Shown piece after piece: positions 1 to 64,000 of a DNA stretch of 64,000 nucleotides. Source of the DNA: Acidobacteria bacterium RIFCSPLOWO2_12_FULL_67_14b (GTDB lineage Bacteria; Acidobacteriota; Vicinamibacteria; Vicinamibacterales; UBA2999); contig MELE01000135.1 in assembly GCA_001768615.1 (NCBI GenBank), positions 37,590-101,589 on the forward strand, given 5' to 3'. Positions within the stretch are counted from its first letter, which is position 1, and each line of letters starts with the position of its first letter. The position numbers were made by a program, and so were the translations under genes. Below the pieces are notes generated by a model. The model was not told the origin of the DNA. It was given only the letters and a program-made list of their open reading frames with translations, and searched no databases.

Positions 1-1
1 T

Positions 2-337
2 TACGCGCTGGTCGAGGCGCACCGGCTGACCGGCACCGTGCTCGAGTGGCGGTGGGTGCGCTACTTCAGCCCGTTCGTCAACCTCTACGCCGTGATCTTC
101 CTGATTGGGGGCGCGATCCTGTCGGCGCTGCGTTACAGCGCCGATCCGGCGACGCGGCACCGTGCCGTGGCCAACGTGCTGATTGCGATCGGCGCGATCC
201 TGCCGGGCATCGGCGGCACCGCGACCCGCATGGGCTATACCGAAGTGCTCTATGTCACCGAGCTGGCCGGTCTCGTGCTGATCTGGATGGGGTATCGGAT
301 GAGCGTGCGTCCCGCCGTCGTGGCCGTGGCCGCCTGA
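2..337 (+). CDS. Integral membrane protein, C-terminal fragment (gene starts upstream of window)
   Basis: Frame open from the window edge to the stop at 335-337. Hydrophobic helices FVNLYAVIFLIGGAILSAL, VANVLIAIGAILPGIGG and LAGLVLIWMGY. GC3-rich codons. Confidence 0.6.
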   Translation, partial: YALVEAHRLTGTVLEWRWVRYFSPFVNLYAVIFLIGGAILSALRYSADPATRHRAVANVLIAIGAILPGIGGTATRMGYTEVLYVTELAGLVLIWMGYRMSVRPAVVAVAA

Positions 338-347
338 CACGCGGCCG

Positions 348-878
348 CTACGGTTTAACGCAGTAGGTCACCAGGACGCAGCCGCCATCGATGGCCCGGC
401 ACTCGGTGAGCTCGAGCTTCACTCGCGCGCCGGAATCGAGGAACGCCGGCACGCCGGCGCCGAGCAGCACGGGATGGATGTTCAGCCCGATTTCATCGAC
501 CACCCCGGCGGCAAGCAGCGAGGCTGCGAGGTTGCCGCCGCTCATCACGATCATGTCCTTCCCCGGCTGCTGCTTCAGCGCGCGCACGAACTCGCCGGCA
601 TCCTCCGTCACCAGCCTGATGCCCTTGCCGGGAGCGGTCTTCAACGTCCGCGAGAACAGGTAGCTCGTAATGCCTTTCATCGGCACATCGTCGCCGCCGC
701 CCATGGCGGCCGTGGTCTCCCAGGTCTTCCGTCCGACGAGCAGGGTGTCGGTGTTCGCCCACGAGGCCTTCATCACCGCCTCGACGTCCTTGCTGAAGTG
801 CAGCCAGTCGAGGGCGCCGTCGCGGCCGGCGAGGAAGCCGTCGAGACTGCAGGCGCCGCCGTAGATCACCTTCCGCAT
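348..878 (-). CDS. Dihydrofolate reductase family protein (RibD C-terminal domain-like)
   Basis: MRKVIYGGACSLDGFLAGRDGALDW...LLVGRKTWE...MIVMSGGNLAASLL...IHPVLLGAG pattern. ATG at 878 is preceded by GGAGG; the track ORF extends to 938 without an RBS. Confidence 0.75.
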   Translation of the reverse strand: MRKVIYGGACSLDGFLAGRDGALDWLHFSKDVEAVMKASWANTDTLLVGRKTWETTAAMGGGDDVPMKGITSYLFSRTLKTAPGKGIRLVTEDAGEFVRALKQQPGKDMIVMSGGNLAASLLAAGVVDEIGLNIHPVLLGAGVPAFLDSGARVKLELTECRAIDGGCVLVTYCVKP

Positions 879-949
879 GTCGCCTCCCTGGTGTATCCTA
901 AACTTCCATTTAGAAACAGATACTAAACGGACATTCATAAACTGTCAAC

Positions 950-969
950 GGCACCCCTAAAGAGGTGCC
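950..969. promoter_or_regulatory. Candidate TetR operator: inverted repeat GGCACC-N8-GGTGCC in an AT-rich divergent spacer
   Basis: Perfect 6-bp arms at 950-955 and 964-969, about 20 nt upstream of the TetR ATG and in the spacer shared with the divergent DHFR-family gene. Confidence 0.3.
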
Positions 970-988
970 CTGCGAACGCCCGACGAAC

Positions 989-1645
989 ATGAGCCCACGC
1001 CCGAGAAAGGTCAGCGACGACGAGGTGTTCCAGGCCACGCACCGGGCGATGTCGCGCCTGGGCCCCGGCGAGCTGACCCTGGCGGCGATCGCCGGCGAGG
1101 CCGGCCTCACCGCCGGCGCCCTGGTGCAGCGCTTCGGGTCGAAACGCGGCCTCCTGCTGGCGCTCTCGGACCGCTACTCGGGCGGCGCCAAGGAGATGTT
1201 CGACCAGCTGCGGCAGGCCCATCGCTCGCCGCTGGCGGCCCTGCGCGCCTACAGTGACTGCATTTCACGCCTCGCCACCTCGCCGGCCGCGCTCGCGCGG
1301 AACCTCTCATACCTGCAGATCGATCTCACCGATCCGGATTTTCGCAAGCATCTGGTCAAGCACGCCCGCGCCTCGCGCAAGCAACTGCGGTCGATCGTCG
1401 ACGACGCCATCGCCGCGCGCGAGCTCGTGGGAACCACCAACGCCAGGCAGCTCGCGCGGACGCTGGAGGCCGTTCTAGGCGGGTCGATGATGGCCTGGGG
1501 GTATTACGCGGAAGGGACGGCGGCCCAGTGGATGCGCCAGGACCTCGAAGCGGTGCTGAAGCCGTACGTCAAGGCAGAAGGCAGAAGGCAGAAGGCAGAA
1601 GGCAGAAGGCAGAAGGCAGAAGGCAAGGCGTGTCTAGTCTTCTGA
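989..1645 (+). CDS. TetR/AcrR family transcriptional regulator; C-terminal tail encoded by a heptamer array
   Basis: N-terminal HTH LTLAAIAGEAGLTAGALVQRFGSKRGLL. The last ~25 aa (KAEGRRQKAEGRRQKAEGKACLVF) are translated from the GGCAGAA repeat. Confidence 0.8.
   Translation: MSPRPRKVSDDEVFQATHRAMSRLGPGELTLAAIAGEAGLTAGALVQRFGSKRGLLLALSDRYSGGAKEMFDQLRQAHRSPLAALRAYSDCISRLATSPAALARNLSYLQIDLTDPDFRKHLVKHARASRKQLRSIVDDAIAARELVGTTNARQLARTLEAVLGGSMMAWGYYAEGTAAQWMRQDLEAVLKPYVKAEGRRQKAEGRRQKAEGKACLVF
1573..1628. repeat. Tandem heptamer array (GGCAGAA) x7 plus one degenerate unit
   Basis: Seven perfect GGCAGAA units at 1573-1621, then GGCAAGG. Lies inside the 3' end of the TetR CDS. Confidence 0.95.
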
Positions 1646-1782
1646 GCAGCCGCCGGCCTAATTTAGGCAACGCGCTGCCACTGCATCCAGGCCGGCACCG
1701 GTCATCGTCACCGACGCTGCCTCTACCGCAACTAATGGTGGTCGGGCCTCTGGCACAGGCCTTGTAGTATGAGAGTCTTGTT

Positions 1783-2412
1783 ATGACCATCTTCAAGTCG
1801 GCGTCGGCCGTGATCGTATCGGCAGCGTTGTTCGGCGGCTGCGCGCCCGAAGCGCTGGGATCGGCAAGCGCCGCCGAAAACCAGGCCCAGCCTGCTGCCG
1901 TCACCGCGCCACCGCGCGTCAACACCCAGGGCCTGGCGACGCTCGAATTCCAGAACCGCATCAAAGCGTACTTGAAGGTCCACAACGAAGCGGAGACCAA
2001 GGTCCCGAACCTGAGGGAGACCTCCGACCCGGCGCAGATCTCCGAGCGCGAAGCCGCGCTGGCCAAGATGATCCAGACGCTGCGCGCGGGCGCCCAGCCC
2101 GGCGAGATCTTCGCGGCCGAATACCAGCCCTACTTCATCAAGATCGTCAAGGACGACTTCGCCGGCCGCTCCGCCGCCGATCGCAAGGCGCTCATCTGGG
2201 AGCTGCCGAAGAACATGAAGGTGGACATCAACACCGTCTACCCGACGACGCTGCCGCTGGCGACGTTCCCGGCGGCGCTGCTGCGCAAGCTGCCCGACCT
2301 GCCGCCCGAGCTTGAATACCGCATCGTCGGCCGCAGCCTGATCCTGCGCGATGTGAAGGCCAACCTGATCGTCGACATCCTGCGCGACGTGGTGCCGACG
2401 ATTCCGAGCTGA
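1783..2412 (+). CDS. Hypothetical lipoprotein
   Basis: Signal peptide with lipobox-like AALFGGC. Coherent non-repetitive translation. First gene of a co-directional cluster. Confidence 0.6.
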   Translation: MTIFKSASAVIVSAALFGGCAPEALGSASAAENQAQPAAVTAPPRVNTQGLATLEFQNRIKAYLKVHNEAETKVPNLRETSDPAQISEREAALAKMIQTLRAGAQPGEIFAAEYQPYFIKIVKDDFAGRSAADRKALIWELPKNMKVDINTVYPTTLPLATFPAALLRKLPDLPPELEYRIVGRSLILRDVKANLIVDILRDVVPTIPS

Positions 2413-2436
2413 CGCTGACGCGAGGTGAATCTGACC

Positions 2437-3345
2437 ATGCGACTCCGACCCCTGCTTCTCGTGCTGTTGCTGGCGCTGTCGTCGATTCTGGCGACCAGCA
2501 CCGCGCAGATTCCCCAGCCGCGGCCGGGCGTGCCGCAGATGTCCGCCGTCGGCGAGACGATGGCGCCGGCGGGCAGCGACTCGGTCCGGTTCCTCGTACT
2601 CGGCGACACCGGCACCGGCGACCGCGCCCAGTTCGCTGTCGGCGTGCAGGTCTGGAAGTCGCACCAGGTGTTCCCCTACGAGTTCGCAATCATGCTGGGC
2701 GACAACATCTACGGCTCCGAGCGCCCGCAGGACTTCGCGCGCAAGTTCGAGCAGCCGTACAAGCCCCTGATCGACGCGAAGATCCCGTTCTATGCCTCGC
2801 TGGGCAACCACGACGATCCGAACCAGCGGTACTACAAGCTGTTCGGGATGGGCGGGGAGCGCTTCTATTCGTTCCAGAAGAAGGACGTGCGTTTCTTCGC
2901 GCTCGACAGCAACTACATGGACAAGGACCAGCAATCCTGGCTGCAGAAAGAGCTGTCTGGCTCCACCGAGAAGTGGAAGGTCGCGTTCTTCCATCACCCC
3001 ATCTATTCGTCGGGCGGGCGGCACGGATCCGAAGTGGACCTCCGCGCCATCGTCGAGCCTCTCTTCCTGAAGTACGGCGTCAACGTGGTCTTCTCGGGCC
3101 ACGAACATTTCTACGAGCGCCTCAAGCCGCAGAAGGGCCTCCATTACTTCACCAGCGGCGGCGCCGCCAAGCTGCGTTCCGGCGACATCATCACCGGGCC
3201 GCTGACGGCAAAGGGCTTCGATACCGAGCAGAGCTACATGGTGGTCGAGATCGACGGCGACGTGCTGCGGTTCCAGACGCTGTCACGCCGCGGCAAGCGC
3301 GTGGACTCGGGTGAGTTCACACGACAGAACGCCGGCACCCAATGA
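2437..3345 (+). CDS. Metallophosphoesterase (calcineurin-like/purple acid phosphatase-like), secreted
   Basis: Motifs GDTGTGD, GDNIY, GNHD, FFHHP and GHEHFYER, plus a signal peptide. ATG at 2437 (alternative GTG at 2425). Confidence 0.85.
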   Translation: MRLRPLLLVLLLALSSILATSTAQIPQPRPGVPQMSAVGETMAPAGSDSVRFLVLGDTGTGDRAQFAVGVQVWKSHQVFPYEFAIMLGDNIYGSERPQDFARKFEQPYKPLIDAKIPFYASLGNHDDPNQRYYKLFGMGGERFYSFQKKDVRFFALDSNYMDKDQQSWLQKELSGSTEKWKVAFFHHPIYSSGGRHGSEVDLRAIVEPLFLKYGVNVVFSGHEHFYERLKPQKGLHYFTSGGAAKLRSGDIITGPLTAKGFDTEQSYMVVEIDGDVLRFQTLSRRGKRVDSGEFTRQNAGTQ

Positions 3346-4295
3346 CGACGCTGGGCGTGCGTGCCGCGGTCACCCTGATCGCGGTCACTGTTGCCTGCTT
3401 CCCTGAGCGGGGCAGCCAGGCGCAGTCGCCGGCGCCCACGACCGGACCGGCGCCGGAGCTGGCGCAGTTGTGGCAGGACCCGGGCGACCTGGCGTCACGC
3501 GACCTGTTCTACGGGCGCGGCGGCAAGCCGCTGGCGCCGCCGCCGGCCACCGAGTTCGCGTTCGCGGGCCTCGACACCGTCGGCTACAGCCAGGGGTACG
3601 ACGTGGTGGATCCGCAGGGCCGCACGTGGGACGTCAAGACCGGCGATGAAAGTCAGCCGGAAGTCGTCGCCAGCCGCGTGCTGTGGGCCGCCGGCTACCA
3701 CCAGCCGATCGTGTACTTCCTGCCCGAATGGTTCATGAAGAATGGGCCGGTGGCGAGGCCGCTCGCGGGCCGCTTCCGGCTCGAAGCCGATCACGTGAAC
3801 GGCGGCACGTGGTCCTGGACCGAGAATCCCTTCGCCGGCACGCGCCAGTTCCAGGGTCTCGTGATCGCGAACCTGCTGCTCAACAACTGGGACTTCAAGC
3901 CCACCAACAACCGCGTCTACCAGATGCCGCCGGACCTCACGCCGTCGCGATGGTTCGTGGTGCAGGACATCGGCGCCTCGCTGGGCAGGACGGGGTGGCC
4001 GGTGGGCAACCGCAACAACATCGACGACTTCGAGCGCCAGCGCTTCGTGATCGGCGTCGAGAACGGCCGGGTGCAGTTCGATTACCGGGGGCGCCACACG
4101 GAGCTGCTCGAAACGATCACGCCGGCGGAGGTGCTGTGGATCTGCGATATCCTCAACCGGATCTCCGATGCGCAATGGTCCGACGCATTTCGCAGCGCGG
4201 CGTATCCACAGGACACGGGTGACCGGTACATCCGGAAGATCAAGTCGAAGATCCAGGAAGGGCTCCGCCTCGGATCGAAGGGATCGGACCGATGA
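3342..4295 (+). CDS. Secreted protein with atypical protein-kinase-like core (possibly CotH-like)
   Basis: Signal peptide. WDVK (beta3 Lys-like), catalytic-loop-like D-F-K-P-T-N at 3891-3908, and DIG (DFG-like) at 3966-3974. ATGA overlap with the upstream gene stop. Confidence 0.6.
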   Translation: MTTLGVRAAVTLIAVTVACFPERGSQAQSPAPTTGPAPELAQLWQDPGDLASRDLFYGRGGKPLAPPPATEFAFAGLDTVGYSQGYDVVDPQGRTWDVKTGDESQPEVVASRVLWAAGYHQPIVYFLPEWFMKNGPVARPLAGRFRLEADHVNGGTWSWTENPFAGTRQFQGLVIANLLLNNWDFKPTNNRVYQMPPDLTPSRWFVVQDIGASLGRTGWPVGNRNNIDDFERQRFVIGVENGRVQFDYRGRHTELLETITPAEVLWICDILNRISDAQWSDAFRSAAYPQDTGDRYIRKIKSKIQEGLRLGSKGSDR

Positions 4296-4960
4296 ACCCC
4301 ATTGACATTCCTGGAGTGATGGACAACCTCCAGGAAGAACTGCTGGCCTCGTTGATTCGCCTGCCGCTGGCCGCGCTGCTGGGCGCCGCGCTGGCGCTGC
4401 GGCCCAGGCGCGGCGGCACGCCGCCTCGGCAACCAGCCGTGGTCCAGACGCAGATCATCCTGGCGGTGGTCGGGTCGCTGATCATGCTGGTGGTGGGCTC
4501 CAGCCTCGCGCGCGCGTTCGGCATCGTCGGCGCCGCCAACCTGATTCGCTATCGCTCGAAGATCGACGACCCGAAGGATGCGGTGGTGATGCTCTGCGCC
4601 CTGTCGGTCGGACTGGCCGCCGGCGTCGGCCTCTATGGGCTGGCGACGATCGGCACCGCGTTCCTCGTGCTCTGCCTCTGGATCATCGAAGGCTTCGAGC
4701 CGCAGACGCGCATCTTCGAGCTCGGCCTGAAGATGGGGGCACACAGCCAGGAGCTGCGGCCAAAGATCGAGCAGGTGCTGCGCCGGTTCAAGGTGCGGTA
4801 CGAGCTGCGCACCTCCGCGGAAGACGAGGTGTCCTACATGGTCACCACGCCGCGCAAGCTCCAGACCGATCGGGTGTCGAACGCCCTCATGGAGCTCGTG
4901 CCGGCCGGCAAGGCCGCCATCGTCTGGGACGAAAAGTCCAAGGACAAGGTGCCGAAGTAG
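4292..4960 (+). CDS. DUF4956-like membrane protein
   Basis: Four TM helices and the SLARAFGIVGAANLIRYRSKIDDPKDAVVML signature that I associate with DUF4956. Start overlaps the upstream stop (ATGA). Confidence 0.65.
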   Translation: MNPIDIPGVMDNLQEELLASLIRLPLAALLGAALALRPRRGGTPPRQPAVVQTQIILAVVGSLIMLVVGSSLARAFGIVGAANLIRYRSKIDDPKDAVVMLCALSVGLAAGVGLYGLATIGTAFLVLCLWIIEGFEPQTRIFELGLKMGAHSQELRPKIEQVLRRFKVRYELRTSAEDEVSYMVTTPRKLQTDRVSNALMELVPAGKAAIVWDEKSKDKVPK

Positions 4961-4962
4961 CC

Positions 4963-5853
4963 GTGAAGCTCATCATCCAACCCGACGCCGGCGTCCTGCC
5001 TGTCGTGCAGGCCATCAAGAGGGCGAAGACGTCGATCGACGTGTTCATCTTCCGCTTCGATCGTGGGGAAGTGGAAAAGGCGCTGGCCGCGGCCGCCGAG
5101 CGCGGCGTGACCGTGCGCGCGCTGATCGCGAACACCAACCGGGGCGGCGAAGCCAAGCTGCGCAAGCTCGAACAGCGCATGCTGGCGGCGGGCCTGAACG
5201 TGTCGCGCAGCGACGACGAACTCCTGCGTTACCACGCGAAGTACATGATCTGCGACCACACGCTGCACCTGCTGGGCTTCAACTTCACCAAGCTCGACAT
5301 CGACAGGAGCCGGAGCTTTGCGATTTCCACCAAGAACCACAAGGCCGTGCAGGAAGCGTCGAAGCTGTTCGAAGCCGACGTCACCCGCCAGCCGTACACG
5401 CCCGCCAAGTCGAACCTCGTGGTGAGCCCGGAAACGTCGCGGGAAATGCTCGGCGCCTTCATCAAGGGCGCCCGCAAGGAGCTGGTGATCTACGACGCGA
5501 AGGTCCACGACCCGGCGATGATCAAGCTACTGAAGGACCGCGTCGACAAGGGCGTGAAGGTGCGCGTGCTCGGCACCGTGAGGGGCAAGGAGGGCGGCAT
5601 CGAAGCGTACCCGCTGGGGGGCATGCGGCTCCACGTCCGCGCCATCATCCGCGACGGCACGCGCGCGTTCGTGGGCAGCCAGAGCCTGCGGAAGGAAGAG
5701 CTCGACCGCCGCCGCGAGGTCGGGCTGATCGTGACCAATCCGGCCGTGGCGCGAAAGCTGCTGCAGATCTTCGAGGTCGACTGGGAAGAGTCGGCCAAGA
5801 AGAAACCGAAGGACGAGAAGGACAAGAAGAGCGAGAAGGCGAGCGCGGCCTAG
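4963..5853 (+). CDS. Phospholipase D-like (HKD) domain protein
   Basis: First HKD motif HAKYMICD. Second motif is HVRAIIRD...GSQS, with Arg replacing the canonical Lys. GTG start 2 nt after the upstream stop. Confidence 0.75.
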   Translation: MKLIIQPDAGVLPVVQAIKRAKTSIDVFIFRFDRGEVEKALAAAAERGVTVRALIANTNRGGEAKLRKLEQRMLAAGLNVSRSDDELLRYHAKYMICDHTLHLLGFNFTKLDIDRSRSFAISTKNHKAVQEASKLFEADVTRQPYTPAKSNLVVSPETSREMLGAFIKGARKELVIYDAKVHDPAMIKLLKDRVDKGVKVRVLGTVRGKEGGIEAYPLGGMRLHVRAIIRDGTRAFVGSQSLRKEELDRRREVGLIVTNPAVARKLLQIFEVDWEESAKKKPKDEKDKKSEKASAA

Positions 5854-6552
5854 CTACAGGTACGGCCGCGACTCGCGGTGGATGATCTCGGCCGTGCTTG
5901 GCGCGGCCTCCACGAACGATTGCCACGTGGTCTTTGCCTTCGCCGGCATGGCCTTGTCGACGATGCCGCCGCACCAGATCGATCCCTGCGGCGGCATGGC
6001 CACCCACACCCGCTTCACCTTGGTGATCACGCCGAAGCCGGGCACGCGCAACGTGAAGTAGGGCGGCAGGACCGCCGGCTGCGCCTCGGACACCTCGAGG
6101 CGCACGCCTTCGGCGCTGACGTCCATGACCCTGGCGGCCACGCCGTCGATGCTCGACGTCAGCTTCGGCACGCCCTTGCGCGGCGATCGGCGCGCGGGGC
6201 GGCCTTCGGCGAGGGCCAGCGCCACCGACAGCAGGAATGTGTCGCAGGTGACCGGCCGCTCCACCCAGGTGGCATCACGCGGCACGATTTCGGGGGCGGA
6301 TCCGGGCGCGCCCACGAGCATCAGCGGCCGGTTCGACCCGAGAATGCGGACGACCCGCGGCAGCTCCACCGCCGGCACGAGGACGGCGTCGGCGATGAGC
6401 GCCTCGACGGGCCGGGCGCCCAGGTCGCGCGCGATGCAGTCGAGGTCGAGCATCGGGATCGGTTCGTAGCCGGCCTCGCTCAGCCATTCCATGAAGGCGG
6501 CGCGCTCGCCGGGGATCGGGCAGGCGACGGCGATGCGAACCTTGCTGGACAT
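5854..6552 (-). CDS. PilZ domain protein with N-terminal receiver-like domain
   Basis: RRSPR (RxxxR) followed by DVSAEG (DxSxxG), the canonical PilZ c-di-GMP motifs. The N-terminal ~110 aa resemble a CheY-like fold. Confidence 0.7.
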   Translation of the reverse strand: MSSKVRIAVACPIPGERAAFMEWLSEAGYEPIPMLDLDCIARDLGARPVEALIADAVLVPAVELPRVVRILGSNRPLMLVGAPGSAPEIVPRDATWVERPVTCDTFLLSVALALAEGRPARRSPRKGVPKLTSSIDGVAARVMDVSAEGVRLEVSEAQPAVLPPYFTLRVPGFGVITKVKRVWVAMPPQGSIWCGGIVDKAMPAKAKTTWQSFVEAAPSTAEIIHRESRPYL

Positions 6553-6594
6553 TCAACCGCGACGGGCTGCAAGAACGATACCGCCGTGGGTTCC

Positions 6595-6646
6595 CACGAA
6601 GGTTCCTCACGAAGGTTCATCACGAAGGTTCCTCACGACGGTTCTG
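6595..6646. repeat. Tandem 13-mer array (CACGAAGGTTCCT) x4
   Basis: Units CACGAAGGTTCCT, CACGAAGGTTCAT, CACGAAGGTTCCT, CACGACGGTTCTG. A partial inverted copy GAACCTCCGTGAGGA lies at 6672-6686. Confidence 0.9.
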
Positions 6647-6723
6647 GGGGTCCCGCCACAGAAGCGTAACCGAACCTCCGTGAGGAATCCGGGCGCCGGG
6701 CGCCGGGATTCGATCTTGCTTCC

Positions 6724-6744
6724 GGAGCCCGGAGCCCGGAGCCC
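6724..6744. repeat. Tandem heptamer array (GGAGCCC) x3
   Basis: Three perfect units immediately before the TPR gene stop. GGGCGCC x2 at 6691-6704 nearby. Confidence 0.85.
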
Positions 6745-6746
6745 GT

Positions 6747-7673
6747 CTACTTCATCCGCTGCAAATCGGCCTCGGCCGCGATGTACCCGAACGCGTTCCA
6801 TCCTCCGCCGGACGTGACCTTCTCGAACACTTCGCGCGCCTTCGGCAGGTTGCCCGTGACCAGGTAGTAGTTGCCGACGCCGTAGCCCTGCGTGGCAATC
6901 GTCGTGTCGTCCGCCTTCGCCGTGTCGAGCAGCGCCTCGGGTTTGTCGAGGCCCTTGTACATCAGCAGGCGCCGGTGGTACGACTGGTTCTCGAGGATGT
7001 CCATCTTCGGCGTGATGCGCTCGAGCACCTTCGCCGCCTCCGCCTTGCGATTGAGCCGCATCAGCGTCATCCACATCCAGTCGCTCGTCGCCGTCACGGC
7101 GTCGTCGTTGTTCGACACTTTCATGCACTCGACGTAGGCGTCGTAGGCCTTCGCGTAGTTGCCCTGCAGGTAATGCGCGAGGCCGAGGTGGTACCAGGTG
7201 TTGAACTGCAGCGTGCTGCGCGGCTTGCCCGCCGGGTTGGGCGCGCCGTCCGGCTCGATCTCGTCCGGCTTGCCCTTGAACAGTTGCGCCGCCTTCTCGA
7301 AATCCGCCTGCGCCTTCGCGAACTGCCGGATCGAGATGTAGCGATGGCCGCGATGCCGGTAGAGCTTCGCGTTGTCCGGGTGACGCGCGATCCCCTTGCT
7401 GAACATCGCGATCGCGTCGTGGTAGCGCCAGAGGTAGCCCAGCCGCCGCCCGACCCAGATGATCGCCTCGGCGTCGTTCGGCCTGGCCGCAAGATCCTTC
7501 TCGGCCTGCGCCAGGTCGGCGTCGAGCTTCTGCCTGTTCGCCAGCGTCGCCGGCACATACAGCGGCTTACCGGATAACGACGTCGCCTCCGGTTTGGCGG
7601 CACCTGCGGGTTGAGCCTGCGGGTTTGCGATCATCAGACACAGTGCGGACGTCACCAACGCAAGTCGCTTCAT
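6747..7673 (-). CDS. TPR repeat-containing secreted protein
   Basis: Start at MKRLALVTSALCLMIANPQAQ (signal peptide). TPR-like repeats (AIAMFSKGIARHPDNAKLY, GNYAKAYDAYVECMKV). The rest of the 694-aa track ORF is an out-of-frame shadow of rmuC. Confidence 0.75.
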   Translation of the reverse strand: MKRLALVTSALCLMIANPQAQPAGAAKPEATSLSGKPLYVPATLANRQKLDADLAQAEKDLAARPNDAEAIIWVGRRLGYLWRYHDAIAMFSKGIARHPDNAKLYRHRGHRYISIRQFAKAQADFEKAAQLFKGKPDEIEPDGAPNPAGKPRSTLQFNTWYHLGLAHYLQGNYAKAYDAYVECMKVSNNDDAVTATSDWMWMTLMRLNRKAEAAKVLERITPKMDILENQSYHRRLLMYKGLDKPEALLDTAKADDTTIATQGYGVGNYYLVTGNLPKAREVFEKVTSGGGWNAFGYIAAEADLQRMK

Positions 7674-8884
7674 GAACGGTCTCCTGACGTCGCCTCGGTC
7701 TGTTCGGGGTCGAGAAGTCCCCCCTGGATCGGCGCCTCGAGCTTGCGCGCCACGGTTTCCAGCGGGTCGATCAACGGGATTTCCTTGGCACTGCCGGCGC
7801 CCAGCTCGCGGAACCGCCGCGCCTTGACCAGCACGTTGCTTTCGAACGATCCCACCAGCTTGTTGAACATGCCGAAGGTCCCATCCATCTTGCGCCGCAG
7901 ATCTTCGAGGTGTTCCGCCATCGTCGCCACGCTTTCGTGCAGCGTGCGTCCCAGGCGGCTGATCTCTTCGGCGTTGATGGTGAGCCGTTCCTGCTTCCAG
8001 CCGAAGGCCGCCGCCCGCAGCAGCGCGATCAGCGTCAGCGGGCTGGCGATGATCACGTTCTGCTTGACGCCGAAGTCGATGAGCAGCGCGTCCTGTTCGA
8101 GCGCGGCCATGTAGATGGCTTCGGCCGGCAGGAACAGCACCACCATTTCCGGAGACGACGGGAACTGATCCCAGTAGGCCTTGGCGCCGAGCTTGGTCAC
8201 ATGGTCTTTCACCTGCCGCACGTGATCCGCCAGCTTGCCGGTGCGCACGCCCTCGTCGGTCGCGCCCTGCGCGTCGAGGAAGGCTTCGAGCGGCGCTTTC
8301 GCATCCACGACAATCGAGCGGCCGCCGGGGATGTTGATCGTCATGTCGGGCCGCATGCGGCCGGTTTCGGTGAAGATCGTCGGCTGCTCGTCGAAGTCGC
8401 AGTGCTCCATCATGCCGGCCAGCTCGACGACCTTGCGCAACTGCACTTCGCCCCAGCGCCCGCGCACGCCCGGCGAGCGCAGCGCCCGCACCAGGTTCTG
8501 CGTTTCCTGCTGCAGTTGCTGTTGCGTCTGGCCGACGAGGCTCAGCATGGTCCGCAGGCTGGCGCTGTCGTCGACGCGGGACTTTTCGACCTCGCGCAGC
8601 TTGGCATCGACCTGGACGAGCGTGTCCTTGATCGGCCCGACCAGCGAGTCGAGGTGCTGCTGCCGCTGGCCGAGGTCCGCGGCAGCCTCCTTGTGCACGT
8701 TGCCGATCTTCTGATCGGCCAGCTTGAGAAACTCGTCGGTGCTCGACTTCAGCGCGGCGGCGGCGAGCGCTTCGAACGAATCCCGCAGCTGGGCCTGCTG
8801 GGTCGCGCGGCTGCGTGAGGCCAGCACCCACCCGGCGGCAAAGCCCGCGACCAGCGCCCCGACAACGGCAAAAGTGAGTTCCAA
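7670..8884 (-). CDS. rmuC: DNA recombination protein RmuC
   Basis: N-terminal TM, long coiled coil, and a conserved C-terminal region (RPDMTINIPGGRSIVVDAKAPLEAF...VLFLPAEA...IIASPLTLIALL). Its stop overlaps the TPR gene ATG (ATGA). Confidence 0.85.
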   Translation of the reverse strand: MELTFAVVGALVAGFAAGWVLASRSRATQQAQLRDSFEALAAAALKSSTDEFLKLADQKIGNVHKEAAADLGQRQQHLDSLVGPIKDTLVQVDAKLREVEKSRVDDSASLRTMLSLVGQTQQQLQQETQNLVRALRSPGVRGRWGEVQLRKVVELAGMMEHCDFDEQPTIFTETGRMRPDMTINIPGGRSIVVDAKAPLEAFLDAQGATDEGVRTGKLADHVRQVKDHVTKLGAKAYWDQFPSSPEMVVLFLPAEAIYMAALEQDALLIDFGVKQNVIIASPLTLIALLRAAAFGWKQERLTINAEEISRLGRTLHESVATMAEHLEDLRRKMDGTFGMFNKLVGSFESNVLVKARRFRELGAGSAKEIPLIDPLETVARKLEAPIQGGLLDPEQTEATSGDRS

Positions 8885-8891
8885 ACTGGGC

Positions 8892-8926
8892 AGCTTTCGG
8901 CTATCAGCTTTCAGCCTTCAGCCGAG
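8892..8926. repeat. Tandem heptamer array (AGCTTTC/AGCCTTC family) x5
   Basis: Units AGCTTTC GGCTATC AGCTTTC AGCCTTC AGCCGAG; reverse complement of the GCTGAAG family at 55564-55636. Confidence 0.8.
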
Positions 8927-8929
8927 AGG

Positions 8930-10510
8930 TTATTGTTGCGTCGGCGGCCGCGGCGGCGCCGTCGGCTTCGGCAACGCCTTGCGCGGCAGCATCTGCTCGC
9001 GGTTCGCCGTGTGATACACGAACGCCGCGGTGATCACCGCGTTCTTCATGAGGTCCGCCGCCACCAGTTGATCGTACACATCAAGATTCGAGTGGTGCGT
9101 CCGGCTGCTGTACTGGATCGGATCCTGGATGAACTGGAAGCCCGAGAGGCCGACCGCGTTGTACGCGAGGTGATCGGTACCGCCCGTATTGCGGATGGTG
9201 AGGCTGCCGGCCCCGAGGTTCTCGAACGGGACGAGCCAGGCGCGGAAGATCGGCGCGACGGCCTCATTCCCCTGCAGGTAGACGCCGCGATACTGGCCGG
9301 TGCCGTTGTCCATGTTGAAGTAGCCGGCGAGCTGGGCATGCTCGGGCTTGACCTGCATGGTGGCGGGATCGGCGAAGTGGTTCTTGACGTACATGCGCGA
9401 TCCGATCAGGCCCTGTTCCTCGCCGGTCCAGAGGCCGAGCCGCACCGTGCGGCGCAGCCGCAGGCCCGACTGCTTGAGGATGCGCATCGCCTCCATCATC
9501 ACCGCCGACCCGGCGGCGTTGTCGACCGCGCCGACGCCGGCGTGCCACGAGTCGAAGTGCGCGCCCAGCATCACGACCTCGTCGGCCTTGTCGGTGCCCG
9601 GGATCTCCGCGACGATGTTGAACATGTTCTGGTCGGCGTCGTGGAACGAGCTCCTGACGTCGACTTCGATCGTGACCGGCGTGCCCTTGCCAACCATCCG
9701 GGCGAGGCGGTTGTAGTGTTCGGTCGCCACCGCCAGCTGCGGCGGCACCGGCGGATCCTTCGGGTTGCGCGATCCGCCCGAGCCTACGAGCACGCTGCCG
9801 CTGTCGCCGCGCCCGGAGCCGGGCTCGAGCACCGCCACCGCGCCCTCCGCGATCAGGAATGCATTACGCTTGGCCGCGAACGCCTGTCCGCCCCCGGGAC
9901 CAAAACCGCCGCGCCCCGGTGACGGCGGCTCCTGGACCGCGAGCTCGTTGAGCTCCGTGGCTGTGTAGCGATGGGCCGGCGCGTCGAACATCGGCTTCAC
10001 CTCGCGGACGGCCTGCAGCAGCACGACCTTGCCCTTGAGCTTGCCGCGGAACTTGTCGAGGTCCGCGTCGGTGGCGAGCGGCGCGAGCACGGCCTCCGCG
10101 ACCACCGGGCCGTTGGTGCCCGGTGTCCACGCGCGCGCGTAGGCGATCACCGGCCACGGCGAGGGCTTGACCACGTGCACCACGGTGCGCTCGTTGCTCC
10201 AGCCGCGGCCGAAGGTTTCACCCCACGGTTCCTGCTTCGCATTGGCGAGGCCCCATTCGGTCAGCTTCTTCACCGTCCAGTCGGCCGCCGCCCGCAGCTG
10301 CGGCGAGTTGGTCAGCCGCGGACCGTGGACCTCGGTGAGCCACCACGCGGTGTCCATGACCTGCGAGCGGTCGAAGCCTTCTTCCTTGATCCGCTGGATG
10401 GCGTCGAGGTCGATCTGTTCGCTCGACTGCGCAGACAGGCCGGGCAGACCGGTCAGGACCAGCGCGAAGCACGCGATCGGCAGGAAAAGTAGTCGTCGTC
10501 TCGTCACCAT
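8930..10510 (-). CDS. M28 family zinc aminopeptidase, secreted
   Basis: GAHFDSWHAGVGAVDNAAGSAVMMEAMRIL and GLWTGEEQGLIGS motifs plus a signal peptide. Start chosen at MVTRRR (GGAGG 6 nt upstream); the track ORF begins at 10531. Confidence 0.8.
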   Translation of the reverse strand: MVTRRRLLFLPIACFALVLTGLPGLSAQSSEQIDLDAIQRIKEEGFDRSQVMDTAWWLTEVHGPRLTNSPQLRAAADWTVKKLTEWGLANAKQEPWGETFGRGWSNERTVVHVVKPSPWPVIAYARAWTPGTNGPVVAEAVLAPLATDADLDKFRGKLKGKVVLLQAVREVKPMFDAPAHRYTATELNELAVQEPPSPGRGGFGPGGGQAFAAKRNAFLIAEGAVAVLEPGSGRGDSGSVLVGSGGSRNPKDPPVPPQLAVATEHYNRLARMVGKGTPVTIEVDVRSSFHDADQNMFNIVAEIPGTDKADEVVMLGAHFDSWHAGVGAVDNAAGSAVMMEAMRILKQSGLRLRRTVRLGLWTGEEQGLIGSRMYVKNHFADPATMQVKPEHAQLAGYFNMDNGTGQYRGVYLQGNEAVAPIFRAWLVPFENLGAGSLTIRNTGGTDHLAYNAVGLSGFQFIQDPIQYSSRTHHSNLDVYDQLVAADLMKNAVITAAFVYHTANREQMLPRKALPKPTAPPRPPTQQ

Positions 10511-10733
10511 GGTCATCCTCCAAAAGTGCATGAACGCGCAATAGGAGAGTGTACCCCGGATCTCCGGGGGCTCCGGCGGTGGCGTCCGCGGATTACCGAA
10601 TCGTCCTGGCGCCGACAGAATTCGCCTTGCGCACGAACGCGCTGGCCCCGGGCGTATTTCCGTAACTGGCTCGCCCGGTTCGGGTTAGCATATCGTCGGC
10701 CCGGCCAGCCCGGTCTGGAAGGCCCGTTGCAAA

Positions 10734-12584
10734 ATGATCCGAGTGCTTCCAGCGGTCGGCGCGCCCGACGACTCGACAATCGCGGATGCGTTCGGACGCC
10801 GCACGCGCGGTGTCGACGCCGAGGCCGGCGATGAGGTCGAGTTTCTCGAGCTGCCGGCGGCGCTCGTCGAGCATTCCGGGTTCGTGACCGCCCTGGCCGA
10901 GCGGGTGGCGCGCTTCGCCACCGTCCGCCACACCTCGTACGCACACATCCGCCGCCTCGATCGACCAGCGGCCGATCGGCTCATCCTGGTCTCGGATTCG
11001 ACGCCTGGCTGGCGTCTGTCGGAGCTGCTGTTCGTCGCGTCGCACGCCCAACTGCCGCTCGACATCACGGTCGTCATCGGGATTTTGCGCCAGCTGCTGC
11101 CCGCCGCGGCGCTCTATGGCCGTCACAATCGCGACTCGGCGATCGGCGCCTTGTCGCCCGAACGCCTGATTGTGACGCCGCAGGCGCGCCTGGTGATCAC
11201 CGAGCACGCGTTCGGCCCCGCGCTCGAAAAGCTGAACCTCGGACGCGATCGCCTGTGGCGCGAGCTGCGCGTCGCCATGCCGCCTTCCGCCGGCCTGCCG
11301 CGCGCGAACGCGCGCGCCGATGCCAACGCGCTGGGCGTCGTCGCGCTCTCGCTGCTGCTGGGCCGCGTGCTCCTGGAGGAAGAGTACCCGAGCCAGCTGC
11401 AATCATTGCTCGAGGCCACTACCGAACGGCACGACGGACAAGTCGCCCCGCTGTCGCCGGCCCTGGCCGCCTGGCTGGCGCGCGCGCTGCAGTTCGACGT
11501 GCGCACGGCGTTCCAGTCGCCCCACGAAGCGCAGGTCGCCTTCGAGGCGGTCCTGGCCAGCGATCGCGGATACGTCACGCAGCCGGCCGCACTCGAACAA
11601 TGGGTGTCGAAGGTCGGCGGCCTGATCGATGCCGAGCGCAATCCGCCGCCGCCACCTCCCGAGCCCGAGCCCGAAGCCGAAGCCGAAGCCGAACCCCAAG
11701 CCGAAGAGGAGCCGGCCTCCGCTCACGAAGATGATCGCGACCTGCGGCGCGACCAGCCCCAGGCCGAGTCCTCGTGGGCGCCGCCGCCGCAGCCGCACTT
11801 CGAACCACCGCCACCGTCGCCAGCACCGTTGCCGCCGCCGCCGGTCGAGGTCGAAGCCCCCGTCGTTGCTCGCGAGGTCGAGCCCGTCGAACCGGAGGCC
11901 TCCGCCTCCGCTCGCACAGAACCTGGCGAGCTACGGCGAGACCCCGCCGACCTGTCCGCCGAAGTTTCAGCGACGGCGGAAGCGGCCTCCGGCCGCGAAG
12001 GCGGGCCCGAAGAACCCGAAGCACCGTACGCACCTGAGGCACCCAGTTCAAAGGCGGGCGTTAGAAGTCCGTTAGTGATGGCGCTGCTGGCCGTCGCGAT
12101 GTTCCAGTCGATCGTCGTGATCTGGTTGTGGAACAGCAATCCCGGCGCACCGCGCGCCGGAGAAGGCGAGCTGGTCGTGCAGTCGCGGCCCGTGGCCGCG
12201 CGGGTCTCGATCGACGGCGAGGATCGCGGCGTGACGCCGCTCACGCTGAAGCTGCCGGCCGGCGCGCACGTGCTCGAAGTGGGGATCGGCAAGTCCGAGC
12301 CGCGCGTCATCCCGCTGACCATTCAGACCGGCGTGCAGACGGCGCAGTACATCGAGCTGCAGAACGTCCCGATGACCGGCGGCCTCGACATCCGCAGCGA
12401 CCCGCCGGGCGCGCGCGTGAGCATCGACGGGCAGGTTCGTGGGACGACGCCGGTGACGATTCGCGACCTGCCTCCCGGCGATCACGATGTTGTTCTGGAG
12501 GCGAATGGCCGAAAAGTGCGTCAGCCTGTCCGCATCGACGCGGGCACTACTGCGCAACTCGTGGTCCCGATGCCGAGGCGCTAG
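10734..12584 (+). CDS. Pseudokinase-like / Pro-Glu-rich linker / TM / tandem PEGA domain protein
   Basis: The N-terminal ~300 aa have a degenerate kinase catalytic loop (HNRDSAIGALSPERLIV) and EHAFG in place of DFG. PEPEPEAEAEAEP linker and one TM. Two PEGA-like repeats (ARVSIDGEDRGVTPLTL; ARVSIDGQVRGTTPVTIRDLPPGDHDVVL). Confidence 0.7.
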   Translation: MIRVLPAVGAPDDSTIADAFGRRTRGVDAEAGDEVEFLELPAALVEHSGFVTALAERVARFATVRHTSYAHIRRLDRPAADRLILVSDSTPGWRLSELLFVASHAQLPLDITVVIGILRQLLPAAALYGRHNRDSAIGALSPERLIVTPQARLVITEHAFGPALEKLNLGRDRLWRELRVAMPPSAGLPRANARADANALGVVALSLLLGRVLLEEEYPSQLQSLLEATTERHDGQVAPLSPALAAWLARALQFDVRTAFQSPHEAQVAFEAVLASDRGYVTQPAALEQWVSKVGGLIDAERNPPPPPPEPEPEAEAEAEPQAEEEPASAHEDDRDLRRDQPQAESSWAPPPQPHFEPPPPSPAPLPPPPVEVEAPVVAREVEPVEPEASASARTEPGELRRDPADLSAEVSATAEAASGREGGPEEPEAPYAPEAPSSKAGVRSPLVMALLAVAMFQSIVVIWLWNSNPGAPRAGEGELVVQSRPVAARVSIDGEDRGVTPLTLKLPAGAHVLEVGIGKSEPRVIPLTIQTGVQTAQYIELQNVPMTGGLDIRSDPPGARVSIDGQVRGTTPVTIRDLPPGDHDVVLEANGRKVRQPVRIDAGTTAQLVVPMPRR

Positions 12585-12639
12585 TGAGGTTTTGCATCCT
12601 TTTGCACCGGGAGTTTTGTTAGGATCGACCGTCCATTTC

Positions 12640-13893
12640 ATGCGGAAATCGTTGCTCGTTCCCGCCATCGCCCTGCTTGCCGGGGCCGTGACCTCGCCGA
12701 TCTGGCTGGTCTCGGCCGCCGACACGACGTCGAGCAACCGGCTCGGCGCCGACGTCATGCTGGCGAAGGACGCCGACTACCTCACCGGCTACATTCCGGC
12801 CCGCACCACCATGGCGGGGCTGTTCCAGGATCATCTGATCGAGGGGCCCGAGGCCACCGCGCTCGTCGGATCGATCGGCGGGGCCTTCGAGATGCGGCGG
12901 CTTCGCGCCGGCCAGCCCTACGCGATCGATCGCCTGCTGGACGGGCGCGTCCGCCGCTTCGAGTACGAGATCGACGGCGACCGCCGCCTGATCGCCGCGC
13001 GCGCCTCGCTCGACGGCACGCCGCGCTTCATCACGACCATCGATCGCATTCCGAAGCAGACCGATGTCGTCGTGATCGAGGGCGACATCAACCGCGAGAC
13101 CAACTCGCTGTCGGCCGCGATCGACAAGGCCGGTGAGCGCATCGACCTGGCGCTCGGTCTCGCCGACGTGTTCTCGGGAGAGATCGACTTCAACTCCGAT
13201 CTGCAGCCCGGCGATCGGTTCCGGCTGGTCGTCGAGCGCCAGTCGCGCGAGGGCAAGCTGGCGGGGTACGGCGCCATCCTCGCCGCCGAATTCGTCAACC
13301 ACGGCCGGCAGCTGCGCGCGGTCCGCTTCGCGCCCGAGGGCGGCTCACCCGGGTATTACGACGACCAGGGCCGCTCGCTGAAGCGCTTCTTCCTGAAGTC
13401 GCCGCTCAAGTTCGAGCCGCGCGTCACCTCCCGGTTCTCGAGCTCACGCAAGCACCCGATTCTCGGCTACGCCAGGGCGCACAACGGCGTGGACTATCAC
13501 GCCGATACCGGCGCACCCGTCGTGTCGGTGGCGCCGGGCGTGGTGACGCTGGCGGGCTGGACTTCCGGCGGCGGCCGGACGGTGCGCGTCCGCCACCCGA
13601 ACGGCTACGAAACCGAGTACCTGCACCTGTCCGCGACCGCCGTCCGTTCGGGCGCCCGCGTCGGACAGGGCGACCTCGTCGGCCGCGTCGGCAGGACCGG
13701 ACTCGCCACCGGTCCTCACCTGCACTATGGCCTGAAGAAGAACGGCCGCTACGTGAACCCGATCCTGGAACACCGCAACATGCCGCCCGGCGATCCGGTT
13801 CCGACGACGCTGCTCAACGTCTTCACCACCGAGCGCGACCGCTACTTCGGACTGCTGTTTGCGTCTCCGTTGCGGGCAGCCAACAACGATTAA
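12640..13893 (+). CDS. M23 family metallopeptidase
   Basis: HNGVDYHAD (HxxxD) and GPHLHYGL (HxH) motifs. Signal/anchor MRKSLLVPAIALLAGAV. The track ORF start at 12487 overlaps the previous gene. Confidence 0.85.
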   Translation: MRKSLLVPAIALLAGAVTSPIWLVSAADTTSSNRLGADVMLAKDADYLTGYIPARTTMAGLFQDHLIEGPEATALVGSIGGAFEMRRLRAGQPYAIDRLLDGRVRRFEYEIDGDRRLIAARASLDGTPRFITTIDRIPKQTDVVVIEGDINRETNSLSAAIDKAGERIDLALGLADVFSGEIDFNSDLQPGDRFRLVVERQSREGKLAGYGAILAAEFVNHGRQLRAVRFAPEGGSPGYYDDQGRSLKRFFLKSPLKFEPRVTSRFSSSRKHPILGYARAHNGVDYHADTGAPVVSVAPGVVTLAGWTSGGGRTVRVRHPNGYETEYLHLSATAVRSGARVGQGDLVGRVGRTGLATGPHLHYGLKKNGRYVNPILEHRNMPPGDPVPTTLLNVFTTERDRYFGLLFASPLRAANND

Positions 13894-13915
13894 CAGGAGC
13901 TTGTCTGGTTTCTCC

Positions 13916-14374
13916 TCACCTGAAGGTCCAGCCGACTCCAAATTTGAAATCCGGCGAATCGATCGCGCCCACCTTGAACTCGAAGAACAGTCCGCGCGAC
14001 TGCTCGACGCCCACCAGGAAGTTCAGTCCCGCCTCGGTGTTCGTGTCGTCGTCGAACATGTAGACGTTGAGCGCCGGGCCGCCGCCCGCATAGAGGCCCC
14101 AACCGCTGCGGTTGGGGAACTTGTAGACGAACTCCATGTTGGCGGTAACCAGCGTCAGGTCGTCGCCGAAGCCGACCTCGACGTTCGGCCGGAAGCGGAG
14201 GCGATCGACGAGCGGCGAGGTCTCGACGTGGCCGCCGAAATAGAACTGATCCGGGTCAACCGAGATGCCGCCCCGAAGGCCGGCATCCTGCGCTGCCGCC
14301 GAACCGGTAAAAACGAAGAGGCTCGCAAGTAAAAATGACAGACGTGTAATGGCCCGAGTCACAACGTGGCTCAT
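13916..14374 (-). CDS. Small outer-membrane beta-barrel protein (porin-family-like)
   Basis: Signal peptide ending AAAQ. Alternating beta-strand pattern with aromatic C-terminus GVGWTFR. ATG at 14374 has GGAGG 5 nt upstream. Confidence 0.65.
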   Translation of the reverse strand: MSHVVTRAITRLSFLLASLFVFTGSAAAQDAGLRGGISVDPDQFYFGGHVETSPLVDRLRFRPNVEVGFGDDLTLVTANMEFVYKFPNRSGWGLYAGGGPALNVYMFDDDTNTEAGLNFLVGVEQSRGLFFEFKVGAIDSPDFKFGVGWTFR

Positions 14375-14430
14375 GCATTCCTCCTGCACCCGTACTCTGC
14401 AAGAGCGTTGCCGAATATAATTTGGAATTG

Positions 14431-15645
14431 ATGGCCGCGATCTTTCCCTTTGCCGCGCTCAGACCCGCGCCCGCCGCCGCGGCAGCCGTGGCGTCGGTGC
14501 CCTACGACGTCGTCAATACCGAGGAAGCCCGCGCGCTCGCCGAGGGGAACCCTCTCAGCTTCCTGCACGTGTCGAGGCCGGAGATCGACTTGCCCGCGGG
14601 CGCCGACCCCCACGGCGACTCGGTGTACGAGCTGGCAAGGAAGAACTTCGAGAAGCTGAAGGCCGCCGCGCCGCTCGTGCGCGAGGAGGCGCCGGCCTTC
14701 TACGTGTATCGCCTGCATATGGGCCGCCACGTCCAGTCGGGCATCGCCGCCTGCTTTTCCATCGACGAATACGATCGCGACCTGATCAAGAAGCACGAGA
14801 AGACCAGGCCCGACAAGGAGGACGATCGCACCCGGCACATGCTCGCCATCCGGGCGCAGACCGGCCCGGTGTTCCTCACCTATCGCGCGTCGAAGGCCCT
14901 TGATGCCATCGTCACGCGCGTGACCACGGGCGCGACGCTGTTCGACATCACCGCGCCCGACGGCGTTCGCCACCAGATCTGGCGCGTCGCCGCGGCCGAG
15001 CACCAGCCGATCGTCGACGCCTTCGCCGCGCTCCCGAGCCTGTACATCGCTGACGGCCACCATCGCGCCGCCAGCGCCGTCCGGACGCGGCGGAAGCTCG
15101 ACGAGAAGGCGGAAGGCAGACGGCAGAAGGCAGAAGAGTTCGACACCGTGTTGGCGGTGGCGTTCCCCGACAACCAGATGCAGGTGTTGCCGTACAACCG
15201 CGTGGTTCGCGACCTGCACGGGTTGACCGCGCCGGAGTTCCTCGCGGCGTTGAAGCGCCGGATGACGGTGCGGGACGAGGGCCCCGCCAGCCCGAAGGCC
15301 AAGGGCGAGATCGCGATGTACCTGGCGGGCCGGTGGCAGACCCTGGTGATGCCGCCCGCGGCGGCATCGCTCGACGTCGATCTCCTGCAGGCATCGATCC
15401 TCGAGCCGGTGCTCGGCATCCACGACGTCCGCGTCGACAGGCGGATCGAGTTCGTCGGCGGCATTCGCGGCACCGATGAACTGCAGCGGCTGGTCGATGC
15501 GGGAGAGTTCGCCGTGGCGTTCTCGCTGTTCCCGGTCTCGGTCGACGACCTGATGCGCATCGCCGACGCCGGCGGCATCATGCCGCCCAAGTCGACCTGG
15601 TTCGAACCCAAGCTTCGCGACGGCTTGCTGTCGCACGTGATCTGA
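14431..15645 (+). CDS. DUF1015 domain protein
   Basis: MAAIFPFAALRP N-terminus and the ADGHHR motif typical of DUF1015. Contains an internal heptamer-repeat-encoded segment EKAEGRRQKAEE. Confidence 0.75.
   Translation: MAAIFPFAALRPAPAAAAAVASVPYDVVNTEEARALAEGNPLSFLHVSRPEIDLPAGADPHGDSVYELARKNFEKLKAAAPLVREEAPAFYVYRLHMGRHVQSGIAACFSIDEYDRDLIKKHEKTRPDKEDDRTRHMLAIRAQTGPVFLTYRASKALDAIVTRVTTGATLFDITAPDGVRHQIWRVAAAEHQPIVDAFAALPSLYIADGHHRAASAVRTRRKLDEKAEGRRQKAEEFDTVLAVAFPDNQMQVLPYNRVVRDLHGLTAPEFLAALKRRMTVRDEGPASPKAKGEIAMYLAGRWQTLVMPPAAASLDVDLLQASILEPVLGIHDVRVDRRIEFVGGIRGTDELQRLVDAGEFAVAFSLFPVSVDDLMRIADAGGIMPPKSTWFEPKLRDGLLSHVI
15104..15138. repeat. Degenerate heptamer array (AGAAGGC) x5 inside a CDS
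   Basis: Units AGAAGGC GGAAGGC AGACGGC AGAAGGC AGAAGAG; same unit family as 1573-1628 and 26553-26608. Confidence 0.8.
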
Positions 15646-15672
15646 TCTGCAACTTGTGGAGCTCAAGCAACC

Positions 15673-16767
15673 ATGACAACCACCGTTCATCGCATTCATA
15701 ACTTTTCGGCGGGCCCGGCCGTTCTGCCCGTCCCGGTCCTGGAAGAGGCGCAGCGCAACCTGGTGTCGCTGCCCGGCGTCGGCATGTCGGTGCTGGAGAT
15801 CAGCCACCGCTCCAAGACGTTCGAGGCGATCCTGGCGAGGACCGAGGCCGACCTTCGCGCGCTCGGCAACGTGCCGGCGAATTACAAGGTGCTGCTCCTG
15901 CAAGGCGGCGCGTCGCTGCAGTTCTCGATGGTGCCGCTCAACCTGCTCACCCCCGGCTCCACCGCCGACTACATCGTGACCGGCGGCTGGGCGCAGAAGG
16001 CCGTGAAGGAAGCGCAGCGGGTGGGGACCGTGCACATCGCGGGCTCGACCGAGAGCGAGAACTTTTCGCGCATTCCCCGGCAGGACGAGCTGACGCTCAC
16101 GCCGAATGCGGCCTACGTGCACATGACGACCAACAACACGCTGTTCGGCACCGAGTGGGCGGGCGAGCCGACGGCCGGCGACGTGCCGCTGGTGGCCGAC
16201 ACGTCGTCCGACATGTTCAGCCGGCCGATCGACGTCTCGAAGTACGGCCTGATCTACGCCGGCGCGCAGAAGAACCTGGGCCCGTCCGGCGTCACGCTGG
16301 TGATCGTCCGAGAGGATCTGCTCGCCCGCTCCAGCAAGTCGCTGCACACGATGCTGAACTACGCGGTCCACGCCGAGAACGGCTCGATGTACAACACGCC
16401 GCCCTGCTTCGGCATCTACCTGATGGGGCTGGTGATGAAGTGGGCGCTGGCCGAGGGCGGGCTGGAGGCGATCGGCCAGCACAACCGGCGCAAGGCCGCG
16501 AAGATCTATGCGGAGATCGACCGCACCGGCTTCTACACGGGCACGGCCGATAAGGCGAGCCGATCGCGCATGAACATCACGTTCCGGCTGCCGAGCGAGG
16601 ATCTCGAGAAGGCGTTCGTGAAGGAATCGACCGCGGCGGGCCTCGACGGGCTGAAGGGCCACCGCTCGGTCGGCGGCATGCGCGCGTCGATCTACAACGC
16701 GTTCCCGGACGAGGGCATCGACGCGCTCGTGGCGTTCATGCAGGAGTTCGAGAAGAAAAACGGCTAA
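15673..16767 (+). CDS. serC: 3-phosphoserine/phosphohydroxythreonine aminotransferase
   Basis: FSAGPAVLP...LEISHRSKTFEAIL...ADYIVTGGWAQKA...AGAQKNLGPSGVTLVIVRED...GGMRASIYNA, typical SerC. Confidence 0.9.
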   Translation: MTTTVHRIHNFSAGPAVLPVPVLEEAQRNLVSLPGVGMSVLEISHRSKTFEAILARTEADLRALGNVPANYKVLLLQGGASLQFSMVPLNLLTPGSTADYIVTGGWAQKAVKEAQRVGTVHIAGSTESENFSRIPRQDELTLTPNAAYVHMTTNNTLFGTEWAGEPTAGDVPLVADTSSDMFSRPIDVSKYGLIYAGAQKNLGPSGVTLVIVREDLLARSSKSLHTMLNYAVHAENGSMYNTPPCFGIYLMGLVMKWALAEGGLEAIGQHNRRKAAKIYAEIDRTGFYTGTADKASRSRMNITFRLPSEDLEKAFVKESTAAGLDGLKGHRSVGGMRASIYNAFPDEGIDALVAFMQEFEKKNG

Positions 16768-16803
16768 ACGACACCACGAAGATCACGAAGGCCGCGAACT
16801 CTC

Positions 16804-18279
16804 TCAATTCTCGGGCGGTCGCGTGAAGCCGCGGCCGCGGCGGCGCCGGCCACGACGCCGGCGGCCACGGGGGCGGCGTTCGCCATCCTGGGGCGCGCCC
16901 GGATCGGCCGTCGGCGGCTTGAGCGCGTCGGGCCCGAGCGCCTCGATGAACCCTTTCCAGTGTTCCAGCACCGCCGGCGCCTGGCCGTGGATCTCGAACC
17001 ACGTCAGCGCGCTTTCGAACGGCCCGCGATGCATCAACGCGCGCTTGGCGCGCGGCGACATCTCGAGATCGCCAATCCGGCCCTGCAGCGACAGCAATTG
17101 CCGCAGCCGTTCGGTGTCGCCCCGCGCGATCGGCAGCGTGCCGATCTTCAGGATCGGTTCCTTTGGCGGACGGCGGAAGCGCGACTTCGCCGTGGAGAGC
17201 GAGGGTGCGGCCGGCTCCGCGGCCTCATCGCTCTTGTCCTCATCCTCGTCCTCATCGTCATGGAAGCGGCTGTGGTCCTTGCGAGGCATCAGGCCCAGCG
17301 GAATCAGCAGGGTTCCCAGCAGGACCGGATTGGTCAGCGTCGGGGGCGCGCTCTCGAACCCTCGCCGATACAGGTCGAGGGCCGCCAGCGCTTCCCACAG
17401 CGCCTGGTTCTTGGCGCCGCGCTGAATCTCCGGCGTGATCGGCTCGAGCAGGCGGTGTTCGGCCAGCGCCCGGAAGGTGAGCTCGGCCGCGCCCGAGCGG
17501 AGGATCTTGTAGTACTCCTCGATCAGGCGCGAGGGCGACGAGGTGGCGATGAGCGAGCGATGCCTGGCGATGGCGGCGACGATCGGCGCATCGAGCCGGA
17601 AGCCGAGACGCGAGGCCATGACGATGGCGCGCAGCATCCTCACCGGATCTTCCCGGAAGCGATCGTTCGGGTCGCCGATGCAGCGGATCAGGCCGTCCTT
17701 CAGATCCTGCAGGCCGCCGACGTAGTCGATGATCGAGAAGTTGGCGATGTCGTAGAAGAGCGCGTTGATCGTGAAGTCGCGGCGGAACGCGTCTTCCTCG
17801 GAGGTGCCGAAGGTGTTGTCGTGCTTGTGCAGGTCGCCTTCATCGCCGGCCGGCTCGTGCGGCAGCGGCTCGCTCGGCCCGCCTTCGCGGCCCTTGGCCG
17901 CTACGGCGAGGTCCCGCCGTAGCTCGCTCGATCGTTCGCGAGCGGAGGCGGACTCGCTTTCGGTCCCGGCCGGGATGTTCTTGCGAAACGTCGCGACCTC
18001 GATCGCCTTGGGGCCGAAGCGCACGTGCGCCAGCCGGAACCGGCGTCCGATGATCCAGCAGTTCCGGAACAGCTTCTTGATCTGGTACGGATGGGCGGAG
18101 GTGCCGATGTCGAAGTCTTTCGGGCGCCGGCTGAGGAGGAGATCGCGGACGCTGCCGCCAACGAGGTAGGCGGTGTAGCCCGCCTCATTGAGGCGATACA
18201 GCACTTTGAGCGCGTCGGCGTCGATGTCCCGCCGCGAAATCGGGTGCTCGGCTCGCGGGACAATGACCGGGTCAGACAT
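16804..18279 (-). CDS. pcnB: Polynucleotide adenylyltransferase (poly(A) polymerase I family)
   Basis: YLVGGSVRDLLLSRRPKDFDIGT...FRLAHVRFG...EVATFR nucleotidyltransferase head. Arg-rich C-terminal tail and an acidic insertion. Confidence 0.75.
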   Translation of the reverse strand: MSDPVIVPRAEHPISRRDIDADALKVLYRLNEAGYTAYLVGGSVRDLLLSRRPKDFDIGTSAHPYQIKKLFRNCWIIGRRFRLAHVRFGPKAIEVATFRKNIPAGTESESASARERSSELRRDLAVAAKGREGGPSEPLPHEPAGDEGDLHKHDNTFGTSEEDAFRRDFTINALFYDIANFSIIDYVGGLQDLKDGLIRCIGDPNDRFREDPVRMLRAIVMASRLGFRLDAPIVAAIARHRSLIATSSPSRLIEEYYKILRSGAAELTFRALAEHRLLEPITPEIQRGAKNQALWEALAALDLYRRGFESAPPTLTNPVLLGTLLIPLGLMPRKDHSRFHDDEDEDEDKSDEAAEPAAPSLSTAKSRFRRPPKEPILKIGTLPIARGDTERLRQLLSLQGRIGDLEMSPRAKRALMHRGPFESALTWFEIHGQAPAVLEHWKGFIEALGPDALKPPTADPGAPQDGERRPRGRRRRGRRRRGRGFTRPPEN

Positions 18280-18348
18280 CCAATCCGATATTCTATCGTG
18301 CGCCGCCGATCACGCAGATCAAATCAACCATGGCGGCCCTGGTATTGG

Positions 18349-18375
18349 ATCTGTGTTATCTGTGTCATCTGTGGC
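18349..18375. repeat. Tandem 9-mer array (ATCTGTGTY) x3
   Basis: Units ATCTGTGTT ATCTGTGTC ATCTGTGGC, in the pcnB upstream region and the putative 5' end of the next gene. Confidence 0.8.
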
Positions 18376-19189
18376 CCTGGCTAAGCCTGTATTGTCTGCC
18401 TCGTCTGCGGCACTGGTAATTGTCCTCAGCGGCGCATCGGTGTCGGCGACACGCGCCGACCTCGCCCGGGCGCGCTCCCTCTACAACCAGCGGCAGTTCG
18501 ACGGCGCCATTGAAGCGGCGCTGGCGGCCCAGAAGACGCCGGCCACGGCGGACGCCGCGACGGTGGTGTTGGCGCGTGCCCATCTCGAGCGCTACCGCGA
18601 GCGTGCCGACCCCTCGGACCTGTCGGCGGCCCGTGCGGCTCTCGGCACGGTTCGCGCCGCCAGCCTCGCCGCCCGCGACCACGTCGATTTCCTGCTGGCA
18701 CTGGGCGAGGCGTTGTTTTTCGAAGACGACTACGGCGCCGCCGCGCAGTTGTTGGAGAGCGGCCTGGCGGGCGCGGTCGCCCAGGGCCAGGTGGCGGCGG
18801 AGGCCATGCTCGACTGGTGGGGGAGTGCGGTCGAGCGTCATGCCGACGCCCTCGATCGCGAGCTGCGCCTGGCCGCGTTCGGGCGGCTGCGCGATCGCAT
18901 GGCCCTGGAGCTGGCCCGCAGCCCGGGGTCGGCGGCCGCGGCCTATTGGGTGGTCGTCGGCACCCGTGGCGCCGGCGATCCCGGCGCGGCCTGGGATGCC
19001 GCGATTGCCGGCTGGGTCCGCGCCCGGCTGGCCAGCGGCCGATCGGCGCAGCTGCGCGCCGACCTGGACAAGCTCGTGCTCGAGGGAATCATCCCCGACC
19101 GCGTCCGGACCGTGGCGCCCGATCGCCGCGCCCAGACCGAATCCGACCTGCGCGCCGAATGGGCCGTCGTCAAAGAGCGCTGGAAATAA
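18353..19189 (+). CDS. Hypothetical Ala-rich secreted/anchored protein
   Basis: Coherent frame with helical-repeat-like content. The track ORF (18188) overlaps the pcnB start, so the GTG at 18353 before a hydrophobic segment was chosen. The start is uncertain. Confidence 0.5.
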   Translation: MLSVSSVALAKPVLSASSAALVIVLSGASVSATRADLARARSLYNQRQFDGAIEAALAAQKTPATADAATVVLARAHLERYRERADPSDLSAARAALGTVRAASLAARDHVDFLLALGEALFFEDDYGAAAQLLESGLAGAVAQGQVAAEAMLDWWGSAVERHADALDRELRLAAFGRLRDRMALELARSPGSAAAAYWVVVGTRGAGDPGAAWDAAIAGWVRARLASGRSAQLRADLDKLVLEGIIPDRVRTVAPDRRAQTESDLRAEWAVVKERWK

Positions 19190-19192
19190 CTC

Positions 19193-21880
19193 TCAACTCT
19201 TCGCGTCCCGCCAGTTCTCCCCGATCCCCACATCCACATCGAGCGGCACGCGCAGCGGCACCGCCTTCGACATCTTCTCCTTCACCAGCGCCGCGGTCTC
19301 GTCGGCGGCCTCGCGTGGCGCCTCGAACAGCAACTCGTCGTGCACCGTCAGGATCATCTTCGCCCTGGTGCGGCTCGCCGCCAGCGCGGCGTGGACGTCG
19401 ATCATCGCGCGCTTCAGGATGTCGGCCGCGGTGCCCTGGATCGGCATGTTCACCGCCACGCGCTCGGCGGCGGCGCTGATCATCCGGTTCCGGCTCGTCA
19501 GCTCCGGCACTGGCCGCCGCCGTCCGAACATCGTCTTCACGACGCCGGTTTTCCGCGCGTCCTCGAGCGTCTGGTCGATGAAGGTGCGCACCCGCGGGAA
19601 GCCCGCGAAGTAGGCGTCGATGAACTGCTGGGCCGCCTGCTGCGGCACGCCGATGTCTTTGGCGAGCGTGAACGCGGTCTTTCCGTAGAGCAGCGCGTAG
19701 TTGATGATCTTGGCCCGCCGCCGCAGCTCGTGCGGATCGAGTGAGCTGTCGGCGCCAAACACCTTTGCCGCGGTCTGATCGTGGATGTCGTCGCCCCGTT
19801 CGAAGGCCTCGATCAGGGATTCGTCGCCCGACAGGTGCGCGAGCACGCGCAGCTCGATCTGCGAATAGTCGGCCGACACCAGCAGGTGTCCCGGCTCGGC
19901 GACGAATGCCTTCCGGATCTCGCGGCCGATCTCGGTGCGGATCGGGATGTTCTGCAGATTCGGATCGCTGCTGCTCAACCGGCCGGTGGCCGCCACCGCC
20001 TGGCTGATCTGCGTGTGCACGCGTCCGGTCTCGGGGTTGACCAGGCCCGGAAGGGCATCGATGTATGTGCCCTTCAGCTTTGCCAGTCCGCGCCAGTCGA
20101 GAATCGCGCGGCAGATGTCGTGCTGGGCGGCCAGCTCTTCGAGCACCTCCACCGCCGTCGACGGCGTTCTCGTCGTCCCGGTTCGCTTCAGCACGGGCAA
20201 TTGCAGCTTGTCGAACAGGATCTCGCCGAGCTGCTTGGGCGAGTTGATGTTGAACTCGCCGCCGGCCTGTCCGTAGATCAGCCGGCTGAGGTCGTTCATT
20301 TCGCGGTCGAGCACCGTCGACTGCGCCGCCAGCGCGCGCACGTCGACGCGCACGCCGATCCGTTCGATGTCCGCCAGGATCGGCACCAGCGGCAGCTCGA
20401 GGTCGCGGTACACGCCCAGCAGCCCGTCACGCTCGAGCATCGGGGCGAGGTGGTCCGCCAATTGAAACGCCAGGTCGGCGCGCTCGCCTGCGTAATTCAG
20501 CACGCTGTCCACGGGCACCTGCGAGAACGGCAGCGCCTTCACGCCCTTGCCGCGCACGTCTTCGTCGGTCAGCGCCTTGTACTGAAGCTGCTCGAGCACG
20601 ATCGGCTCCAGCTCCTGGTTGGACCGGTTCGAGTCGAGGAGGTAGCTGGCCAGCATCGTGTCGAAGGCTTTCGGGTGCTCGAGCACGATCCCGTGGCGGC
20701 CAAGGACGATCAGGTCGGCCTTGATGTCGTGGCCGATCTTCTCGATGGCCGGATCGGTGAGCACCGGCGCGAGCATCGCCAGGGCCTGCGACTTCGCCAG
20801 CGAGAAGCCGCCGCCAAATCCCTCGTGGCCGAGCGGAATGTAGCGGGCCATCGCCGGCCCGGTCGACACGGCGACGCCGACGAGCGTCGCCCGCACCGGC
20901 GCCGTGCCGTCGGTGATCAGCTTCAGGCTGAAGCGCCCGGCGGCCTTGAGCTGTCCCACCAGCGCCTGGAGCTGTTCGCTGGACTCCACGACCGCATAGT
21001 CCTTCGTGACCGAGGCCGCGGTGGGCGCAAACTCCGGGACCAGCGTCCGGAAGCCGAGCTGCGAAAACAGCGCATAGCACCGTTCGCGAGAGGGCCCCCG
21101 GTATCGGAACTTCTCCGCGTCGAACGGGACGTCCACGTCCGTGCGGATCTTGAGCAGCTCGCGGCTCTGGCGGGCCTGATCGACGTTGGCGAGCAGTCCT
21201 TCGCGATATTTCTTCTGCTTGATCTCGCCGGCCTTGGCGAGCAGCGCCTCGAGCGACCCGTACTCGGCGATCAATGCGGTGGCACCCTTTTCGCCGATCC
21301 CCGGAACGCCCTTGACGTTGTCGCTCGTGTCGCCCATCAGCGCCAGCACGTCCACGACCTGGTCGGGGCGGACGCCGAACTTCTGGGCCACGCCCTCGGC
21401 GTCGTACCAGGCGCCTTCATCGCGCGGGTTGTAGACGCGAATACCGTTGCCGACGAGCTGAAAGAAGTCCTTGTCGCCGGTCACAATCGCGGCTTGGAGG
21501 CCATGCGACGCCGCCCGGCTCGCCAGCGTCCCGATCACATCGTCGGCCTCGAAGCCCTCCGAGGTGAAGATCGGCACCCCCATGGCTTCGCACGCCTCGA
21601 ACACCCACGGCACCTGCTCGACCAGGTCGCCGGGCATGGCCGCACGGTTGGCCTTGTAGTCGGCCACGAGCTTCGATCGGAACGTCTGTGACGGCAGGTC
21701 GAACGACGCCGCGATGTATTCCGGCCGATGGTCCGCGATCAGCTTGCGGAGCATGGTGATGAAGCCGTACACGGCGTTGGTGGACTTGCCGTCGGGCCCG
21801 GTCAGCCCGCGGATCGCGTGGTAGGCGCGATACATCTGGTTACTGCCGTCGATCAGGAAGAGGGTTGGAGCGGAAGACAT
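19193..21880 (-). CDS. polA: DNA polymerase I
   Basis: Full-length 895 aa with 5'-nuclease (LFLIDGSNQMYRAYHA), a 3'-5' exonuclease-like region, and polymerase motifs (DYSQIELRVLAH, RRAKIINYALLYG, VHDELLFE). Confidence 0.95.
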   Translation of the reverse strand: MSSAPTLFLIDGSNQMYRAYHAIRGLTGPDGKSTNAVYGFITMLRKLIADHRPEYIAASFDLPSQTFRSKLVADYKANRAAMPGDLVEQVPWVFEACEAMGVPIFTSEGFEADDVIGTLASRAASHGLQAAIVTGDKDFFQLVGNGIRVYNPRDEGAWYDAEGVAQKFGVRPDQVVDVLALMGDTSDNVKGVPGIGEKGATALIAEYGSLEALLAKAGEIKQKKYREGLLANVDQARQSRELLKIRTDVDVPFDAEKFRYRGPSRERCYALFSQLGFRTLVPEFAPTAASVTKDYAVVESSEQLQALVGQLKAAGRFSLKLITDGTAPVRATLVGVAVSTGPAMARYIPLGHEGFGGGFSLAKSQALAMLAPVLTDPAIEKIGHDIKADLIVLGRHGIVLEHPKAFDTMLASYLLDSNRSNQELEPIVLEQLQYKALTDEDVRGKGVKALPFSQVPVDSVLNYAGERADLAFQLADHLAPMLERDGLLGVYRDLELPLVPILADIERIGVRVDVRALAAQSTVLDREMNDLSRLIYGQAGGEFNINSPKQLGEILFDKLQLPVLKRTGTTRTPSTAVEVLEELAAQHDICRAILDWRGLAKLKGTYIDALPGLVNPETGRVHTQISQAVAATGRLSSSDPNLQNIPIRTEIGREIRKAFVAEPGHLLVSADYSQIELRVLAHLSGDESLIEAFERGDDIHDQTAAKVFGADSSLDPHELRRRAKIINYALLYGKTAFTLAKDIGVPQQAAQQFIDAYFAGFPRVRTFIDQTLEDARKTGVVKTMFGRRRPVPELTSRNRMISAAAERVAVNMPIQGTAADILKRAMIDVHAALAASRTRAKMILTVHDELLFEAPREAADETAALVKEKMSKAVPLRVPLDVDVGIGENWRDAKS

Positions 21881-22619
21881 GACCGCATCCGTATATTATT
21901 CGATCGTGCGTCTGGCGTTCGGCCTGTTGCTGCTCTCGGTGTTGTGGTCGCTGGCGTGCGGCAGCGTGCTCTCACGGAAATACGAATACGAAGAAGAGAT
22001 CTTTCTCGCGCTCGACGGCTCGGCCAGCGTCTACGTGAACGCGGCCGTGCCCGCGCTGGTCGCCCTTCGCGGCGCGAAGCTGCCCGTCGACCCGGGCGCG
22101 CGGCTCGATCGACAGGTGATCCGCGAGTACTACGAGACGCCGGTGTCGCACGTCAGGAGCGTCACCTCGTCTCGCCGCGACGGCCGGCGCTACGTCCACC
22201 TGCGCATCGACGCGCCCGACATCACGCGGCTCTCGGAGGCCGCGCCGTTTGCGTGGTCGACGTACCGCTTTCAACAGCGCGACGCGGAATTCGAGTACAC
22301 GCAGGACGTGCTCGCGGCCGCCGGCCAGGACGTGGGCAACGTCGGCTGGGGCGGGGCCGAACGGATCGCGTTCCGCCTGCACCTGCCGAGCAAGGTCGGA
22401 TTCCATAACGCGCCGTCGCGGACGATCGAGCGCGGCAACATCATTGTGTGGGAGCAGGCGCTCACCGATCGCCTGAAGGGCGTCCCCGTGAGCATCCAGG
22501 TGCGGATGGAAACCGAGTCGATCCTGTTTCGGACGCTCCTGCTCTTCGCCGCAATGATGGCCGCCGTGGCGCTGACCTTCGCGGCGGCCATCTGGTTCGT
22601 CAGGAGCAGGAAGGCATAA
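21879..22619 (+). CDS. Hypothetical lipoprotein with C-terminal TM anchor
   Basis: LLLLSVLWSLACGS lipobox-like signal and C-terminal TM LLLFAAMMAAVALTFAAAIWF. The ATG at 21879 overlaps the polA ATG on the opposite strand; an alternative GTG lies at 21906. Confidence 0.6.
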   Translation: MTASVYYSIVRLAFGLLLLSVLWSLACGSVLSRKYEYEEEIFLALDGSASVYVNAAVPALVALRGAKLPVDPGARLDRQVIREYYETPVSHVRSVTSSRRDGRRYVHLRIDAPDITRLSEAAPFAWSTYRFQQRDAEFEYTQDVLAAAGQDVGNVGWGGAERIAFRLHLPSKVGFHNAPSRTIERGNIIVWEQALTDRLKGVPVSIQVRMETESILFRTLLLFAAMMAAVALTFAAAIWFVRSRKA

Positions 22620-22629
22620 CGACACAACC

Positions 22630-23190
22630 CTAGTTCAGCGTCTTTCGCGGCTCCATCGCCTCGCGGACCTCGGCGTCGGTCTTGAGATCGTTCGTGACGT
22701 CGAACTCGCCGAAGCCGGTGGCCAGCGTGCGCGCGAGCATCCGCTCGACGTTGCTCTGCACCACGCCCTCGAGCGTGACGTGCCCGCGGTTTACGACGAC
22801 GCGAATCGGCGGGTTGGCCATCGACGCGTAGCCCCAGAACAGCGAGTGCCCGTAGATCGCCCGCGCGATGCGGAACCGCAGCTGGTCATCGAACTGCGAG
22901 ACGGGCAGGACGCCGATCTTGTTGTCCACCGACAGCAGTCCCTCGACCTTGCGGACGCGCTTCTCCAGGTCGTCGCGCTTGTACGGCATGGTGACCCATC
23001 CCGTGAGCACGACGTGGCCGTCATCGACCGACGCCGAGATGCTGTCGAAGATCGTGATCTGCGTGTAGCGATTCACCTGGTCGGCGACATCGTTGAAGAT
23101 CTGCAGGTCCTTGCGGGGTTCCTGGGCGGACGCCGACGCGGCGGCGGTCGCGAAGAGTGTGACCAGCAAAGCAGAGCGCAGGTGTTTCAT
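22630..23190 (-). CDS. BON domain protein (OsmY-like), secreted
   Basis: Signal peptide and two BON-like modules (VDDGHVVLTGWV...VEGLLSVDNKI; VNRGHVTLEGVV...FGEFDVTNDL). Confidence 0.7.
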   Translation of the reverse strand: MKHLRSALLVTLFATAAASASAQEPRKDLQIFNDVADQVNRYTQITIFDSISASVDDGHVVLTGWVTMPYKRDDLEKRVRKVEGLLSVDNKIGVLPVSQFDDQLRFRIARAIYGHSLFWGYASMANPPIRVVVNRGHVTLEGVVQSNVERMLARTLATGFGEFDVTNDLKTDAEVREAMEPRKTLN

Positions 23191-23249
23191 GAAGAGCCCT
23201 CCTGCCCGCTCTTACTGCCAAGTTCGTGCCAGCGGATTGTGTCCTCTGA

Positions 23250-24398
23250 TCAAGGCGTGGCGACGTAGCCTTTGCGCGCGCGGACCTTCAGCGACGGGTC
23301 GCGCACCTCGACCCGAATCGTGTGCCAGCGTCCGTCCTTGAGACCCGGGCTCGGATAGCCCAGGTAGTACTGCTGGCTCAACTCGTCGGCGATGCTCGAG
23401 ACTGCCGGATCGAGATCGCGGAAGTCGCGCACGATTTCCGTGCGGCCGCCGCTGTCGTCGGTGATCTCACGCAGCGCCGCCACGTTGACGCGATCGCCCG
23501 CGCCACCCACCGAATACGGGCCGCTGCCGCCGCCGATCGGCGGGTATTGCGGCTGGGGCGCCGGCACGCGTCCGCCGCCGCCGCGTCCACCCGGGAACGG
23601 AAACGGAATTGGCAGGCGCGGCAGGTTGATCGGCGGCTGGTTGATCGGCGGCGTCGGCCGCTGAAACGTCGGCGTCCCCTGGCTGTCGACGCCCACCGCG
23701 TAGACGAGCACTTCCGTTTCGCGCACCACCTGCTTCACTTCCGACACGCCGACGCGGCTGCTCGTGTCGTTGCCGTCGGAGATGATCACCACGGCCTTCT
23801 TCCGGTTCCGCCCGCTCTGCGCCATCGGCACGGCTTCCGCCGCCGCGTCGTACATCGCGGTGCCGCCGTTCGGGTGAATGCGGTTCATGCTCCACGACAG
23901 CCGATCGCGGTCGTTCGTCCAGTCGTGCACGAGGTCGGCGTTGGCGCTGAAGCGATAGAGAAAAAACTCGTCCAGCTCGTCCGACATCTGGCGGAGGAAC
24001 CGATCGATCGAGCTCACCGCCGCCGACCACTTCTCGCCCTGCATGCTGCCGCTGGTGTCGACGACGATGCCGAGGCTGACCGGCGTGCGGTCGGCGCTGA
24101 AGTGCGTGACCTCGACGAGCTTGTTGTCCTCGTAGATGACGAAGTCGTCCTTGCGCAGGCTCCCGGCGAAACGGCCCGAGCGGTCGGTGACCGTGGCCGT
24201 GACGTTGATCAGCTCGACGCCGCTCTTGAAGCGGAAGCCGTCCTGTTGCCCGGCCAGTGGACTCGCGCCCGCCAGCGCCAGCAGGCCGGCGGCAACGGCC
24301 CAGAGACGCGGCCCGCGCTGGAAACCGGAGCCCGGAGCCCGGCCTGCCCTGAGCGAGCCCGCAAGGCGAGTCGAAGGGAGCCCGAGATTGGTATTCAT
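23250..24398 (-). CDS. VWA domain protein (VWFA-related, Acidobacteria-type)
   Basis: Start at MNTNLGLP. MIDAS motif VVDTSGSM...GGTAMYDA...IISDGNDT, a Pro/Gly-rich linker, and a C-terminal YYLGY...WHTIRVEV...VRARKGY module. Confidence 0.8.
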   Translation of the reverse strand: MNTNLGLPSTRLAGSLRAGRAPGSGFQRGPRLWAVAAGLLALAGASPLAGQQDGFRFKSGVELINVTATVTDRSGRFAGSLRKDDFVIYEDNKLVEVTHFSADRTPVSLGIVVDTSGSMQGEKWSAAVSSIDRFLRQMSDELDEFFLYRFSANADLVHDWTNDRDRLSWSMNRIHPNGGTAMYDAAAEAVPMAQSGRNRKKAVVIISDGNDTSSRVGVSEVKQVVRETEVLVYAVGVDSQGTPTFQRPTPPINQPPINLPRLPIPFPFPGGRGGGGRVPAPQPQYPPIGGGSGPYSVGGAGDRVNVAALREITDDSGGRTEIVRDFRDLDPAVSSIADELSQQYYLGYPSPGLKDGRWHTIRVEVRDPSLKVRARKGYVATP

Positions 24399-24409
24399 GG
24401 TCCTGTCCT

Positions 24410-25273
24410 TCACCGCAATGTCACGCTCACGGGCTGTTCGGCCTCGGCCGCAATCGGCGCGGCGCCGCGCCGGTCGATGTGCGGCACCACGCCGTCGGCG
24501 GTCCGGAAGCTGACGCGATACCGGGCCACCGTCGGCGGCGCGTCCATCGCGACGACGAACGGCGATTCGTCGCCGAGTCCGAGCTTGAGAAAATCCACCG
24601 GGGCCGTGGCGCTCGTGACGAACGCGCCCTGTTGATCGAACAGGAACACCACTGCCGACAGCCGCTCGACCGGCTTCCCGGTCACGGGATTTCGCACCAG
24701 GCCCGACACGGCGAGCCTGGTGTTCTGCCGATCGTGACGCAGCGACACCAGCTCGAGCGGCATGTTCGGTCCCACCGCGGCGGCCGTCGTGCCCCGCGGT
24801 CCAGACATCATCCAGACCAGGCCCGTGGCCAGCCCGACGAACAGGACCGCCGCGGCAATGGCGAGGCCGTGTTGACGCCCGGCGCTGCCGCTGACCTGCG
24901 GCGCGGGGCTGCTGCCGAGAAAGCCGGATGGGTGCACGATCTCGCGCTCGGCCACCGGCGCCGGCTCGTTGAGCCGGATGTCGTGCGCTTGCGGCGCGGG
25001 CACGGGCGTGGGCGCCGTCGTGCGTGTCACCGACAGCGGCGCCGGCGCCCACGGCGCCTGTGCCCTCACCGGCTCGGGCTCGGTGCGCGCGCGCACGCCG
25101 AAACCTTCAACCGTGCCACGAGCGTGCGCGTCACCGAAGGCAGCCACAGACAACGCCGCGACCCTGGCGGCGGAGTGCCGCTTCTCTTCGCGCGCCAGCC
25201 GCCACGCGGTCACGCTCATCACCAGCGCGACGATCAGCGAGACGACGGTGACTCCCAGAAGCACGGTATCCAT
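24410..25273 (-). CDS. Hypothetical membrane-anchored protein (DUF3426-like C-terminal beta domain?)
   Basis: N-terminal TM VLLGVTVVSLIVALVMSV, a second TM, and a C-terminal beta-rich domain (LAVSGLVRNPVTGKPVERLSAVVFLFDQQG). ATG at 25273 (TTG at 25279 in the track). Confidence 0.6.
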   Translation of the reverse strand: MDTVLLGVTVVSLIVALVMSVTAWRLAREEKRHSAARVAALSVAAFGDAHARGTVEGFGVRARTEPEPVRAQAPWAPAPLSVTRTTAPTPVPAPQAHDIRLNEPAPVAEREIVHPSGFLGSSPAPQVSGSAGRQHGLAIAAAVLFVGLATGLVWMMSGPRGTTAAAVGPNMPLELVSLRHDRQNTRLAVSGLVRNPVTGKPVERLSAVVFLFDQQGAFVTSATAPVDFLKLGLGDESPFVVAMDAPPTVARYRVSFRTADGVVPHIDRRGAAPIAAEAEQPVSVTLR

Positions 25274-25274
25274 A

Positions 25275-25306
25275 CTCAAGCCCCTAAGCCCTCAAGTCCT
25301 CAGGCT
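25275..25306. repeat. Tandem 8-mer array (CTCAAGCC) x4
   Basis: Units CTCAAGCC CCTAAGCC CTCAAGTC CTCAGGCT fill the spacer between two co-directional genes. Confidence 0.85.
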
Positions 25307-26401
25307 CTACCGCAGCCTGAACTCCACGCCCACCTGGACGACCACATCCACCGGCGCACCCTTCATCCTCGCCGGCGCGAAGCGCCACTGTCGGACGGCC
25401 TGCACGGCCCGCTCGTTGAGCCCGCCGGGAAGGCCGCGCACGATCTTCACGTCGCCGACGGTGCCGTTGCTGCGCACGACGATCTCCAGCTCCACTTCGC
25501 CTTCGATGTTCGCGCGCCGCGCTTCGTCGGAATAGTCCGCCTTCACCTCGCGCAGCAATCGCGGCGGCTCGACGCCGCTGCCGGGACGATACGGCCCGCC
25601 GCCGGTGCCGCCGCCCGATCCATCGCCGACGCCGCTGCCATCACCCTCGCCAAGGCCCGTGCCCTTGCCGGATCCCACGCCGCCGCCGGTGCCGGAGCCC
25701 TGGCTCGGCGGCACTTCAGGCGCTTTCGCCAGCAGGCCTTCGCGGTCCTGCGCTTCGGCTGGCTTGGTCGCGATCGGCGCCATCACCGGAGGCAGCTGCT
25801 TGGCCTCCAGCGGTTTTGGCGGTTCGGGTGGTTTCGGCGTCGGCCGCATTGGCGGCGGCAGCGTGCGCGCCGGAATCGGGCTGCTGATCTTCTCGAGGCC
25901 TTTGCGTTGCGCCTTGGGCGGCGGCGCCTTGAACTTCAACCCGCCGCCGCCACCGCCGCCGCCCGGACCCGGCGTCGCGAGAAACACCAACCGGATCGGT
26001 TCGTCCCTGATCGGCTCGGTGCGCTCGTCGGCCACCGCAAAACCCAGGCTGGCGATGAACAGGATCGTGGCGATCGCCAGCCCGTGCAGGCTCGTCGACA
26101 CGATCATCGGGATGGTCGTGGCGCGGCCCTTCTGCGCCGCGCCCGCGAAGAGCTCGCGGCCCAGGCCGAGCGCGTCGGGCACGCCCACTGTGGTTCCAGC
26201 CGCCAGCGCGCGCACCGCGCGCACCGCTTCGGCGTGCGCGACGAACTCCAGGAGCTCGGGATGGCCGCCGATCGGCAACTGCGCGGCGACCGACCGGATT
26301 TCCCCGCGCGCGAGCAGCGCCTGGACTCGGACTTCCGAGACCCCTGCCGCTTCCGCGATATCGCGGGCCACGTACACGTCGGGAGGAAGGACGCCCAGCA
26401 T
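25307..26401 (-). CDS. TonB-family energy transducer with N-terminal HTH-like segment
   Basis: C-terminal TonB domain (PPRLLREVKADYSDEARRANIEGEVELEIVV...GTVGDVKIVRGL...AVQAVRQWRFAPA). Pro/Gly-rich linker and one TM. N-terminus VYVARDIAEAAGVSEVRVQALLARGEI resembles a DNA-binding HTH. Confidence 0.75.
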   Translation of the reverse strand: MLGVLPPDVYVARDIAEAAGVSEVRVQALLARGEIRSVAAQLPIGGHPELLEFVAHAEAVRAVRALAAGTTVGVPDALGLGRELFAGAAQKGRATTIPMIVSTSLHGLAIATILFIASLGFAVADERTEPIRDEPIRLVFLATPGPGGGGGGGGLKFKAPPPKAQRKGLEKISSPIPARTLPPPMRPTPKPPEPPKPLEAKQLPPVMAPIATKPAEAQDREGLLAKAPEVPPSQGSGTGGGVGSGKGTGLGEGDGSGVGDGSGGGTGGGPYRPGSGVEPPRLLREVKADYSDEARRANIEGEVELEIVVRSNGTVGDVKIVRGLPGGLNERAVQAVRQWRFAPARMKGAPVDVVVQVGVEFRLR

Positions 26402-26552
26402 GACTACTGCCGCATCATCGCAAAAGCCTTGCCGTCCGGCCGCAGTTGGGTGATGCCTTCATGATCAGCCTTTTCGGCCGGATTTCACGAAATCTTTCGG
26501 ATCCGGTCCCGGCCATTTGTGGCGCTTTGGGGACGGGCTGTCGCCTGATCAA

Positions 26553-26608
26553 GGCAGAAGGCAGAAGGCAGAAGGCAGAAGGCAGAAGGCAGAGGGCAGA
26601 GGGCAGAA
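26553..26608. repeat. Tandem heptamer array (GGCAGAA/GGCAGAG) x8
   Basis: Five GGCAGAA, two GGCAGAG and one GGCAGAA. Inverted partner array at 26923-26957. Confidence 0.95.
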
Positions 26609-26612
26609 AAGC

Positions 26613-26794
26613 CTAGTCGCCCGGGTGGGCACCGCCACGGCGGAGCTTCGCGGACGCTCGCTTCACGATGGTCGTGACGATGGCCACGAGTTCGTCCGCT
26701 TCGGCCAGGGCAGACGTCGATCATCCGGAAAGGCATTCAAGACCTCGCACGCAAACAGAAAGGCCCGCTCTCGAATATCAAATGGTTTCTCCAT
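26613..26794 (-). pseudogene. Remnant of a four-helix-bundle protein gene (23S rRNA-IVS / Avd-like family), internally deleted and frameshifted
   Basis: The minus strand reads MEKPFDIRERAFLFACEVLNAFP (family-like N-terminus) from 26794. In another frame it reads ALAEADELVAIVTTIVKRASAKL...* (family-like C-terminus), ending at 26613. The span is not a multiple of 3 and is far too short for the ~120-aa family. Confidence 0.4.
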
Positions 26795-26922
26795 GCTTCG
26801 GGTTGAAGCACGCCGTGGGCCAGCGGTTAACTCATTGATTCCAAAGGAAGCCGACCCTTCGGGTTCGCAATCCCTGCGAAAGAGAGACCGCTACCGCGAT
26901 GCAGTTTCTGCTTTGGGCCTTG

Positions 26923-26957
26923 TTCTGCCTTGTGCCTTCTGCCTTCTGCCTTCTGCC
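26923..26957. repeat. Tandem heptamer array (TTCTGCC) x5, reverse complement of GGCAGAA
   Basis: Units TTCTGCC TTGTGCC TTCTGCC TTCTGCC TTCTGCC; degenerate units extend back to about 26904. Confidence 0.9.
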
Positions 26958-26981
26958 TTGTCTTGAGCTACCATCCCCGCC

Positions 26982-27917
26982 ATGAGGCGAGGATTCATGG
27001 CGACGCTCGCGACGTTTTGGCTCCTGAGTCAGGCGTCGCCGGTCCTTCAAACGCCTCCGCACCCGTACCGGGTTGTACCGAATTGGGGCGCCTTGCCGGG
27101 CGGCGCCACGTGGGGCGAAGTCCCGGGGATGGCGATCGACGCGAGCGGCAAGATCTTCGCCTTCCACCGCTCCGAGCCGCCCATCGTCGAGCTCGACAGC
27201 GCCGGCAAGGTGTTGAAGATGTGGGGCGACAAGATGTTTGCGTGGCCCCACGGCATCCGCGTCGATCGCTTCGGCTATCTTTGGATCACCGACGGCCTCA
27301 ATCGCAACGGGCTCGGGCAGCAGGTGTTCAAGTTCAGCGCCGATGGCCGGTTGCTGATGACGCTCGGCACCAAGGCCACGCGCGGCGAGGGGCCGGATCT
27401 GTTTGCCGGCCCGTGCGACGTCGCCGTCGCCGAGAACGGCGACATTTTCGTGGCCGACGGACACTTCAACGCGCGCATCGTCAAGTTCTCGAAGGACGGC
27501 ACGTTCATCAAGGCGTGGGGCAGGAAAGGCGAGGGGCCCGGCGAGTTCAACCTGCCGCACACGCTCGTGATCGACTCGCGCGGGCGCCTCCTCGTCGGCG
27601 ATCGATCCAACAACCGCATCCAGATCTTCGATCAGGACGGGACCTTCCTCGATCAGTGGACGCAGTTCGGGACGCCGAGCGGCATGTTCATCACGCCCGA
27701 CGACGCGCTCTACGTCGTCGACTACAACGTGAAGAAGGGCGTGTTCGTCGGCAGCGCGCGCGACGGATCCGTGAAGTACAAGATCGACGATGCCGTGGCC
27801 GAAGGCGTGGCGGTCGATCGGGAGGGCAACATCTACGTCGGCGAAACCGTGCCTGGCACCACGCTCACCGGGCAGCCCGGCGGCCACATCGTGCGCAAGC
27901 TCGCCCGGATTCCGTAG
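26982..27917 (+). CDS. NHL repeat beta-propeller protein (peptidylglycine amidating-lyase-like), secreted
   Basis: Repeated NHL-like blades (PHGIRVDRFGYLWITD; PCDVAVAENGDIFVADG; PHTLVIDSRGRLLVGDRSNNRIQIFDQDG) and a signal peptide. Confidence 0.75.
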   Translation: MRRGFMATLATFWLLSQASPVLQTPPHPYRVVPNWGALPGGATWGEVPGMAIDASGKIFAFHRSEPPIVELDSAGKVLKMWGDKMFAWPHGIRVDRFGYLWITDGLNRNGLGQQVFKFSADGRLLMTLGTKATRGEGPDLFAGPCDVAVAENGDIFVADGHFNARIVKFSKDGTFIKAWGRKGEGPGEFNLPHTLVIDSRGRLLVGDRSNNRIQIFDQDGTFLDQWTQFGTPSGMFITPDDALYVVDYNVKKGVFVGSARDGSVKYKIDDAVAEGVAVDREGNIYVGETVPGTTLTGQPGGHIVRKLARIP

Positions 27918-27957
27918 GATTCCGCAGGATTCCGCAGCGCGGAACTTCAGTTCCGCG
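27907..27957. terminator. 10-mer repeats (GGATTCCGYA x3) followed by hairpin GCGGAAC-TTCA-GTTCCGC between convergent genes
   Basis: Repeats at 27907-27936 overlap the NHL stop. A perfect 7-bp stem with a 4-nt loop lies at 27939-27956. The repeat units are themselves complementary to the stem arm. Confidence 0.55.
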
Positions 27958-27965
27958 ACACGCCT

Positions 27966-28409
27966 TTAGTCCCATGGGGTCGAGGGACCGCCGGCGAGCG
28001 AGTTGCGGATCTCTTCGACGAGGGCGCGTTCGATCCACCGGGCGATCCGCTTGGAATCGCCGGAGACGATGAGGTGCCGTGCGGACGCGGGTTGAATCCT
28101 GAGCCGGCGGGCGATCTCGAACTGCGCCCGATCGAGGACGGCGCTCATCCGCACGGACGTGACCCGGCCGGGCTCCCCGGTCCATTCCACCTCGACGATC
28201 TGCGCGGTGCCGACGTGGGCGATCAGGACTGCGACATCCTGCTGGTTGAGCACGATGCCGGTGCTGGTGCTGACGGCGCGCACGCGGGACAGGAAAAGAC
28301 GAGCGTCACGTTCGGAGGACTGGGCCGCGACGCCCGTAACGGAGATTACCGCCACGCACACCATCGCCGCCACGATGTTCGCGGGCGGTTGCAGGCGTGG
28401 TTGGGTCAT
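27966..28409 (-). CDS. Hypothetical secreted/anchored protein
   Basis: N-terminal hydrophobic segment IVAAMVCVAVISVTGVAAQ and a coherent ORF with GC3 bias. Confidence 0.5.
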   Translation of the reverse strand: MTQPRLQPPANIVAAMVCVAVISVTGVAAQSSERDARLFLSRVRAVSTSTGIVLNQQDVAVLIAHVGTAQIVEVEWTGEPGRVTSVRMSAVLDRAQFEIARRLRIQPASARHLIVSGDSKRIARWIERALVEEIRNSLAGGPSTPWD

Positions 28410-28469
28410 GGCGCGCTGATCCTGTCAGCGCAACCATGGCTCGTCCGCCGCCGGCCTGTCTTAAGCGTG

Positions 28470-28489
28470 TTCTAGGGTTTTTCTAGGGT
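28470..28489. promoter_or_regulatory. Direct repeat TTCTAGGGT x2 with 11-bp phasing; candidate winged-helix operator
   Basis: TTCTAGGGT at 28470-28478 and 28481-28489, about 25 nt upstream of the wHTH-FHA gene ATG. OmpR/PhoB-type wHTH domains typically bind direct repeats one helical turn apart. Confidence 0.4.
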
Positions 28490-28514
28490 AGGATCTGCCT
28501 GCCCGGTGTTGCAT

Positions 28515-29162
28515 ATGCGCTACGTGTTTGGCCGCTGCCGTCTCGACACGTCGAGCAGGGACCTCACCCGCGACGGGGTGTCGGTGCACCTGTCGCCGAA
28601 GGCCTTCGAGCTGCTCAAGCTGTTGATCGAGGCCCGCCCCCGCGTCTTGCCCAAGGCGGAGCTGATGGAGCAGTTGTGGCCCGACGCGTTCGTCGTCGAG
28701 GCGAACCTCCCGGTGCTGGTGGGCGAGGTGCGGACGGCCATTGGCGACCAGGCCGCCGGCGCCAGCGTGATCAAGACGCATCACGGCGTGGGCTACAGCT
28801 TCGTGTCGGAAGTGCGCGAGGTCCGGCCCGAAAACGACGTGACCGCCCCGGGCCCCGTGCTCGTGCTGCGCGTCGGCAGCCGCCGCATCGTGCTCGGCCC
28901 GGGCATCACCACGGTCGGCCGCGATCACGACGGCGACGTCTATCTCAACGACCCGAGCGTCTCGCGCGTGCACGCGCGGATCGTCGTCGAGAACGGCGCG
29001 GCCACGGTCGAGGACCTCAAGAGCAAGAACGGCACGTGCGTGCAGAGCGAGCCGATCGACAAGCCAACGCTGCTGAAGGATGGGGACGAGATCGAGTTTG
29101 GCAGCGTCAAGGTGTGGTTCATCGTCGAACGGCCCGACGATCCGACAACGCTGACTCTGTAG
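28515..29162 (+). CDS. OmpR/PhoB-type winged-helix DNA-binding domain fused to an FHA domain (no receiver domain)
   Basis: N-terminus LSPKAFELLKLLIEARPRVLPKAELMEQLWPD...IKTHHGVGYSF is a trans_reg_C-type wHTH. C-terminus TTVGRDHDGDVYLNDPSVSRVHARIV...DLKSKNGT...L.DGDEIEFG is an FHA domain. Confidence 0.8.
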   Translation: MRYVFGRCRLDTSSRDLTRDGVSVHLSPKAFELLKLLIEARPRVLPKAELMEQLWPDAFVVEANLPVLVGEVRTAIGDQAAGASVIKTHHGVGYSFVSEVREVRPENDVTAPGPVLVLRVGSRRIVLGPGITTVGRDHDGDVYLNDPSVSRVHARIVVENGAATVEDLKSKNGTCVQSEPIDKPTLLKDGDEIEFGSVKVWFIVERPDDPTTLTL

Positions 29163-29189
29163 GGCGCCGGTGTTCTGCAGGGCGCCCCT

Positions 29190-29738
29190 TTATGGGGCGC
29201 CGGCATTCGGACGGAGACCCTCGATAAACCGGTAGCCGTCTTTCTCCGCCAGCACGCGCACCGGCTTGAAGCCCGCGCCCTCGAGATCGCGGACCGCGTC
29301 GTCGCCACCCTGGCGGCCGATCCGTTCCACGACTTCGATACGCCCTCCGGCGCGGACGACGCGGCGGGCGTCGGCCAGGCACGAGGCGCGTTCGCCGGCC
29401 GGCCGCGCCGCCAGCGCCCCGCGCGTGTCGTCGACCACCACCATGTCGACGCTGTCGCCGTCGAACGGCAGCGCGCCCGCCGCGACCGGCTGCACGTCGA
29501 TCAGCGCGCCCACCTTTGCGCCCATCGCGCGGGCGCGCGCCGCCGAGGCCTCGTCGAAGGTGGCCACCGCCGCGGCGCCGCTGAGGCCGACTTTCGCCGC
29601 CAGGCCGGCGAGCAGCGAGCGGTCGTCGCAGCCGATCTGGATGAACCGCTCGCCCATGCGCACGCCGGTCATCGAGACGTGGAGCGGGTCGAGCGTGCGA
29701 CCCCGGCGCGAGCGAAGCGATTTCCAGAGGGCGAACAT
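29190..29738 (-). CDS. Class I SAM-dependent methyltransferase-like protein
   Basis: Start at MFALWKSL. Motif I-like FIQIGCDD, FDGDSVDMVVV and VVRAGGRIEVV. The track ORF N-terminal extension is translated from the CAATC repeat region. Confidence 0.55.
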   Translation of the reverse strand: MFALWKSLRSRRGRTLDPLHVSMTGVRMGERFIQIGCDDRSLLAGLAAKVGLSGAAAVATFDEASAARARAMGAKVGALIDVQPVAAGALPFDGDSVDMVVVDDTRGALAARPAGERASCLADARRVVRAGGRIEVVERIGRQGGDDAVRDLEGAGFKPVRVLAEKDGYRFIEGLRPNAGAP

Positions 29739-29764
29739 GTGTCCATCATAGCTGCGTCGCCTGC

Positions 29765-29990
29765 ATTGACGATTGAGCGATTGACGGATCGGGAGACTGT
29801 TTGGTGATTGCCGATTGGGTGATCGGGTGATTTCGATTGCGGGATTGTCGATTGAAGATTGGCGGCCACGACGCGCCCAATCGCTCGATCTGAGCAATCA
29901 CTCAATCACAATATCCAATCGCCCAATCGCCCGATCGGCAATCACCCAACAATCGGACGATCGGTCAATCGACAATCGCCGATGTGCCCG
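29765..29990. repeat. ~225-bp imperfect dyad: GATTG-rich left half, CAATC-rich right half
   Basis: About 8 GATTG copies in 29765-29870 and about 9 CAATC copies in 29878-29990, centred near 29873. Fills the divergent spacer between the methyltransferase-like gene and the inositol-phosphate synthase gene. Confidence 0.85.
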
Positions 29991-30037
29991 CCAGGCCGAG
30001 GGGGTGGCGGCGAGGACCGGCATGATATATTTCCACG

Positions 30038-31346
<1,309 letters not shown>

Positions 31347-31348
<2 letters not shown>

Positions 31349-31367
31349 GCTTGAGGCTTGGGGCTTC
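31347..31367. repeat. Tandem heptamer array (AGGCTTG) x3
   Basis: Units AGGCTTG AGGCTTG GGGCTTC; related by reverse complement to the CTCAAGCC units at 25275-25306. Confidence 0.75.
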
Positions 31368-31376
31368 GGGATCTTT

Positions 31377-31871
31377 ATGACACCAGCTAAGACCCAGCCG
31401 GCGCTGCTCGGCGGATTGGCCATCGGCGTGCTCTCCGCGCTGCCGGTCATCAACCTCGCGAACTGCTGTTGCGCGTGGATTCTCTTTGGCGGGGCGCTGG
31501 CCGCGTACCTGATGCAGCAGAACCACCCCGAGCCAATCACCGTGGGCGACGGCGCGATCGTCGGCCTGCTGGCCGGCATCATCGGGGCGTTCGTGTGGCT
31601 GCTGCTGTTCGTGCCGCTGACCGCCGTGCTGGCGCCGTTCCAGTCCGGCATGGTCCAGCGCATGATGCGCAGCTCGAACAACATGCCGCCCGAGGTCCGC
31701 GCCATGCTCGACAGCTTCGGGTCCGGCGGCGTCATCGGGATCGGCGTGGTCTTCTACTTCTTCGCCATGCTGTTCGTGGGCAGCGTCTTCGGCATGGTCG
31801 GCGGCCTGTTCGGCGCCCTGATGTTCAAGAAGAACCCGGTCACCTTCCCGCCGCCCGTGCCGCCTTCGTGA
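31377..31871 (+). CDS. Hypothetical polytopic membrane protein
   Basis: Start at MTPAKTQP. Four predicted TM helices, a CCC motif (ANCCCAWILFGG) and a Pro-rich C-terminus. Confidence 0.6.
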   Translation: MTPAKTQPALLGGLAIGVLSALPVINLANCCCAWILFGGALAAYLMQQNHPEPITVGDGAIVGLLAGIIGAFVWLLLFVPLTAVLAPFQSGMVQRMMRSSNNMPPEVRAMLDSFGSGGVIGIGVVFYFFAMLFVGSVFGMVGGLFGALMFKKNPVTFPPPVPPS

Positions 31872-31918
31872 CCGTGGGTTAAAGCCCGTCAGGTTCCGGG
31901 CCGATACGTCGTTCTGCA

Positions 31919-32803
31919 ATGGACCACGACGCGGCCCACGAGGCGTTTTTCGGCTTTGTCGAGCGGCCGTTCAGCCTCACGCCGGATCCCAGGTACTACT
32001 TCCGCAGCCGATCGCACAGCCGCGCGTTTGATGCCCTCTCGGCCGGCCTCGCGCACCGCGAAAGCCTGCTGCTCCTCACCGGCGATCTCGGCGTCGGCAA
32101 GACCACGCTCTGCCGGACGCTCATCGAACTATTCGAGCGCAAGACGCGGGCGGCGCTGGTCGGCAACGCCTTGCTCTCGCCCGAAGATCTGCTCCGCTTG
32201 GTCCTCCAGGATCTCGGGGCCGTGGCCAGGGACGAGGTCCGCCGCGGCCGCCTGGCGGGCGCGGCGCGGGCCGAGCTGCACCAGATGCTCGACGAATTCC
32301 TCCTGCACCTCCGGTCGAGCCGGGAAGGCGCCGTGCTGATCGTGGACGAGGCCCATAGCCTGCCCATGGCCACCGTCGAGCAGATCGCCGCGCTGGCCAC
32401 TCTGGACTCCAACCGCGAGAAGGTGCTGCAGATCCTGCTGGCCGGCCAGCCGTCGATGGCCGGCGGGCCCACGCTGCCCAAGGCGCTCGACGATCGCCTC
32501 AATACGCGCGCGCGCCTGCTGCCCCTCGAACGCGACGAATGCGAGCGCTACGTCACGCATCGCCTCGCCATTGCCGGCGGCCTCTCGGTCAGCTTCGCGC
32601 CGCGCGCCCTGGAGGTGATCCACGGCCTCTCCGGCGGCGTGCCGCGGCTGGTCAACCTGCTTTGCGAGCGCGGGCTGCAGGAGGCCGCCGCCGCCGGGTC
32701 GCACCGCATCGAGCCCGGCATGATCGAAGCCGCCGCCTCCGGCCTCGAACTGCTTCGCCTTCGCCCCAAGCGCTTCCGCTGGTTCGGCGCCAACTTACGA
32801 TAG
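31919..32803 (+). CDS. ExeA/GspA-like AAA ATPase
   Basis: FGFVERPFSLTPDPRYYF N-terminus, Walker A GDLGVGKTTL, Walker B VLIVDEAH, and QILLAGQP, as in ExeA-type secretion/EPS-locus ATPases. Confidence 0.75.
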   Translation: MDHDAAHEAFFGFVERPFSLTPDPRYYFRSRSHSRAFDALSAGLAHRESLLLLTGDLGVGKTTLCRTLIELFERKTRAALVGNALLSPEDLLRLVLQDLGAVARDEVRRGRLAGAARAELHQMLDEFLLHLRSSREGAVLIVDEAHSLPMATVEQIAALATLDSNREKVLQILLAGQPSMAGGPTLPKALDDRLNTRARLLPLERDECERYVTHRLAIAGGLSVSFAPRALEVIHGLSGGVPRLVNLLCERGLQEAAAAGSHRIEPGMIEAAASGLELLRLRPKRFRWFGANLR

Positions 32804-32905
32804 TTCCTCACGAAGGTTCCCCACGAAGGTTCTTGGCGCAGGTCCTTGGAGCGATCGTGAAGAACGATCGTGGGGAACCTTCGTGAGGAACCTTCGTGAG
32901 GAACC
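32803..32905. repeat. Compound hairpin built from inverted 13-mer arrays (CACGAAGGTTCCY / RGGAACCTTCGTG) around a central 7-bp stem
   Basis: Left arm 32803-32833, right arm 32869-32905. Central CGATCGT-GAAGA-ACGATCG at 32852-32870. Same unit as 6595-6646. Confidence 0.9.
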
Positions 32906-32922
32906 CGTCATATACTGCCGAA

Positions 32923-34884
32923 ATGTCCGAGCGAGTGTCTCCAGAAATTGAAGCGCTGCTCCACGAGCATCGCAGCTTTCCCCCGTCAGACGCGTTCCGC
33001 GCGCGGGCCAACGTCAACGATCCGGAGATCTACGCGAAGGCGGCCAGGGACCCGGAGGCCTTCTGGGAAGGCTTCGCGAAAGAGCTCGAGTGGATCACGC
33101 CGTGGTCGAAGGTGCTCGACTGGAACCCGCCCCACGCGAAGTGGTTCGTCGGCGGGCAGCTCAACGTCAGCGCCAACTGCCTCGACCGTCACGTGCGATC
33201 GTGGCGGCGCAACAAGGCCGCCTTCATCTGGGAAGGGGAGCCCGGCGATCGCCGCACGCTCACCTATTTCGACTTGTACCGGCAAACCTGCCAGTTTGCC
33301 AACGTCCTCAGGTCACTCGGCGTGAAGAAGGGCGATCGGGTGGCGCTCTACCTGCCGCTCATTCCGGAACTGGCCATCGCCATGCTCGCGTGCGCGCGCA
33401 TTGGCGCGGTCCACTCCGTGGTGTTCGGCGGGTTCAGCGCCGAATCGTTGCGCGACCGCATCAACGATGCGGCGTGCACCGTGCTGGTCACCGCCGACGG
33501 TGGCTGGCGCCGCGGCGGGATCGTGCCGCTCAAGCAGATGGCGGACGAGGCGCTCGAAGACGCGCCGTCGATCAAGCACGTCGTCGTCGTGCAGCGATTG
33601 CACGGGTCGCCCCTGCCGATCCACGTCAAGGAAGGGCGCGACCACTGGTATCACCGCCTGATGCAGGAGGCGCCCTACGACTGCGAGCCGGAGGCGATGG
33701 ACTCGGAAGACATGCTCTACATCCTCTATACGTCCGGCACCACCGGCAAACCGAAGGGGATTGTCCACACCACCGGCGGCTACCTCACCGGCGTCTACGC
33801 CACCACCAAGTGGGTCTTCGATCTGAAAGACGACGATGTGTTTTGGTGCACGGCCGACATCGGCTGGGTCACCGGGCACAGCTACGTCGTGTACGGCCCG
33901 CTCGCCGTCGGCGCCACCGTGGTGATGTACGAAGGCGGGCCCGACTGGCCGGCCAAGGACCGCCTGTGGGAGATCGTGGCCCGCTACGGCGTGACCGTGT
34001 TCTACACGGCCCCGACCGCGATTCGCGCGTTCATGAAGTGGGGCACCGAGTGGCCGGCGCGCCACGGCATGTCGACGCTGCGCCTGCTGGGATCGGTCGG
34101 CGAGCCGATCAACCCCGAGGCCTGGATCTGGTACCACCTCCACATCGGCGGCTCGCGCTGCCCCATCGTCGATACGTGGTGGCAGACGGAAACCGGCGCG
34201 ATCATGATCACGCCGCTGCCGGGCATCACGAAAACGAAGCCCGGTTCGGCCACGCAGGCGTTCCCGGGCATCAGCGCGGAGATTCTCAAGGACCAGGGCG
34301 ACCGTGTGTCGGTGGGCGGCGGCCTGCTCGCCATCACCAAGCCGTGGCCGTCGATGCTCCGCACGATCTACGGCGATCCCGACCGCTACGTGACGCAGTA
34401 CTGGTCCCGCTGGGGCCGGGACCTCTACTTCACGGGCGATGGCGCCAAGAAAGACGACGAGGGCTACTTCTGGCTGCTCGGCCGCGTCGACGACGTGCTC
34501 AACGTGGCGGGGCATCGCATCGGCACCATGGAGGTGGAATCCGCGCTCGTAGATCACCCGAAGGTGGCGGAGGCGGCGGTGGTGGGCCGGACGCACGAGA
34601 TCAAGGGCCAGGCGCTGGCGGCGTTCGTGACGGTCAAGGAAGGCACCCATCCCTCCGAGGCGCTGGCCGACGAGCTCAAGAAGCACGTGGCGCACAAGAT
34701 CGGCGCCATCGCCAGGCCCGACGACATCATCTTTGCCGCGGACCTGCCGAAGACCCGCTCAGGCAAGATCATGCGCCGGCTCCTCCGCGACATCGCCGAA
34801 GGCAAGACGCTCGGCGACACCACGACGCTGGCCGATCCGGCGGTGGTGGCGAAGCTGAAGGACCAGTACGAGTCGCTGGAGTAA
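32923..34884 (+). CDS. acs: Acetyl-CoA synthetase
   Basis: Canonical Acs sequence ([65 protein letters not shown]). ATG at 32923; the track GTG at 32896 lies inside the repeat. Confidence 0.95.
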
Positions 34885-34899
34885 CGGCGGTCCCGTGGC

Positions 34900-34930
34900 T
34901 TGACATTTAAGAGTGTAACAGTTATTACAC
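34900..34930 (+). promoter_or_regulatory. Sigma70-type promoter TTGACA-17-TATTAC with overlapping inverted repeat GTGTAA-N6-TTACAC
   Basis: TTGACA at 34900-34905, TATTAC at 34923-34928, IR arms at 34913-34918 and 34925-34930. An AT-rich island directly upstream of the chrB-like start (34937). Confidence 0.5.
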
Positions 34931-34936
34931 TAGTAA

Positions 34937-35956
34937 GTGTCAACTGACTCAAGCGCAAATTCGTGGCTGCTGCTGCTGTTCCAGCTGCCGGCCCGGCCGA
35001 CGGCGGCGCGCGTCCGCACCTGGCGGCAGCTGCAGCGGTTGGGGGCCCTGCCGGTCAGGAACAGCGGCTACGCCCTGCCGCACTCGCCGGCGGCGCGCGA
35101 AGACTTCGAATGGCTGCGCGCCGACATCGTCGCCGCCGGCGGCGACGCCATGGTGTTTGTCGCCAGCGCCGCCGACCAGGCGGCCGACGAGGAACTGCGG
35201 CTGGCGTTCCGCTCGGCGAGGGCCGCCGACTTCGACACGCTGCGAAAGACCGCCGTGCAACTGGGCCGCACTCCGCAGGCCAGGCGCGGCCGCCGGCCCG
35301 GCCGCGACATCCGCGGGCTGGCCGACCGTCTCGCGCATCTCGAGACCATCGATTTCTTCGCGGCGCCCAACGCCGCGGCGGCACGGGCAGCCGTGGGCGC
35401 GTTGCTGCAGCCGGCCGAGGAGGTGACCGTGACGACCGCGCATGAAACCGTCCTTCGGAACGCCGACTATCAGCGGCGGACCTGGGTGACCCGTCCGCGT
35501 CCCGGCATCGACCGGTTCGCCTCGGCCTGGCTCATCCGGCGCTTCATCGACCCCGGCGCGCGATTCACCTTCGCCGAGTCCATCGAGGCCGCCCGTCTCC
35601 AGAAACGCCAGGCCGTGCCCTTCGACATGTTCGGGGCCGAGTTCGGCCACGCCGCCAGCGGGTGCACGTTCGAGACCCTGGTCCGTCGATTCGCGATCGA
35701 GGCGCCCGGCATTGCATGGCTCGCGCGCATCGTCCATGCCCTCGACCTCAAGGAGAACGACGCCGCCGTGCCGGAAGCCGCGGCGCTGGGCCGGATTGTC
35801 GAAGGGTTGCGCCAGCTTCACCCGCAAGACGACGTCCTGCTCGAGCGCGGTGTGGACGTGATCGAGGCCTACTATCGATCGCGGCCGGCCGAGCCCGGCA
35901 AGTCGGGGGCACGCTCGCCGAAGAAGACGGCGCGCAGGAAGGCCCGGCCCGCATGA
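34937..35956 (+). CDS. ChrB-like chromate-resistance family protein
   Basis: N-terminus WLLLLFQLPARPTAARVRTWRQLQRLGALPVRNSGYALP and C-terminal domain IDRFASAWLIRRFIDPGARF...CTFETLVRRF match the ChrB N- and C-terminal domains as I recall them. No chrA transporter gene nearby. Confidence 0.7.
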   Translation: MSTDSSANSWLLLLFQLPARPTAARVRTWRQLQRLGALPVRNSGYALPHSPAAREDFEWLRADIVAAGGDAMVFVASAADQAADEELRLAFRSARAADFDTLRKTAVQLGRTPQARRGRRPGRDIRGLADRLAHLETIDFFAAPNAAAARAAVGALLQPAEEVTVTTAHETVLRNADYQRRTWVTRPRPGIDRFASAWLIRRFIDPGARFTFAESIEAARLQKRQAVPFDMFGAEFGHAASGCTFETLVRRFAIEAPGIAWLARIVHALDLKENDAAVPEAAALGRIVEGLRQLHPQDDVLLERGVDVIEAYYRSRPAEPGKSGARSPKKTARRKARPA

Positions 35957-37281
35957 GGTGCGGCCGCCGTACGTTCCTGCAGGCGCTCGGCGCCACCGGC
36001 GCGCTCGCGGAACCCCTGCCGGGCTGCTTTGCCAACGCCACGGCGACCCGGCTTGGCCAGACGCAGGGCGTGACCGCCTGGCGGGAGCAGTTTCCGGCCT
36101 TGGCCCAGCTGGTGAACGGTCACCCGCTGGCATATCTCGACAGCGCCGCCACCACGCTGCGCCCGCGCGCGATGATCGACGAGCTGTCGCGCTTCGACGC
36201 GAGCGACAACGCCAACCCGTCCGCCACCCTGCACACGCTGGCGCGGCGTGCGGCGCAGCGTTACGCCGCCGCCCGGCAGCGCGTTGCTTCTTTCCTGAAC
36301 GCCGCCGACCCGGGCGAGATCGTGTTCACCAAGGGCACGACCGAAGGCATCAACCTTGTCGCCGCGGCGTGGGGGCCGGCGAACCTGCGCGCCGGCGACG
36401 AGATTGTGCTGACCATCGCCGAGCACTACTCGAACCTGCTGCCGTGGCGCGCGCTGGCCGATCGCGTGGGCGCCAGCATCCGGATCGTGGACATCGGCGA
36501 CGATGGGGTGCTGTCGCCGTCACGGGTGGCCGACGCCTGCTCCAGCCGCACGCGCCTGGTGGCCTTCAGCCATGTCTCGAACGTGCTCGGCATCGTCAAT
36601 CCTGCGGCGGAGATCTGCGCGGCGGCCCGCCGGCGCGGCGCCCTCTCGTTGATTGATGCCGCGCAGTCGGCGCCGCACCTCCGGCTCGACGTGCGGTCGC
36701 TCGGCTGTGACTTCCTGGCCTGCTCGGCCCACAAGCTGCTCGGGCCCATGGGCATCGGCGTGCTGTGGGGCCGTCGTGAACTGATCGAGGCCATGCCGCC
36801 GTATCAGTGGGGCAGCAACATGGCGCACGAGGTCGACGCCGCATCCGCGCAACTCGAGCACGGCGCGCTGAAGTATCAGGCCGGAACACCGAACGTGTCC
36901 GGTCCCGTCGGGCTGTCGGCGGCGATCGACCTGCTGGACCGGATTGGCGCCGATGCCCTCGCCAACCACGATCGCCTGCTCGTCGACCATGCCGCACGCC
37001 GGTTTGCCGGGATCAAGGGGTTGCGCGTCCTGGGCTCGCTGAAGCCGCCGGGCCTCCGCGTGCCGGTGTTCACCTTCACGCTCAACGACATCCCCATTCC
37101 CCGGATCGTCCAGGCCATGGACGTGCAGGGCATCGCCATTCGCGGCGGCGACATGGCCGCCCTGCCGCTTCTCAAGCGGTTCGGCGTGACCGCGGCCGCC
37201 CGCGCCTCGTGCTACCTCTACACCACGACCGACGAGATCGATCGGTTCGCCGACGTGTTGCGAGACCTGGCACGACCGTGA
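35953..37281 (+). CDS. SufS/CsdA-like class V PLP-dependent protein with Tat signal, lacking the catalytic cysteine
   Basis: MRCGRRTFLQALGATGALA twin-arginine signal. HPLAYLDSAATT, GTTEGINLV and PLP-Lys motif SAHKLLGPMGIGVLWG. The active-site loop reads RGGDMAA where SufS has RTGHHCA. The ATG overlaps the chrB-like stop (ATGA). Confidence 0.75.
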   Translation: MRCGRRTFLQALGATGALAEPLPGCFANATATRLGQTQGVTAWREQFPALAQLVNGHPLAYLDSAATTLRPRAMIDELSRFDASDNANPSATLHTLARRAAQRYAAARQRVASFLNAADPGEIVFTKGTTEGINLVAAAWGPANLRAGDEIVLTIAEHYSNLLPWRALADRVGASIRIVDIGDDGVLSPSRVADACSSRTRLVAFSHVSNVLGIVNPAAEICAAARRRGALSLIDAAQSAPHLRLDVRSLGCDFLACSAHKLLGPMGIGVLWGRRELIEAMPPYQWGSNMAHEVDAASAQLEHGALKYQAGTPNVSGPVGLSAAIDLLDRIGADALANHDRLLVDHAARRFAGIKGLRVLGSLKPPGLRVPVFTFTLNDIPIPRIVQAMDVQGIAIRGGDMAALPLLKRFGVTAAARASCYLYTTTDEIDRFADVLRDLARP

Positions 37282-37363
37282 GTCTTGTCGTCTTTGTCGC
37301 GCTGCGGTAGAGTCGCACCTTCGTCGGCAGCTGCGCGCCGTATCACTGGCAAAGGAGACCCTC

Positions 37364-37660
37364 ATGTATCTCGTTCGCGACATCATGTATTGCAAGCCCG
37401 GCAAGGCCCGTCCCATGGTTGAGAAGTTCCTCGCACTGTCGAAGCTCAGTCAGAAGATGGGCTTCGGCGCCCAGAAGGTGATGACCGACGTGAGCGCCGA
37501 ACGCTACTGGACCGTCGTGTCGGAGATGGAGGTGCCCAACCTCGAGGCGCACGCCGAGATGTCGCGCAAGGCCATGGAGATTCCTGAATTCCAGGAGGCC
37601 ATGAAGGGCTATCACGATCTGATCGACACCGGTCGCCGGGAGATCTACAAGATCGAATAG
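37364..37660 (+). CDS. Hypothetical small protein (98 aa)
   Basis: AAGGAG RBS 7 nt upstream of the ATG. Non-repetitive, balanced composition; possible alpha+beta barrel-like fold (inference). Confidence 0.55.
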   Translation: MYLVRDIMYCKPGKARPMVEKFLALSKLSQKMGFGAQKVMTDVSAERYWTVVSEMEVPNLEAHAEMSRKAMEIPEFQEAMKGYHDLIDTGRREIYKIE

Positions 37661-37700
37661 CGCCGGGCGTATCGTCGAACGGGGCAGCAGCATCTCAGCG

Positions 37701-38753
37701 ATGATGATGGTTCGCACCACGCTGGTTGCCGTAATCCTGCTATGCGCGGTTGCCGGTTTCTCGGCGCAATCCCCGGGAACGGTCGACACCTCGAAGCTGG
37801 GACCCCAGGTCGGCAAGGCCGTCCCTGCGTTCGGCGGCGTCGACCAGTTCGGCAAGGCCCACACGCTGGGCTCCATCTTCGGGCCGAAAGGCGCGATGCT
37901 GGTGTTCTTCCGCTCCGCCGACTGGTGACCGTACTGCAAAACGCAGCTCGTGGAGCTGCAACGCCGCTACGCTGACATCACGAAGCAGGGCCTCGGGCTG
38001 ATTGCGATCAGTTACGATGCGCCCGAAACGTTGAAACGATTCTCGGATTCGCGAGGAATCACGTTCCCGATGATCGCCGACGCCGGGTCCGCGATCATCA
38101 AGCAGTACGGCCTGCTCAACGAAACCGTCGATCCAAAGTCGCGGACCTACGGCATTCCGCATCCGGGGACCTTCATCGTCGACCGCAAGGGCGTCGTCGT
38201 GTCGCGGTTTTTCGAGGACGCATACCAGGAACGCTACACGGCCGCGACGATTCTGGGGACGCTCGGCGCCGGACTTGGCGGCGGCAGCGTGTCTGCCAGC
38301 ACGTCGCACGTGACGATCGCAGCCACCATCAGCGACACCGTGGCGGCGCCGGGCGAACGGCTGTCGATCACGATCGACGTCACGCCAAAGCGCGGCATGC
38401 ACCTGTATGCCCCCGGGAAGCACGACTATCAAGTCGTGAAGGTCGTGCTCGACGCCCAACCGTGGTTGCGCGCGCACGCGACCACGTACCCGCCGTCGGA
38501 GATCTACCACTTCAAGCCGCTTGACGAGCGGGTCGAGGTCTACATGAGGCCCTTCCGGTTGCGCAGCGATGTCACCCTGCTGGCGACGCCGGAGGCGCAG
38601 AAGCTGCTGGGCAGCCATTCATCCGTCACGATCACCGGCGCGCTGGAGTATCAGGCCTGCGACGACAAGGTCTGCTTCAACCCGGCGCGCCTCCCTCTCA
38701 GTTTCACCGTCTCCCTGAAGAGGCTGGATCGCCAGCCGCCCGGCGACCGCTGA
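37701..38753 (+). CDS. Candidate selenoprotein: secreted peroxiredoxin-like (PRX_like2/AhpC-TSA) redoxin with U-x-x-C motif, fused to a DsbD-N/DsbC-like domain
   Basis: Track ORFs 37701-37928 and 37950-38753 are in the same frame and separated only by TGA at 37926-37928. Read-through gives FFRSADW-U-PYCKTQLVEL, the family WCPYC motif. The C-terminal domain carries YQACDDKVCFNP. Signal peptide present. Confidence 0.6.
37943..37959 (+). promoter_or_regulatory. SECIS-like hairpin GCAGCUC-GUG-GAGCUGC 14 nt downstream of the in-frame UGA
   Basis: Perfect 7-bp stem with a G/U-containing apical loop. An outer CGUA/UACG pairing is possible at 37930-37933 and 37968-37971. Confidence 0.45.
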
Positions 38754-38795
38754 TCACCTGCTGCGGCAGACGCTGAGGCGTGGTGCGCCCGCCCG

Positions 38796-39941
38796 TCAGT
38801 CCGGGCGCGTGCGCACCATGGCTTCGACGGCAGCCCGCTCGAGCCGCACGTGGCGCCCGGCCTTGACCGGCTCGAGCTTGCCTTCGGCCACGAGCGCTTC
38901 GATACCCTCGAGGGTCGTGCCGAGGTGGCCCGTGGCTTCCTCGATCGACATCAGCCGGGGCATCAGGACGACGTTCTCGACGCGGTTGCGGCCGCCGCCC
39001 TTCGCCCGTTCCAGCGCGGCCTCGACTTCCGCCGACAACCGCTCGTGATCGATCGGCTCGCCCTCGAGAGCGCGGGCGCTCGTCACCGCGATGCTGACCG
39101 TCACCTCGGCCCGCTGGTCCGTCCGGTAGTCCCGGAACGTCAGCCGGTCCTCCACCATCACCCGCGTGCGATCGGCGAGCGAGAGGGCATCGGCCGGCGT
39201 CGTTTCCGGCAGCAGCACCGCGATCGTGTCTTCCGCGTAGCGCACGACCCAGTCGTGCTGGCGGAAGTAGGCGCGCAGCAGGATGCCCATGCGCTCCAGG
39301 ATGCGATCCCCGACGCCGTAGCCGTGGGCGCGGTTGATCCCCGAGAGGTTGTCAACGTCGATCAGCATCAGCGACACCCAGTGCTCGAAGCGCTCGGCGC
39401 GCTGGCATTCCTTGGGCAGGACCGCGTCGAGCACGGGCCGCGTGTGCAGCGTCGTGAGCGCATCCTCGATTGACGAACGCTGCGGCATGTACACGGAGCG
39501 CGTGGTCCAGGCGGCGAGCAGGTCGAAGGCCGCGCGGCGCACGATCTGGGCCGCCTGCGGCCAGGGCTCGGTGGTGGCGCCCACCCGCGGATCGAGCGAC
39601 AGCTCGTCGATGCCCGTGCTCATCGCGATGTGGACGAACATGAACAGCTGGTCGGGCGACAGCTCGCGCTCGGCGACGATCGCCGACAGCTCGCTGATGC
39701 CGGGGCCCCGCGAGTCGAGGTGCCCTTCCAGGATTGCGTCGGCCAGCAGCCGCACGCAGAGCTTGCCCAGCTTGACGCAATAGTCGGCGTCCAGCCGCCG
39801 CGACCCGACGCTCAACGGGAACGTGGCCACCGTGTCGGCGACAACAACGTCAGCCCGATCGACAAGATGGTGCGCGACGTGCCGCCGAAGGTCGACGTCG
39901 AGTCCCTGTTCCTGTTGAGGCGATTTCGGTTCTGCGTCCAA
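38796..39941 (-). CDS. Degenerate GGDEF domain protein with retained I-site and C-terminal excisionase/MerR-type HTH
   Basis: GGDEF fold (LMLIDVDNLSGINRAHGYGVGDRIL). The A-site reads AEDTI instead of GGDEF (within 39225-39242). RQHD (RxxD) lies exactly 5 aa upstream (39252-39263). C-terminus LMSIEEATGHLGTTLEGIEALVAEGKLEPVKAGRHVRL is an HTH. Confidence 0.75.
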   Translation of the reverse strand: MDAEPKSPQQEQGLDVDLRRHVAHHLVDRADVVVADTVATFPLSVGSRRLDADYCVKLGKLCVRLLADAILEGHLDSRGPGISELSAIVAERELSPDQLFMFVHIAMSTGIDELSLDPRVGATTEPWPQAAQIVRRAAFDLLAAWTTRSVYMPQRSSIEDALTTLHTRPVLDAVLPKECQRAERFEHWVSLMLIDVDNLSGINRAHGYGVGDRILERMGILLRAYFRQHDWVVRYAEDTIAVLLPETTPADALSLADRTRVMVEDRLTFRDYRTDQRAEVTVSIAVTSARALEGEPIDHERLSAEVEAALERAKGGGRNRVENVVLMPRLMSIEEATGHLGTTLEGIEALVAEGKLEPVKAGRHVRLERAAVEAMVRTRPD

Positions 39942-40164
39942 GGGCCGGTTCCTGATGACACGTCTATCTTAGATCGCCCTAAGGCGGCAACCTCTCTTGA
40001 CCGAAAGACTTAGGGGGATTTGCAGCGCCGGGATCCGTGTGCGCACCGCTGCACGAATTCGCGCCGTGGATCAGGTTGATTTGGGGATTTGACCGTCCCT
40101 ATCATGGCCGTCTGCCCACGAATCTGTTAGCGTCCGAGCGGTAGTCCGAGGCAATTGGGTATCG

Positions 40165-42165
40165 ATGCGCAAAAAGCTGGGTGAGTGCCTGATTCAGGCC
40201 GGGCTGATCACCGAAGACGATCTGCAAACGGCGCTATCGGAGCATAAACGCACAGGCGAACGCCTGGGTGCGGTACTCGTCCGCCTCAACCTCGCCACCG
40301 AGCGCCAGATCGCAAAGGCGCTCGCCTACCAGCTCGGATTTCCGTACCTCAATCTCGCCGAGAACCCGCCCGACCTGGGCGTGGTCATCCTGATTGCCAA
40401 GGACGTCGCCCTCAAACGCTCGTGCGTCGCCATTCGGCTGGACAAGAACCTGCTGACGGTGGCCATGGCCGACCCGCTGCTCTTCAGCCTCGTGCAGGAC
40501 CTCGAGTTCCAGACGGGCTACCGGATCAAGCAGGTCGTGGCCACGCGCGCCGACATTCTCGAGGCGATCGCGTGCGGCTACCCCGACAAGGCGCTGATGC
40601 GCACGTCCGGCGGCTCGGCCCAGATGCCGGCGATGCGGCCGGCGGCGCGCGAGGCGCAGCCCGGCGGCGAGGCCGCGCTGATCCGGCGGCCCGACGAAGA
40701 CGGCTACGAGCCGATCGCGGGCCTCAAGGAACGCAGCGAGGCCGCGCCGATCATCGACCTGGTCGACCTCGTGGTGAAGAGCGCCATCAAGGCCGCCGCC
40801 AGCGACGTGCACGTCGAGCCCATGGAAAAGGGCGTGCTCATCCGGCACCGCCTCGACGGCCTGCTCAAGGAGGTCATGGACCTGCCCAAGTGGGTCCACG
40901 AAGGCCTGATCGCGCGCCTGAAGATCATGGCGGGCATGGACATCGCCGAGAAGCGGCTGCCGCAGGATGGCCGCGTGCGCGTGACGACCGACGAAGGGCG
41001 CGAGGTGGACTTCCGCGCCTCGACGCTGCGGACGCTGCACGGCGAGAAGATGGTGCTCCGCGTGCTCGATCAGAACCGCGGCGTGCCCCCGCTCGAGGAG
41101 CTGGGCTTCTCGGCCGCGGCGCTGAACGACCTGCGCAGCTTCCTCCGCTTCCAGCACGGGATGATCCTGGTGGTCGGTCCCACCGGCAGCGGCAAGACCA
41201 CCACGCTGTGCTCGTCGCTGATGTCGGTGCAGTCCGAGCGCACCAACGTCATCACCATCGAAGACCCGATCGAATACCAGCTGCCGGGCATCAACCAGAC
41301 GCAGGTCAACGAGAAGATCAAGCTCACCTTCGCCAGCGCGCTGCGCTCGATCCTCCGCCAGGACCCCGATGTGATTCTCGTCGGCGAGGTCCGCGACAGC
41401 GAGACCGCGCGCATCGCGATGCAGGCGGCGCAGACCGGGCACCTCGTGCTCACCACCCTCCACACCGACGATGCGCCGTCGGCGATTACGCGCCTGACCG
41501 ACATCGGCGTCGAGCCGTACGTGATCGCGTCGGCCACCATCGGCGTCGTCGCGCAGCGCCTCGTCCGGCGGCTGTGCCCGACGTGCCGCCGGCAGTACAC
41601 GCCGCCGCCCGACACGCTGCGCGCCCTCAACATCACCGAGGCCGAGGCCGCGAACATCCCGTTCTATCGCCCCGTCGGCTGCGATGCCTGCCACCAGACC
41701 GGCTACCGCGGGCGCATGGGCATCTACGAGGTGATGAAGATCAGCGACCGCATCCGGCGCATGATCGCGCAGCGCGCGTCGGAGGATGCCGTCCGCGAGG
41801 TCGCGCAGGCCACCGGCATGCTGTCGCTCGGCGACGACGCGCTGGCCAAGGTGAAGGCCGGCGTCACCACCGCCGAGGAGCTGTTGCGTGTGGTCACGGA
41901 AGTGCGCGAAATGCGCAGCGTGTGCCCCGCGTGCCAGGGCCCAGTGGCGTTGGACTTCGTCGCGTGTCCCGCCTGCGGACGCCGGCTGAGCGGCGCGTGC
42001 CCGGGCTGCGGCCGAAGCCTGCAGCAGGGGTGGACGTTCTGCCCCTACTGCGCGCGCGGCACCGAGCCGCGCAGCGAGCGGCGGCTGCGCGAGCGCAAGG
42101 TCGCGCGCGAGCTGCCCGCCGCGAACATCACCAACGTCACCGAGTTCAAGAAGGGAATGACCTGA
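40165..42165 (+). CDS. GspE/PilB-family secretion ATPase with MshEN-type N-terminal domain and C-terminal double zinc ribbon
   Basis: N-terminus KLGECLIQAGLITEDDLQTALSEH and RLGAVLVRLNLATERQIAKALAYQ fit the MshEN repeat pattern. Walker A GPTGSGKTT and the tetracysteine CPTC...CDAC. Extra C-terminal CPACQG..CPACG...CPGCG...CPYC at 41921-42051. Confidence 0.85.
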   Translation: MRKKLGECLIQAGLITEDDLQTALSEHKRTGERLGAVLVRLNLATERQIAKALAYQLGFPYLNLAENPPDLGVVILIAKDVALKRSCVAIRLDKNLLTVAMADPLLFSLVQDLEFQTGYRIKQVVATRADILEAIACGYPDKALMRTSGGSAQMPAMRPAAREAQPGGEAALIRRPDEDGYEPIAGLKERSEAAPIIDLVDLVVKSAIKAAASDVHVEPMEKGVLIRHRLDGLLKEVMDLPKWVHEGLIARLKIMAGMDIAEKRLPQDGRVRVTTDEGREVDFRASTLRTLHGEKMVLRVLDQNRGVPPLEELGFSAAALNDLRSFLRFQHGMILVVGPTGSGKTTTLCSSLMSVQSERTNVITIEDPIEYQLPGINQTQVNEKIKLTFASALRSILRQDPDVILVGEVRDSETARIAMQAAQTGHLVLTTLHTDDAPSAITRLTDIGVEPYVIASATIGVVAQRLVRRLCPTCRRQYTPPPDTLRALNITEAEAANIPFYRPVGCDACHQTGYRGRMGIYEVMKISDRIRRMIAQRASEDAVREVAQATGMLSLGDDALAKVKAGVTTAEELLRVVTEVREMRSVCPACQGPVALDFVACPACGRRLSGACPGCGRSLQQGWTFCPYCARGTEPRSERRLRERKVARELPAANITNVTEFKKGMT

Positions 42166-42169
42166 GTCG

Positions 42170-42226
42170 GAGTGCAGCGTTCGCAGTAAGGCAGTAAGAT
42201 CGACCAATGGTCGCCACGCTGCACTC
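42170..42226. repeat. Perfect 11-bp inverted repeat (GAGTGCAGCGT ... ACGCTGCACTC) enclosing a tandem GCAGTAAG x2
   Basis: Arms at 42170-42180 and 42216-42226. The loop contains GCAGTAAGGCAGTAAG. Lies between the ATPase stop and the J-protein start. Confidence 0.8.
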
Positions 42227-42249
42227 GTAACTCCCGATCCGGTCCCCCG

Positions 42250-43074
42250 TTGAAAACCCATTACGAGCTGTTGGGCATCGACCGAAGCGCCGACGCCAAC
42301 ACCATCAAAACCGCGTTTCGGAAAGAAATCGCCCGGTATCACCCGGACAAGGTCATCCACCTCGGCCCCGAATTCCAGGAGATGGCCGCCACACGTGCCG
42401 CCGAGTTGACGGTGGCCTACAAGACGCTCACCGACGAGGCCTTGCGCCAGGTGTACGACGCCAAGCTCGCCGAGGGCCCGCCGCCGCCGATTGCCGAGGC
42501 TCCCAAGGCCGCGCCGGAGCCGAGCGCGCCGGCTCCGCCGGCCCAAGACACTCCGGCGGCCGAACCGCCGCCACCCCCGCCTGGCATGGGCCGGGCACGG
42601 TTCGAGCACGAACGCGCGGGCCGCGACGTCATCCTCAACCGTGCCATGAGCGGCCGGGTAAGAGCCGTCGTCGAAGCGCTCTACGGTCCGCTGAAGACGC
42701 CGGCGGTCAGGGGATTCGACGTGGCCTTCGTGCCGGCGGCCAAGCCGCGGCTGCTCGGGACGGCGTTGCCGCGCGTGCTCGTGAAGGTGCTGGACACCAT
42801 CGATGCCGCGGCGGTGAACGACGGTTGGTCCGGCGCCTCGCGCGCGCGCATCCATTCGGGAAAGAGCCCGGTCGTAGTGTTGCTGTTGTGCAGGCACATG
42901 GCCGCGCCGGCAGAACTGCACCGCGCGTTCCAGTCGCTCGAGCGCCAGCGAAAGCCGGCTGACGGCCCGCACGAAATCGCGGTCGTGGTCATCGACACCA
43001 ACGACTGGACCTGCCACCTGCCGCCGGACGTATCCGATGTCGTCCGCACGCTCGGGCATGCGCTCTGCAAGTGA
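42250..43074 (+). CDS. J-domain (DnaJ-like) protein with Pro-rich linker and uncharacterised C-terminal domain
   Basis: HYELLGIDRSADANTIKTAFRKEIARYHPDK, with the HPD motif. TTG start (no in-frame ATG nearby). Confidence 0.7.
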   Translation: MKTHYELLGIDRSADANTIKTAFRKEIARYHPDKVIHLGPEFQEMAATRAAELTVAYKTLTDEALRQVYDAKLAEGPPPPIAEAPKAAPEPSAPAPPAQDTPAAEPPPPPPGMGRARFEHERAGRDVILNRAMSGRVRAVVEALYGPLKTPAVRGFDVAFVPAAKPRLLGTALPRVLVKVLDTIDAAAVNDGWSGASRARIHSGKSPVVVLLLCRHMAAPAELHRAFQSLERQRKPADGPHEIAVVVIDTNDWTCHLPPDVSDVVRTLGHALCK

Positions 43075-43138
43075 ATCAACCCGGGCTCCGGGAACCGCCA
43101 TGCGCGGGGACCCGTAGATCCCTTGATAGACTGACCTT

Positions 43139-43843
43139 ATGGCCCTGATAGAAACCCGGGACTTGTGGAAAACCTACGTGATGGGCGACGAAGAGATCCA
43201 CGCCCTGCGCGGCGTGTCGATCGAGATCGAACGCGGCGAGTACGTCGCGATCATGGGACCGTCAGGGTCGGGCAAGTCGACGTTGATGAACCTCATCGGC
43301 TGCCTGGACACCCCCAGCAAGGGCACCTACCTCCTGAACGGCAAGGAGGTCAGCCTGATGAACGACAACGAGCTGGCGCGCATCCGCAACGAGGAAATCG
43401 GCTTCGTGTTCCAGACCTTCAACCTGCTGCCCAGGGCCAACGCGCTGCACAACGTCGAGCTGCCGCTGGTCTACGCGGGCATGTCCAAGACCAAGCGCCT
43501 CGAGCAGGCGAAGGCGGCGATGGAGAAGGTCGAGCTCACGCACCGCATGAACCACAAGCCCAACGAGCTGTCGGGCGGCCAGCGCCAGCGCGTCGCGATC
43601 GCGCGCGCGCTCGTCAACAACCCGTCGATCCTGCTGGCCGACGAACCGACGGGCAACCTCGACTCGAAGACGGGCGTCGAGATCATGGCGCTGTTCGCGC
43701 GCCTCCATCAGGGCGGTAACACCATCATCGTCGTTACCCACGAAGCCGACATCGCCTGCCACGCGCATCGCGTGATCGCCATTCGCGACGGGCAGGTCGA
43801 AAAAGACGTGAAGCAGACGCCGCACGTGCCGGTCCACGCCTGA
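43139..43843 (+). CDS. ABC transporter ATP-binding protein (MacB/LolD-type), no adjacent permease
   Basis: Walker [11 protein letters not shown]-loop, signature [15 protein letters not shown], Walker [13 protein letters not shown] and H-loop VTHE. Confidence 0.85.
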
Positions 43844-43869
43844 TCACAATCAACAAGAGATCAGAAGAT

Positions 43870-43890
43870 CAGGAGAATAGTTTTCTCCTG
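43870..43890. terminator. Hairpin CAGGAGAA-TAGTT-TTCTCCTG in an AT-rich convergent spacer
   Basis: Perfect 8-bp stem with a 5-nt loop. Surrounded by GATCA-type short repeats. No clear U-tract. Confidence 0.3.
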
Positions 43891-43913
43891 CTCTCTTGAC
43901 CTCCTTGATCAAT

Positions 43914-44084
43914 TCATCTCGTGATCTCTGGTGGCGGCGGGACGATCTTGCCGTTGACCTTCACGACCCGGCGAAACCCCAGCCAGCCGGCGTCGCCCGG
44001 CAGCGAGACGAACGCGACCTCGGAGTGGATGCGGCGGTTGGTTGCCCCCGTGACCTGACGTTGCCGCGACGTGCGCTGCGTCAT
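43914..44084 (-). CDS. Possible small ORF or gene remnant (56 aa)
   Basis: Below the track length cutoff. ATG at 44084, TGA at 43914-43916. GC3-rich codons; translation MTQRTSRQRQVTGATNRRIHSEVAFVSLPGDAGWLGFRRVVKVNGKIVPPPPEITR. No RBS seen. Confidence 0.2.
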   Translation of the reverse strand: MTQRTSRQRQVTGATNRRIHSEVAFVSLPGDAGWLGFRRVVKVNGKIVPPPPEITR

Positions 44085-44150
44085 CTCTTCGTCGGCGACG
44101 AGCGCGCTCAGTCGCGATAGCCTTCATGGGTGGGGGAGTCGCATCGCGTT

Positions 44151-45029
44151 CTACACCGCCGCGAAGTGTCCCTCGGCGATCCGCCGGAGCGGCGCGTCGT
44201 GGTTCACGAGCGCCGGATCCAGCTCGATCCTCGCGCGCGGCGCGTCGGGATCGGGCGCCGGCACTGCCGACAAGAGCGCCTTCGTGTACGCATGCTGCGC
44301 GTTCTCGAAGATCTCCGCCGTCTTGCCCATTTCCACGATCCGGCCGAGATACATGACGGCAACGCGGCTGGAAATGTGACGCACCAGCCGCAGGTCATGC
44401 GCAATGAACAGGTAGGTGAGCTTCAGCTGTTCTTGCAGGTCCATCAGCAGGTTGATCACCTGCGCCTGGATCGACACGTCGAGCGCCGACACCGGCTCGT
44501 CGGCGATGATGAACGACGGGTTGAGCGCGAGCGCCCGCGCCAGGCCGATCCGCTGCCGCTGCCCGCCGCTGAACTCGTGCGGGTAGCGATCGAGATGCGC
44601 CGGATCGAGCCCCACCAGTTGAAACAGATCCGCGACGCGGGAGCGACGCCCGGTCCTGGTCCCGATCCCGTGGATCACGAGCGGCTCTTCGACGATGGTG
44701 AACGCCCGCATCCGCGGGTTGAGGGACGAGTACGGATCCTGGAACACCATCTGCATGTCGCGCCGGGCCGCGCGCATGCGCGCGCTCGAGAAGCCCAGCA
44801 CGTTTTCGCCGCGGAACCGCACTTCGCCCGAGGTCGGCTCGACCAGCCTCAGCATGCAGCGCCCGGTCGTGCTCTTGCCGCTGCCCGATTCGCCGACGAG
44901 CGCGAAGGTTTCCCCCTCCTCGACCGAAAAGCTCACGTCGTCCACGGCCTTGACCACGGTTTTGGCGCGCAGCAAGCCGCCGCCGCGTTCGAAGTGCTTC
45001 ACGAGGTTGCGGACTTCAACGAGGGCCAT
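44151..45029 (-). CDS. Oligopeptide/dipeptide-type ABC transporter ATP-binding protein (OppF/DppF-like)
   Basis: Start at [13 protein letters not shown]. Walker [10 protein letters not shown], signature [15 protein letters not shown] and Walker [13 protein letters not shown]. The ATG overlaps the upstream stop by 1 nt. Confidence 0.85.
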
Positions 45030-46042
45030 CAGCGTGCGGTCCCCGCGGGCTCCGGGATCCGGGCGCCGGGATCCGGGGATGTATGCAAATAGCATCGCAC
45101 CGTGTGTTCCCGGTCGATCGCGGTGACCGGCGGGAACGCGGTGTCGCAGACCGCCATGCGCGCCGGACAACGCGGAGCGAACGAGCAGCCCGGCGGCAGC
45201 GATGCCAGGTTCGGCACCGTGCCGTCGATGGCCTTCAGGCGCGATCCGGCGCCACCGCCGGGGATCGACGCCAGCAGCCCGCGCGTGTAGGGGTGCATCG
45301 GGTCATGGAAGATCTCACGGACCGTTCCCTGCTCGACAATGCGGCCGGCGTACATGACGGCGACGCGGTCCGCGGTTTCGGCGATCACGCCGAGGTCGTG
45401 CGTGATCAGCAGCAGCGACAGGTCGAACTCGCGCTTCATGTCGCGCAGCAAGTCGAGGATCTGCGCCTGCACGGTGACATCGAGCGCCGTCGTCGGCTCG
45501 TCGGCAATCACCAGCGGCGGCTTGCAGGCGAGGGCCACGGCCATCATCACGCGCTGGCGCATGCCCCCTGAGAGCTGATGCGGGTAATCGTCGACGCGCT
45601 TCTCGGGATCGGTGATGAGGACCGCGCGCAGCAGCTCGACGGCGCGCGCCCGTGCGTCGCTCTTCGAGGCGAGCCCGTGCACGATCAGGGCCTCGGCGAT
45701 GTGCGCGCCGACGCGCATCACCGGATTGAGCGCCGCCATCGGCTCTTGGAACACGAAGCCGATGCCGGCCCCGCGCACGTGTCGCATTTCCGGCTCGGAG
45801 GTCGCGAGCAGGTCGCGCCCCTGGAAGATCACCTTGCCGCCGGCGACGCGGCCGGGCGACTGCACCAGCCGGATCAGGGAGAACGCGGTGACCGACTTGC
45901 CGCTGCCCGACTCGCCGACCAGGCCAAGCGTTTCGCCCTTGCGGATCTCGAACGACACGTCGTTTACCGCGACGACCGGCGTCGGCCGCACGTCGAACAC
46001 GGTCGTCAGGTTTTCGACGGCGAGTAAGGTGTCAGACACCAT
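45029..46042 (-). CDS. Oligopeptide/dipeptide-type ABC transporter ATP-binding protein (OppD/DppD-like)
   Basis: Start at [47 protein letters not shown], and a C-terminal Cys cluster CSFAPRCP...C. The C-terminal tail is encoded by CCGGG-type heptamers (45043-45077). Confidence 0.85.
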
Positions 46043-46095
46043 GCCAGAATCTGCGTACGTGGGCGATATTTGTGCCGGAGGCACGCCGACACCAT

Positions 46096-47697
<1,602 letters not shown>

Positions 47698-47828
47698 GAG
47701 CGCCCCGAGGCGCGAGCCCAGGAGGCGGGCGAAGCCCGCCGACCCCTACGAGCGGCCGTGAAGGCCGCGAGTCCCTGTAAGGCATCCGCCCAAGTTGCAG
47801 AAAAAACACCACTTATAGCGTTCTGCCC

Positions 47829-47857
47829 TTGACAGGACCCCAAGGCCTTCATAAAAT
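47829..47857 (+). promoter_or_regulatory. Near-consensus sigma70 promoter TTGACA-17 nt-TAAAAT
   Basis: TTGACA at 47829-47834, a 17-nt spacer, and TAAAAT at 47852-47857. Points toward the CDS at 48019, implying a ~155-nt leader. Confidence 0.55.
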
Positions 47858-48018
47858 GGCCCCGATTTTCGCGACCGAATCGTCCCGCCTGATGCCGATT
47901 TTGCGCCCGATGCCAGCCCGCCGCCCGGTGGGGTCGCATGGGCAACTGCCGACGGTCCCAGCCGAACGGCGCACCACGGACAGATCGGAAGGTCTGTCCC
48001 ACAGGAGGGAGCCGTCCT

Positions 48019-48339
48019 ATGGATGATGTCGTTAACCGGTTCGCGCGAGAACTGGCCGACTCCATTGCCGCAGCCGTGTCCGAAAGCGCCGAAGTCGAAG
48101 CGTGCCGCGAGCGCGCCCGGGCCGCCGGCTACGAAATGAAGGTGAATCTCGAGGCGGTGGTGGGGTTCGTGAATCGCGGACAACCGCACGGCGACGGCGC
48201 CACGCTCCCCGCGACCATTGCGCCCGCGTCGAAGGCGCTGGTGCCACGCAAGCCCTTCGACATGACCGTCAACGATCGACGGTTCCTCCGCTCGCTCCGG
48301 ATTGCGGCGGAAGAGGCCAAGGTCGAAGAGACCAACTAG
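48019..48339 (+). CDS. Hypothetical protein (106 aa)
   Basis: Start at MDDVVNRF with GGAGGG 8 nt upstream. The upstream part of the track ORF (47938) lacks an RBS and reads as low complexity. Confidence 0.5.
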   Translation: MDDVVNRFARELADSIAAAVSESAEVEACRERARAAGYEMKVNLEAVVGFVNRGQPHGDGATLPATIAPASKALVPRKPFDMTVNDRRFLRSLRIAAEEAKVEETN

Positions 48340-48342
48340 CGC

Positions 48343-49092
48343 TTACGGCTGCCGCGACGCCTGCTGGGCGACCGCGGCAGCCGCTTTCTTCGCGGCTTCG
48401 GCATCCCCCAGGTAGTAGCTCTTCAGCGGCTTCAGGTTCGTGTCCAACTCGTACACCAGCGGAATGCCGGTCGGGATGTTCAGCTCGACGATGTCGGCAT
48501 CCGGAATGCCATCCAGATACTTGACGAGCGCGCGGATCGAATTGCCGTGCGCGACGATGATCACGCGCTGGCCGCTCCTGATGGCCGGCGCAATCGCCTC
48601 GTGCCAGTAGGGCAGGAACCGGGTCACCGTGTCTTTGAGCGATTCGGTCAGCGGCAGGTCCGCGGGTGGCAGCCCCTTGTAGCGCGGATCGCGCGACGGA
48701 TGCCGCGGATCGTCCGGCGTGAGCGGCGGCGGCGGCACGTCGTACGCCCGGCGCCAGATCTTGACCTGTGCTTCGCCGTGCTTGGCGGTGGTCTCGGCCT
48801 TGTTCAACCCCTGCAGCGCCCCGTAATGCCGTTCGTTGAGGCGCCAGCTACGCTGCACCGGGAGCCACAGCTGATCGAGCTCATCAAGGGTGATGTTGGC
48901 CGTGCGAATCGCCCGCGTCAGCACGGACGTAAACACGAGGTCGAAGGCGAAGCCGTCCTGCTTGAGCAGCAGCCCGGCCGCCTTCGCCTCCTCACGGCCC
49001 TTCTCGGTCAGGTCGACATCCGTCCACCCGGTGAAGCGGTTTTCCTTGTTCCAGGTGGATTCGCCGTGGCGCAGAAGCACTAATTTGTACAT
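48343..49092 (-). CDS. gpmA: 2,3-bisphosphoglycerate-dependent phosphoglycerate mutase
   Basis: [28 protein letters not shown]...ERHYGALQG...[13 protein letters not shown], canonical GpmA. Confidence 0.95.
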
Positions 49093-49102
49093 ATCCAAAA
49101 AG

Positions 49103-49212
49103 AAACCACGAAGGTCACGAAGAATAAACCACGAAGATCACGAAACTCTTCTTCTTGTATTGCCAAGATGGCCCTTCGTGCGCTTCGTGGTGATCTTCGT
49201 GCTCTTCGTGGT

Positions 49213-49215
<3 letters not shown>
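49103..49215. repeat. Palindromic element: (CACGAAG-type) array, AT-rich centre, (CTTCGTG-type) array
   Basis: Left arm AAACCACGAAGGTCACGAAGAATAAACCACGAAGATCACGAAAC (49103-49146). Right arm CCCTTCGTGCGCTTCGTGGTGATCTTCGTGCTCTTCGTGGTTTA (49172-49215). Sits between eno and gpmA. Confidence 0.9.
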
Positions 49216-50586
<1,371 letters not shown>

Positions 50587-50594
50587 CTAAAAAG

Positions 50595-50704
50595 AAACCA
50601 CGAAGACCACGAAGAAAACCACGAAGCCCACGAAGCCACTATTCAAAAGACAGAAGAAAAAGACCTTCGTGATCGTCGTGGTGATCTTCGTGATCTTCGT
50701 GGTC
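50595..50704. repeat. Second copy of the CACGAAG/CTTCGTG palindromic element
   Basis: Left arm AAACCACGAAGACCACGAAGAAAACCACGAAGCCCACGAAGCC (50595-50637). Right arm GACCTTCGTGATCGTCGTGGTGATCTTCGTGATCTTCGTGGTC (50662-50704). Sits between glgC and eno. Confidence 0.9.
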
Positions 50705-50707
50705 TAT

Positions 50708-51982
50708 TTATCCCCGCCGATCGGCCTCCGCTTCCAGCTTCAGCGCCTCTTCCGAAATCGGCCCGACGTAGGGCTCGTCGCCGGGCGCCACGACCACCAC
50801 GCCGCCTTCCGACACCGTGTGGCGGCGCCCATCCTCTTCGGCGTTATAGCCGATGGTCGCGCCGCGCGGGATGTCGACGTCGCGGTCGACGATCGCGCGG
50901 CGGATCCGCGCGTGGCGTCCCACTCGCACTCCGGGCATCAGGATCGACTCGTCGATCGTGCAGAAGCTGTGCACGCGGACGTTGGGGCAGAGGATGCTGC
51001 CGTTGATCCGGCTGCCCGAAACGATGCAGCCTTGCGAAATCAGCGAGTCCTGCGCCTCGCCGCGCCGCCAGTTCTCCCCGAACACGAACTTGGCCGGCGG
51101 CGCCTGCGGCATGTAGGTGCGCAGCGGCCAATCCGGATCGTACATATTGAACTCGGGGTTCACGTGGCACAGGTCCATCTGCGCCTCGTAGTAGGCGTCG
51201 AGCGTGCCGATGTCGCGCCAGTACTTCGCCGCCTTCTTGTTCTCGTCGTAGAACGGATACGCGTACGTCCGCCCGTTGCCGATGAGCGCCGGGATGATGT
51301 TCTTGCCGAAGTCGTGCTGGCTGTCCGGATCGGCGGCATCCCTTTCGAGCGACTGGATCAACAGGTCGCTGTCGAATACGTAGATGCCCATCGACGCCAG
51401 CGCCATGCTGGGCTGGCCCGGCATCCCCGGCGGCTGCTGCGGCTTCTCCAGGAAGCCGGTCACGCGATCGGTCTCATCCACGGCGACGATGCCGAAGCGG
51501 CGGCCGTCTTCGAGCGGCACCTCGATGGCCGCCAGCGTGACCTCGGCCCCGTGGTCGAGGTGGAACCGCAACATCTTCTGGTAATCCATCTTGTAGACGT
51601 GGTCACCGGCCAGCACCACGACATACAGCGGCGTTTCTTGGACGATGGAGTAGAGGTTCTGGTACACGGCGTCGGCGGTGCCCTGGTACCACTGCTCGCC
51701 CACGCGCTTCTGCGGCGGCAGGATCTCGATGAACTCGCCGAGCTCTTCCGACACGACGTTCCAGCCCTGGCGGATGTGGCGGTTGAGCGAGAGCGACTTG
51801 TATTGGGTGGCGATGAAGACGTGGCGCAGTCCCGAGTTGATGCAGTTGCTCAGGACGAAGTCGATGATGCGGTAGGGGCCGCCGAAGTACACCGCCGGCT
51901 TGGCGCGGTCCCTCGTGAGGGGAGCCAGCCGTTCGCCGGCCCCGCCCGCCAGCACGATCACAAGCACGTCGTCGCGCAGCAT
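50708..51982 (-). CDS. glgC: Glucose-1-phosphate adenylyltransferase
   Basis: Start at MLRDDVLVIVLAGGAGERLAPLTRDRAKPAVYFGGPYRIIDFVLSNC. Canonical GlgC including the left-handed beta-helix C-terminus. Confidence 0.95.
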   Translation of the reverse strand: MLRDDVLVIVLAGGAGERLAPLTRDRAKPAVYFGGPYRIIDFVLSNCINSGLRHVFIATQYKSLSLNRHIRQGWNVVSEELGEFIEILPPQKRVGEQWYQGTADAVYQNLYSIVQETPLYVVVLAGDHVYKMDYQKMLRFHLDHGAEVTLAAIEVPLEDGRRFGIVAVDETDRVTGFLEKPQQPPGMPGQPSMALASMGIYVFDSDLLIQSLERDAADPDSQHDFGKNIIPALIGNGRTYAYPFYDENKKAAKYWRDIGTLDAYYEAQMDLCHVNPEFNMYDPDWPLRTYMPQAPPAKFVFGENWRRGEAQDSLISQGCIVSGSRINGSILCPNVRVHSFCTIDESILMPGVRVGRHARIRRAIVDRDVDIPRGATIGYNAEEDGRRHTVSEGGVVVVAPGDEPYVGPISEEALKLEAEADRRG

Positions 51983-52119
51983 GATGGCAGCCTCAGCACG
52001 ATACCACCGGGATGGTCGGTTTGGCGTGTAAACCTCTACTATCACAACCAGTTAGAGTGTTTGACTTGCCCTGTCTGGCACTCGTATGATCTAGCGATCT
52101 GTGCAGAAACCGATCGGTT

Positions 52120-52161
52120 GAAAGCTGAAAGCCGAGAGCTGAAAGCCGAAAGCCGAAAGCA
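52120..52161. repeat. Tandem heptamer array (GAAAGCC/GAAAGCT) x6
   Basis: Units GAAAGCT GAAAGCC GAGAGCT GAAAGCC GAAAGCC GAAAGCA, in the divergent spacer 20 nt upstream of the next ATG. Confidence 0.9.
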
Positions 52162-52180
52162 ACGCTTCTTGGGGGAACTG

Positions 52181-53191
52181 ATGATGGTATTTCGGCGTGC
52201 AATGGCCGTGGCAGTCGCGCTGGTGGTTTCGGCAACGTTTGCCGTGGCGCAGCCGGCTCCGAAGAAGGACGAGAAGAAACGCAGCAAGCAGGAGCAGCAG
52301 GAAATCGAGCAGGTGGTCAAGCTCGTGGACGGCGTCATGGCCGGCCAGCCCGCGCCCACCGACATCACCATGTCGATCGAGCCGTTCTTCATGAAGTCGC
52401 AGGAGACGCGCACGTTCGTGCCGTTCGTGCTGAACGTGACCAACGCGCCCAAGACCGACGCGGCGATGTACGTCCGCGTGGTCGACCCTGCGGCCGAGCC
52501 CGATCCCAAGGCCAAGCGCATCGAGTACCCGTGGGACGACATCCACTTCGTGCCCGCCGCACAGCTGGCCGGCGACAAGGTGATACTCAACCGCGTGTTC
52601 ATGGCGGTGGCCGGCACCTACGACGTCTACATCGCCTTCAAAGAACGGCTGCCAGAGAAGGCGCCGAAGAACACCGTGCCCAAGATGGGCGTGCTGAAGA
52701 CGCAGGTCACGGTGCCCGACTTCTACAACGCCGAGCTCAACACGAGCACGATCCTTGTCGCCGACACGGTGAACATGCTGACCGCGCCCATCGGACCCGA
52801 ACAGGCGCGCGAGCGGCCCTTCGTGTTCGGCGCGCAGGAGCTGCTCCCGGCCATCGACATGGAGTTCAAGAAGGCCGAGGAGCTCTCGATCTTTTTCCAG
52901 GTCTACAATTCGGGCCTCGACCAGACCGGCAAGCCGAACCTGGTGCTCGAGTACGAGTTCCACAAGACCGAGGCAGGCGCGGAGAAGTTCTTCAACAAGA
53001 CCAACCCGCAGGTCGCCAACTCGACGAACCTGCCGCCGCAGTTCGACCCGGCGAAGTTCCCGGTTCCGGGCGGAATCACGGTGCCGCTGGCCTCGTTCGG
53101 CGACGGGCAATACCGCCTCGCCATCAAGATCACGGACAAAGCCGCGGGAAAAACCCTGAACCGTGACGTGAAATTTACCGTAAAGGGATAG
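52181..53191 (+). CDS. Hypothetical secreted protein (336 aa)
   Basis: Start at MMVFRRAMAVAVALVVSATFAVAQ (signal peptide), followed by a beta-rich body. The track ORF from 50669 is an antisense shadow of glgC up to this ATG. Confidence 0.65.
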   Translation: MMVFRRAMAVAVALVVSATFAVAQPAPKKDEKKRSKQEQQEIEQVVKLVDGVMAGQPAPTDITMSIEPFFMKSQETRTFVPFVLNVTNAPKTDAAMYVRVVDPAAEPDPKAKRIEYPWDDIHFVPAAQLAGDKVILNRVFMAVAGTYDVYIAFKERLPEKAPKNTVPKMGVLKTQVTVPDFYNAELNTSTILVADTVNMLTAPIGPEQARERPFVFGAQELLPAIDMEFKKAEELSIFFQVYNSGLDQTGKPNLVLEYEFHKTEAGAEKFFNKTNPQVANSTNLPPQFDPAKFPVPGGITVPLASFGDGQYRLAIKITDKAAGKTLNRDVKFTVKG

Positions 53192-53269
53192 GCAGGAAGC
53201 GTAGACTCGAAATTGACGACCGCCCGCCTTCGACCAGCGCCCGGAGGCGGGCTGGGAGTTCACACAGCT

Positions 53270-55153
53270 ATGGGCACCCCCAGTCGCCTGTTCGCATCGG
53301 CGTTGATGCTCGGCCTTGCGGCACTGCATTCGTCCGCCGCCCAGGCGCAGGGCGTCTCGGGGTTGGGCTTCGAGCGGGTCACCAACCTGGCCTCCGCCGT
53401 CACCGGTCTCATCGAAGGGACCGTCGTGGATGAGGCGGGCAAGCCCCTCGATGGCGTCGTCGTTTCCGCGCTCGGCAGCACCACCGCGTTCGCCGTCTCC
53501 GACAAGGCCGGGCAGTTCACGCTCCGGCAGCTGCCTCCGGGTCCCTACCTGCTCCGCGCGTACCTGCCGGGCTTCCTCACCACCCGCAGCACGATGGTGA
53601 ACGTGCGGCCCGCCGTGAGCAGCGCTTCGACGTTCACGCTGCGCCGGGAGGGCAGCGCCACCGCGCCGCGTATCACGGACGCGGCCGTGGGCGCCACCGC
53701 CATCGGCGCGCCGCCGGCCGCCGCCAAGGCCGAAGGCCGCGACGACACGGATTTCGCGTGGCGTCTTCGCCACCTGAAGCGCGGCGTGCTGAAGGAAGCC
53801 GAGATCATGGCCGGCATCCCGCAGGACAACGACTGGTTCATCACCGATTCGTTCGAGTTCCTCGGCCGCGCGGTGGGCAGCTCCGCCAAGGCGGCCACGG
53901 CGCTGTTCTCGGACCTGTCGCTTGGCGGCCAGGTCAACCTGCTCACGACCGGTGCGTTCGACAACCCGTTGCAGTTGCTGCAGCTGGACCGGACGAGCAG
54001 CGTGGCGTTCTTCTCGCTGGGCGCGCCCGTCGGCGAACACGGCGACTGGACCGTGCGCGCGGCGATGAACCAGAGCGACCTGAGCTCGTGGATGCTCGCC
54101 GGCAGCTACGTCGTCAAAGCTCCGGTTGCGCACAAGTACCAGTTCGGGATGTCCTACAGCCTGCAGCGCTACGAAGGCGGCAACACCGCCGCGCTGATGG
54201 CGGTGGCCGACGCCGCCCGCAACGTCGGATCGGTGTTCGGCTTCGACGAGTGGAAAGTGTCGCAGTATCTCTCGGTCGGCTACGGCGCGACCTACGCGCA
54301 CTACGACTACATGCTCGACGGCGCGTCGCTGTTCAGCCCGCGCCTCTCCGTCACGCTGTCGCCGACGCCGAAGACGCGCCTGCGCGCCTCTGCCGCGCGC
54401 CACGTGAGCGCGCCCGGCGCCGAGGAATTCCTGCCGCCCACCTCGGCCGAATACCTGCCGCCGCAGCGGACCTTCTCGCCACTGTCGCATGCCGGTCTTC
54501 GCACGCAGGAGTTGCGGCACTACGAAGTCGGCCTCGAGCGCGTCATGAACGGCGCGACGATCGGCGTGCGCGCGTTCCAGCAGCGCATCGACAACCAGAC
54601 GGTCACCGTGTTCGGCCTGCGCCAGCTCGACACCGCCGCCTCGGCGCTCGGCCACTACTACGTGGGCGCGGCCGGCGACGCCAACCTGCGCGGTGTCGGC
54701 GTCACGTTCACGCACGCGCTGGCGGAGAACATCCGAGGCGTGGTCGACTACTCGCTGGCGACGGCCGACTGGTCGCGAACGACGCCGGTCGAGTACGCCG
54801 TGCTCACCACGTGGGTGCCCTCGGCCGTGCGATCGAACAACGAGCGCATTCACGACGTGACGACCTCGCTCGAAGCCGAGATTCCCCAGTCCGCCACCCG
54901 CGTCGTCGTGCTCTATAAGTTGAACAACGCGTTCGCATCGCGCGACGCGAAGACCGCCGCCTTCGATGCGCGCTTCGATGTGCGGATCAACCAGGCGCTG
55001 CCGTTCATGAACTTCCGCACGTCGCAGTGGGAGATGCTGGTGGCGGTCCGCAACCTCTTCCACGAATCGCTGGCGCATGCGTCGGCTTACGACGAGCTGC
55101 TCGTCGTCCGGCCGCCGAAGCGCATCGTCGGCGGGCTCACCGTCAAGTTCTAA
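53270..55153 (+). CDS. Outer-membrane beta-barrel protein with N-terminal CarboxypepD_reg-like domain (TonB-dependent-receptor-like)
   Basis: Signal peptide. IEGTVVDEAGKPLDGVVVSALGSTTAFAVSDKAGQFTLRQLPPGPYLLRAYLPGF is a carboxypeptidase-regulatory-like fold. C-terminal ...GGLTVKF has the terminal Phe typical of OMPs. Confidence 0.7.
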   Translation: MGTPSRLFASALMLGLAALHSSAAQAQGVSGLGFERVTNLASAVTGLIEGTVVDEAGKPLDGVVVSALGSTTAFAVSDKAGQFTLRQLPPGPYLLRAYLPGFLTTRSTMVNVRPAVSSASTFTLRREGSATAPRITDAAVGATAIGAPPAAAKAEGRDDTDFAWRLRHLKRGVLKEAEIMAGIPQDNDWFITDSFEFLGRAVGSSAKAATALFSDLSLGGQVNLLTTGAFDNPLQLLQLDRTSSVAFFSLGAPVGEHGDWTVRAAMNQSDLSSWMLAGSYVVKAPVAHKYQFGMSYSLQRYEGGNTAALMAVADAARNVGSVFGFDEWKVSQYLSVGYGATYAHYDYMLDGASLFSPRLSVTLSPTPKTRLRASAARHVSAPGAEEFLPPTSAEYLPPQRTFSPLSHAGLRTQELRHYEVGLERVMNGATIGVRAFQQRIDNQTVTVFGLRQLDTAASALGHYYVGAAGDANLRGVGVTFTHALAENIRGVVDYSLATADWSRTTPVEYAVLTTWVPSAVRSNNERIHDVTTSLEAEIPQSATRVVVLYKLNNAFASRDAKTAAFDARFDVRINQALPFMNFRTSQWEMLVAVRNLFHESLAHASAYDELLVVRPPKRIVGGLTVKF

Positions 55154-55174
55154 GAAGGCGCTCGGCTCGGTGGA

Positions 55175-55194
55175 GACAGACCTTTAGGTTTGTC
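55175..55194. terminator. Hairpin GACAGACC-TTTA-GGTTTGTC between convergent genes
   Basis: 8-bp stem (one G:U in RNA). The loop contains the stop codon of the minus-strand small gene. Confidence 0.35.
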
Positions 55195-55402
55195 CGTGCC
55201 GCCTCGCGCAGGCGCGCTCCCTTCGGTCGCGCGTGGGCTCCGCGCCACGGCGCTTCAACTCAGCCACGATACTGGCGGGAAGATCCGTACGGCACTTGCA
55301 TGCTTTCGAATGAGCGAGGTGCCAGGTGACCCGCTGACCGAGTGTGGCGTGCGCGGGCATCCGGTTTGCCTTGTGCCACGTCGCGTTGATTCGACTCGTC
55401 AT
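55184..55402 (-). CDS. Small conserved-looking hypothetical protein (72 aa) with H-x4-C-x-C motif
   Basis: WHKANRMPAHATLGQRVTWHLAHSKACKCR...IVAELKRRG resembles a small protein family I recall seeing widely, but I cannot name it. Confidence 0.45.
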   Translation of the reverse strand: MTSRINATWHKANRMPAHATLGQRVTWHLAHSKACKCRTDLPASIVAELKRRGAEPTRDRRERACARRHGQT

Positions 55403-55563
55403 TCCGACCGCACCTCCTCGCCGTCAGGCGGAAGTGTCTACTTTAGCGAGGGAAGATCACGGTGCCATAGAACTTCAAACGCCGGCGGCTCCACGCGCTG
55501 AAACGTGGAGACAACCTCGACCGCCGTATACCGGCCGTGGCACCGGTCGCGCCCCAGCTTTCC

Positions 55564-55636
55564 GCTGACAGCTTTCGGCTGAGACGCGCTGAGAGCTGAA
55601 GGCTGAAGGCTGAAGGCTGAAGGCTGAGAGCTGAGC
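55564..55636. repeat. Tandem heptamer array (GCTGAAG/GCTGAGA family), about 10 units
   Basis: Units GCTGACA GCTTTCG GCTGAGA (CGC) GCTGAGA GCTGAAG x4 GCTGAGA GCTGAGC. Confidence 0.9.
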
Positions 55637-55809
55637 CGCCAAGCCTTCCCTGGACAGAAGTTCAAGATTTCCACCGAAAACTGGCGCATACTGGTTTTTG
55701 GATCACCCGACCGACAACTTGGATACACGTGGCTTTTCGCGGCGACAGGTGGCGTTGAAGCACTTATTTATCAATGGTTTAGGGACCAGTAACGCGGCAG
55801 CCTCATGGT

Positions 55810-58776
55810 ATGGGGTTTGCTCTTTCCTGGCCGGATAGGCTTGCCTTGATCGACCCAGACCGCCCAACCGCCGCGTACGCGTCGACCACCGACTCCTGGT
55901 GGCGCGAATGGCGGCAGACCGCGTTGCCGGTGGCGGTGACCCTCGGGTTGCTGGCGCTCGGCCTGGCAAACGTGGTCTCGCGCGCGACGTTCGACGAGAT
56001 CGAAGACGGCGTCCTCTGGGTCGAGCGCGCGGCAGGCGTCGTGGCGGCGGAAGTCGCCTCGCCCTCCGCGGCCAGCCGCGCCGGCGTGCGGCCCGGCGAC
56101 ATCCTCCTGGCCATCGACAACCAGCCGGTTGACGGACGGGCCGACGTCCTCGATCTGCATCGCAACGCGCGGGTCGGCGATCGCCACGCCTACACGCTGC
56201 TGCGGATCGGGTCGCGCGAGGTCGTCAACGTGTCGCTGGCGCCGATGCCGAGCGGCGAGGGCTTCTTCTACTACGTGCTCGCCGCCGTCGGCATCTTCAC
56301 GCTGCTGGTGGGCGCGGCGGTGCGCGCGCGGCGGCCGACCGACCAGGCGACGCTGCACTTCTTCTGGCTCTCGGTCGCGTTCTTCGGCGTCTTTACCTTC
56401 TCGTTCAGCGGCAGCCTCGATCGCGTCGACTGGGTCTTCTACTGGGGCGACGCGATTGCGGTGATGGTGCTGCCGCCGCTCTTCCTGCACTTCGCGCTGG
56501 TGTTCCCGGAGCGGCCGCACATTCCCGGGTATTCCGCGCTGCTGGCGCGCTGGCTGCCGGCCATCTACCTGCCGGGCGCCGTACTCGGGTCGACGCGCAC
56601 GCTTGCGCTGCTGCGCTCGAGCGTGGATCCCGAATACTTCGTCCGCGTGATCTCGCTGCTCGATCGGCTCGAGTACGTCTACCTCGCCGTGTTCCTCGGC
56701 GCCGGCCTCGCCGTGTTGCTGCGCGCGCTGGCGCGGGCCAGGTCGGTCACGACCAAGCGCCAGCTCCGCTGGATCGTCTGGGGCACCGCGCTCGGCGCCA
56801 TTCCGTTTGCGCTTGGCTACGCGGTGCCGTTTGCGCTGGGCGCTGACCCGTCGATCCCGATGGAGCTGTCGGCGATCCCGCTCGGCTTCATCCCGCTGGC
56901 GTTTGCCTCCGCCATCATCCGCTACCGCCTGATGGACGTCGAGATCATCCTCAAGCGCCTGCTGATCTACACGTCGGCGGTGGCGGCCATCGTCGCCATC
57001 TACGCGCTGATCCTCCGCGCATCGGGCGGCTACGTGGTGGAAGGCGAAGCGGAGCATCGCTGGATCATCGCCTTCCTGGCCACCGTGGTCGTGATCCTGC
57101 TCGCCAAGCCGGTCAAGGACGGCTTACAGAAGGCAATCGACCGCGCGTTCTATCGCGATCGCTACGACTACCGCCGCGCGCTCGTCACCTTCGCGCGCGA
57201 GCTGAACAGCGACCTCGACCTCAATCGCCTGGCCGATCGGCTGGTCACGCGCGTGCGCGAAACCATCGAGCTCGATCGCATGGCGTTCCTGCTGGCCAAC
57301 GACGCCGGCGACTTCGAGTCCATCGGCCAGGAAGGCTTCGAGACGCCGCCGCCGCGGTTGTCGGGCACGTCGGGCATCGGCGGCCGCCTGAACGGTGCGC
57401 ATACCGTACGCATCGACGATCCGCTCGCGGTGGCGCGCTTCACCGCCGAAGAGGTCGAGTTCTGGCGCGACGCCGGCATCTTCTACTTCGTGCCCTGCAT
57501 CACCAAGGACAACGCCATCGCCGTGCTGGCGCTCGGCCGCCGCACCAGCGGCGAGCCGCTCAGCAGCGAAGACATGGCGCTCGTCACCGCGGTGGCGGCG
57601 CAGGCCGCCTCCGCCATCGAGAACGGCCGGCTCTATCGCCAGCTGCACCTCAAGGCGTCGGAGCTCGATCGCCTCCACGCCTTCAACGAAAACATCCTCG
57701 AGTCGCTGGACGACGGCCTGCTGGTCGTCGGCCCGGGCGACCACATCGTCCGTTGGAACGCCGCGCTGGAGCGGCTGTACGGGCCGTCGCGATCGAGCGT
57801 GCTCGGCCAGACGATCGACCGCCAGTTCGACGCGCACGTGGTCGACATCCTGAACGCCGCCCGGCGCGAGCATCCCGGCGGCACGACGGTGTTCCGCATC
57901 CCGCTGGTGGCGCGTGGTCCGCGCGCGAATGAACCCCTGCTCGTCAACATCACCACGGTGCCGCTGCAAACGGTGGCCGGCGGGTCGGCGGCGGGCACCA
58001 TCGTGATGCTCGAAGACATCACCGAGCGCTCGCACATGGAAGAGCAGCTGCGGATCTCGGAGAAGATGGCGTCGCTCGGCCTGCTGGCCGCGGGCGTGGC
58101 GCACGAGGTCAACACGCCGCTCACCGGCATCTCGAGCTACACGCAGATGCTGCTCGAGAACGCCGACCCCGCGGATCCGCGGACCCCGCTCCTCGAGAAG
58201 ATCGAAAAGCAGACCTTCCGCGCCGCCCGCATCGTCAACGGCCTGCTCAACCTGTCGCGGCCCAACGCCGCCGAGGCGTCGGAGCGGACGATCGTCGACC
58301 TGAACGTGGTGCTCGGCGACGTGCTGTCGCTGCTCGAGCACCAGTTCGAAAAGGGCAGCATCCGCGTGCGCCGCGAGCTGGCGGCCGAGCCGGTCGCGGT
58401 CGTCGGCTTCGAGTTCAAGCTGCAGCAGGTGTTCCTCAACCTGTTCCTGAACGCGCGCGACGCGATGGCGGCCGGCGGCTGGCTGACGATCTCGACCAGG
58501 CTCGACGGCGGCGAAGTGGTCGCCGAGGTGTCCGACACCGGCGCCGGGATCGCGCCCGAGCATCTCGCCCGGATCTACGACCCGTTCTTCACCACCAAGC
58601 CGGTGGGGCAGGGCACGGGTCTGGGCCTGTCGATCACCTACGGCATCGTCCGCGAGCACGAGGCCACCATCCAGTGCGAGAGCGCGCGCGACAAGGGCAC
58701 GCGCTTCGAGCTCCGCTTTGCCGCTGCGCCGTCATCCGCCGCGACTGTTCCTCCACGTCAGCGCGCAGGACTGTAA
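55810..58776 (+). CDS. Multidomain sensor histidine kinase (PDZ, polytopic membrane region, GAF, PAS, HisKA, HATPase_c)
   Basis: PDZ-like SRAGVRPGDILLAIDNQPV and about 8 TM helices. GAF and PAS regions. H-box MASLGLLAAGVAHEVNTPL, N-box NLFLNARDAM, and G-boxes DTGAGI / GTGLGLS. Confidence 0.85.
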   Translation: MGFALSWPDRLALIDPDRPTAAYASTTDSWWREWRQTALPVAVTLGLLALGLANVVSRATFDEIEDGVLWVERAAGVVAAEVASPSAASRAGVRPGDILLAIDNQPVDGRADVLDLHRNARVGDRHAYTLLRIGSREVVNVSLAPMPSGEGFFYYVLAAVGIFTLLVGAAVRARRPTDQATLHFFWLSVAFFGVFTFSFSGSLDRVDWVFYWGDAIAVMVLPPLFLHFALVFPERPHIPGYSALLARWLPAIYLPGAVLGSTRTLALLRSSVDPEYFVRVISLLDRLEYVYLAVFLGAGLAVLLRALARARSVTTKRQLRWIVWGTALGAIPFALGYAVPFALGADPSIPMELSAIPLGFIPLAFASAIIRYRLMDVEIILKRLLIYTSAVAAIVAIYALILRASGGYVVEGEAEHRWIIAFLATVVVILLAKPVKDGLQKAIDRAFYRDRYDYRRALVTFARELNSDLDLNRLADRLVTRVRETIELDRMAFLLANDAGDFESIGQEGFETPPPRLSGTSGIGGRLNGAHTVRIDDPLAVARFTAEEVEFWRDAGIFYFVPCITKDNAIAVLALGRRTSGEPLSSEDMALVTAVAAQAASAIENGRLYRQLHLKASELDRLHAFNENILESLDDGLLVVGPGDHIVRWNAALERLYGPSRSSVLGQTIDRQFDAHVVDILNAARREHPGGTTVFRIPLVARGPRANEPLLVNITTVPLQTVAGGSAAGTIVMLEDITERSHMEEQLRISEKMASLGLLAAGVAHEVNTPLTGISSYTQMLLENADPADPRTPLLEKIEKQTFRAARIVNGLLNLSRPNAAEASERTIVDLNVVLGDVLSLLEHQFEKGSIRVRRELAAEPVAVVGFEFKLQQVFLNLFLNARDAMAAGGWLTISTRLDGGEVVAEVSDTGAGIAPEHLARIYDPFFTTKPVGQGTGLGLSITYGIVREHEATIQCESARDKGTRFELRFAAAPSSAATVPPRQRAGL

Positions 58777-58778
58777 CC

Positions 58779-60251
<1,473 letters not shown>

Positions 60252-60295
60252 CGAGTCGAAAAGCCACAGGAGACCAGAGAGGCAAATGATCTTGA

Positions 60296-60327
60296 CGCAT
60301 ATCTATATCGAGTGATATAGATATGCG
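60296..60327. promoter_or_regulatory. Perfect 14-bp inverted repeat CGCATATCTATATC-GAGT-GATATAGATATGCG; candidate PadR operator overlapping a promoter
   Basis: Ends 3 nt before the PadR ATG (60331). TTGACG at 60292-60297 and AT-rich TATATC/GATATA hexamers lie inside the dyad. Confidence 0.6.
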
Positions 60328-60330
60328 CTG

Positions 60331-60687
60331 ATGGCGACGAAAAGCCCCGACGCGCACGTGCCGCTCAAGAGCAACTGGTTCCATATCCTCGTCTGTCTCC
60401 TCGACGGGGAACAGCACGGCTACGGCATCATGCGGGAGGTGCTGGAGCGCAGCGGCGGCAAGGTCCGCCTCTGGCCAGCGACGCTGTACGGCTCGTTGAA
60501 ACGGCTCATCGAGCAGGGGTTGATCGTCGAATCCGGTGACCGCCCGGCGCCCGAGTTCGATGACGCCCGGCGCCGCTATTACAAGTTGACCCCGCTCGGG
60601 CAGCGTGTGCTCGACCTGGAGAGCCAGCGGCTCAAGGACCTGGTCGGCATCCTGCAGGCGCACCGCCGGCGGGAGGCGCGCTCGTGA
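60331..60687 (+). CDS. PadR family transcriptional regulator
   Basis: ILVCLLDGEQHGYGIMREV...LWPATLYGSLKRLIEQGLI...RRYYKLTPLGQRVL, typical PadR winged helix. Confidence 0.85.
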   Translation: MATKSPDAHVPLKSNWFHILVCLLDGEQHGYGIMREVLERSGGKVRLWPATLYGSLKRLIEQGLIVESGDRPAPEFDDARRRYYKLTPLGQRVLDLESQRLKDLVGILQAHRRREARS

Positions 60688-61379
60688 GCGCCTTTGCGAC
60701 CGGTTGCGGCCACCTCTACCGCCGGGTCGCGCGCGCGTTTCCTCGCAAGTTCCGCCTGATCTGCGGCGACGGCCTCGAACAACTCGGCGAAGACATGGCG
60801 CCGCTGGTCTGGCAGGAGCAGGGCGTCGTTGGCCTCATCCGGCTCTTCGCCGATCTCGCTCTGTCATTGCCCTACGAATACTTCTCGACTTGGACAGGCA
60901 CACTCAAGGAGATCACCATGACCGGCGATGTGTTTGAAGGAACGTGGAAGGCCAGGAACGAGGAGTCCCAGTGGGACCCGAACTACACGCCATCGCAGGC
61001 ATGCTTGCGATTCGAAGCCACCGAAGCGGGTTACCTGCTGGTCGCCTACGGGATCAAGGACGGCCAGGCCGTGGCCGAGCGGCCCACGTCGATCGTTGCC
61101 GACGGCAGGCGCCGCCCCGTCGTCGACCTGAACGGCCGTCCGATTCCAGGTGTGCCACCTGGTGCGCAGATGTTTGGCAGCCGGCCCGATGCCCAAACCA
61201 TCCAAGCCGGAGTCGAGCTCGATGGCAAGTCACTCGGTGGCGGAACCTATCGGGTGTCTGACGACGGCAACAGGCTGACCGTCACGGCGGAAGGCATGGG
61301 CGTCAAGGGACCGTTCAAGACGGTGGCGGTCTTCGAGCGCGTCGTTCCCGATCCCTACGTGCCGCAATCGGCTACTTGA
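60684..61379 (+). CDS. Hypothetical protein co-transcribed with PadR
   Basis: GTGA start/stop overlap with padR. Coherent 231-aa translation whose C-terminal half is beta-rich (lipocalin-like is a guess only). Confidence 0.55.
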   Translation: MSAFATGCGHLYRRVARAFPRKFRLICGDGLEQLGEDMAPLVWQEQGVVGLIRLFADLALSLPYEYFSTWTGTLKEITMTGDVFEGTWKARNEESQWDPNYTPSQACLRFEATEAGYLLVAYGIKDGQAVAERPTSIVADGRRRPVVDLNGRPIPGVPPGAQMFGSRPDAQTIQAGVELDGKSLGGGTYRVSDDGNRLTVTAEGMGVKGPFKTVAVFERVVPDPYVPQSAT

Positions 61380-62592
61380 TCGTGATGGCGCCGGTGGCAG
61401 CGAGCTTGTCGAAGTAGTCGGCCACGACGGGGAGCGCAACGGAGCCGAACTCGGCCGAGACCGCGTCGCGGATGTCGCTGATCGACCGCTTGCCGTCGAT
61501 GAAATTGCCGATCTCGTAGATGAGGTCGCCCACGTTCGGGAACCTGAGCATGGCCGTGGGCGGATCCGGGGTCGGCAGCGGGCCCTGGCGGACGCGTGAG
61601 GGGATCCGGCGATCTTCGCCGCCCCTCCCGCGAATCCGTTCGGCGGCGGGCACGAACGGCGCACTCGTGATCCCCATGCTCGTCCACACGCTGGTAATGC
61701 TCTTTTCCATGTCGGTCAGGCGGCCGTGCAGAATCGGATCGAGCGGTGCCGGCATGAAGCGCTCGACCGAGCGGATCCGCCGCTGCTCGCGCTCGATCGC
61801 CTGGCCGAACATGATCAGCACGTCGGCGCTGGCGCGCTGCTGGCTGCCCATCTGCGCCACAGCCTTGCGTCCGTCTTCCGCCAGTCGCGCGTGTGCGCCG
61901 ACCGTCAGATGCGAAAGAAGCGCTTCGGCTCCAGGATTGGGAAGCGTCGCCAGGAAGTACGCGGTCGCGGCGGTGACCAAGCCCAGGTGCTTGAGGCCAG
62001 TGGATGCCGCGCCGGCGCCAATCAGCGACACCGTTGGAACGCCGAAGGCGTTCCATTGCGGCTGGCCCACGTTCTGGTAGGGTCCGGCCTCGACGGCCCC
62101 GGGCGCAGTTCCGTAGGGCTTGTGGCGCGCAAACACCTCGACCACTTCGTCCACGATGCTGGCGCTCGACCACGGCGAACGCACGACCTGCAGTGCGTGT
62201 TGGTTCGCTGCGAAGTCGACGTGGATCGCCGCCTTCGTATTCGGAGGGGGCGCGCCGGTTTTGTCCGGCGACGTGACGAAGACGAACCGGATCCCGCGCG
62301 CCGGCTGTGGCAGCCCGTTCCTGCGGATCAGTTCGTTCAGCAGCCGCGCGGTCAGCGCCATCGTCGCGCAGCCATCGGGCCCTGTCGTGCGCGCCGCGCA
62401 GCTGACGAGAACTTCGCCAGCCGCGGATGTTGAGCCCTCAATGAACGCGACGACAGCGGAGGTCGGGGCCGGCGTGACCTCGTCCAGCGCACGGAGGATG
62501 ACGGGCTCGAGCAGCGTCTCCGCCGGCGTGCCGGGCGGCCGCTGGTTGAACTGGCTCGCGGCCAGCAATGCGACGAGAAAGAGAATGCGCAT
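61372..62592 (-). CDS. Hypothetical secreted protein, M28-peptidase-like scaffold with C-terminal winged-helix-like module (DUF4910-like?)
   Basis: Signal peptide MRILFLVALLAASQ. C-terminus IYEIGNFIDGKRSISDIRDAVSAEFGSVALPVVADYFDKL resembles the wHTH tail of DUF4910/aminopeptidase-like proteins. No clear metal ligands seen. Confidence 0.5.
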   Translation of the reverse strand: MRILFLVALLAASQFNQRPPGTPAETLLEPVILRALDEVTPAPTSAVVAFIEGSTSAAGEVLVSCAARTTGPDGCATMALTARLLNELIRRNGLPQPARGIRFVFVTSPDKTGAPPPNTKAAIHVDFAANQHALQVVRSPWSSASIVDEVVEVFARHKPYGTAPGAVEAGPYQNVGQPQWNAFGVPTVSLIGAGAASTGLKHLGLVTAATAYFLATLPNPGAEALLSHLTVGAHARLAEDGRKAVAQMGSQQRASADVLIMFGQAIEREQRRIRSVERFMPAPLDPILHGRLTDMEKSITSVWTSMGITSAPFVPAAERIRGRGGEDRRIPSRVRQGPLPTPDPPTAMLRFPNVGDLIYEIGNFIDGKRSISDIRDAVSAEFGSVALPVVADYFDKLAATGAITIK

Positions 62593-62625
62593 TTCCGCTC
62601 TTAACTCTGCACTCTAAACTCCGAA

Positions 62626-63864
62626 CTACCGTTTCAAGGATCCGATCAAGCGATCGTACTTGGACATGATCACATCCCAGCGATAGTTCCGCTTGATGTA
62701 TTCCTTGCCGTTGCGGCCCATGCGGTCCCGCAGGCGCTCGTCGGCCAGCATCAGCTTGGTGCACTCAAGGAACTCTTCGCGGTTGGCATAGAACAGGCCG
62801 GCGTTGCTCTTCACGCAGTGGTCCACCAGCACCTCGGCTCGTGCGTTGCACAGCACCGGCGTGCCGACGGCCATCGCCTCGAGGGCGAGCAGCGACAGGC
62901 TTTCAAGCGGCGACGGCACCACGACGATGGTGGCGGCCTCGAGGGCCTGGAGGCGTTCGCGCTCCGACAGCAGTCCGGCGAACCGGACCCAGGGCACCTC
63001 GGGCAGCTGCATCAGCTTGACGCCCATCAGCGTCAGCGCGGCCTCGCCGCCCTGCTCCTTGTAGCTGGTGAAGTACTCGATCAGCTCCTCGCAGCCCTTG
63101 CCGGCGTCGATGCGGCCGCCGTAGAGCAGAAACTGCCCCTGCAGGCGGTGGCGGCGGCGGAACTGCGCTCCTCGCGCCCGCAAGTGCGGCGCCAGCCGCT
63201 TGTGCAGCTCCTCGTCGTCTTCGGGCTCGGGCTCGTCCGGCTGCGTCTGGTCCTGCAGCAGATCGACGCCGCACCCCACCGTTTCCTCGGCGACCGCCCG
63301 GAACTCGAACGTCGTCTTCAGGAAGTCCTTTTCGACCTCGGTGTTGAACGCCACGGCGGCGGGCTTGCCGAACATCTCGCGATAGATGCCGAGATGAATC
63401 GCCGGCTCGTTGTGCGCGGTCGGCACCAGGATGCTCCGGGCCGGATCGATCTGCAGGCCCAGCACCGTCGGCGCATAGAGATACGTGAAGAAGATCATCG
63501 CGTCGTACGAGCGATGGTGCTTGTTCAGGTATTCGAGCAGCGGGGGGCACCATGGCCCCTGCTGCTCGAGCCACGACATCTCGTCGTCTCGAGTGTGGGG
63601 GTGATGGAAAATCCAGTCGGAGTACTGGTTGAAGGCGTTGATGTCGCGCGTGTGCGCGTTCTTGAACCGGCGCACGGTGACGCCACGGATGCGGTCGGCG
63701 CCCTCCGGGTAGGCGTTCTCCCACGTGATGTAGTCGCGCGCGCAGGTGGTCAGCACCTCGACGTCGTGCTTGAGCGCCACCCGCTCGGCGATCAGCCGGC
63801 AGTGGTACTCGGACCCGCCGAGAATCTCGGCGCCGTAGCGTTGAACGATGAACGCAATCTTCAC
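62626..63864 (-). CDS. Glycosyltransferase family 4 (GT-B, group 1)
   Basis: MKIAFIVQRYGAEILGGSEYHCRLIAE N-terminal GT4 pattern. C-terminus VVPSPLESLSLLALEAMAVGTPVLCN (E-x7-E-like region). Confidence 0.8.
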   Translation of the reverse strand: MKIAFIVQRYGAEILGGSEYHCRLIAERVALKHDVEVLTTCARDYITWENAYPEGADRIRGVTVRRFKNAHTRDINAFNQYSDWIFHHPHTRDDEMSWLEQQGPWCPPLLEYLNKHHRSYDAMIFFTYLYAPTVLGLQIDPARSILVPTAHNEPAIHLGIYREMFGKPAAVAFNTEVEKDFLKTTFEFRAVAEETVGCGVDLLQDQTQPDEPEPEDDEELHKRLAPHLRARGAQFRRRHRLQGQFLLYGGRIDAGKGCEELIEYFTSYKEQGGEAALTLMGVKLMQLPEVPWVRFAGLLSERERLQALEAATIVVVPSPLESLSLLALEAMAVGTPVLCNARAEVLVDHCVKSNAGLFYANREEFLECTKLMLADERLRDRMGRNGKEYIKRNYRWDVIMSKYDRLIGSLKR

Positions 63865-64000
63865 GATGTCAGCCTTTCGAGCTCGCGCGTGATGCGGGCG
63901 TCGCCGAAGTCGTTCAGGCGGGCGCGTTGTCCGGCAATCAGCTGGGCCCTGAGAGTGTCGTTGTAGGCGAGCTCGCCGAGGAGCTCCGCCGCGTATTCGA
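63861..64000 (-). CDS. C-terminal fragment of an upstream co-transcribed gene (continues beyond window)
   Basis: The minus-strand frame is open from the window edge: ...EYAAELLGELAYNDTLRAQLIAGQRARLNDFGDARITRELERLTS*. Its stop overlaps the GT4 GTG start (GTGA). Confidence 0.55.
   Translation of the reverse strand, partial: EYAAELLGELAYNDTLRAQLIAGQRARLNDFGDARITRELERLTS

Follow-up and report, generated by a model that had tools for sequence, protein, structure and literature searches.

Short tandem arrays in the window

The window, a 64,000-nt stretch of DNA, belongs to an uncultured Acidobacterium of soil and groundwater whose intergenic gaps are rich in short, mostly 7-nt tandem repeats. Arrays were defined as Tandem Repeats Finder rows with a score of at least 40, at least 2.8 copies, and a period of 4–25, with overlaps merged. 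The window contained 19 short-unit arrays, against an average of 0.88 in 50 third-order Markov simulations, none of which gave more than 3. Among periods that are not multiples of 3, 13 arrays were observed and 0.54 were expected from the same simulations. According to our own gene model, 12 of the 19 arrays lay in the 10.1% of the window outside genes. The dominant periods within the window were 7, 9, and 13, and in 472 kb of unrelated contigs, period-7 arrays (n = 32) outnumbered those of period 8 (n = 6) and period 6 (n = 2). An earlier note on this DNA had described repeat arrays in many spacers; Tandem Repeats Finder recovered each unit it listed at the expected place, and the excess over composition and the bias toward gene boundaries were confirmed. 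Reading the gene tables, we assigned the 15 array-bearing spacers to 9 tandem, 4 divergent, and 2 convergent junctions. The arrays thus occur at every junction type, as the note had claimed, and are therefore not simply terminators. Its view that they are neither CRISPR nor a single REP/MITE family was also upheld.

Single, non-inverted arrays were found at 1571, 8891, 18349, 25275, 31347, and 52120 (features are on the plus strand unless stated otherwise). At 1571–1625, 7.9 copies of GGCAGAA lay within the 3′ tail of a TetR-family ORF with its stop at 1645. A CAGCTTTC/CAGCC array (8885–8929), belonging to the GCYGARR family when read on the minus strand, occupied the spacer between RmuC and peptidase M28. 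ATCTGTGTY (2.8 copies, 18349–18373) lay in a divergent spacer and had no special fold. A CTCAAGCC-type array (25275–25302), the reverse of the AGGCTTG family, filled a 33-nt tandem spacer, and AGGCTTG itself (2.9 copies, 31347–31366) began within a stop codon. GAAAGCY/GAGAGCT, a member of the GCYGARR family (5.9 copies, 52120–52160), was located in a divergent spacer without special fold; a promoter-like site was present nearby at 52061–52090, and the array is probably part of a 5′ UTR.

Four heptamer arrays were within ORFs. Besides the TetR-family tail (1571–1625), these were the repeats at 15104–15136, part of a degenerate GGCAGAA-type array (15089–15136) in a DUF1015 ORF, CGGGATC/CGGGCGC (4.6 copies, 45046–45077) in the final codons at the 3′ end of an ABC ATPase ORF, and CCGGGCT (4.4 copies, 50144–50174) inside eno, where it encodes a 7-aa loop insertion. 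Shorter repeats included two CACGAAG units spaced at 9 nt in a convergent spacer of 36 nt (16775–16790), CCGGAGC (2.6 copies, 24325–24342) at the 5′ end of a VWA-protein ORF, and CCCGGGCTCCGGG (43079–43092), a nascent CCGGGCT array 5 nt past a stop codon. GGATTCCGCA (3.1 copies, 27907–27960) overlapped the stop codon at 27915–27917 and was followed by a GCGCGGAAC/GTTCCGCG hairpin.

Inverted arrangement and predicted folding

An array, a centre, and the reverse array followed one another at eight places: 6589–6690, 6689–6745, 26551–26959, 29765–29985, 32803–32905, 49105–49212, 50595–50705, and 55555–55634. Without exception, the longest inverted repeats of the window were such array pairs. The first consisted of 4.4 copies of GGTTCCTCACGAA, with a CACGAAG core and a 13-nt period, and a partial inverted copy at 6670–6690 (z = −2.7). 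The second was an imperfect GC-rich palindrome of CCGGGCG (2.7 copies) and CCGGAGC (3.4 copies) around a centre (z = −3.9); it adjoins the stop codon at 6747. The third, in a divergent spacer, had a left arm of 8.3 GGCAGAA units (26551–26608) and, 314 nt away, a right arm of 5.3 TTCTGCC units (26906–26959), and the region with both arms gave z = −5.9. About 12 GATTG-type and about 12 CAATC-type units flanked a centre in another divergent spacer (29765–29985), with 55-nt arms that were 82% complementary (z = −8.3). The inverted 13-mers at 32803–32905, GTTCCYCACGAAG in 2.3 copies and its reverse complement in 4 copies on either side of a centre, had the lowest value (z = −12.4). Two palindromic elements of 4+4 CACGAAG/CTTCGTG units on the minus strand filled the eno-gpmA spacer (49093–49212, z = −8.5) and the glgC-eno spacer (50591–50709, z = −7.3). 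The former begins at the TAA stop codon of eno; the latter begins at that of glgC and terminates in UUUCUUUUU. The last was an inverted GCYGARR pair, with two CAGCTTTC units, a centre, and 4.7 GCTGAAG units (55555–55634, z = −2.5).

Relative to dinucleotide shuffles, the inverted arrays were thus predicted to form hairpins with z from −2.5 to −12, as the note had anticipated, whereas the z of single arrays was near 0. The forward/centre/reverse design that it regarded as recurrent held at the eight places above but not for the six single arrays. The same design was also found in other phyla (loci L008, L018, L027, and L031). At 6689–6745 and in L018, all units of one arm shared one mismatch (GGGCTCC versus CCCGGCG), as would be expected if each arm expanded on its own once duplication had occurred. 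No direct intermediate of inverted duplication was seen among the loci compared.

Unit families

The units had been thought to be locus-specific. This did not hold when recurrence was counted over the window plus 15 kb of flanking genome, where a few units were shared by several loci. The recurrent families were GGCAGAA, GCYGARR, CCGGRGC, CACGAAG, and AGGCTTG, with about 3–8 loci each (CACGAAG 5, GGCAGAA 4, GCYGARR at least 6, and CCGGRGC at least 8). These families were absent at the loci of other organisms examined.

Variation among strains

Copy number was compared between natural strains, as the note had proposed for slippage. Arrays of strains more than 99% identical differed by whole units. 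The array in the TetR-family ORF had 8, 7, or 4 units, and its product was called as 206, 213, or 218 aa. The GCTGAAG array at 55555–55634 had one more unit in L081, the GGCAGAA left arm at 26551–26608 one fewer in L220, the TTCTGCC right arm at 26906–26959 an additional 41 nt in L220, and the CCGGGCT stub at 43079–43092 an additional 7 nt, i.e., one unit, in L083. Across 30 strain contigs, all indels of at least 7 nt were in arrays or the 43079 stub, except for one garbled alignment (L092, window 328–363), which was set apart from the tally. The arrays held 2.8% of the SNPs in these contigs and 2.0% of the sequence, indicating that substitutions in them were not elevated. Thirteen of about 20 arrays were unchanged in every strain sampled; the mutation rate is therefore not extreme. 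The array at 6589–6690 had the same sequence in 7 strain contigs. The strain comparison showed that arrays grow and shrink by whole units, the pattern expected of replication slippage.

Three spacers were dimorphic. Of 9 strain contigs, 7 lacked the eno-gpmA element and had an 18-nt spacer instead. The filled and empty alleles had unrelated spacers with SNPs clustered at the edges, indicating allele exchange by recombination, and their comparison revealed no clean insertion with target duplication. In L094, the RmuC-M28 spacer contained a 104-nt palindrome of another family, (GGGCTCCGTGAGCC)x2 + (CCGGAGC)x7. At 31.35k, the window has 2.9 units, whereas L220, L223, and L226 carry a palindrome built from no fewer than 27, at least 17 of them AGGCTTG and about 10 CAAGCCY. 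The variant units GGGCTTG and AGACTTG were common to both arms in L220, which argues for inverted duplication. Hence, whole arrays are lost, collapsed, or exchanged for another family between near-identical strains.

The metagenomic origin of the window raised the question of whether the arrays are short-read assembly or polishing artefacts, or chance features of GC-rich DNA; Logan unitigs ended inside arrays, and one scaffold had an N-gap within a palindrome. However, identical arrays were present in independent ENA, JGI, NCBI, and Logan assemblies from many samples, and are therefore not artefacts. Each alternative allele was found in several assemblies, and the simulations gave 0.9 arrays against the 19 observed. 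This explanation was effectively refuted.

The CACGAAG element

CACGAAG-array palindromes were found in more than 120 metagenome contigs among the matches listed. Their polarity was fixed (47 versus 5), and they had a conserved outer end, T.AAC followed by CACGAAGG, with A-rich flanks. The cores were conserved and spaced at 9–13 nt, while the linkers were variable. Several contigs carried multiple copies, at a density of one per 2.5–5 kb in some; in L124, five copies in both orientations shared an internal stretch of about 130 nt. The 32 elements that could be placed were at 19 tandem, 10 convergent, and 3 divergent junctions. With its fixed polarity and conserved ends, the CACGAAG subset has the character of a dispersed palindromic element and not that of a product of local slippage.

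These properties, together with a junction distribution like that of REPs, the presence/absence allele of the eno-gpmA spacer, and the recurrence of unit families over the genome, would fit REP-, REPIN-, or MITE-like miniature mobile elements, with each unit family representing one element family. The heptamer cores would then bind a trans-acting enzyme, such as a Y1 RAYT/TIRYT transposase, that copies the palindromes into spacers; Y1 transposases associated with TIRs, together with families of TIR repeats, have been reported from Acidobacteria (PMC3733652). We regard this as a tentative explanation for the arrays as a whole. About 2 Mb of loci contained no RAYT-like ORF (MPNHxH motif), and the elements had no GTAG or CGTC tag. 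The eno-gpmA alleles differed by the recombination-like exchange described above, mobility does not explain unit-by-unit gain, and the loops of two neighbouring CACGAAG elements in the window were not clearly homologous. Moreover, the remaining families were simple 7-nt arrays without conserved ends.

It is improbable that the arrays are DNA-binding platforms for a regulator or nucleoid protein, with cores on one helix face as in arrays of response-regulator or Fur-type sites with 9–13-bp core spacing. The conserved cores, the variable linkers, and a spacing near one helical turn are consistent with such a role, and the copies in the window flank the carbon-metabolism genes glgC, eno, gpmA, and acs. 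However, the density reached in some contigs exceeds what a regulon could account for, the other families repeat strictly every 7 nt, lineages have differing units, strains changed or lost arrays without accompanying change, and elements followed stop codons more often than they occupied promoters.

The glgC-eno hairpin

A CACNNAG hairpin was found in the glgC-eno spacer of six lineages, including that of the window, with 70–88% enolase identity. Its cores were CACGAAG, CACGGAG, CACAAAG, or CACGATG, and the arms co-varied, with double-sided changes in 15 of 22 pairs. Cells were paired at 87.7%, versus 71% when shuffled and 37–50% when slid, and none of 500 shuffles matched the observed values. 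In six other related lineages, the spacer was 11–21 nt long and the hairpin was absent. The co-variation across six lineages is less suggestive of neutral churn than of selection or targeted insertion.

Inverted arrays might accordingly be selected cis-acting RNA structures, i.e., terminators, RNase III/RNase E processing sites, or 3′-end stabilisers that set the relative expression of neighbours such as glgC, eno, and gpmA, the repeats merely building the stems. The high stability of the hairpins agrees with this, as do the elements that begin at or inside stop codons, the A-tract and UUUCUUUUU tract flanking those in the window, and the depletion of CACGAAG elements at divergent junctions. 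Nevertheless, we consider it doubtful as a general account. Near-identical strains do without the eno-gpmA hairpin, six related lineages do without that of glgC-eno, 4 of the 15 array-bearing spacers in the window were divergent, and single arrays were unstructured. The hairpins had no match in Rfam, and neither a consistent excess of sense over antisense stability nor one of G-U pairs was observed. Inverted duplication or family-specific palindromes would also give covariation.

Discussion

We favour, with some reserve, the interpretation that the arrays are long simple-sequence repeats of 7–13-nt units, of the heptamer-dominated 'LSSR 5-11' class, that are driven by slippage, inverted, collapsing, and re-seeded. 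An array would be copied beside itself in reverse by fold-back or template-switch replication, yielding a palindrome whose arms, on either side of a short unique centre, later slip and drift separately. Long palindromes are presumably unstable, and their collapse may leave one-armed or stub arrays. Existing arrays may seed new ones through ectopic recombination or copying, since the arrays of the genome belong to no more than a handful of unit families. Plain slippage leaves this recurrence of units between loci unaccounted for, as it does the polarity and conserved outer ends of the CACGAAG elements; that family would be the extreme case, a dispersed palindromic element comparable to REP or MITE. 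Hairpins past stop codons would be transcribed with their neighbours, and some probably act as REP-like 3′-end-protecting, processing, or terminator hairpins, a role that we take to be a secondary use and not the cause of array origin. Against such a role, a simple terminator scan did not flag the elements, and the U-tract of the window was missing in relatives.

The feature is real and fast-evolving, yet of a kind described in Xanthomonas and cyanobacteria. The note knew of no described mechanism, but PMC4679880 and PMC4692102 credit Mrazek, Guo & Shah 2007 with describing an intergenic excess of heptanucleotide repeats in bacteria and proposing polymerase slippage as its cause, and inverted pairs are described in PMC4692102. 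As these two papers present the LSSR 5-11 class, it resembles our arrays in its head-to-tail, mostly 7-nt units far above chance length, its occurrence in free-living bacteria with large genomes and mostly outside coding frames, its variable length, and the proposed slippage. Our arrays depart from that account in that several families are each found at many loci, most of the arrays belong to palindromes, and one family has spaced cores (9–13 nt) and conserved ends.

The CACGAAG elements behave as do REP/BIME/REPIN-RAYT elements and the TIR-TIRYT elements of Acidobacteria (Di Nocera et al. 2013, PMC3733652), which are high-copy extragenic palindromes mostly at gene 3′ ends, vary in presence between strains, and form transcribed hairpins thought to stabilise mRNA or end transcription. 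They differ in having no GTAG or CGTC tag, in arms of repeated heptamer cores instead of a single 20–40-nt palindrome, and in the lack of an associated Y1 transposase in the DNA examined. In MITEs, similarly, terminal inverted repeats enclose a centre that may be variable or conserved, several copies occur per contig, and the L124 copies share their interior; however, most copies here were alike only in the arms, which varied by whole units.

Cyanobacterial STRR and the TAACTGA repeats of Beggiatoaceae, Cyanobacteria, and Bacteroidetes likewise place one heptamer at many intergenic sites with a patchy phylogenetic distribution (MacGregor 2015, PMC4679880). TAACTGA forms direct arrays (169 direct sets versus one indirect) just upstream of start codons, whereas inverted pairs dominate here and arrays are commonly near stop codons. 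The GGGAATC arrays of Xanthomonas and GGGGAYT of Nostoc are intergenic heptamer arrays of 2–26 units (Rehm et al. 2015, PMC4692102). In Xanthomonas, inverted pairs account for about three quarters of the arrays, with 70–75 close opposite-strand pairs, which may form stem-loops or cruciforms, among about 185 arrays, and array length varies between related species while the single or paired type is retained (PMC4692102). Xanthomonas, however, has a single G-rich unit genome-wide, interpreted as quadruplex-forming (PMC4692102), while at least 6 families were distinguished in the Acidobacterium, the majority of them not prone to G4 formation, and turnover was documented at the strain level. One of the loci compared, L008 (Rhodanobacteraceae), carried GGGAATA...ATTCCCG, resembling the heptamer pairs of Xanthomonas.

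Abundance and placement of the arrays

Merging of the Tandem Repeats Finder rows left 19 arrays in the window, compared with a mean of 0.88 and a maximum of 3 in 50 third-order Markov simulations. Their periods were 7, 8, 9, 10, 13, and 14 nt; eight of the 19 had period 7, and in 13 the period was not divisible by three, against 0.54 expected. Non-coding DNA, which makes up 10% of the window, held 12 of the 19. These values agree with the view of the earlier note that the arrays are more frequent than composition predicts, and all the repeat units that it had named were recovered by Tandem Repeats Finder in place. Period 7 was also the most frequent in 472 kb of other contigs (n = 32, compared with n = 6 for period 8 and n = 2 for period 6). 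The unit length and excess, the preference for period 7, and the whole-unit length polymorphism found in the window are those of the heptamer-dominated long simple-sequence repeats (LSSR 5-11).

The arrangement of a forward array, a centre, and a reverse array, also described previously, was found in eight pairs of same-unit arrays located close together on opposite strands, and every one of the 13 longest inverted repeats within 400 nt was an array pair. The folds of the inverted pairs had z values of about -2.5 to -12 relative to dinucleotide shuffles, and single arrays were no more structured than shuffles. According to our reading of the gene tables, the array-bearing junctions were tandem (9), divergent (4), and convergent (2); hence, the proposal that the arrays are not simply terminators stands. 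CRISPR was rejected, as it had been before, because it needs direct repeats of 24-48 nt with unique spacers of similar size, whereas the window units are 7-13 nt long, contiguous or 2-6 nt apart, and have no spacers. Assembly artefacts were ruled out by the identical arrays in independent ENA, JGI, NCBI, and Logan assemblies; where alleles differed, each was present in several assemblies.

The genes of the window were mapped using codon statistics and then checked against NCBIfam and the gene tables of matching public contigs. They are ordinary housekeeping genes, including glgC, eno, gpmA, acs, and those for a TetR-family regulator, TonB-type proteins, and histidine kinases. A protein look-up with 28506-29162 gave no match, a tRNA/tmRNA scan of the window found none, and Rfam 15 gave no match at the gathering score over the whole window. 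The G+C content is 67%. The identity of the enolase to those of named species representatives was at most 71%, the best being Acidobacteria or Vicinamibacterales MAGs; nearer relatives (80-88% identity) were, where named, labelled Acidobacteriota or Vicinamibacterales. For a 4-kb stretch of the window, 80-87% of the sampled words were present in groundwater and soil metagenome runs. The window thus belongs to a metagenome-assembled genome of an uncultured Acidobacteriota member.

Unit families and comparison with known repeats

The units had been regarded as locus-specific, a view that was not upheld, since a few families recur at several loci each. In the window, arrays of CACGAAG, alone or as the 13-mer GGTTCCTCACGAA, were located at five loci, GGCAGAA at four, GCYGARR (GCTGAAG, GCTGAAA, GCCGAAA, and GCTGAGA) at three, and CCGGRGC at five or six. 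Beyond the window, 15 kb of this genome again contained the GCYGARR, CCGGRGC, and CAATC families, several as inverted pairs. Because units recur within the genome, and because GGCAGAA, GCTGAAG, CCGGAGC, and other window units were essentially missing from 160 loci of other organisms, each genome has its own small repertoire of units. On L230, a contig of the same genome just past the window, the called ORFs of glycosyltransferases contain inverted arrays of GCYGARR and CCGGRGC in their 3' ends (7343-7571 and 8851-8947); these arrays contain no stop codons, so that gene callers run the ORFs on through them.

An excess of intergenic heptamers in bacteria has been known since at least 2007 and has no accepted cause or function. 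As summarised in PMC4679880 and PMC4692102, Mrazek et al. (2007) found heptanucleotides to be the commonest long 5-11-nt repeats in most repeat-rich genomes, and proposed that 7 nt corresponds to the DNA segment gripped by the polymerase and would hence favour slippage. Rehm et al. (PMC4692102) described two Xanthomonas species, each with about 185 GGGAATC arrays; 70-75 pairs were close together on opposite strands and could form stem-loops or cruciforms; the array lengths differed between the species, and the function was unknown. TAACTGA arrays were described by MacGregor (PMC4679880) in Beggiatoaceae, Cyanobacteria, and Bacteroidetes. In our enolase-locus sample, the forward array, centre, and reverse array were also present in Rhodanobacteraceae (GGGAATA...), Thiocapsa, Latescibacterota, and another Acidobacterium. 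Repeats of this general kind are thus already on record, and the statement of the earlier note that it knew of no described mechanism for locus-specific heptamer palindromes was not sustained, as both the slippage proposal of Mrazek et al. in these summaries and the inverted pairs of PMC4692102 precede it. The observation of the note was confirmed and its interpretation partly supported.

Inverted same-unit pairs, of which the window has eight, are common to our arrays and those of Xanthomonas. The latter have one G-rich, quadruplex-capable unit (GGGNATC), whereas the window has at least six unrelated units, mostly without G-tracts. Beyond the earlier descriptions are the multi-family repertoire, the documented turnover at the strain level, and the spaced-core CACNNAG palindrome with its fixed polarity and co-varying orthologues.

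Variation among co-occurring strains

Exact-protein look-ups retrieved 30 contigs from strains that occur together; their identity to the window was 98.6-99.9%, and they covered about 57 kb of it. All indels of at least 7 nt were located in arrays or in a two-unit stub, except for a garbled alignment of contig L092 (window 328-363). The comparison of copy numbers between strains, proposed earlier as a test of slippage, was positive: whole-unit indels were confined to arrays, where the indels measured 7, 28, and 41 nt. Substitutions were not enriched, since the arrays carried 2.8% of SNPs and formed 2.0% of the sequence. Relative to the window, one unit was gained in the GCTGAAG array of L081 and in the CCGGGCT array at 43079 of L083, and L220 had lost one unit from the left GGCAGAA arm and gained 41 nt in the right arm. 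About 13 arrays were unchanged in every sampled strain. A separate variable non-coding stretch, unrelated to arrays, was observed at 47640-47760, within a 370-nt spacer that precedes the gene for methylmalonyl-CoA mutase, with 1-nt indels at 47699, 47703, 47727, and 47759 common to several strains.

Whole spacers also differed. The eno-gpmA spacer was either 120 nt long with a 4+4 CACGAAG palindrome (window, L082, and L085) or 18 nt long with unrelated sequence (seven contigs), and comparison of the filled and empty alleles revealed no clean insertion. The RmuC-M28 spacer contained a GCYGARR array in the window and a (GGGCTCCGTGAGCC)2...(CCGGAGC)7 palindrome in L094. At 31.35 kb, 2.9 AGGCTTG units were present in the window, L221, L222, and L224, and a palindrome of at least 17 AGGCTTG and about 10 CAAGCCY units in L220, L223, and L226. 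SNPs were concentrated in the roughly 30 nt next to the edges of dimorphic spacers (49060-49092 and 49229-49260; 8860-8884 and 8930-8945), the rest of the contigs being 99.2-99.9% identical. This concentration at the edges suggests that whole spacer alleles, those of eno-gpmA included, are swapped by homologous recombination between diverged lineages.

The lineage provides a natural experiment: many co-occurring strains are more than 99% identical, and the only differences among them are how long an array is, whether a palindrome is present, or which family occupies a spacer. In addition, relatives share a hairpin with different co-varying cores. Such variants make it possible to test the rate of slippage, the inverted duplication of arrays and the collapse of palindromes, whether a hairpin alters neighbour expression (eno-gpmA with and without the element), and the existence of a core-recognising factor.

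Origin of the palindromes

In the palindrome of L220, the variant units GGGCTTG and AGACTTG were present in both arms, consistent with one arm having been copied in reverse from the other. Elsewhere, all the units of one arm shared one mismatch (GGGCTCC versus CCCGGCG at 6689-6745; GTGAAAC versus GTTTGCC in the compared locus L018), which fits arms that expanded separately afterwards. The 2.9-unit stub at 31.35 kb of the window looks like a collapsed palindrome. We propose that an array would first be built by slippage, that fold-back or template switching would then add a mirrored copy across a short unique centre, that the two arms would slip independently, and that the palindrome would finally collapse or be replaced. 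In our judgement, the best explanation, and a probable one, is that slippage drives simple-sequence arrays which become mirrored, collapse, and are seeded anew from a small set of families, with REP-like roles of the predicted hairpins as a probable secondary use.

One palindrome has a long centre: at 26609-26922, 314 nt separate inverted GGCAGAA arms and include a 43-aa ORF on the minus strand (26663-26794, MEKPFDIRERAFLF...) with a possible frameshifted continuation. The ORF had no NCBIfam or Pfam match, and the region may be a decayed small gene carried within the palindrome. A decayed gene for a four-helix-bundle (rRNA intervening-sequence) protein was considered for this centre and dropped, as neither NCBIfam nor Pfam supported it.

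The CACGAAG family as a dispersed element

A metagenome scan for three CACGAAG cores at 9-nt spacing detected such arrays in at least 120 contigs, with G+C contents of 39% to 68% among the matches listed, and 80 of the matched loci were retrieved. Among these 80 loci, also drawn from the matches listed, the polarity was mostly forward-then-reverse (47, against 5 reverse-then-forward), the typical element had 3+3 cores, the loops were 6 to 261 nt long, and the outer ends had the consensus T.AAC|CACGAAGG(A)CACGAAG with A-rich flanks. Several of the contigs listed carried 2-5 copies; the density was five loci in the 64-kb window and up to five per 13 kb elsewhere. The 32 elements that could be placed among the matches listed were at tandem (19), convergent (10), and divergent (3) junctions, the 3'-end bias of REPs. 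The family is patchy, since CACGAAG arrays were missing from 17 named Acidobacteriota enolase loci except for variants at the glgC-eno spacer.

The behaviour of this family is REP- or MITE-like, and its arms resemble TIRs. High extragenic copy number and 3'-end bias are shared with REP/REPIN sequences; the latter are, however, palindromes of 20-40 nt tagged with GTAG/CGTC, whereas the arms of CACGAAG elements are arrays of 25-45 nt and their ends (T.AAC|CACGAAGG) carry no such tag. In L124 (WNFL01413187.1), five CACGAAG-ended elements were located within 12.9 kb (473-647, 3024-3201, 4791-5026, 10054-10249, and 12665-12831). About 130 nt of internal sequence, seen among these copies only, was common to several of the five in both orientations; the elements look like a MITE-like subfamily. 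Repeats of the AATCTCACC type precede all five. Acidobacteria with TIR-associated Y1 transposases and repeat families have been described by Di Nocera et al. (PMC3733652), and a scan for RAYT/TIRYT motifs (MPNHxH-type ORF) gave no match, either in the window or among the roughly 2 Mb of retrieved loci. That the palindromes are true mobile elements is one of the two main rival readings, possible but less likely than the slippage model, and it partly overlaps with that of selected RNA hairpins.

Hairpins flanking the enolase gene

In six lineages, the orthologous glgC-eno spacer has spaced heptamer cores arranged as an inverted array. The core was CACGAAG in the window, CACGGAG in the relatives L231, L232, and L233, CACAAAG in L001, and CACGATG in L002, and the opposite arm was complementary in all six. 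In the alignment of the six lineages, 15 of 22 pairs had double-sided changes, and 87.7% of cells were paired, whereas shuffling gave 71% and sliding 37-50%; the observed values were not attained in any of 500 shuffles. Covariation of this kind would be consistent with hairpins selected as RNA, and it would also be expected of palindromes made by duplication. The hairpin was not found in L003, L234-L238, and the P0029 contig, where the spacer is about 11-21 nt, or in the 75-nt spacer of L005. This distribution may reflect ancestral presence with frequent loss, or repeated insertion of a member of the lineage's own family.

In both eno-flanking elements of the window, a TAA stop codon marks the start and the stem is followed by a terminal UUUCUUUUU, like bidirectional terminators. 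Relatives had no U-tract, and a consensus terminator scan of 44-58 kb gave five sites against 7.6 expected, none at arrays. Comparison of sense and antisense minimum free energies and of G-U counts revealed no consistent asymmetry indicating strand-specific RNA selection; as both strands fold about equally overall, the structure is not assignable to RNA or DNA. A search for RNA-seq or metatranscriptome runs containing the eno region listed none. With Rfam 15 at E ≤ 1, 49050-50750 gave a single match, to an miRNA precursor (E = 0.63), which was taken as chance. Selection of the palindromes as RNA hairpins, a reading overlapping in part with that of mobile elements, is the other main rival, equally possible but less likely than the slippage model. 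The loop homology of the two window elements was weak (about 2 sd above shuffles), so that recent copying between them is not shown.

The CACNNAG-array palindrome could instead represent an undescribed, widespread class of structured intergenic element recognised by a co-evolving trans-acting factor, in which case the heptamer palindromes would arise by active sequence-specific copying and not by passive slippage; we consider this unlikely. The features of the palindrome are the spaced heptamer cores, the fixed polarity, the conserved T.AAC|CAC... ends, and the lineage-specific cores with complementary arms. The factor might be a nuclease, a transposase, or an RNA-binding protein and, if real, would also explain why each genome has few unit families.

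In the eno-gpmA spacer, which is dimorphic in the population of the window, L232 (11360-11435) and L233 (11405-11480) carry an inverted array of CACNGAAA x3 ... TTCCGTG x3 with an 8-nt period, whose antisense fold is about 7 kcal/mol better than the sense fold. Elsewhere in the window, a sigma-70-like site (TTGACT-18-TATGAT, 10/12 matches) was observed at 52061-52090, just upstream of the GAAAGCC array; if this promoter-like site is active, the array would lie within the 5' UTR of a gene whose start is near 52181.

Arrays inside coding sequences

The ORF of the TetR-family regulator (1025-1645) traverses a GGCAGAA array, with its stop at 1645. The array had 8, 7, or 4 units across strains and the called product was 206, 213, or 218 aa, so that array length fixes the frame and the length of the C-terminal tail. 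The C-terminal end of an ABC ATPase ORF was likewise formed by a CGGGATC array. In enolase, a 7-aa insertion (DPGARSP) coincides exactly with three in-frame units of a CCGGGCT array (50144-50174), and a second insertion of 17 aa is located further along; the positions noted for the two loops are 50144-50174 and enolase aa 262-280. In practical terms, arrays move stop codons, as in the TetR tail, and add peptides to enzymes, as in the enolase loops; they also fragment assemblies and, in Acidobacteriota MAGs, lead gene callers astray.

The two surface loops of enolase were hot spots of in-frame heptamer arrays, and other units (CCCGGAA, TCAGGGA, and CCGGTTC) were observed at the same loops in relatives (3415-3447 and 3779-3813 in L237/L238, 10452-10484 in L233, and 10407-10443 in L232). 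The enolases of the clade ranged from 430 to 471 aa. In a PEGA-domain ORF of the window, hexamer and 12-mer repeats (CCCGAG and CCGAAG) at 11658-11706 encode a Pro/Glu/Ala-rich linker; they are an ordinary in-frame coding repeat, outside the spacer phenomenon.
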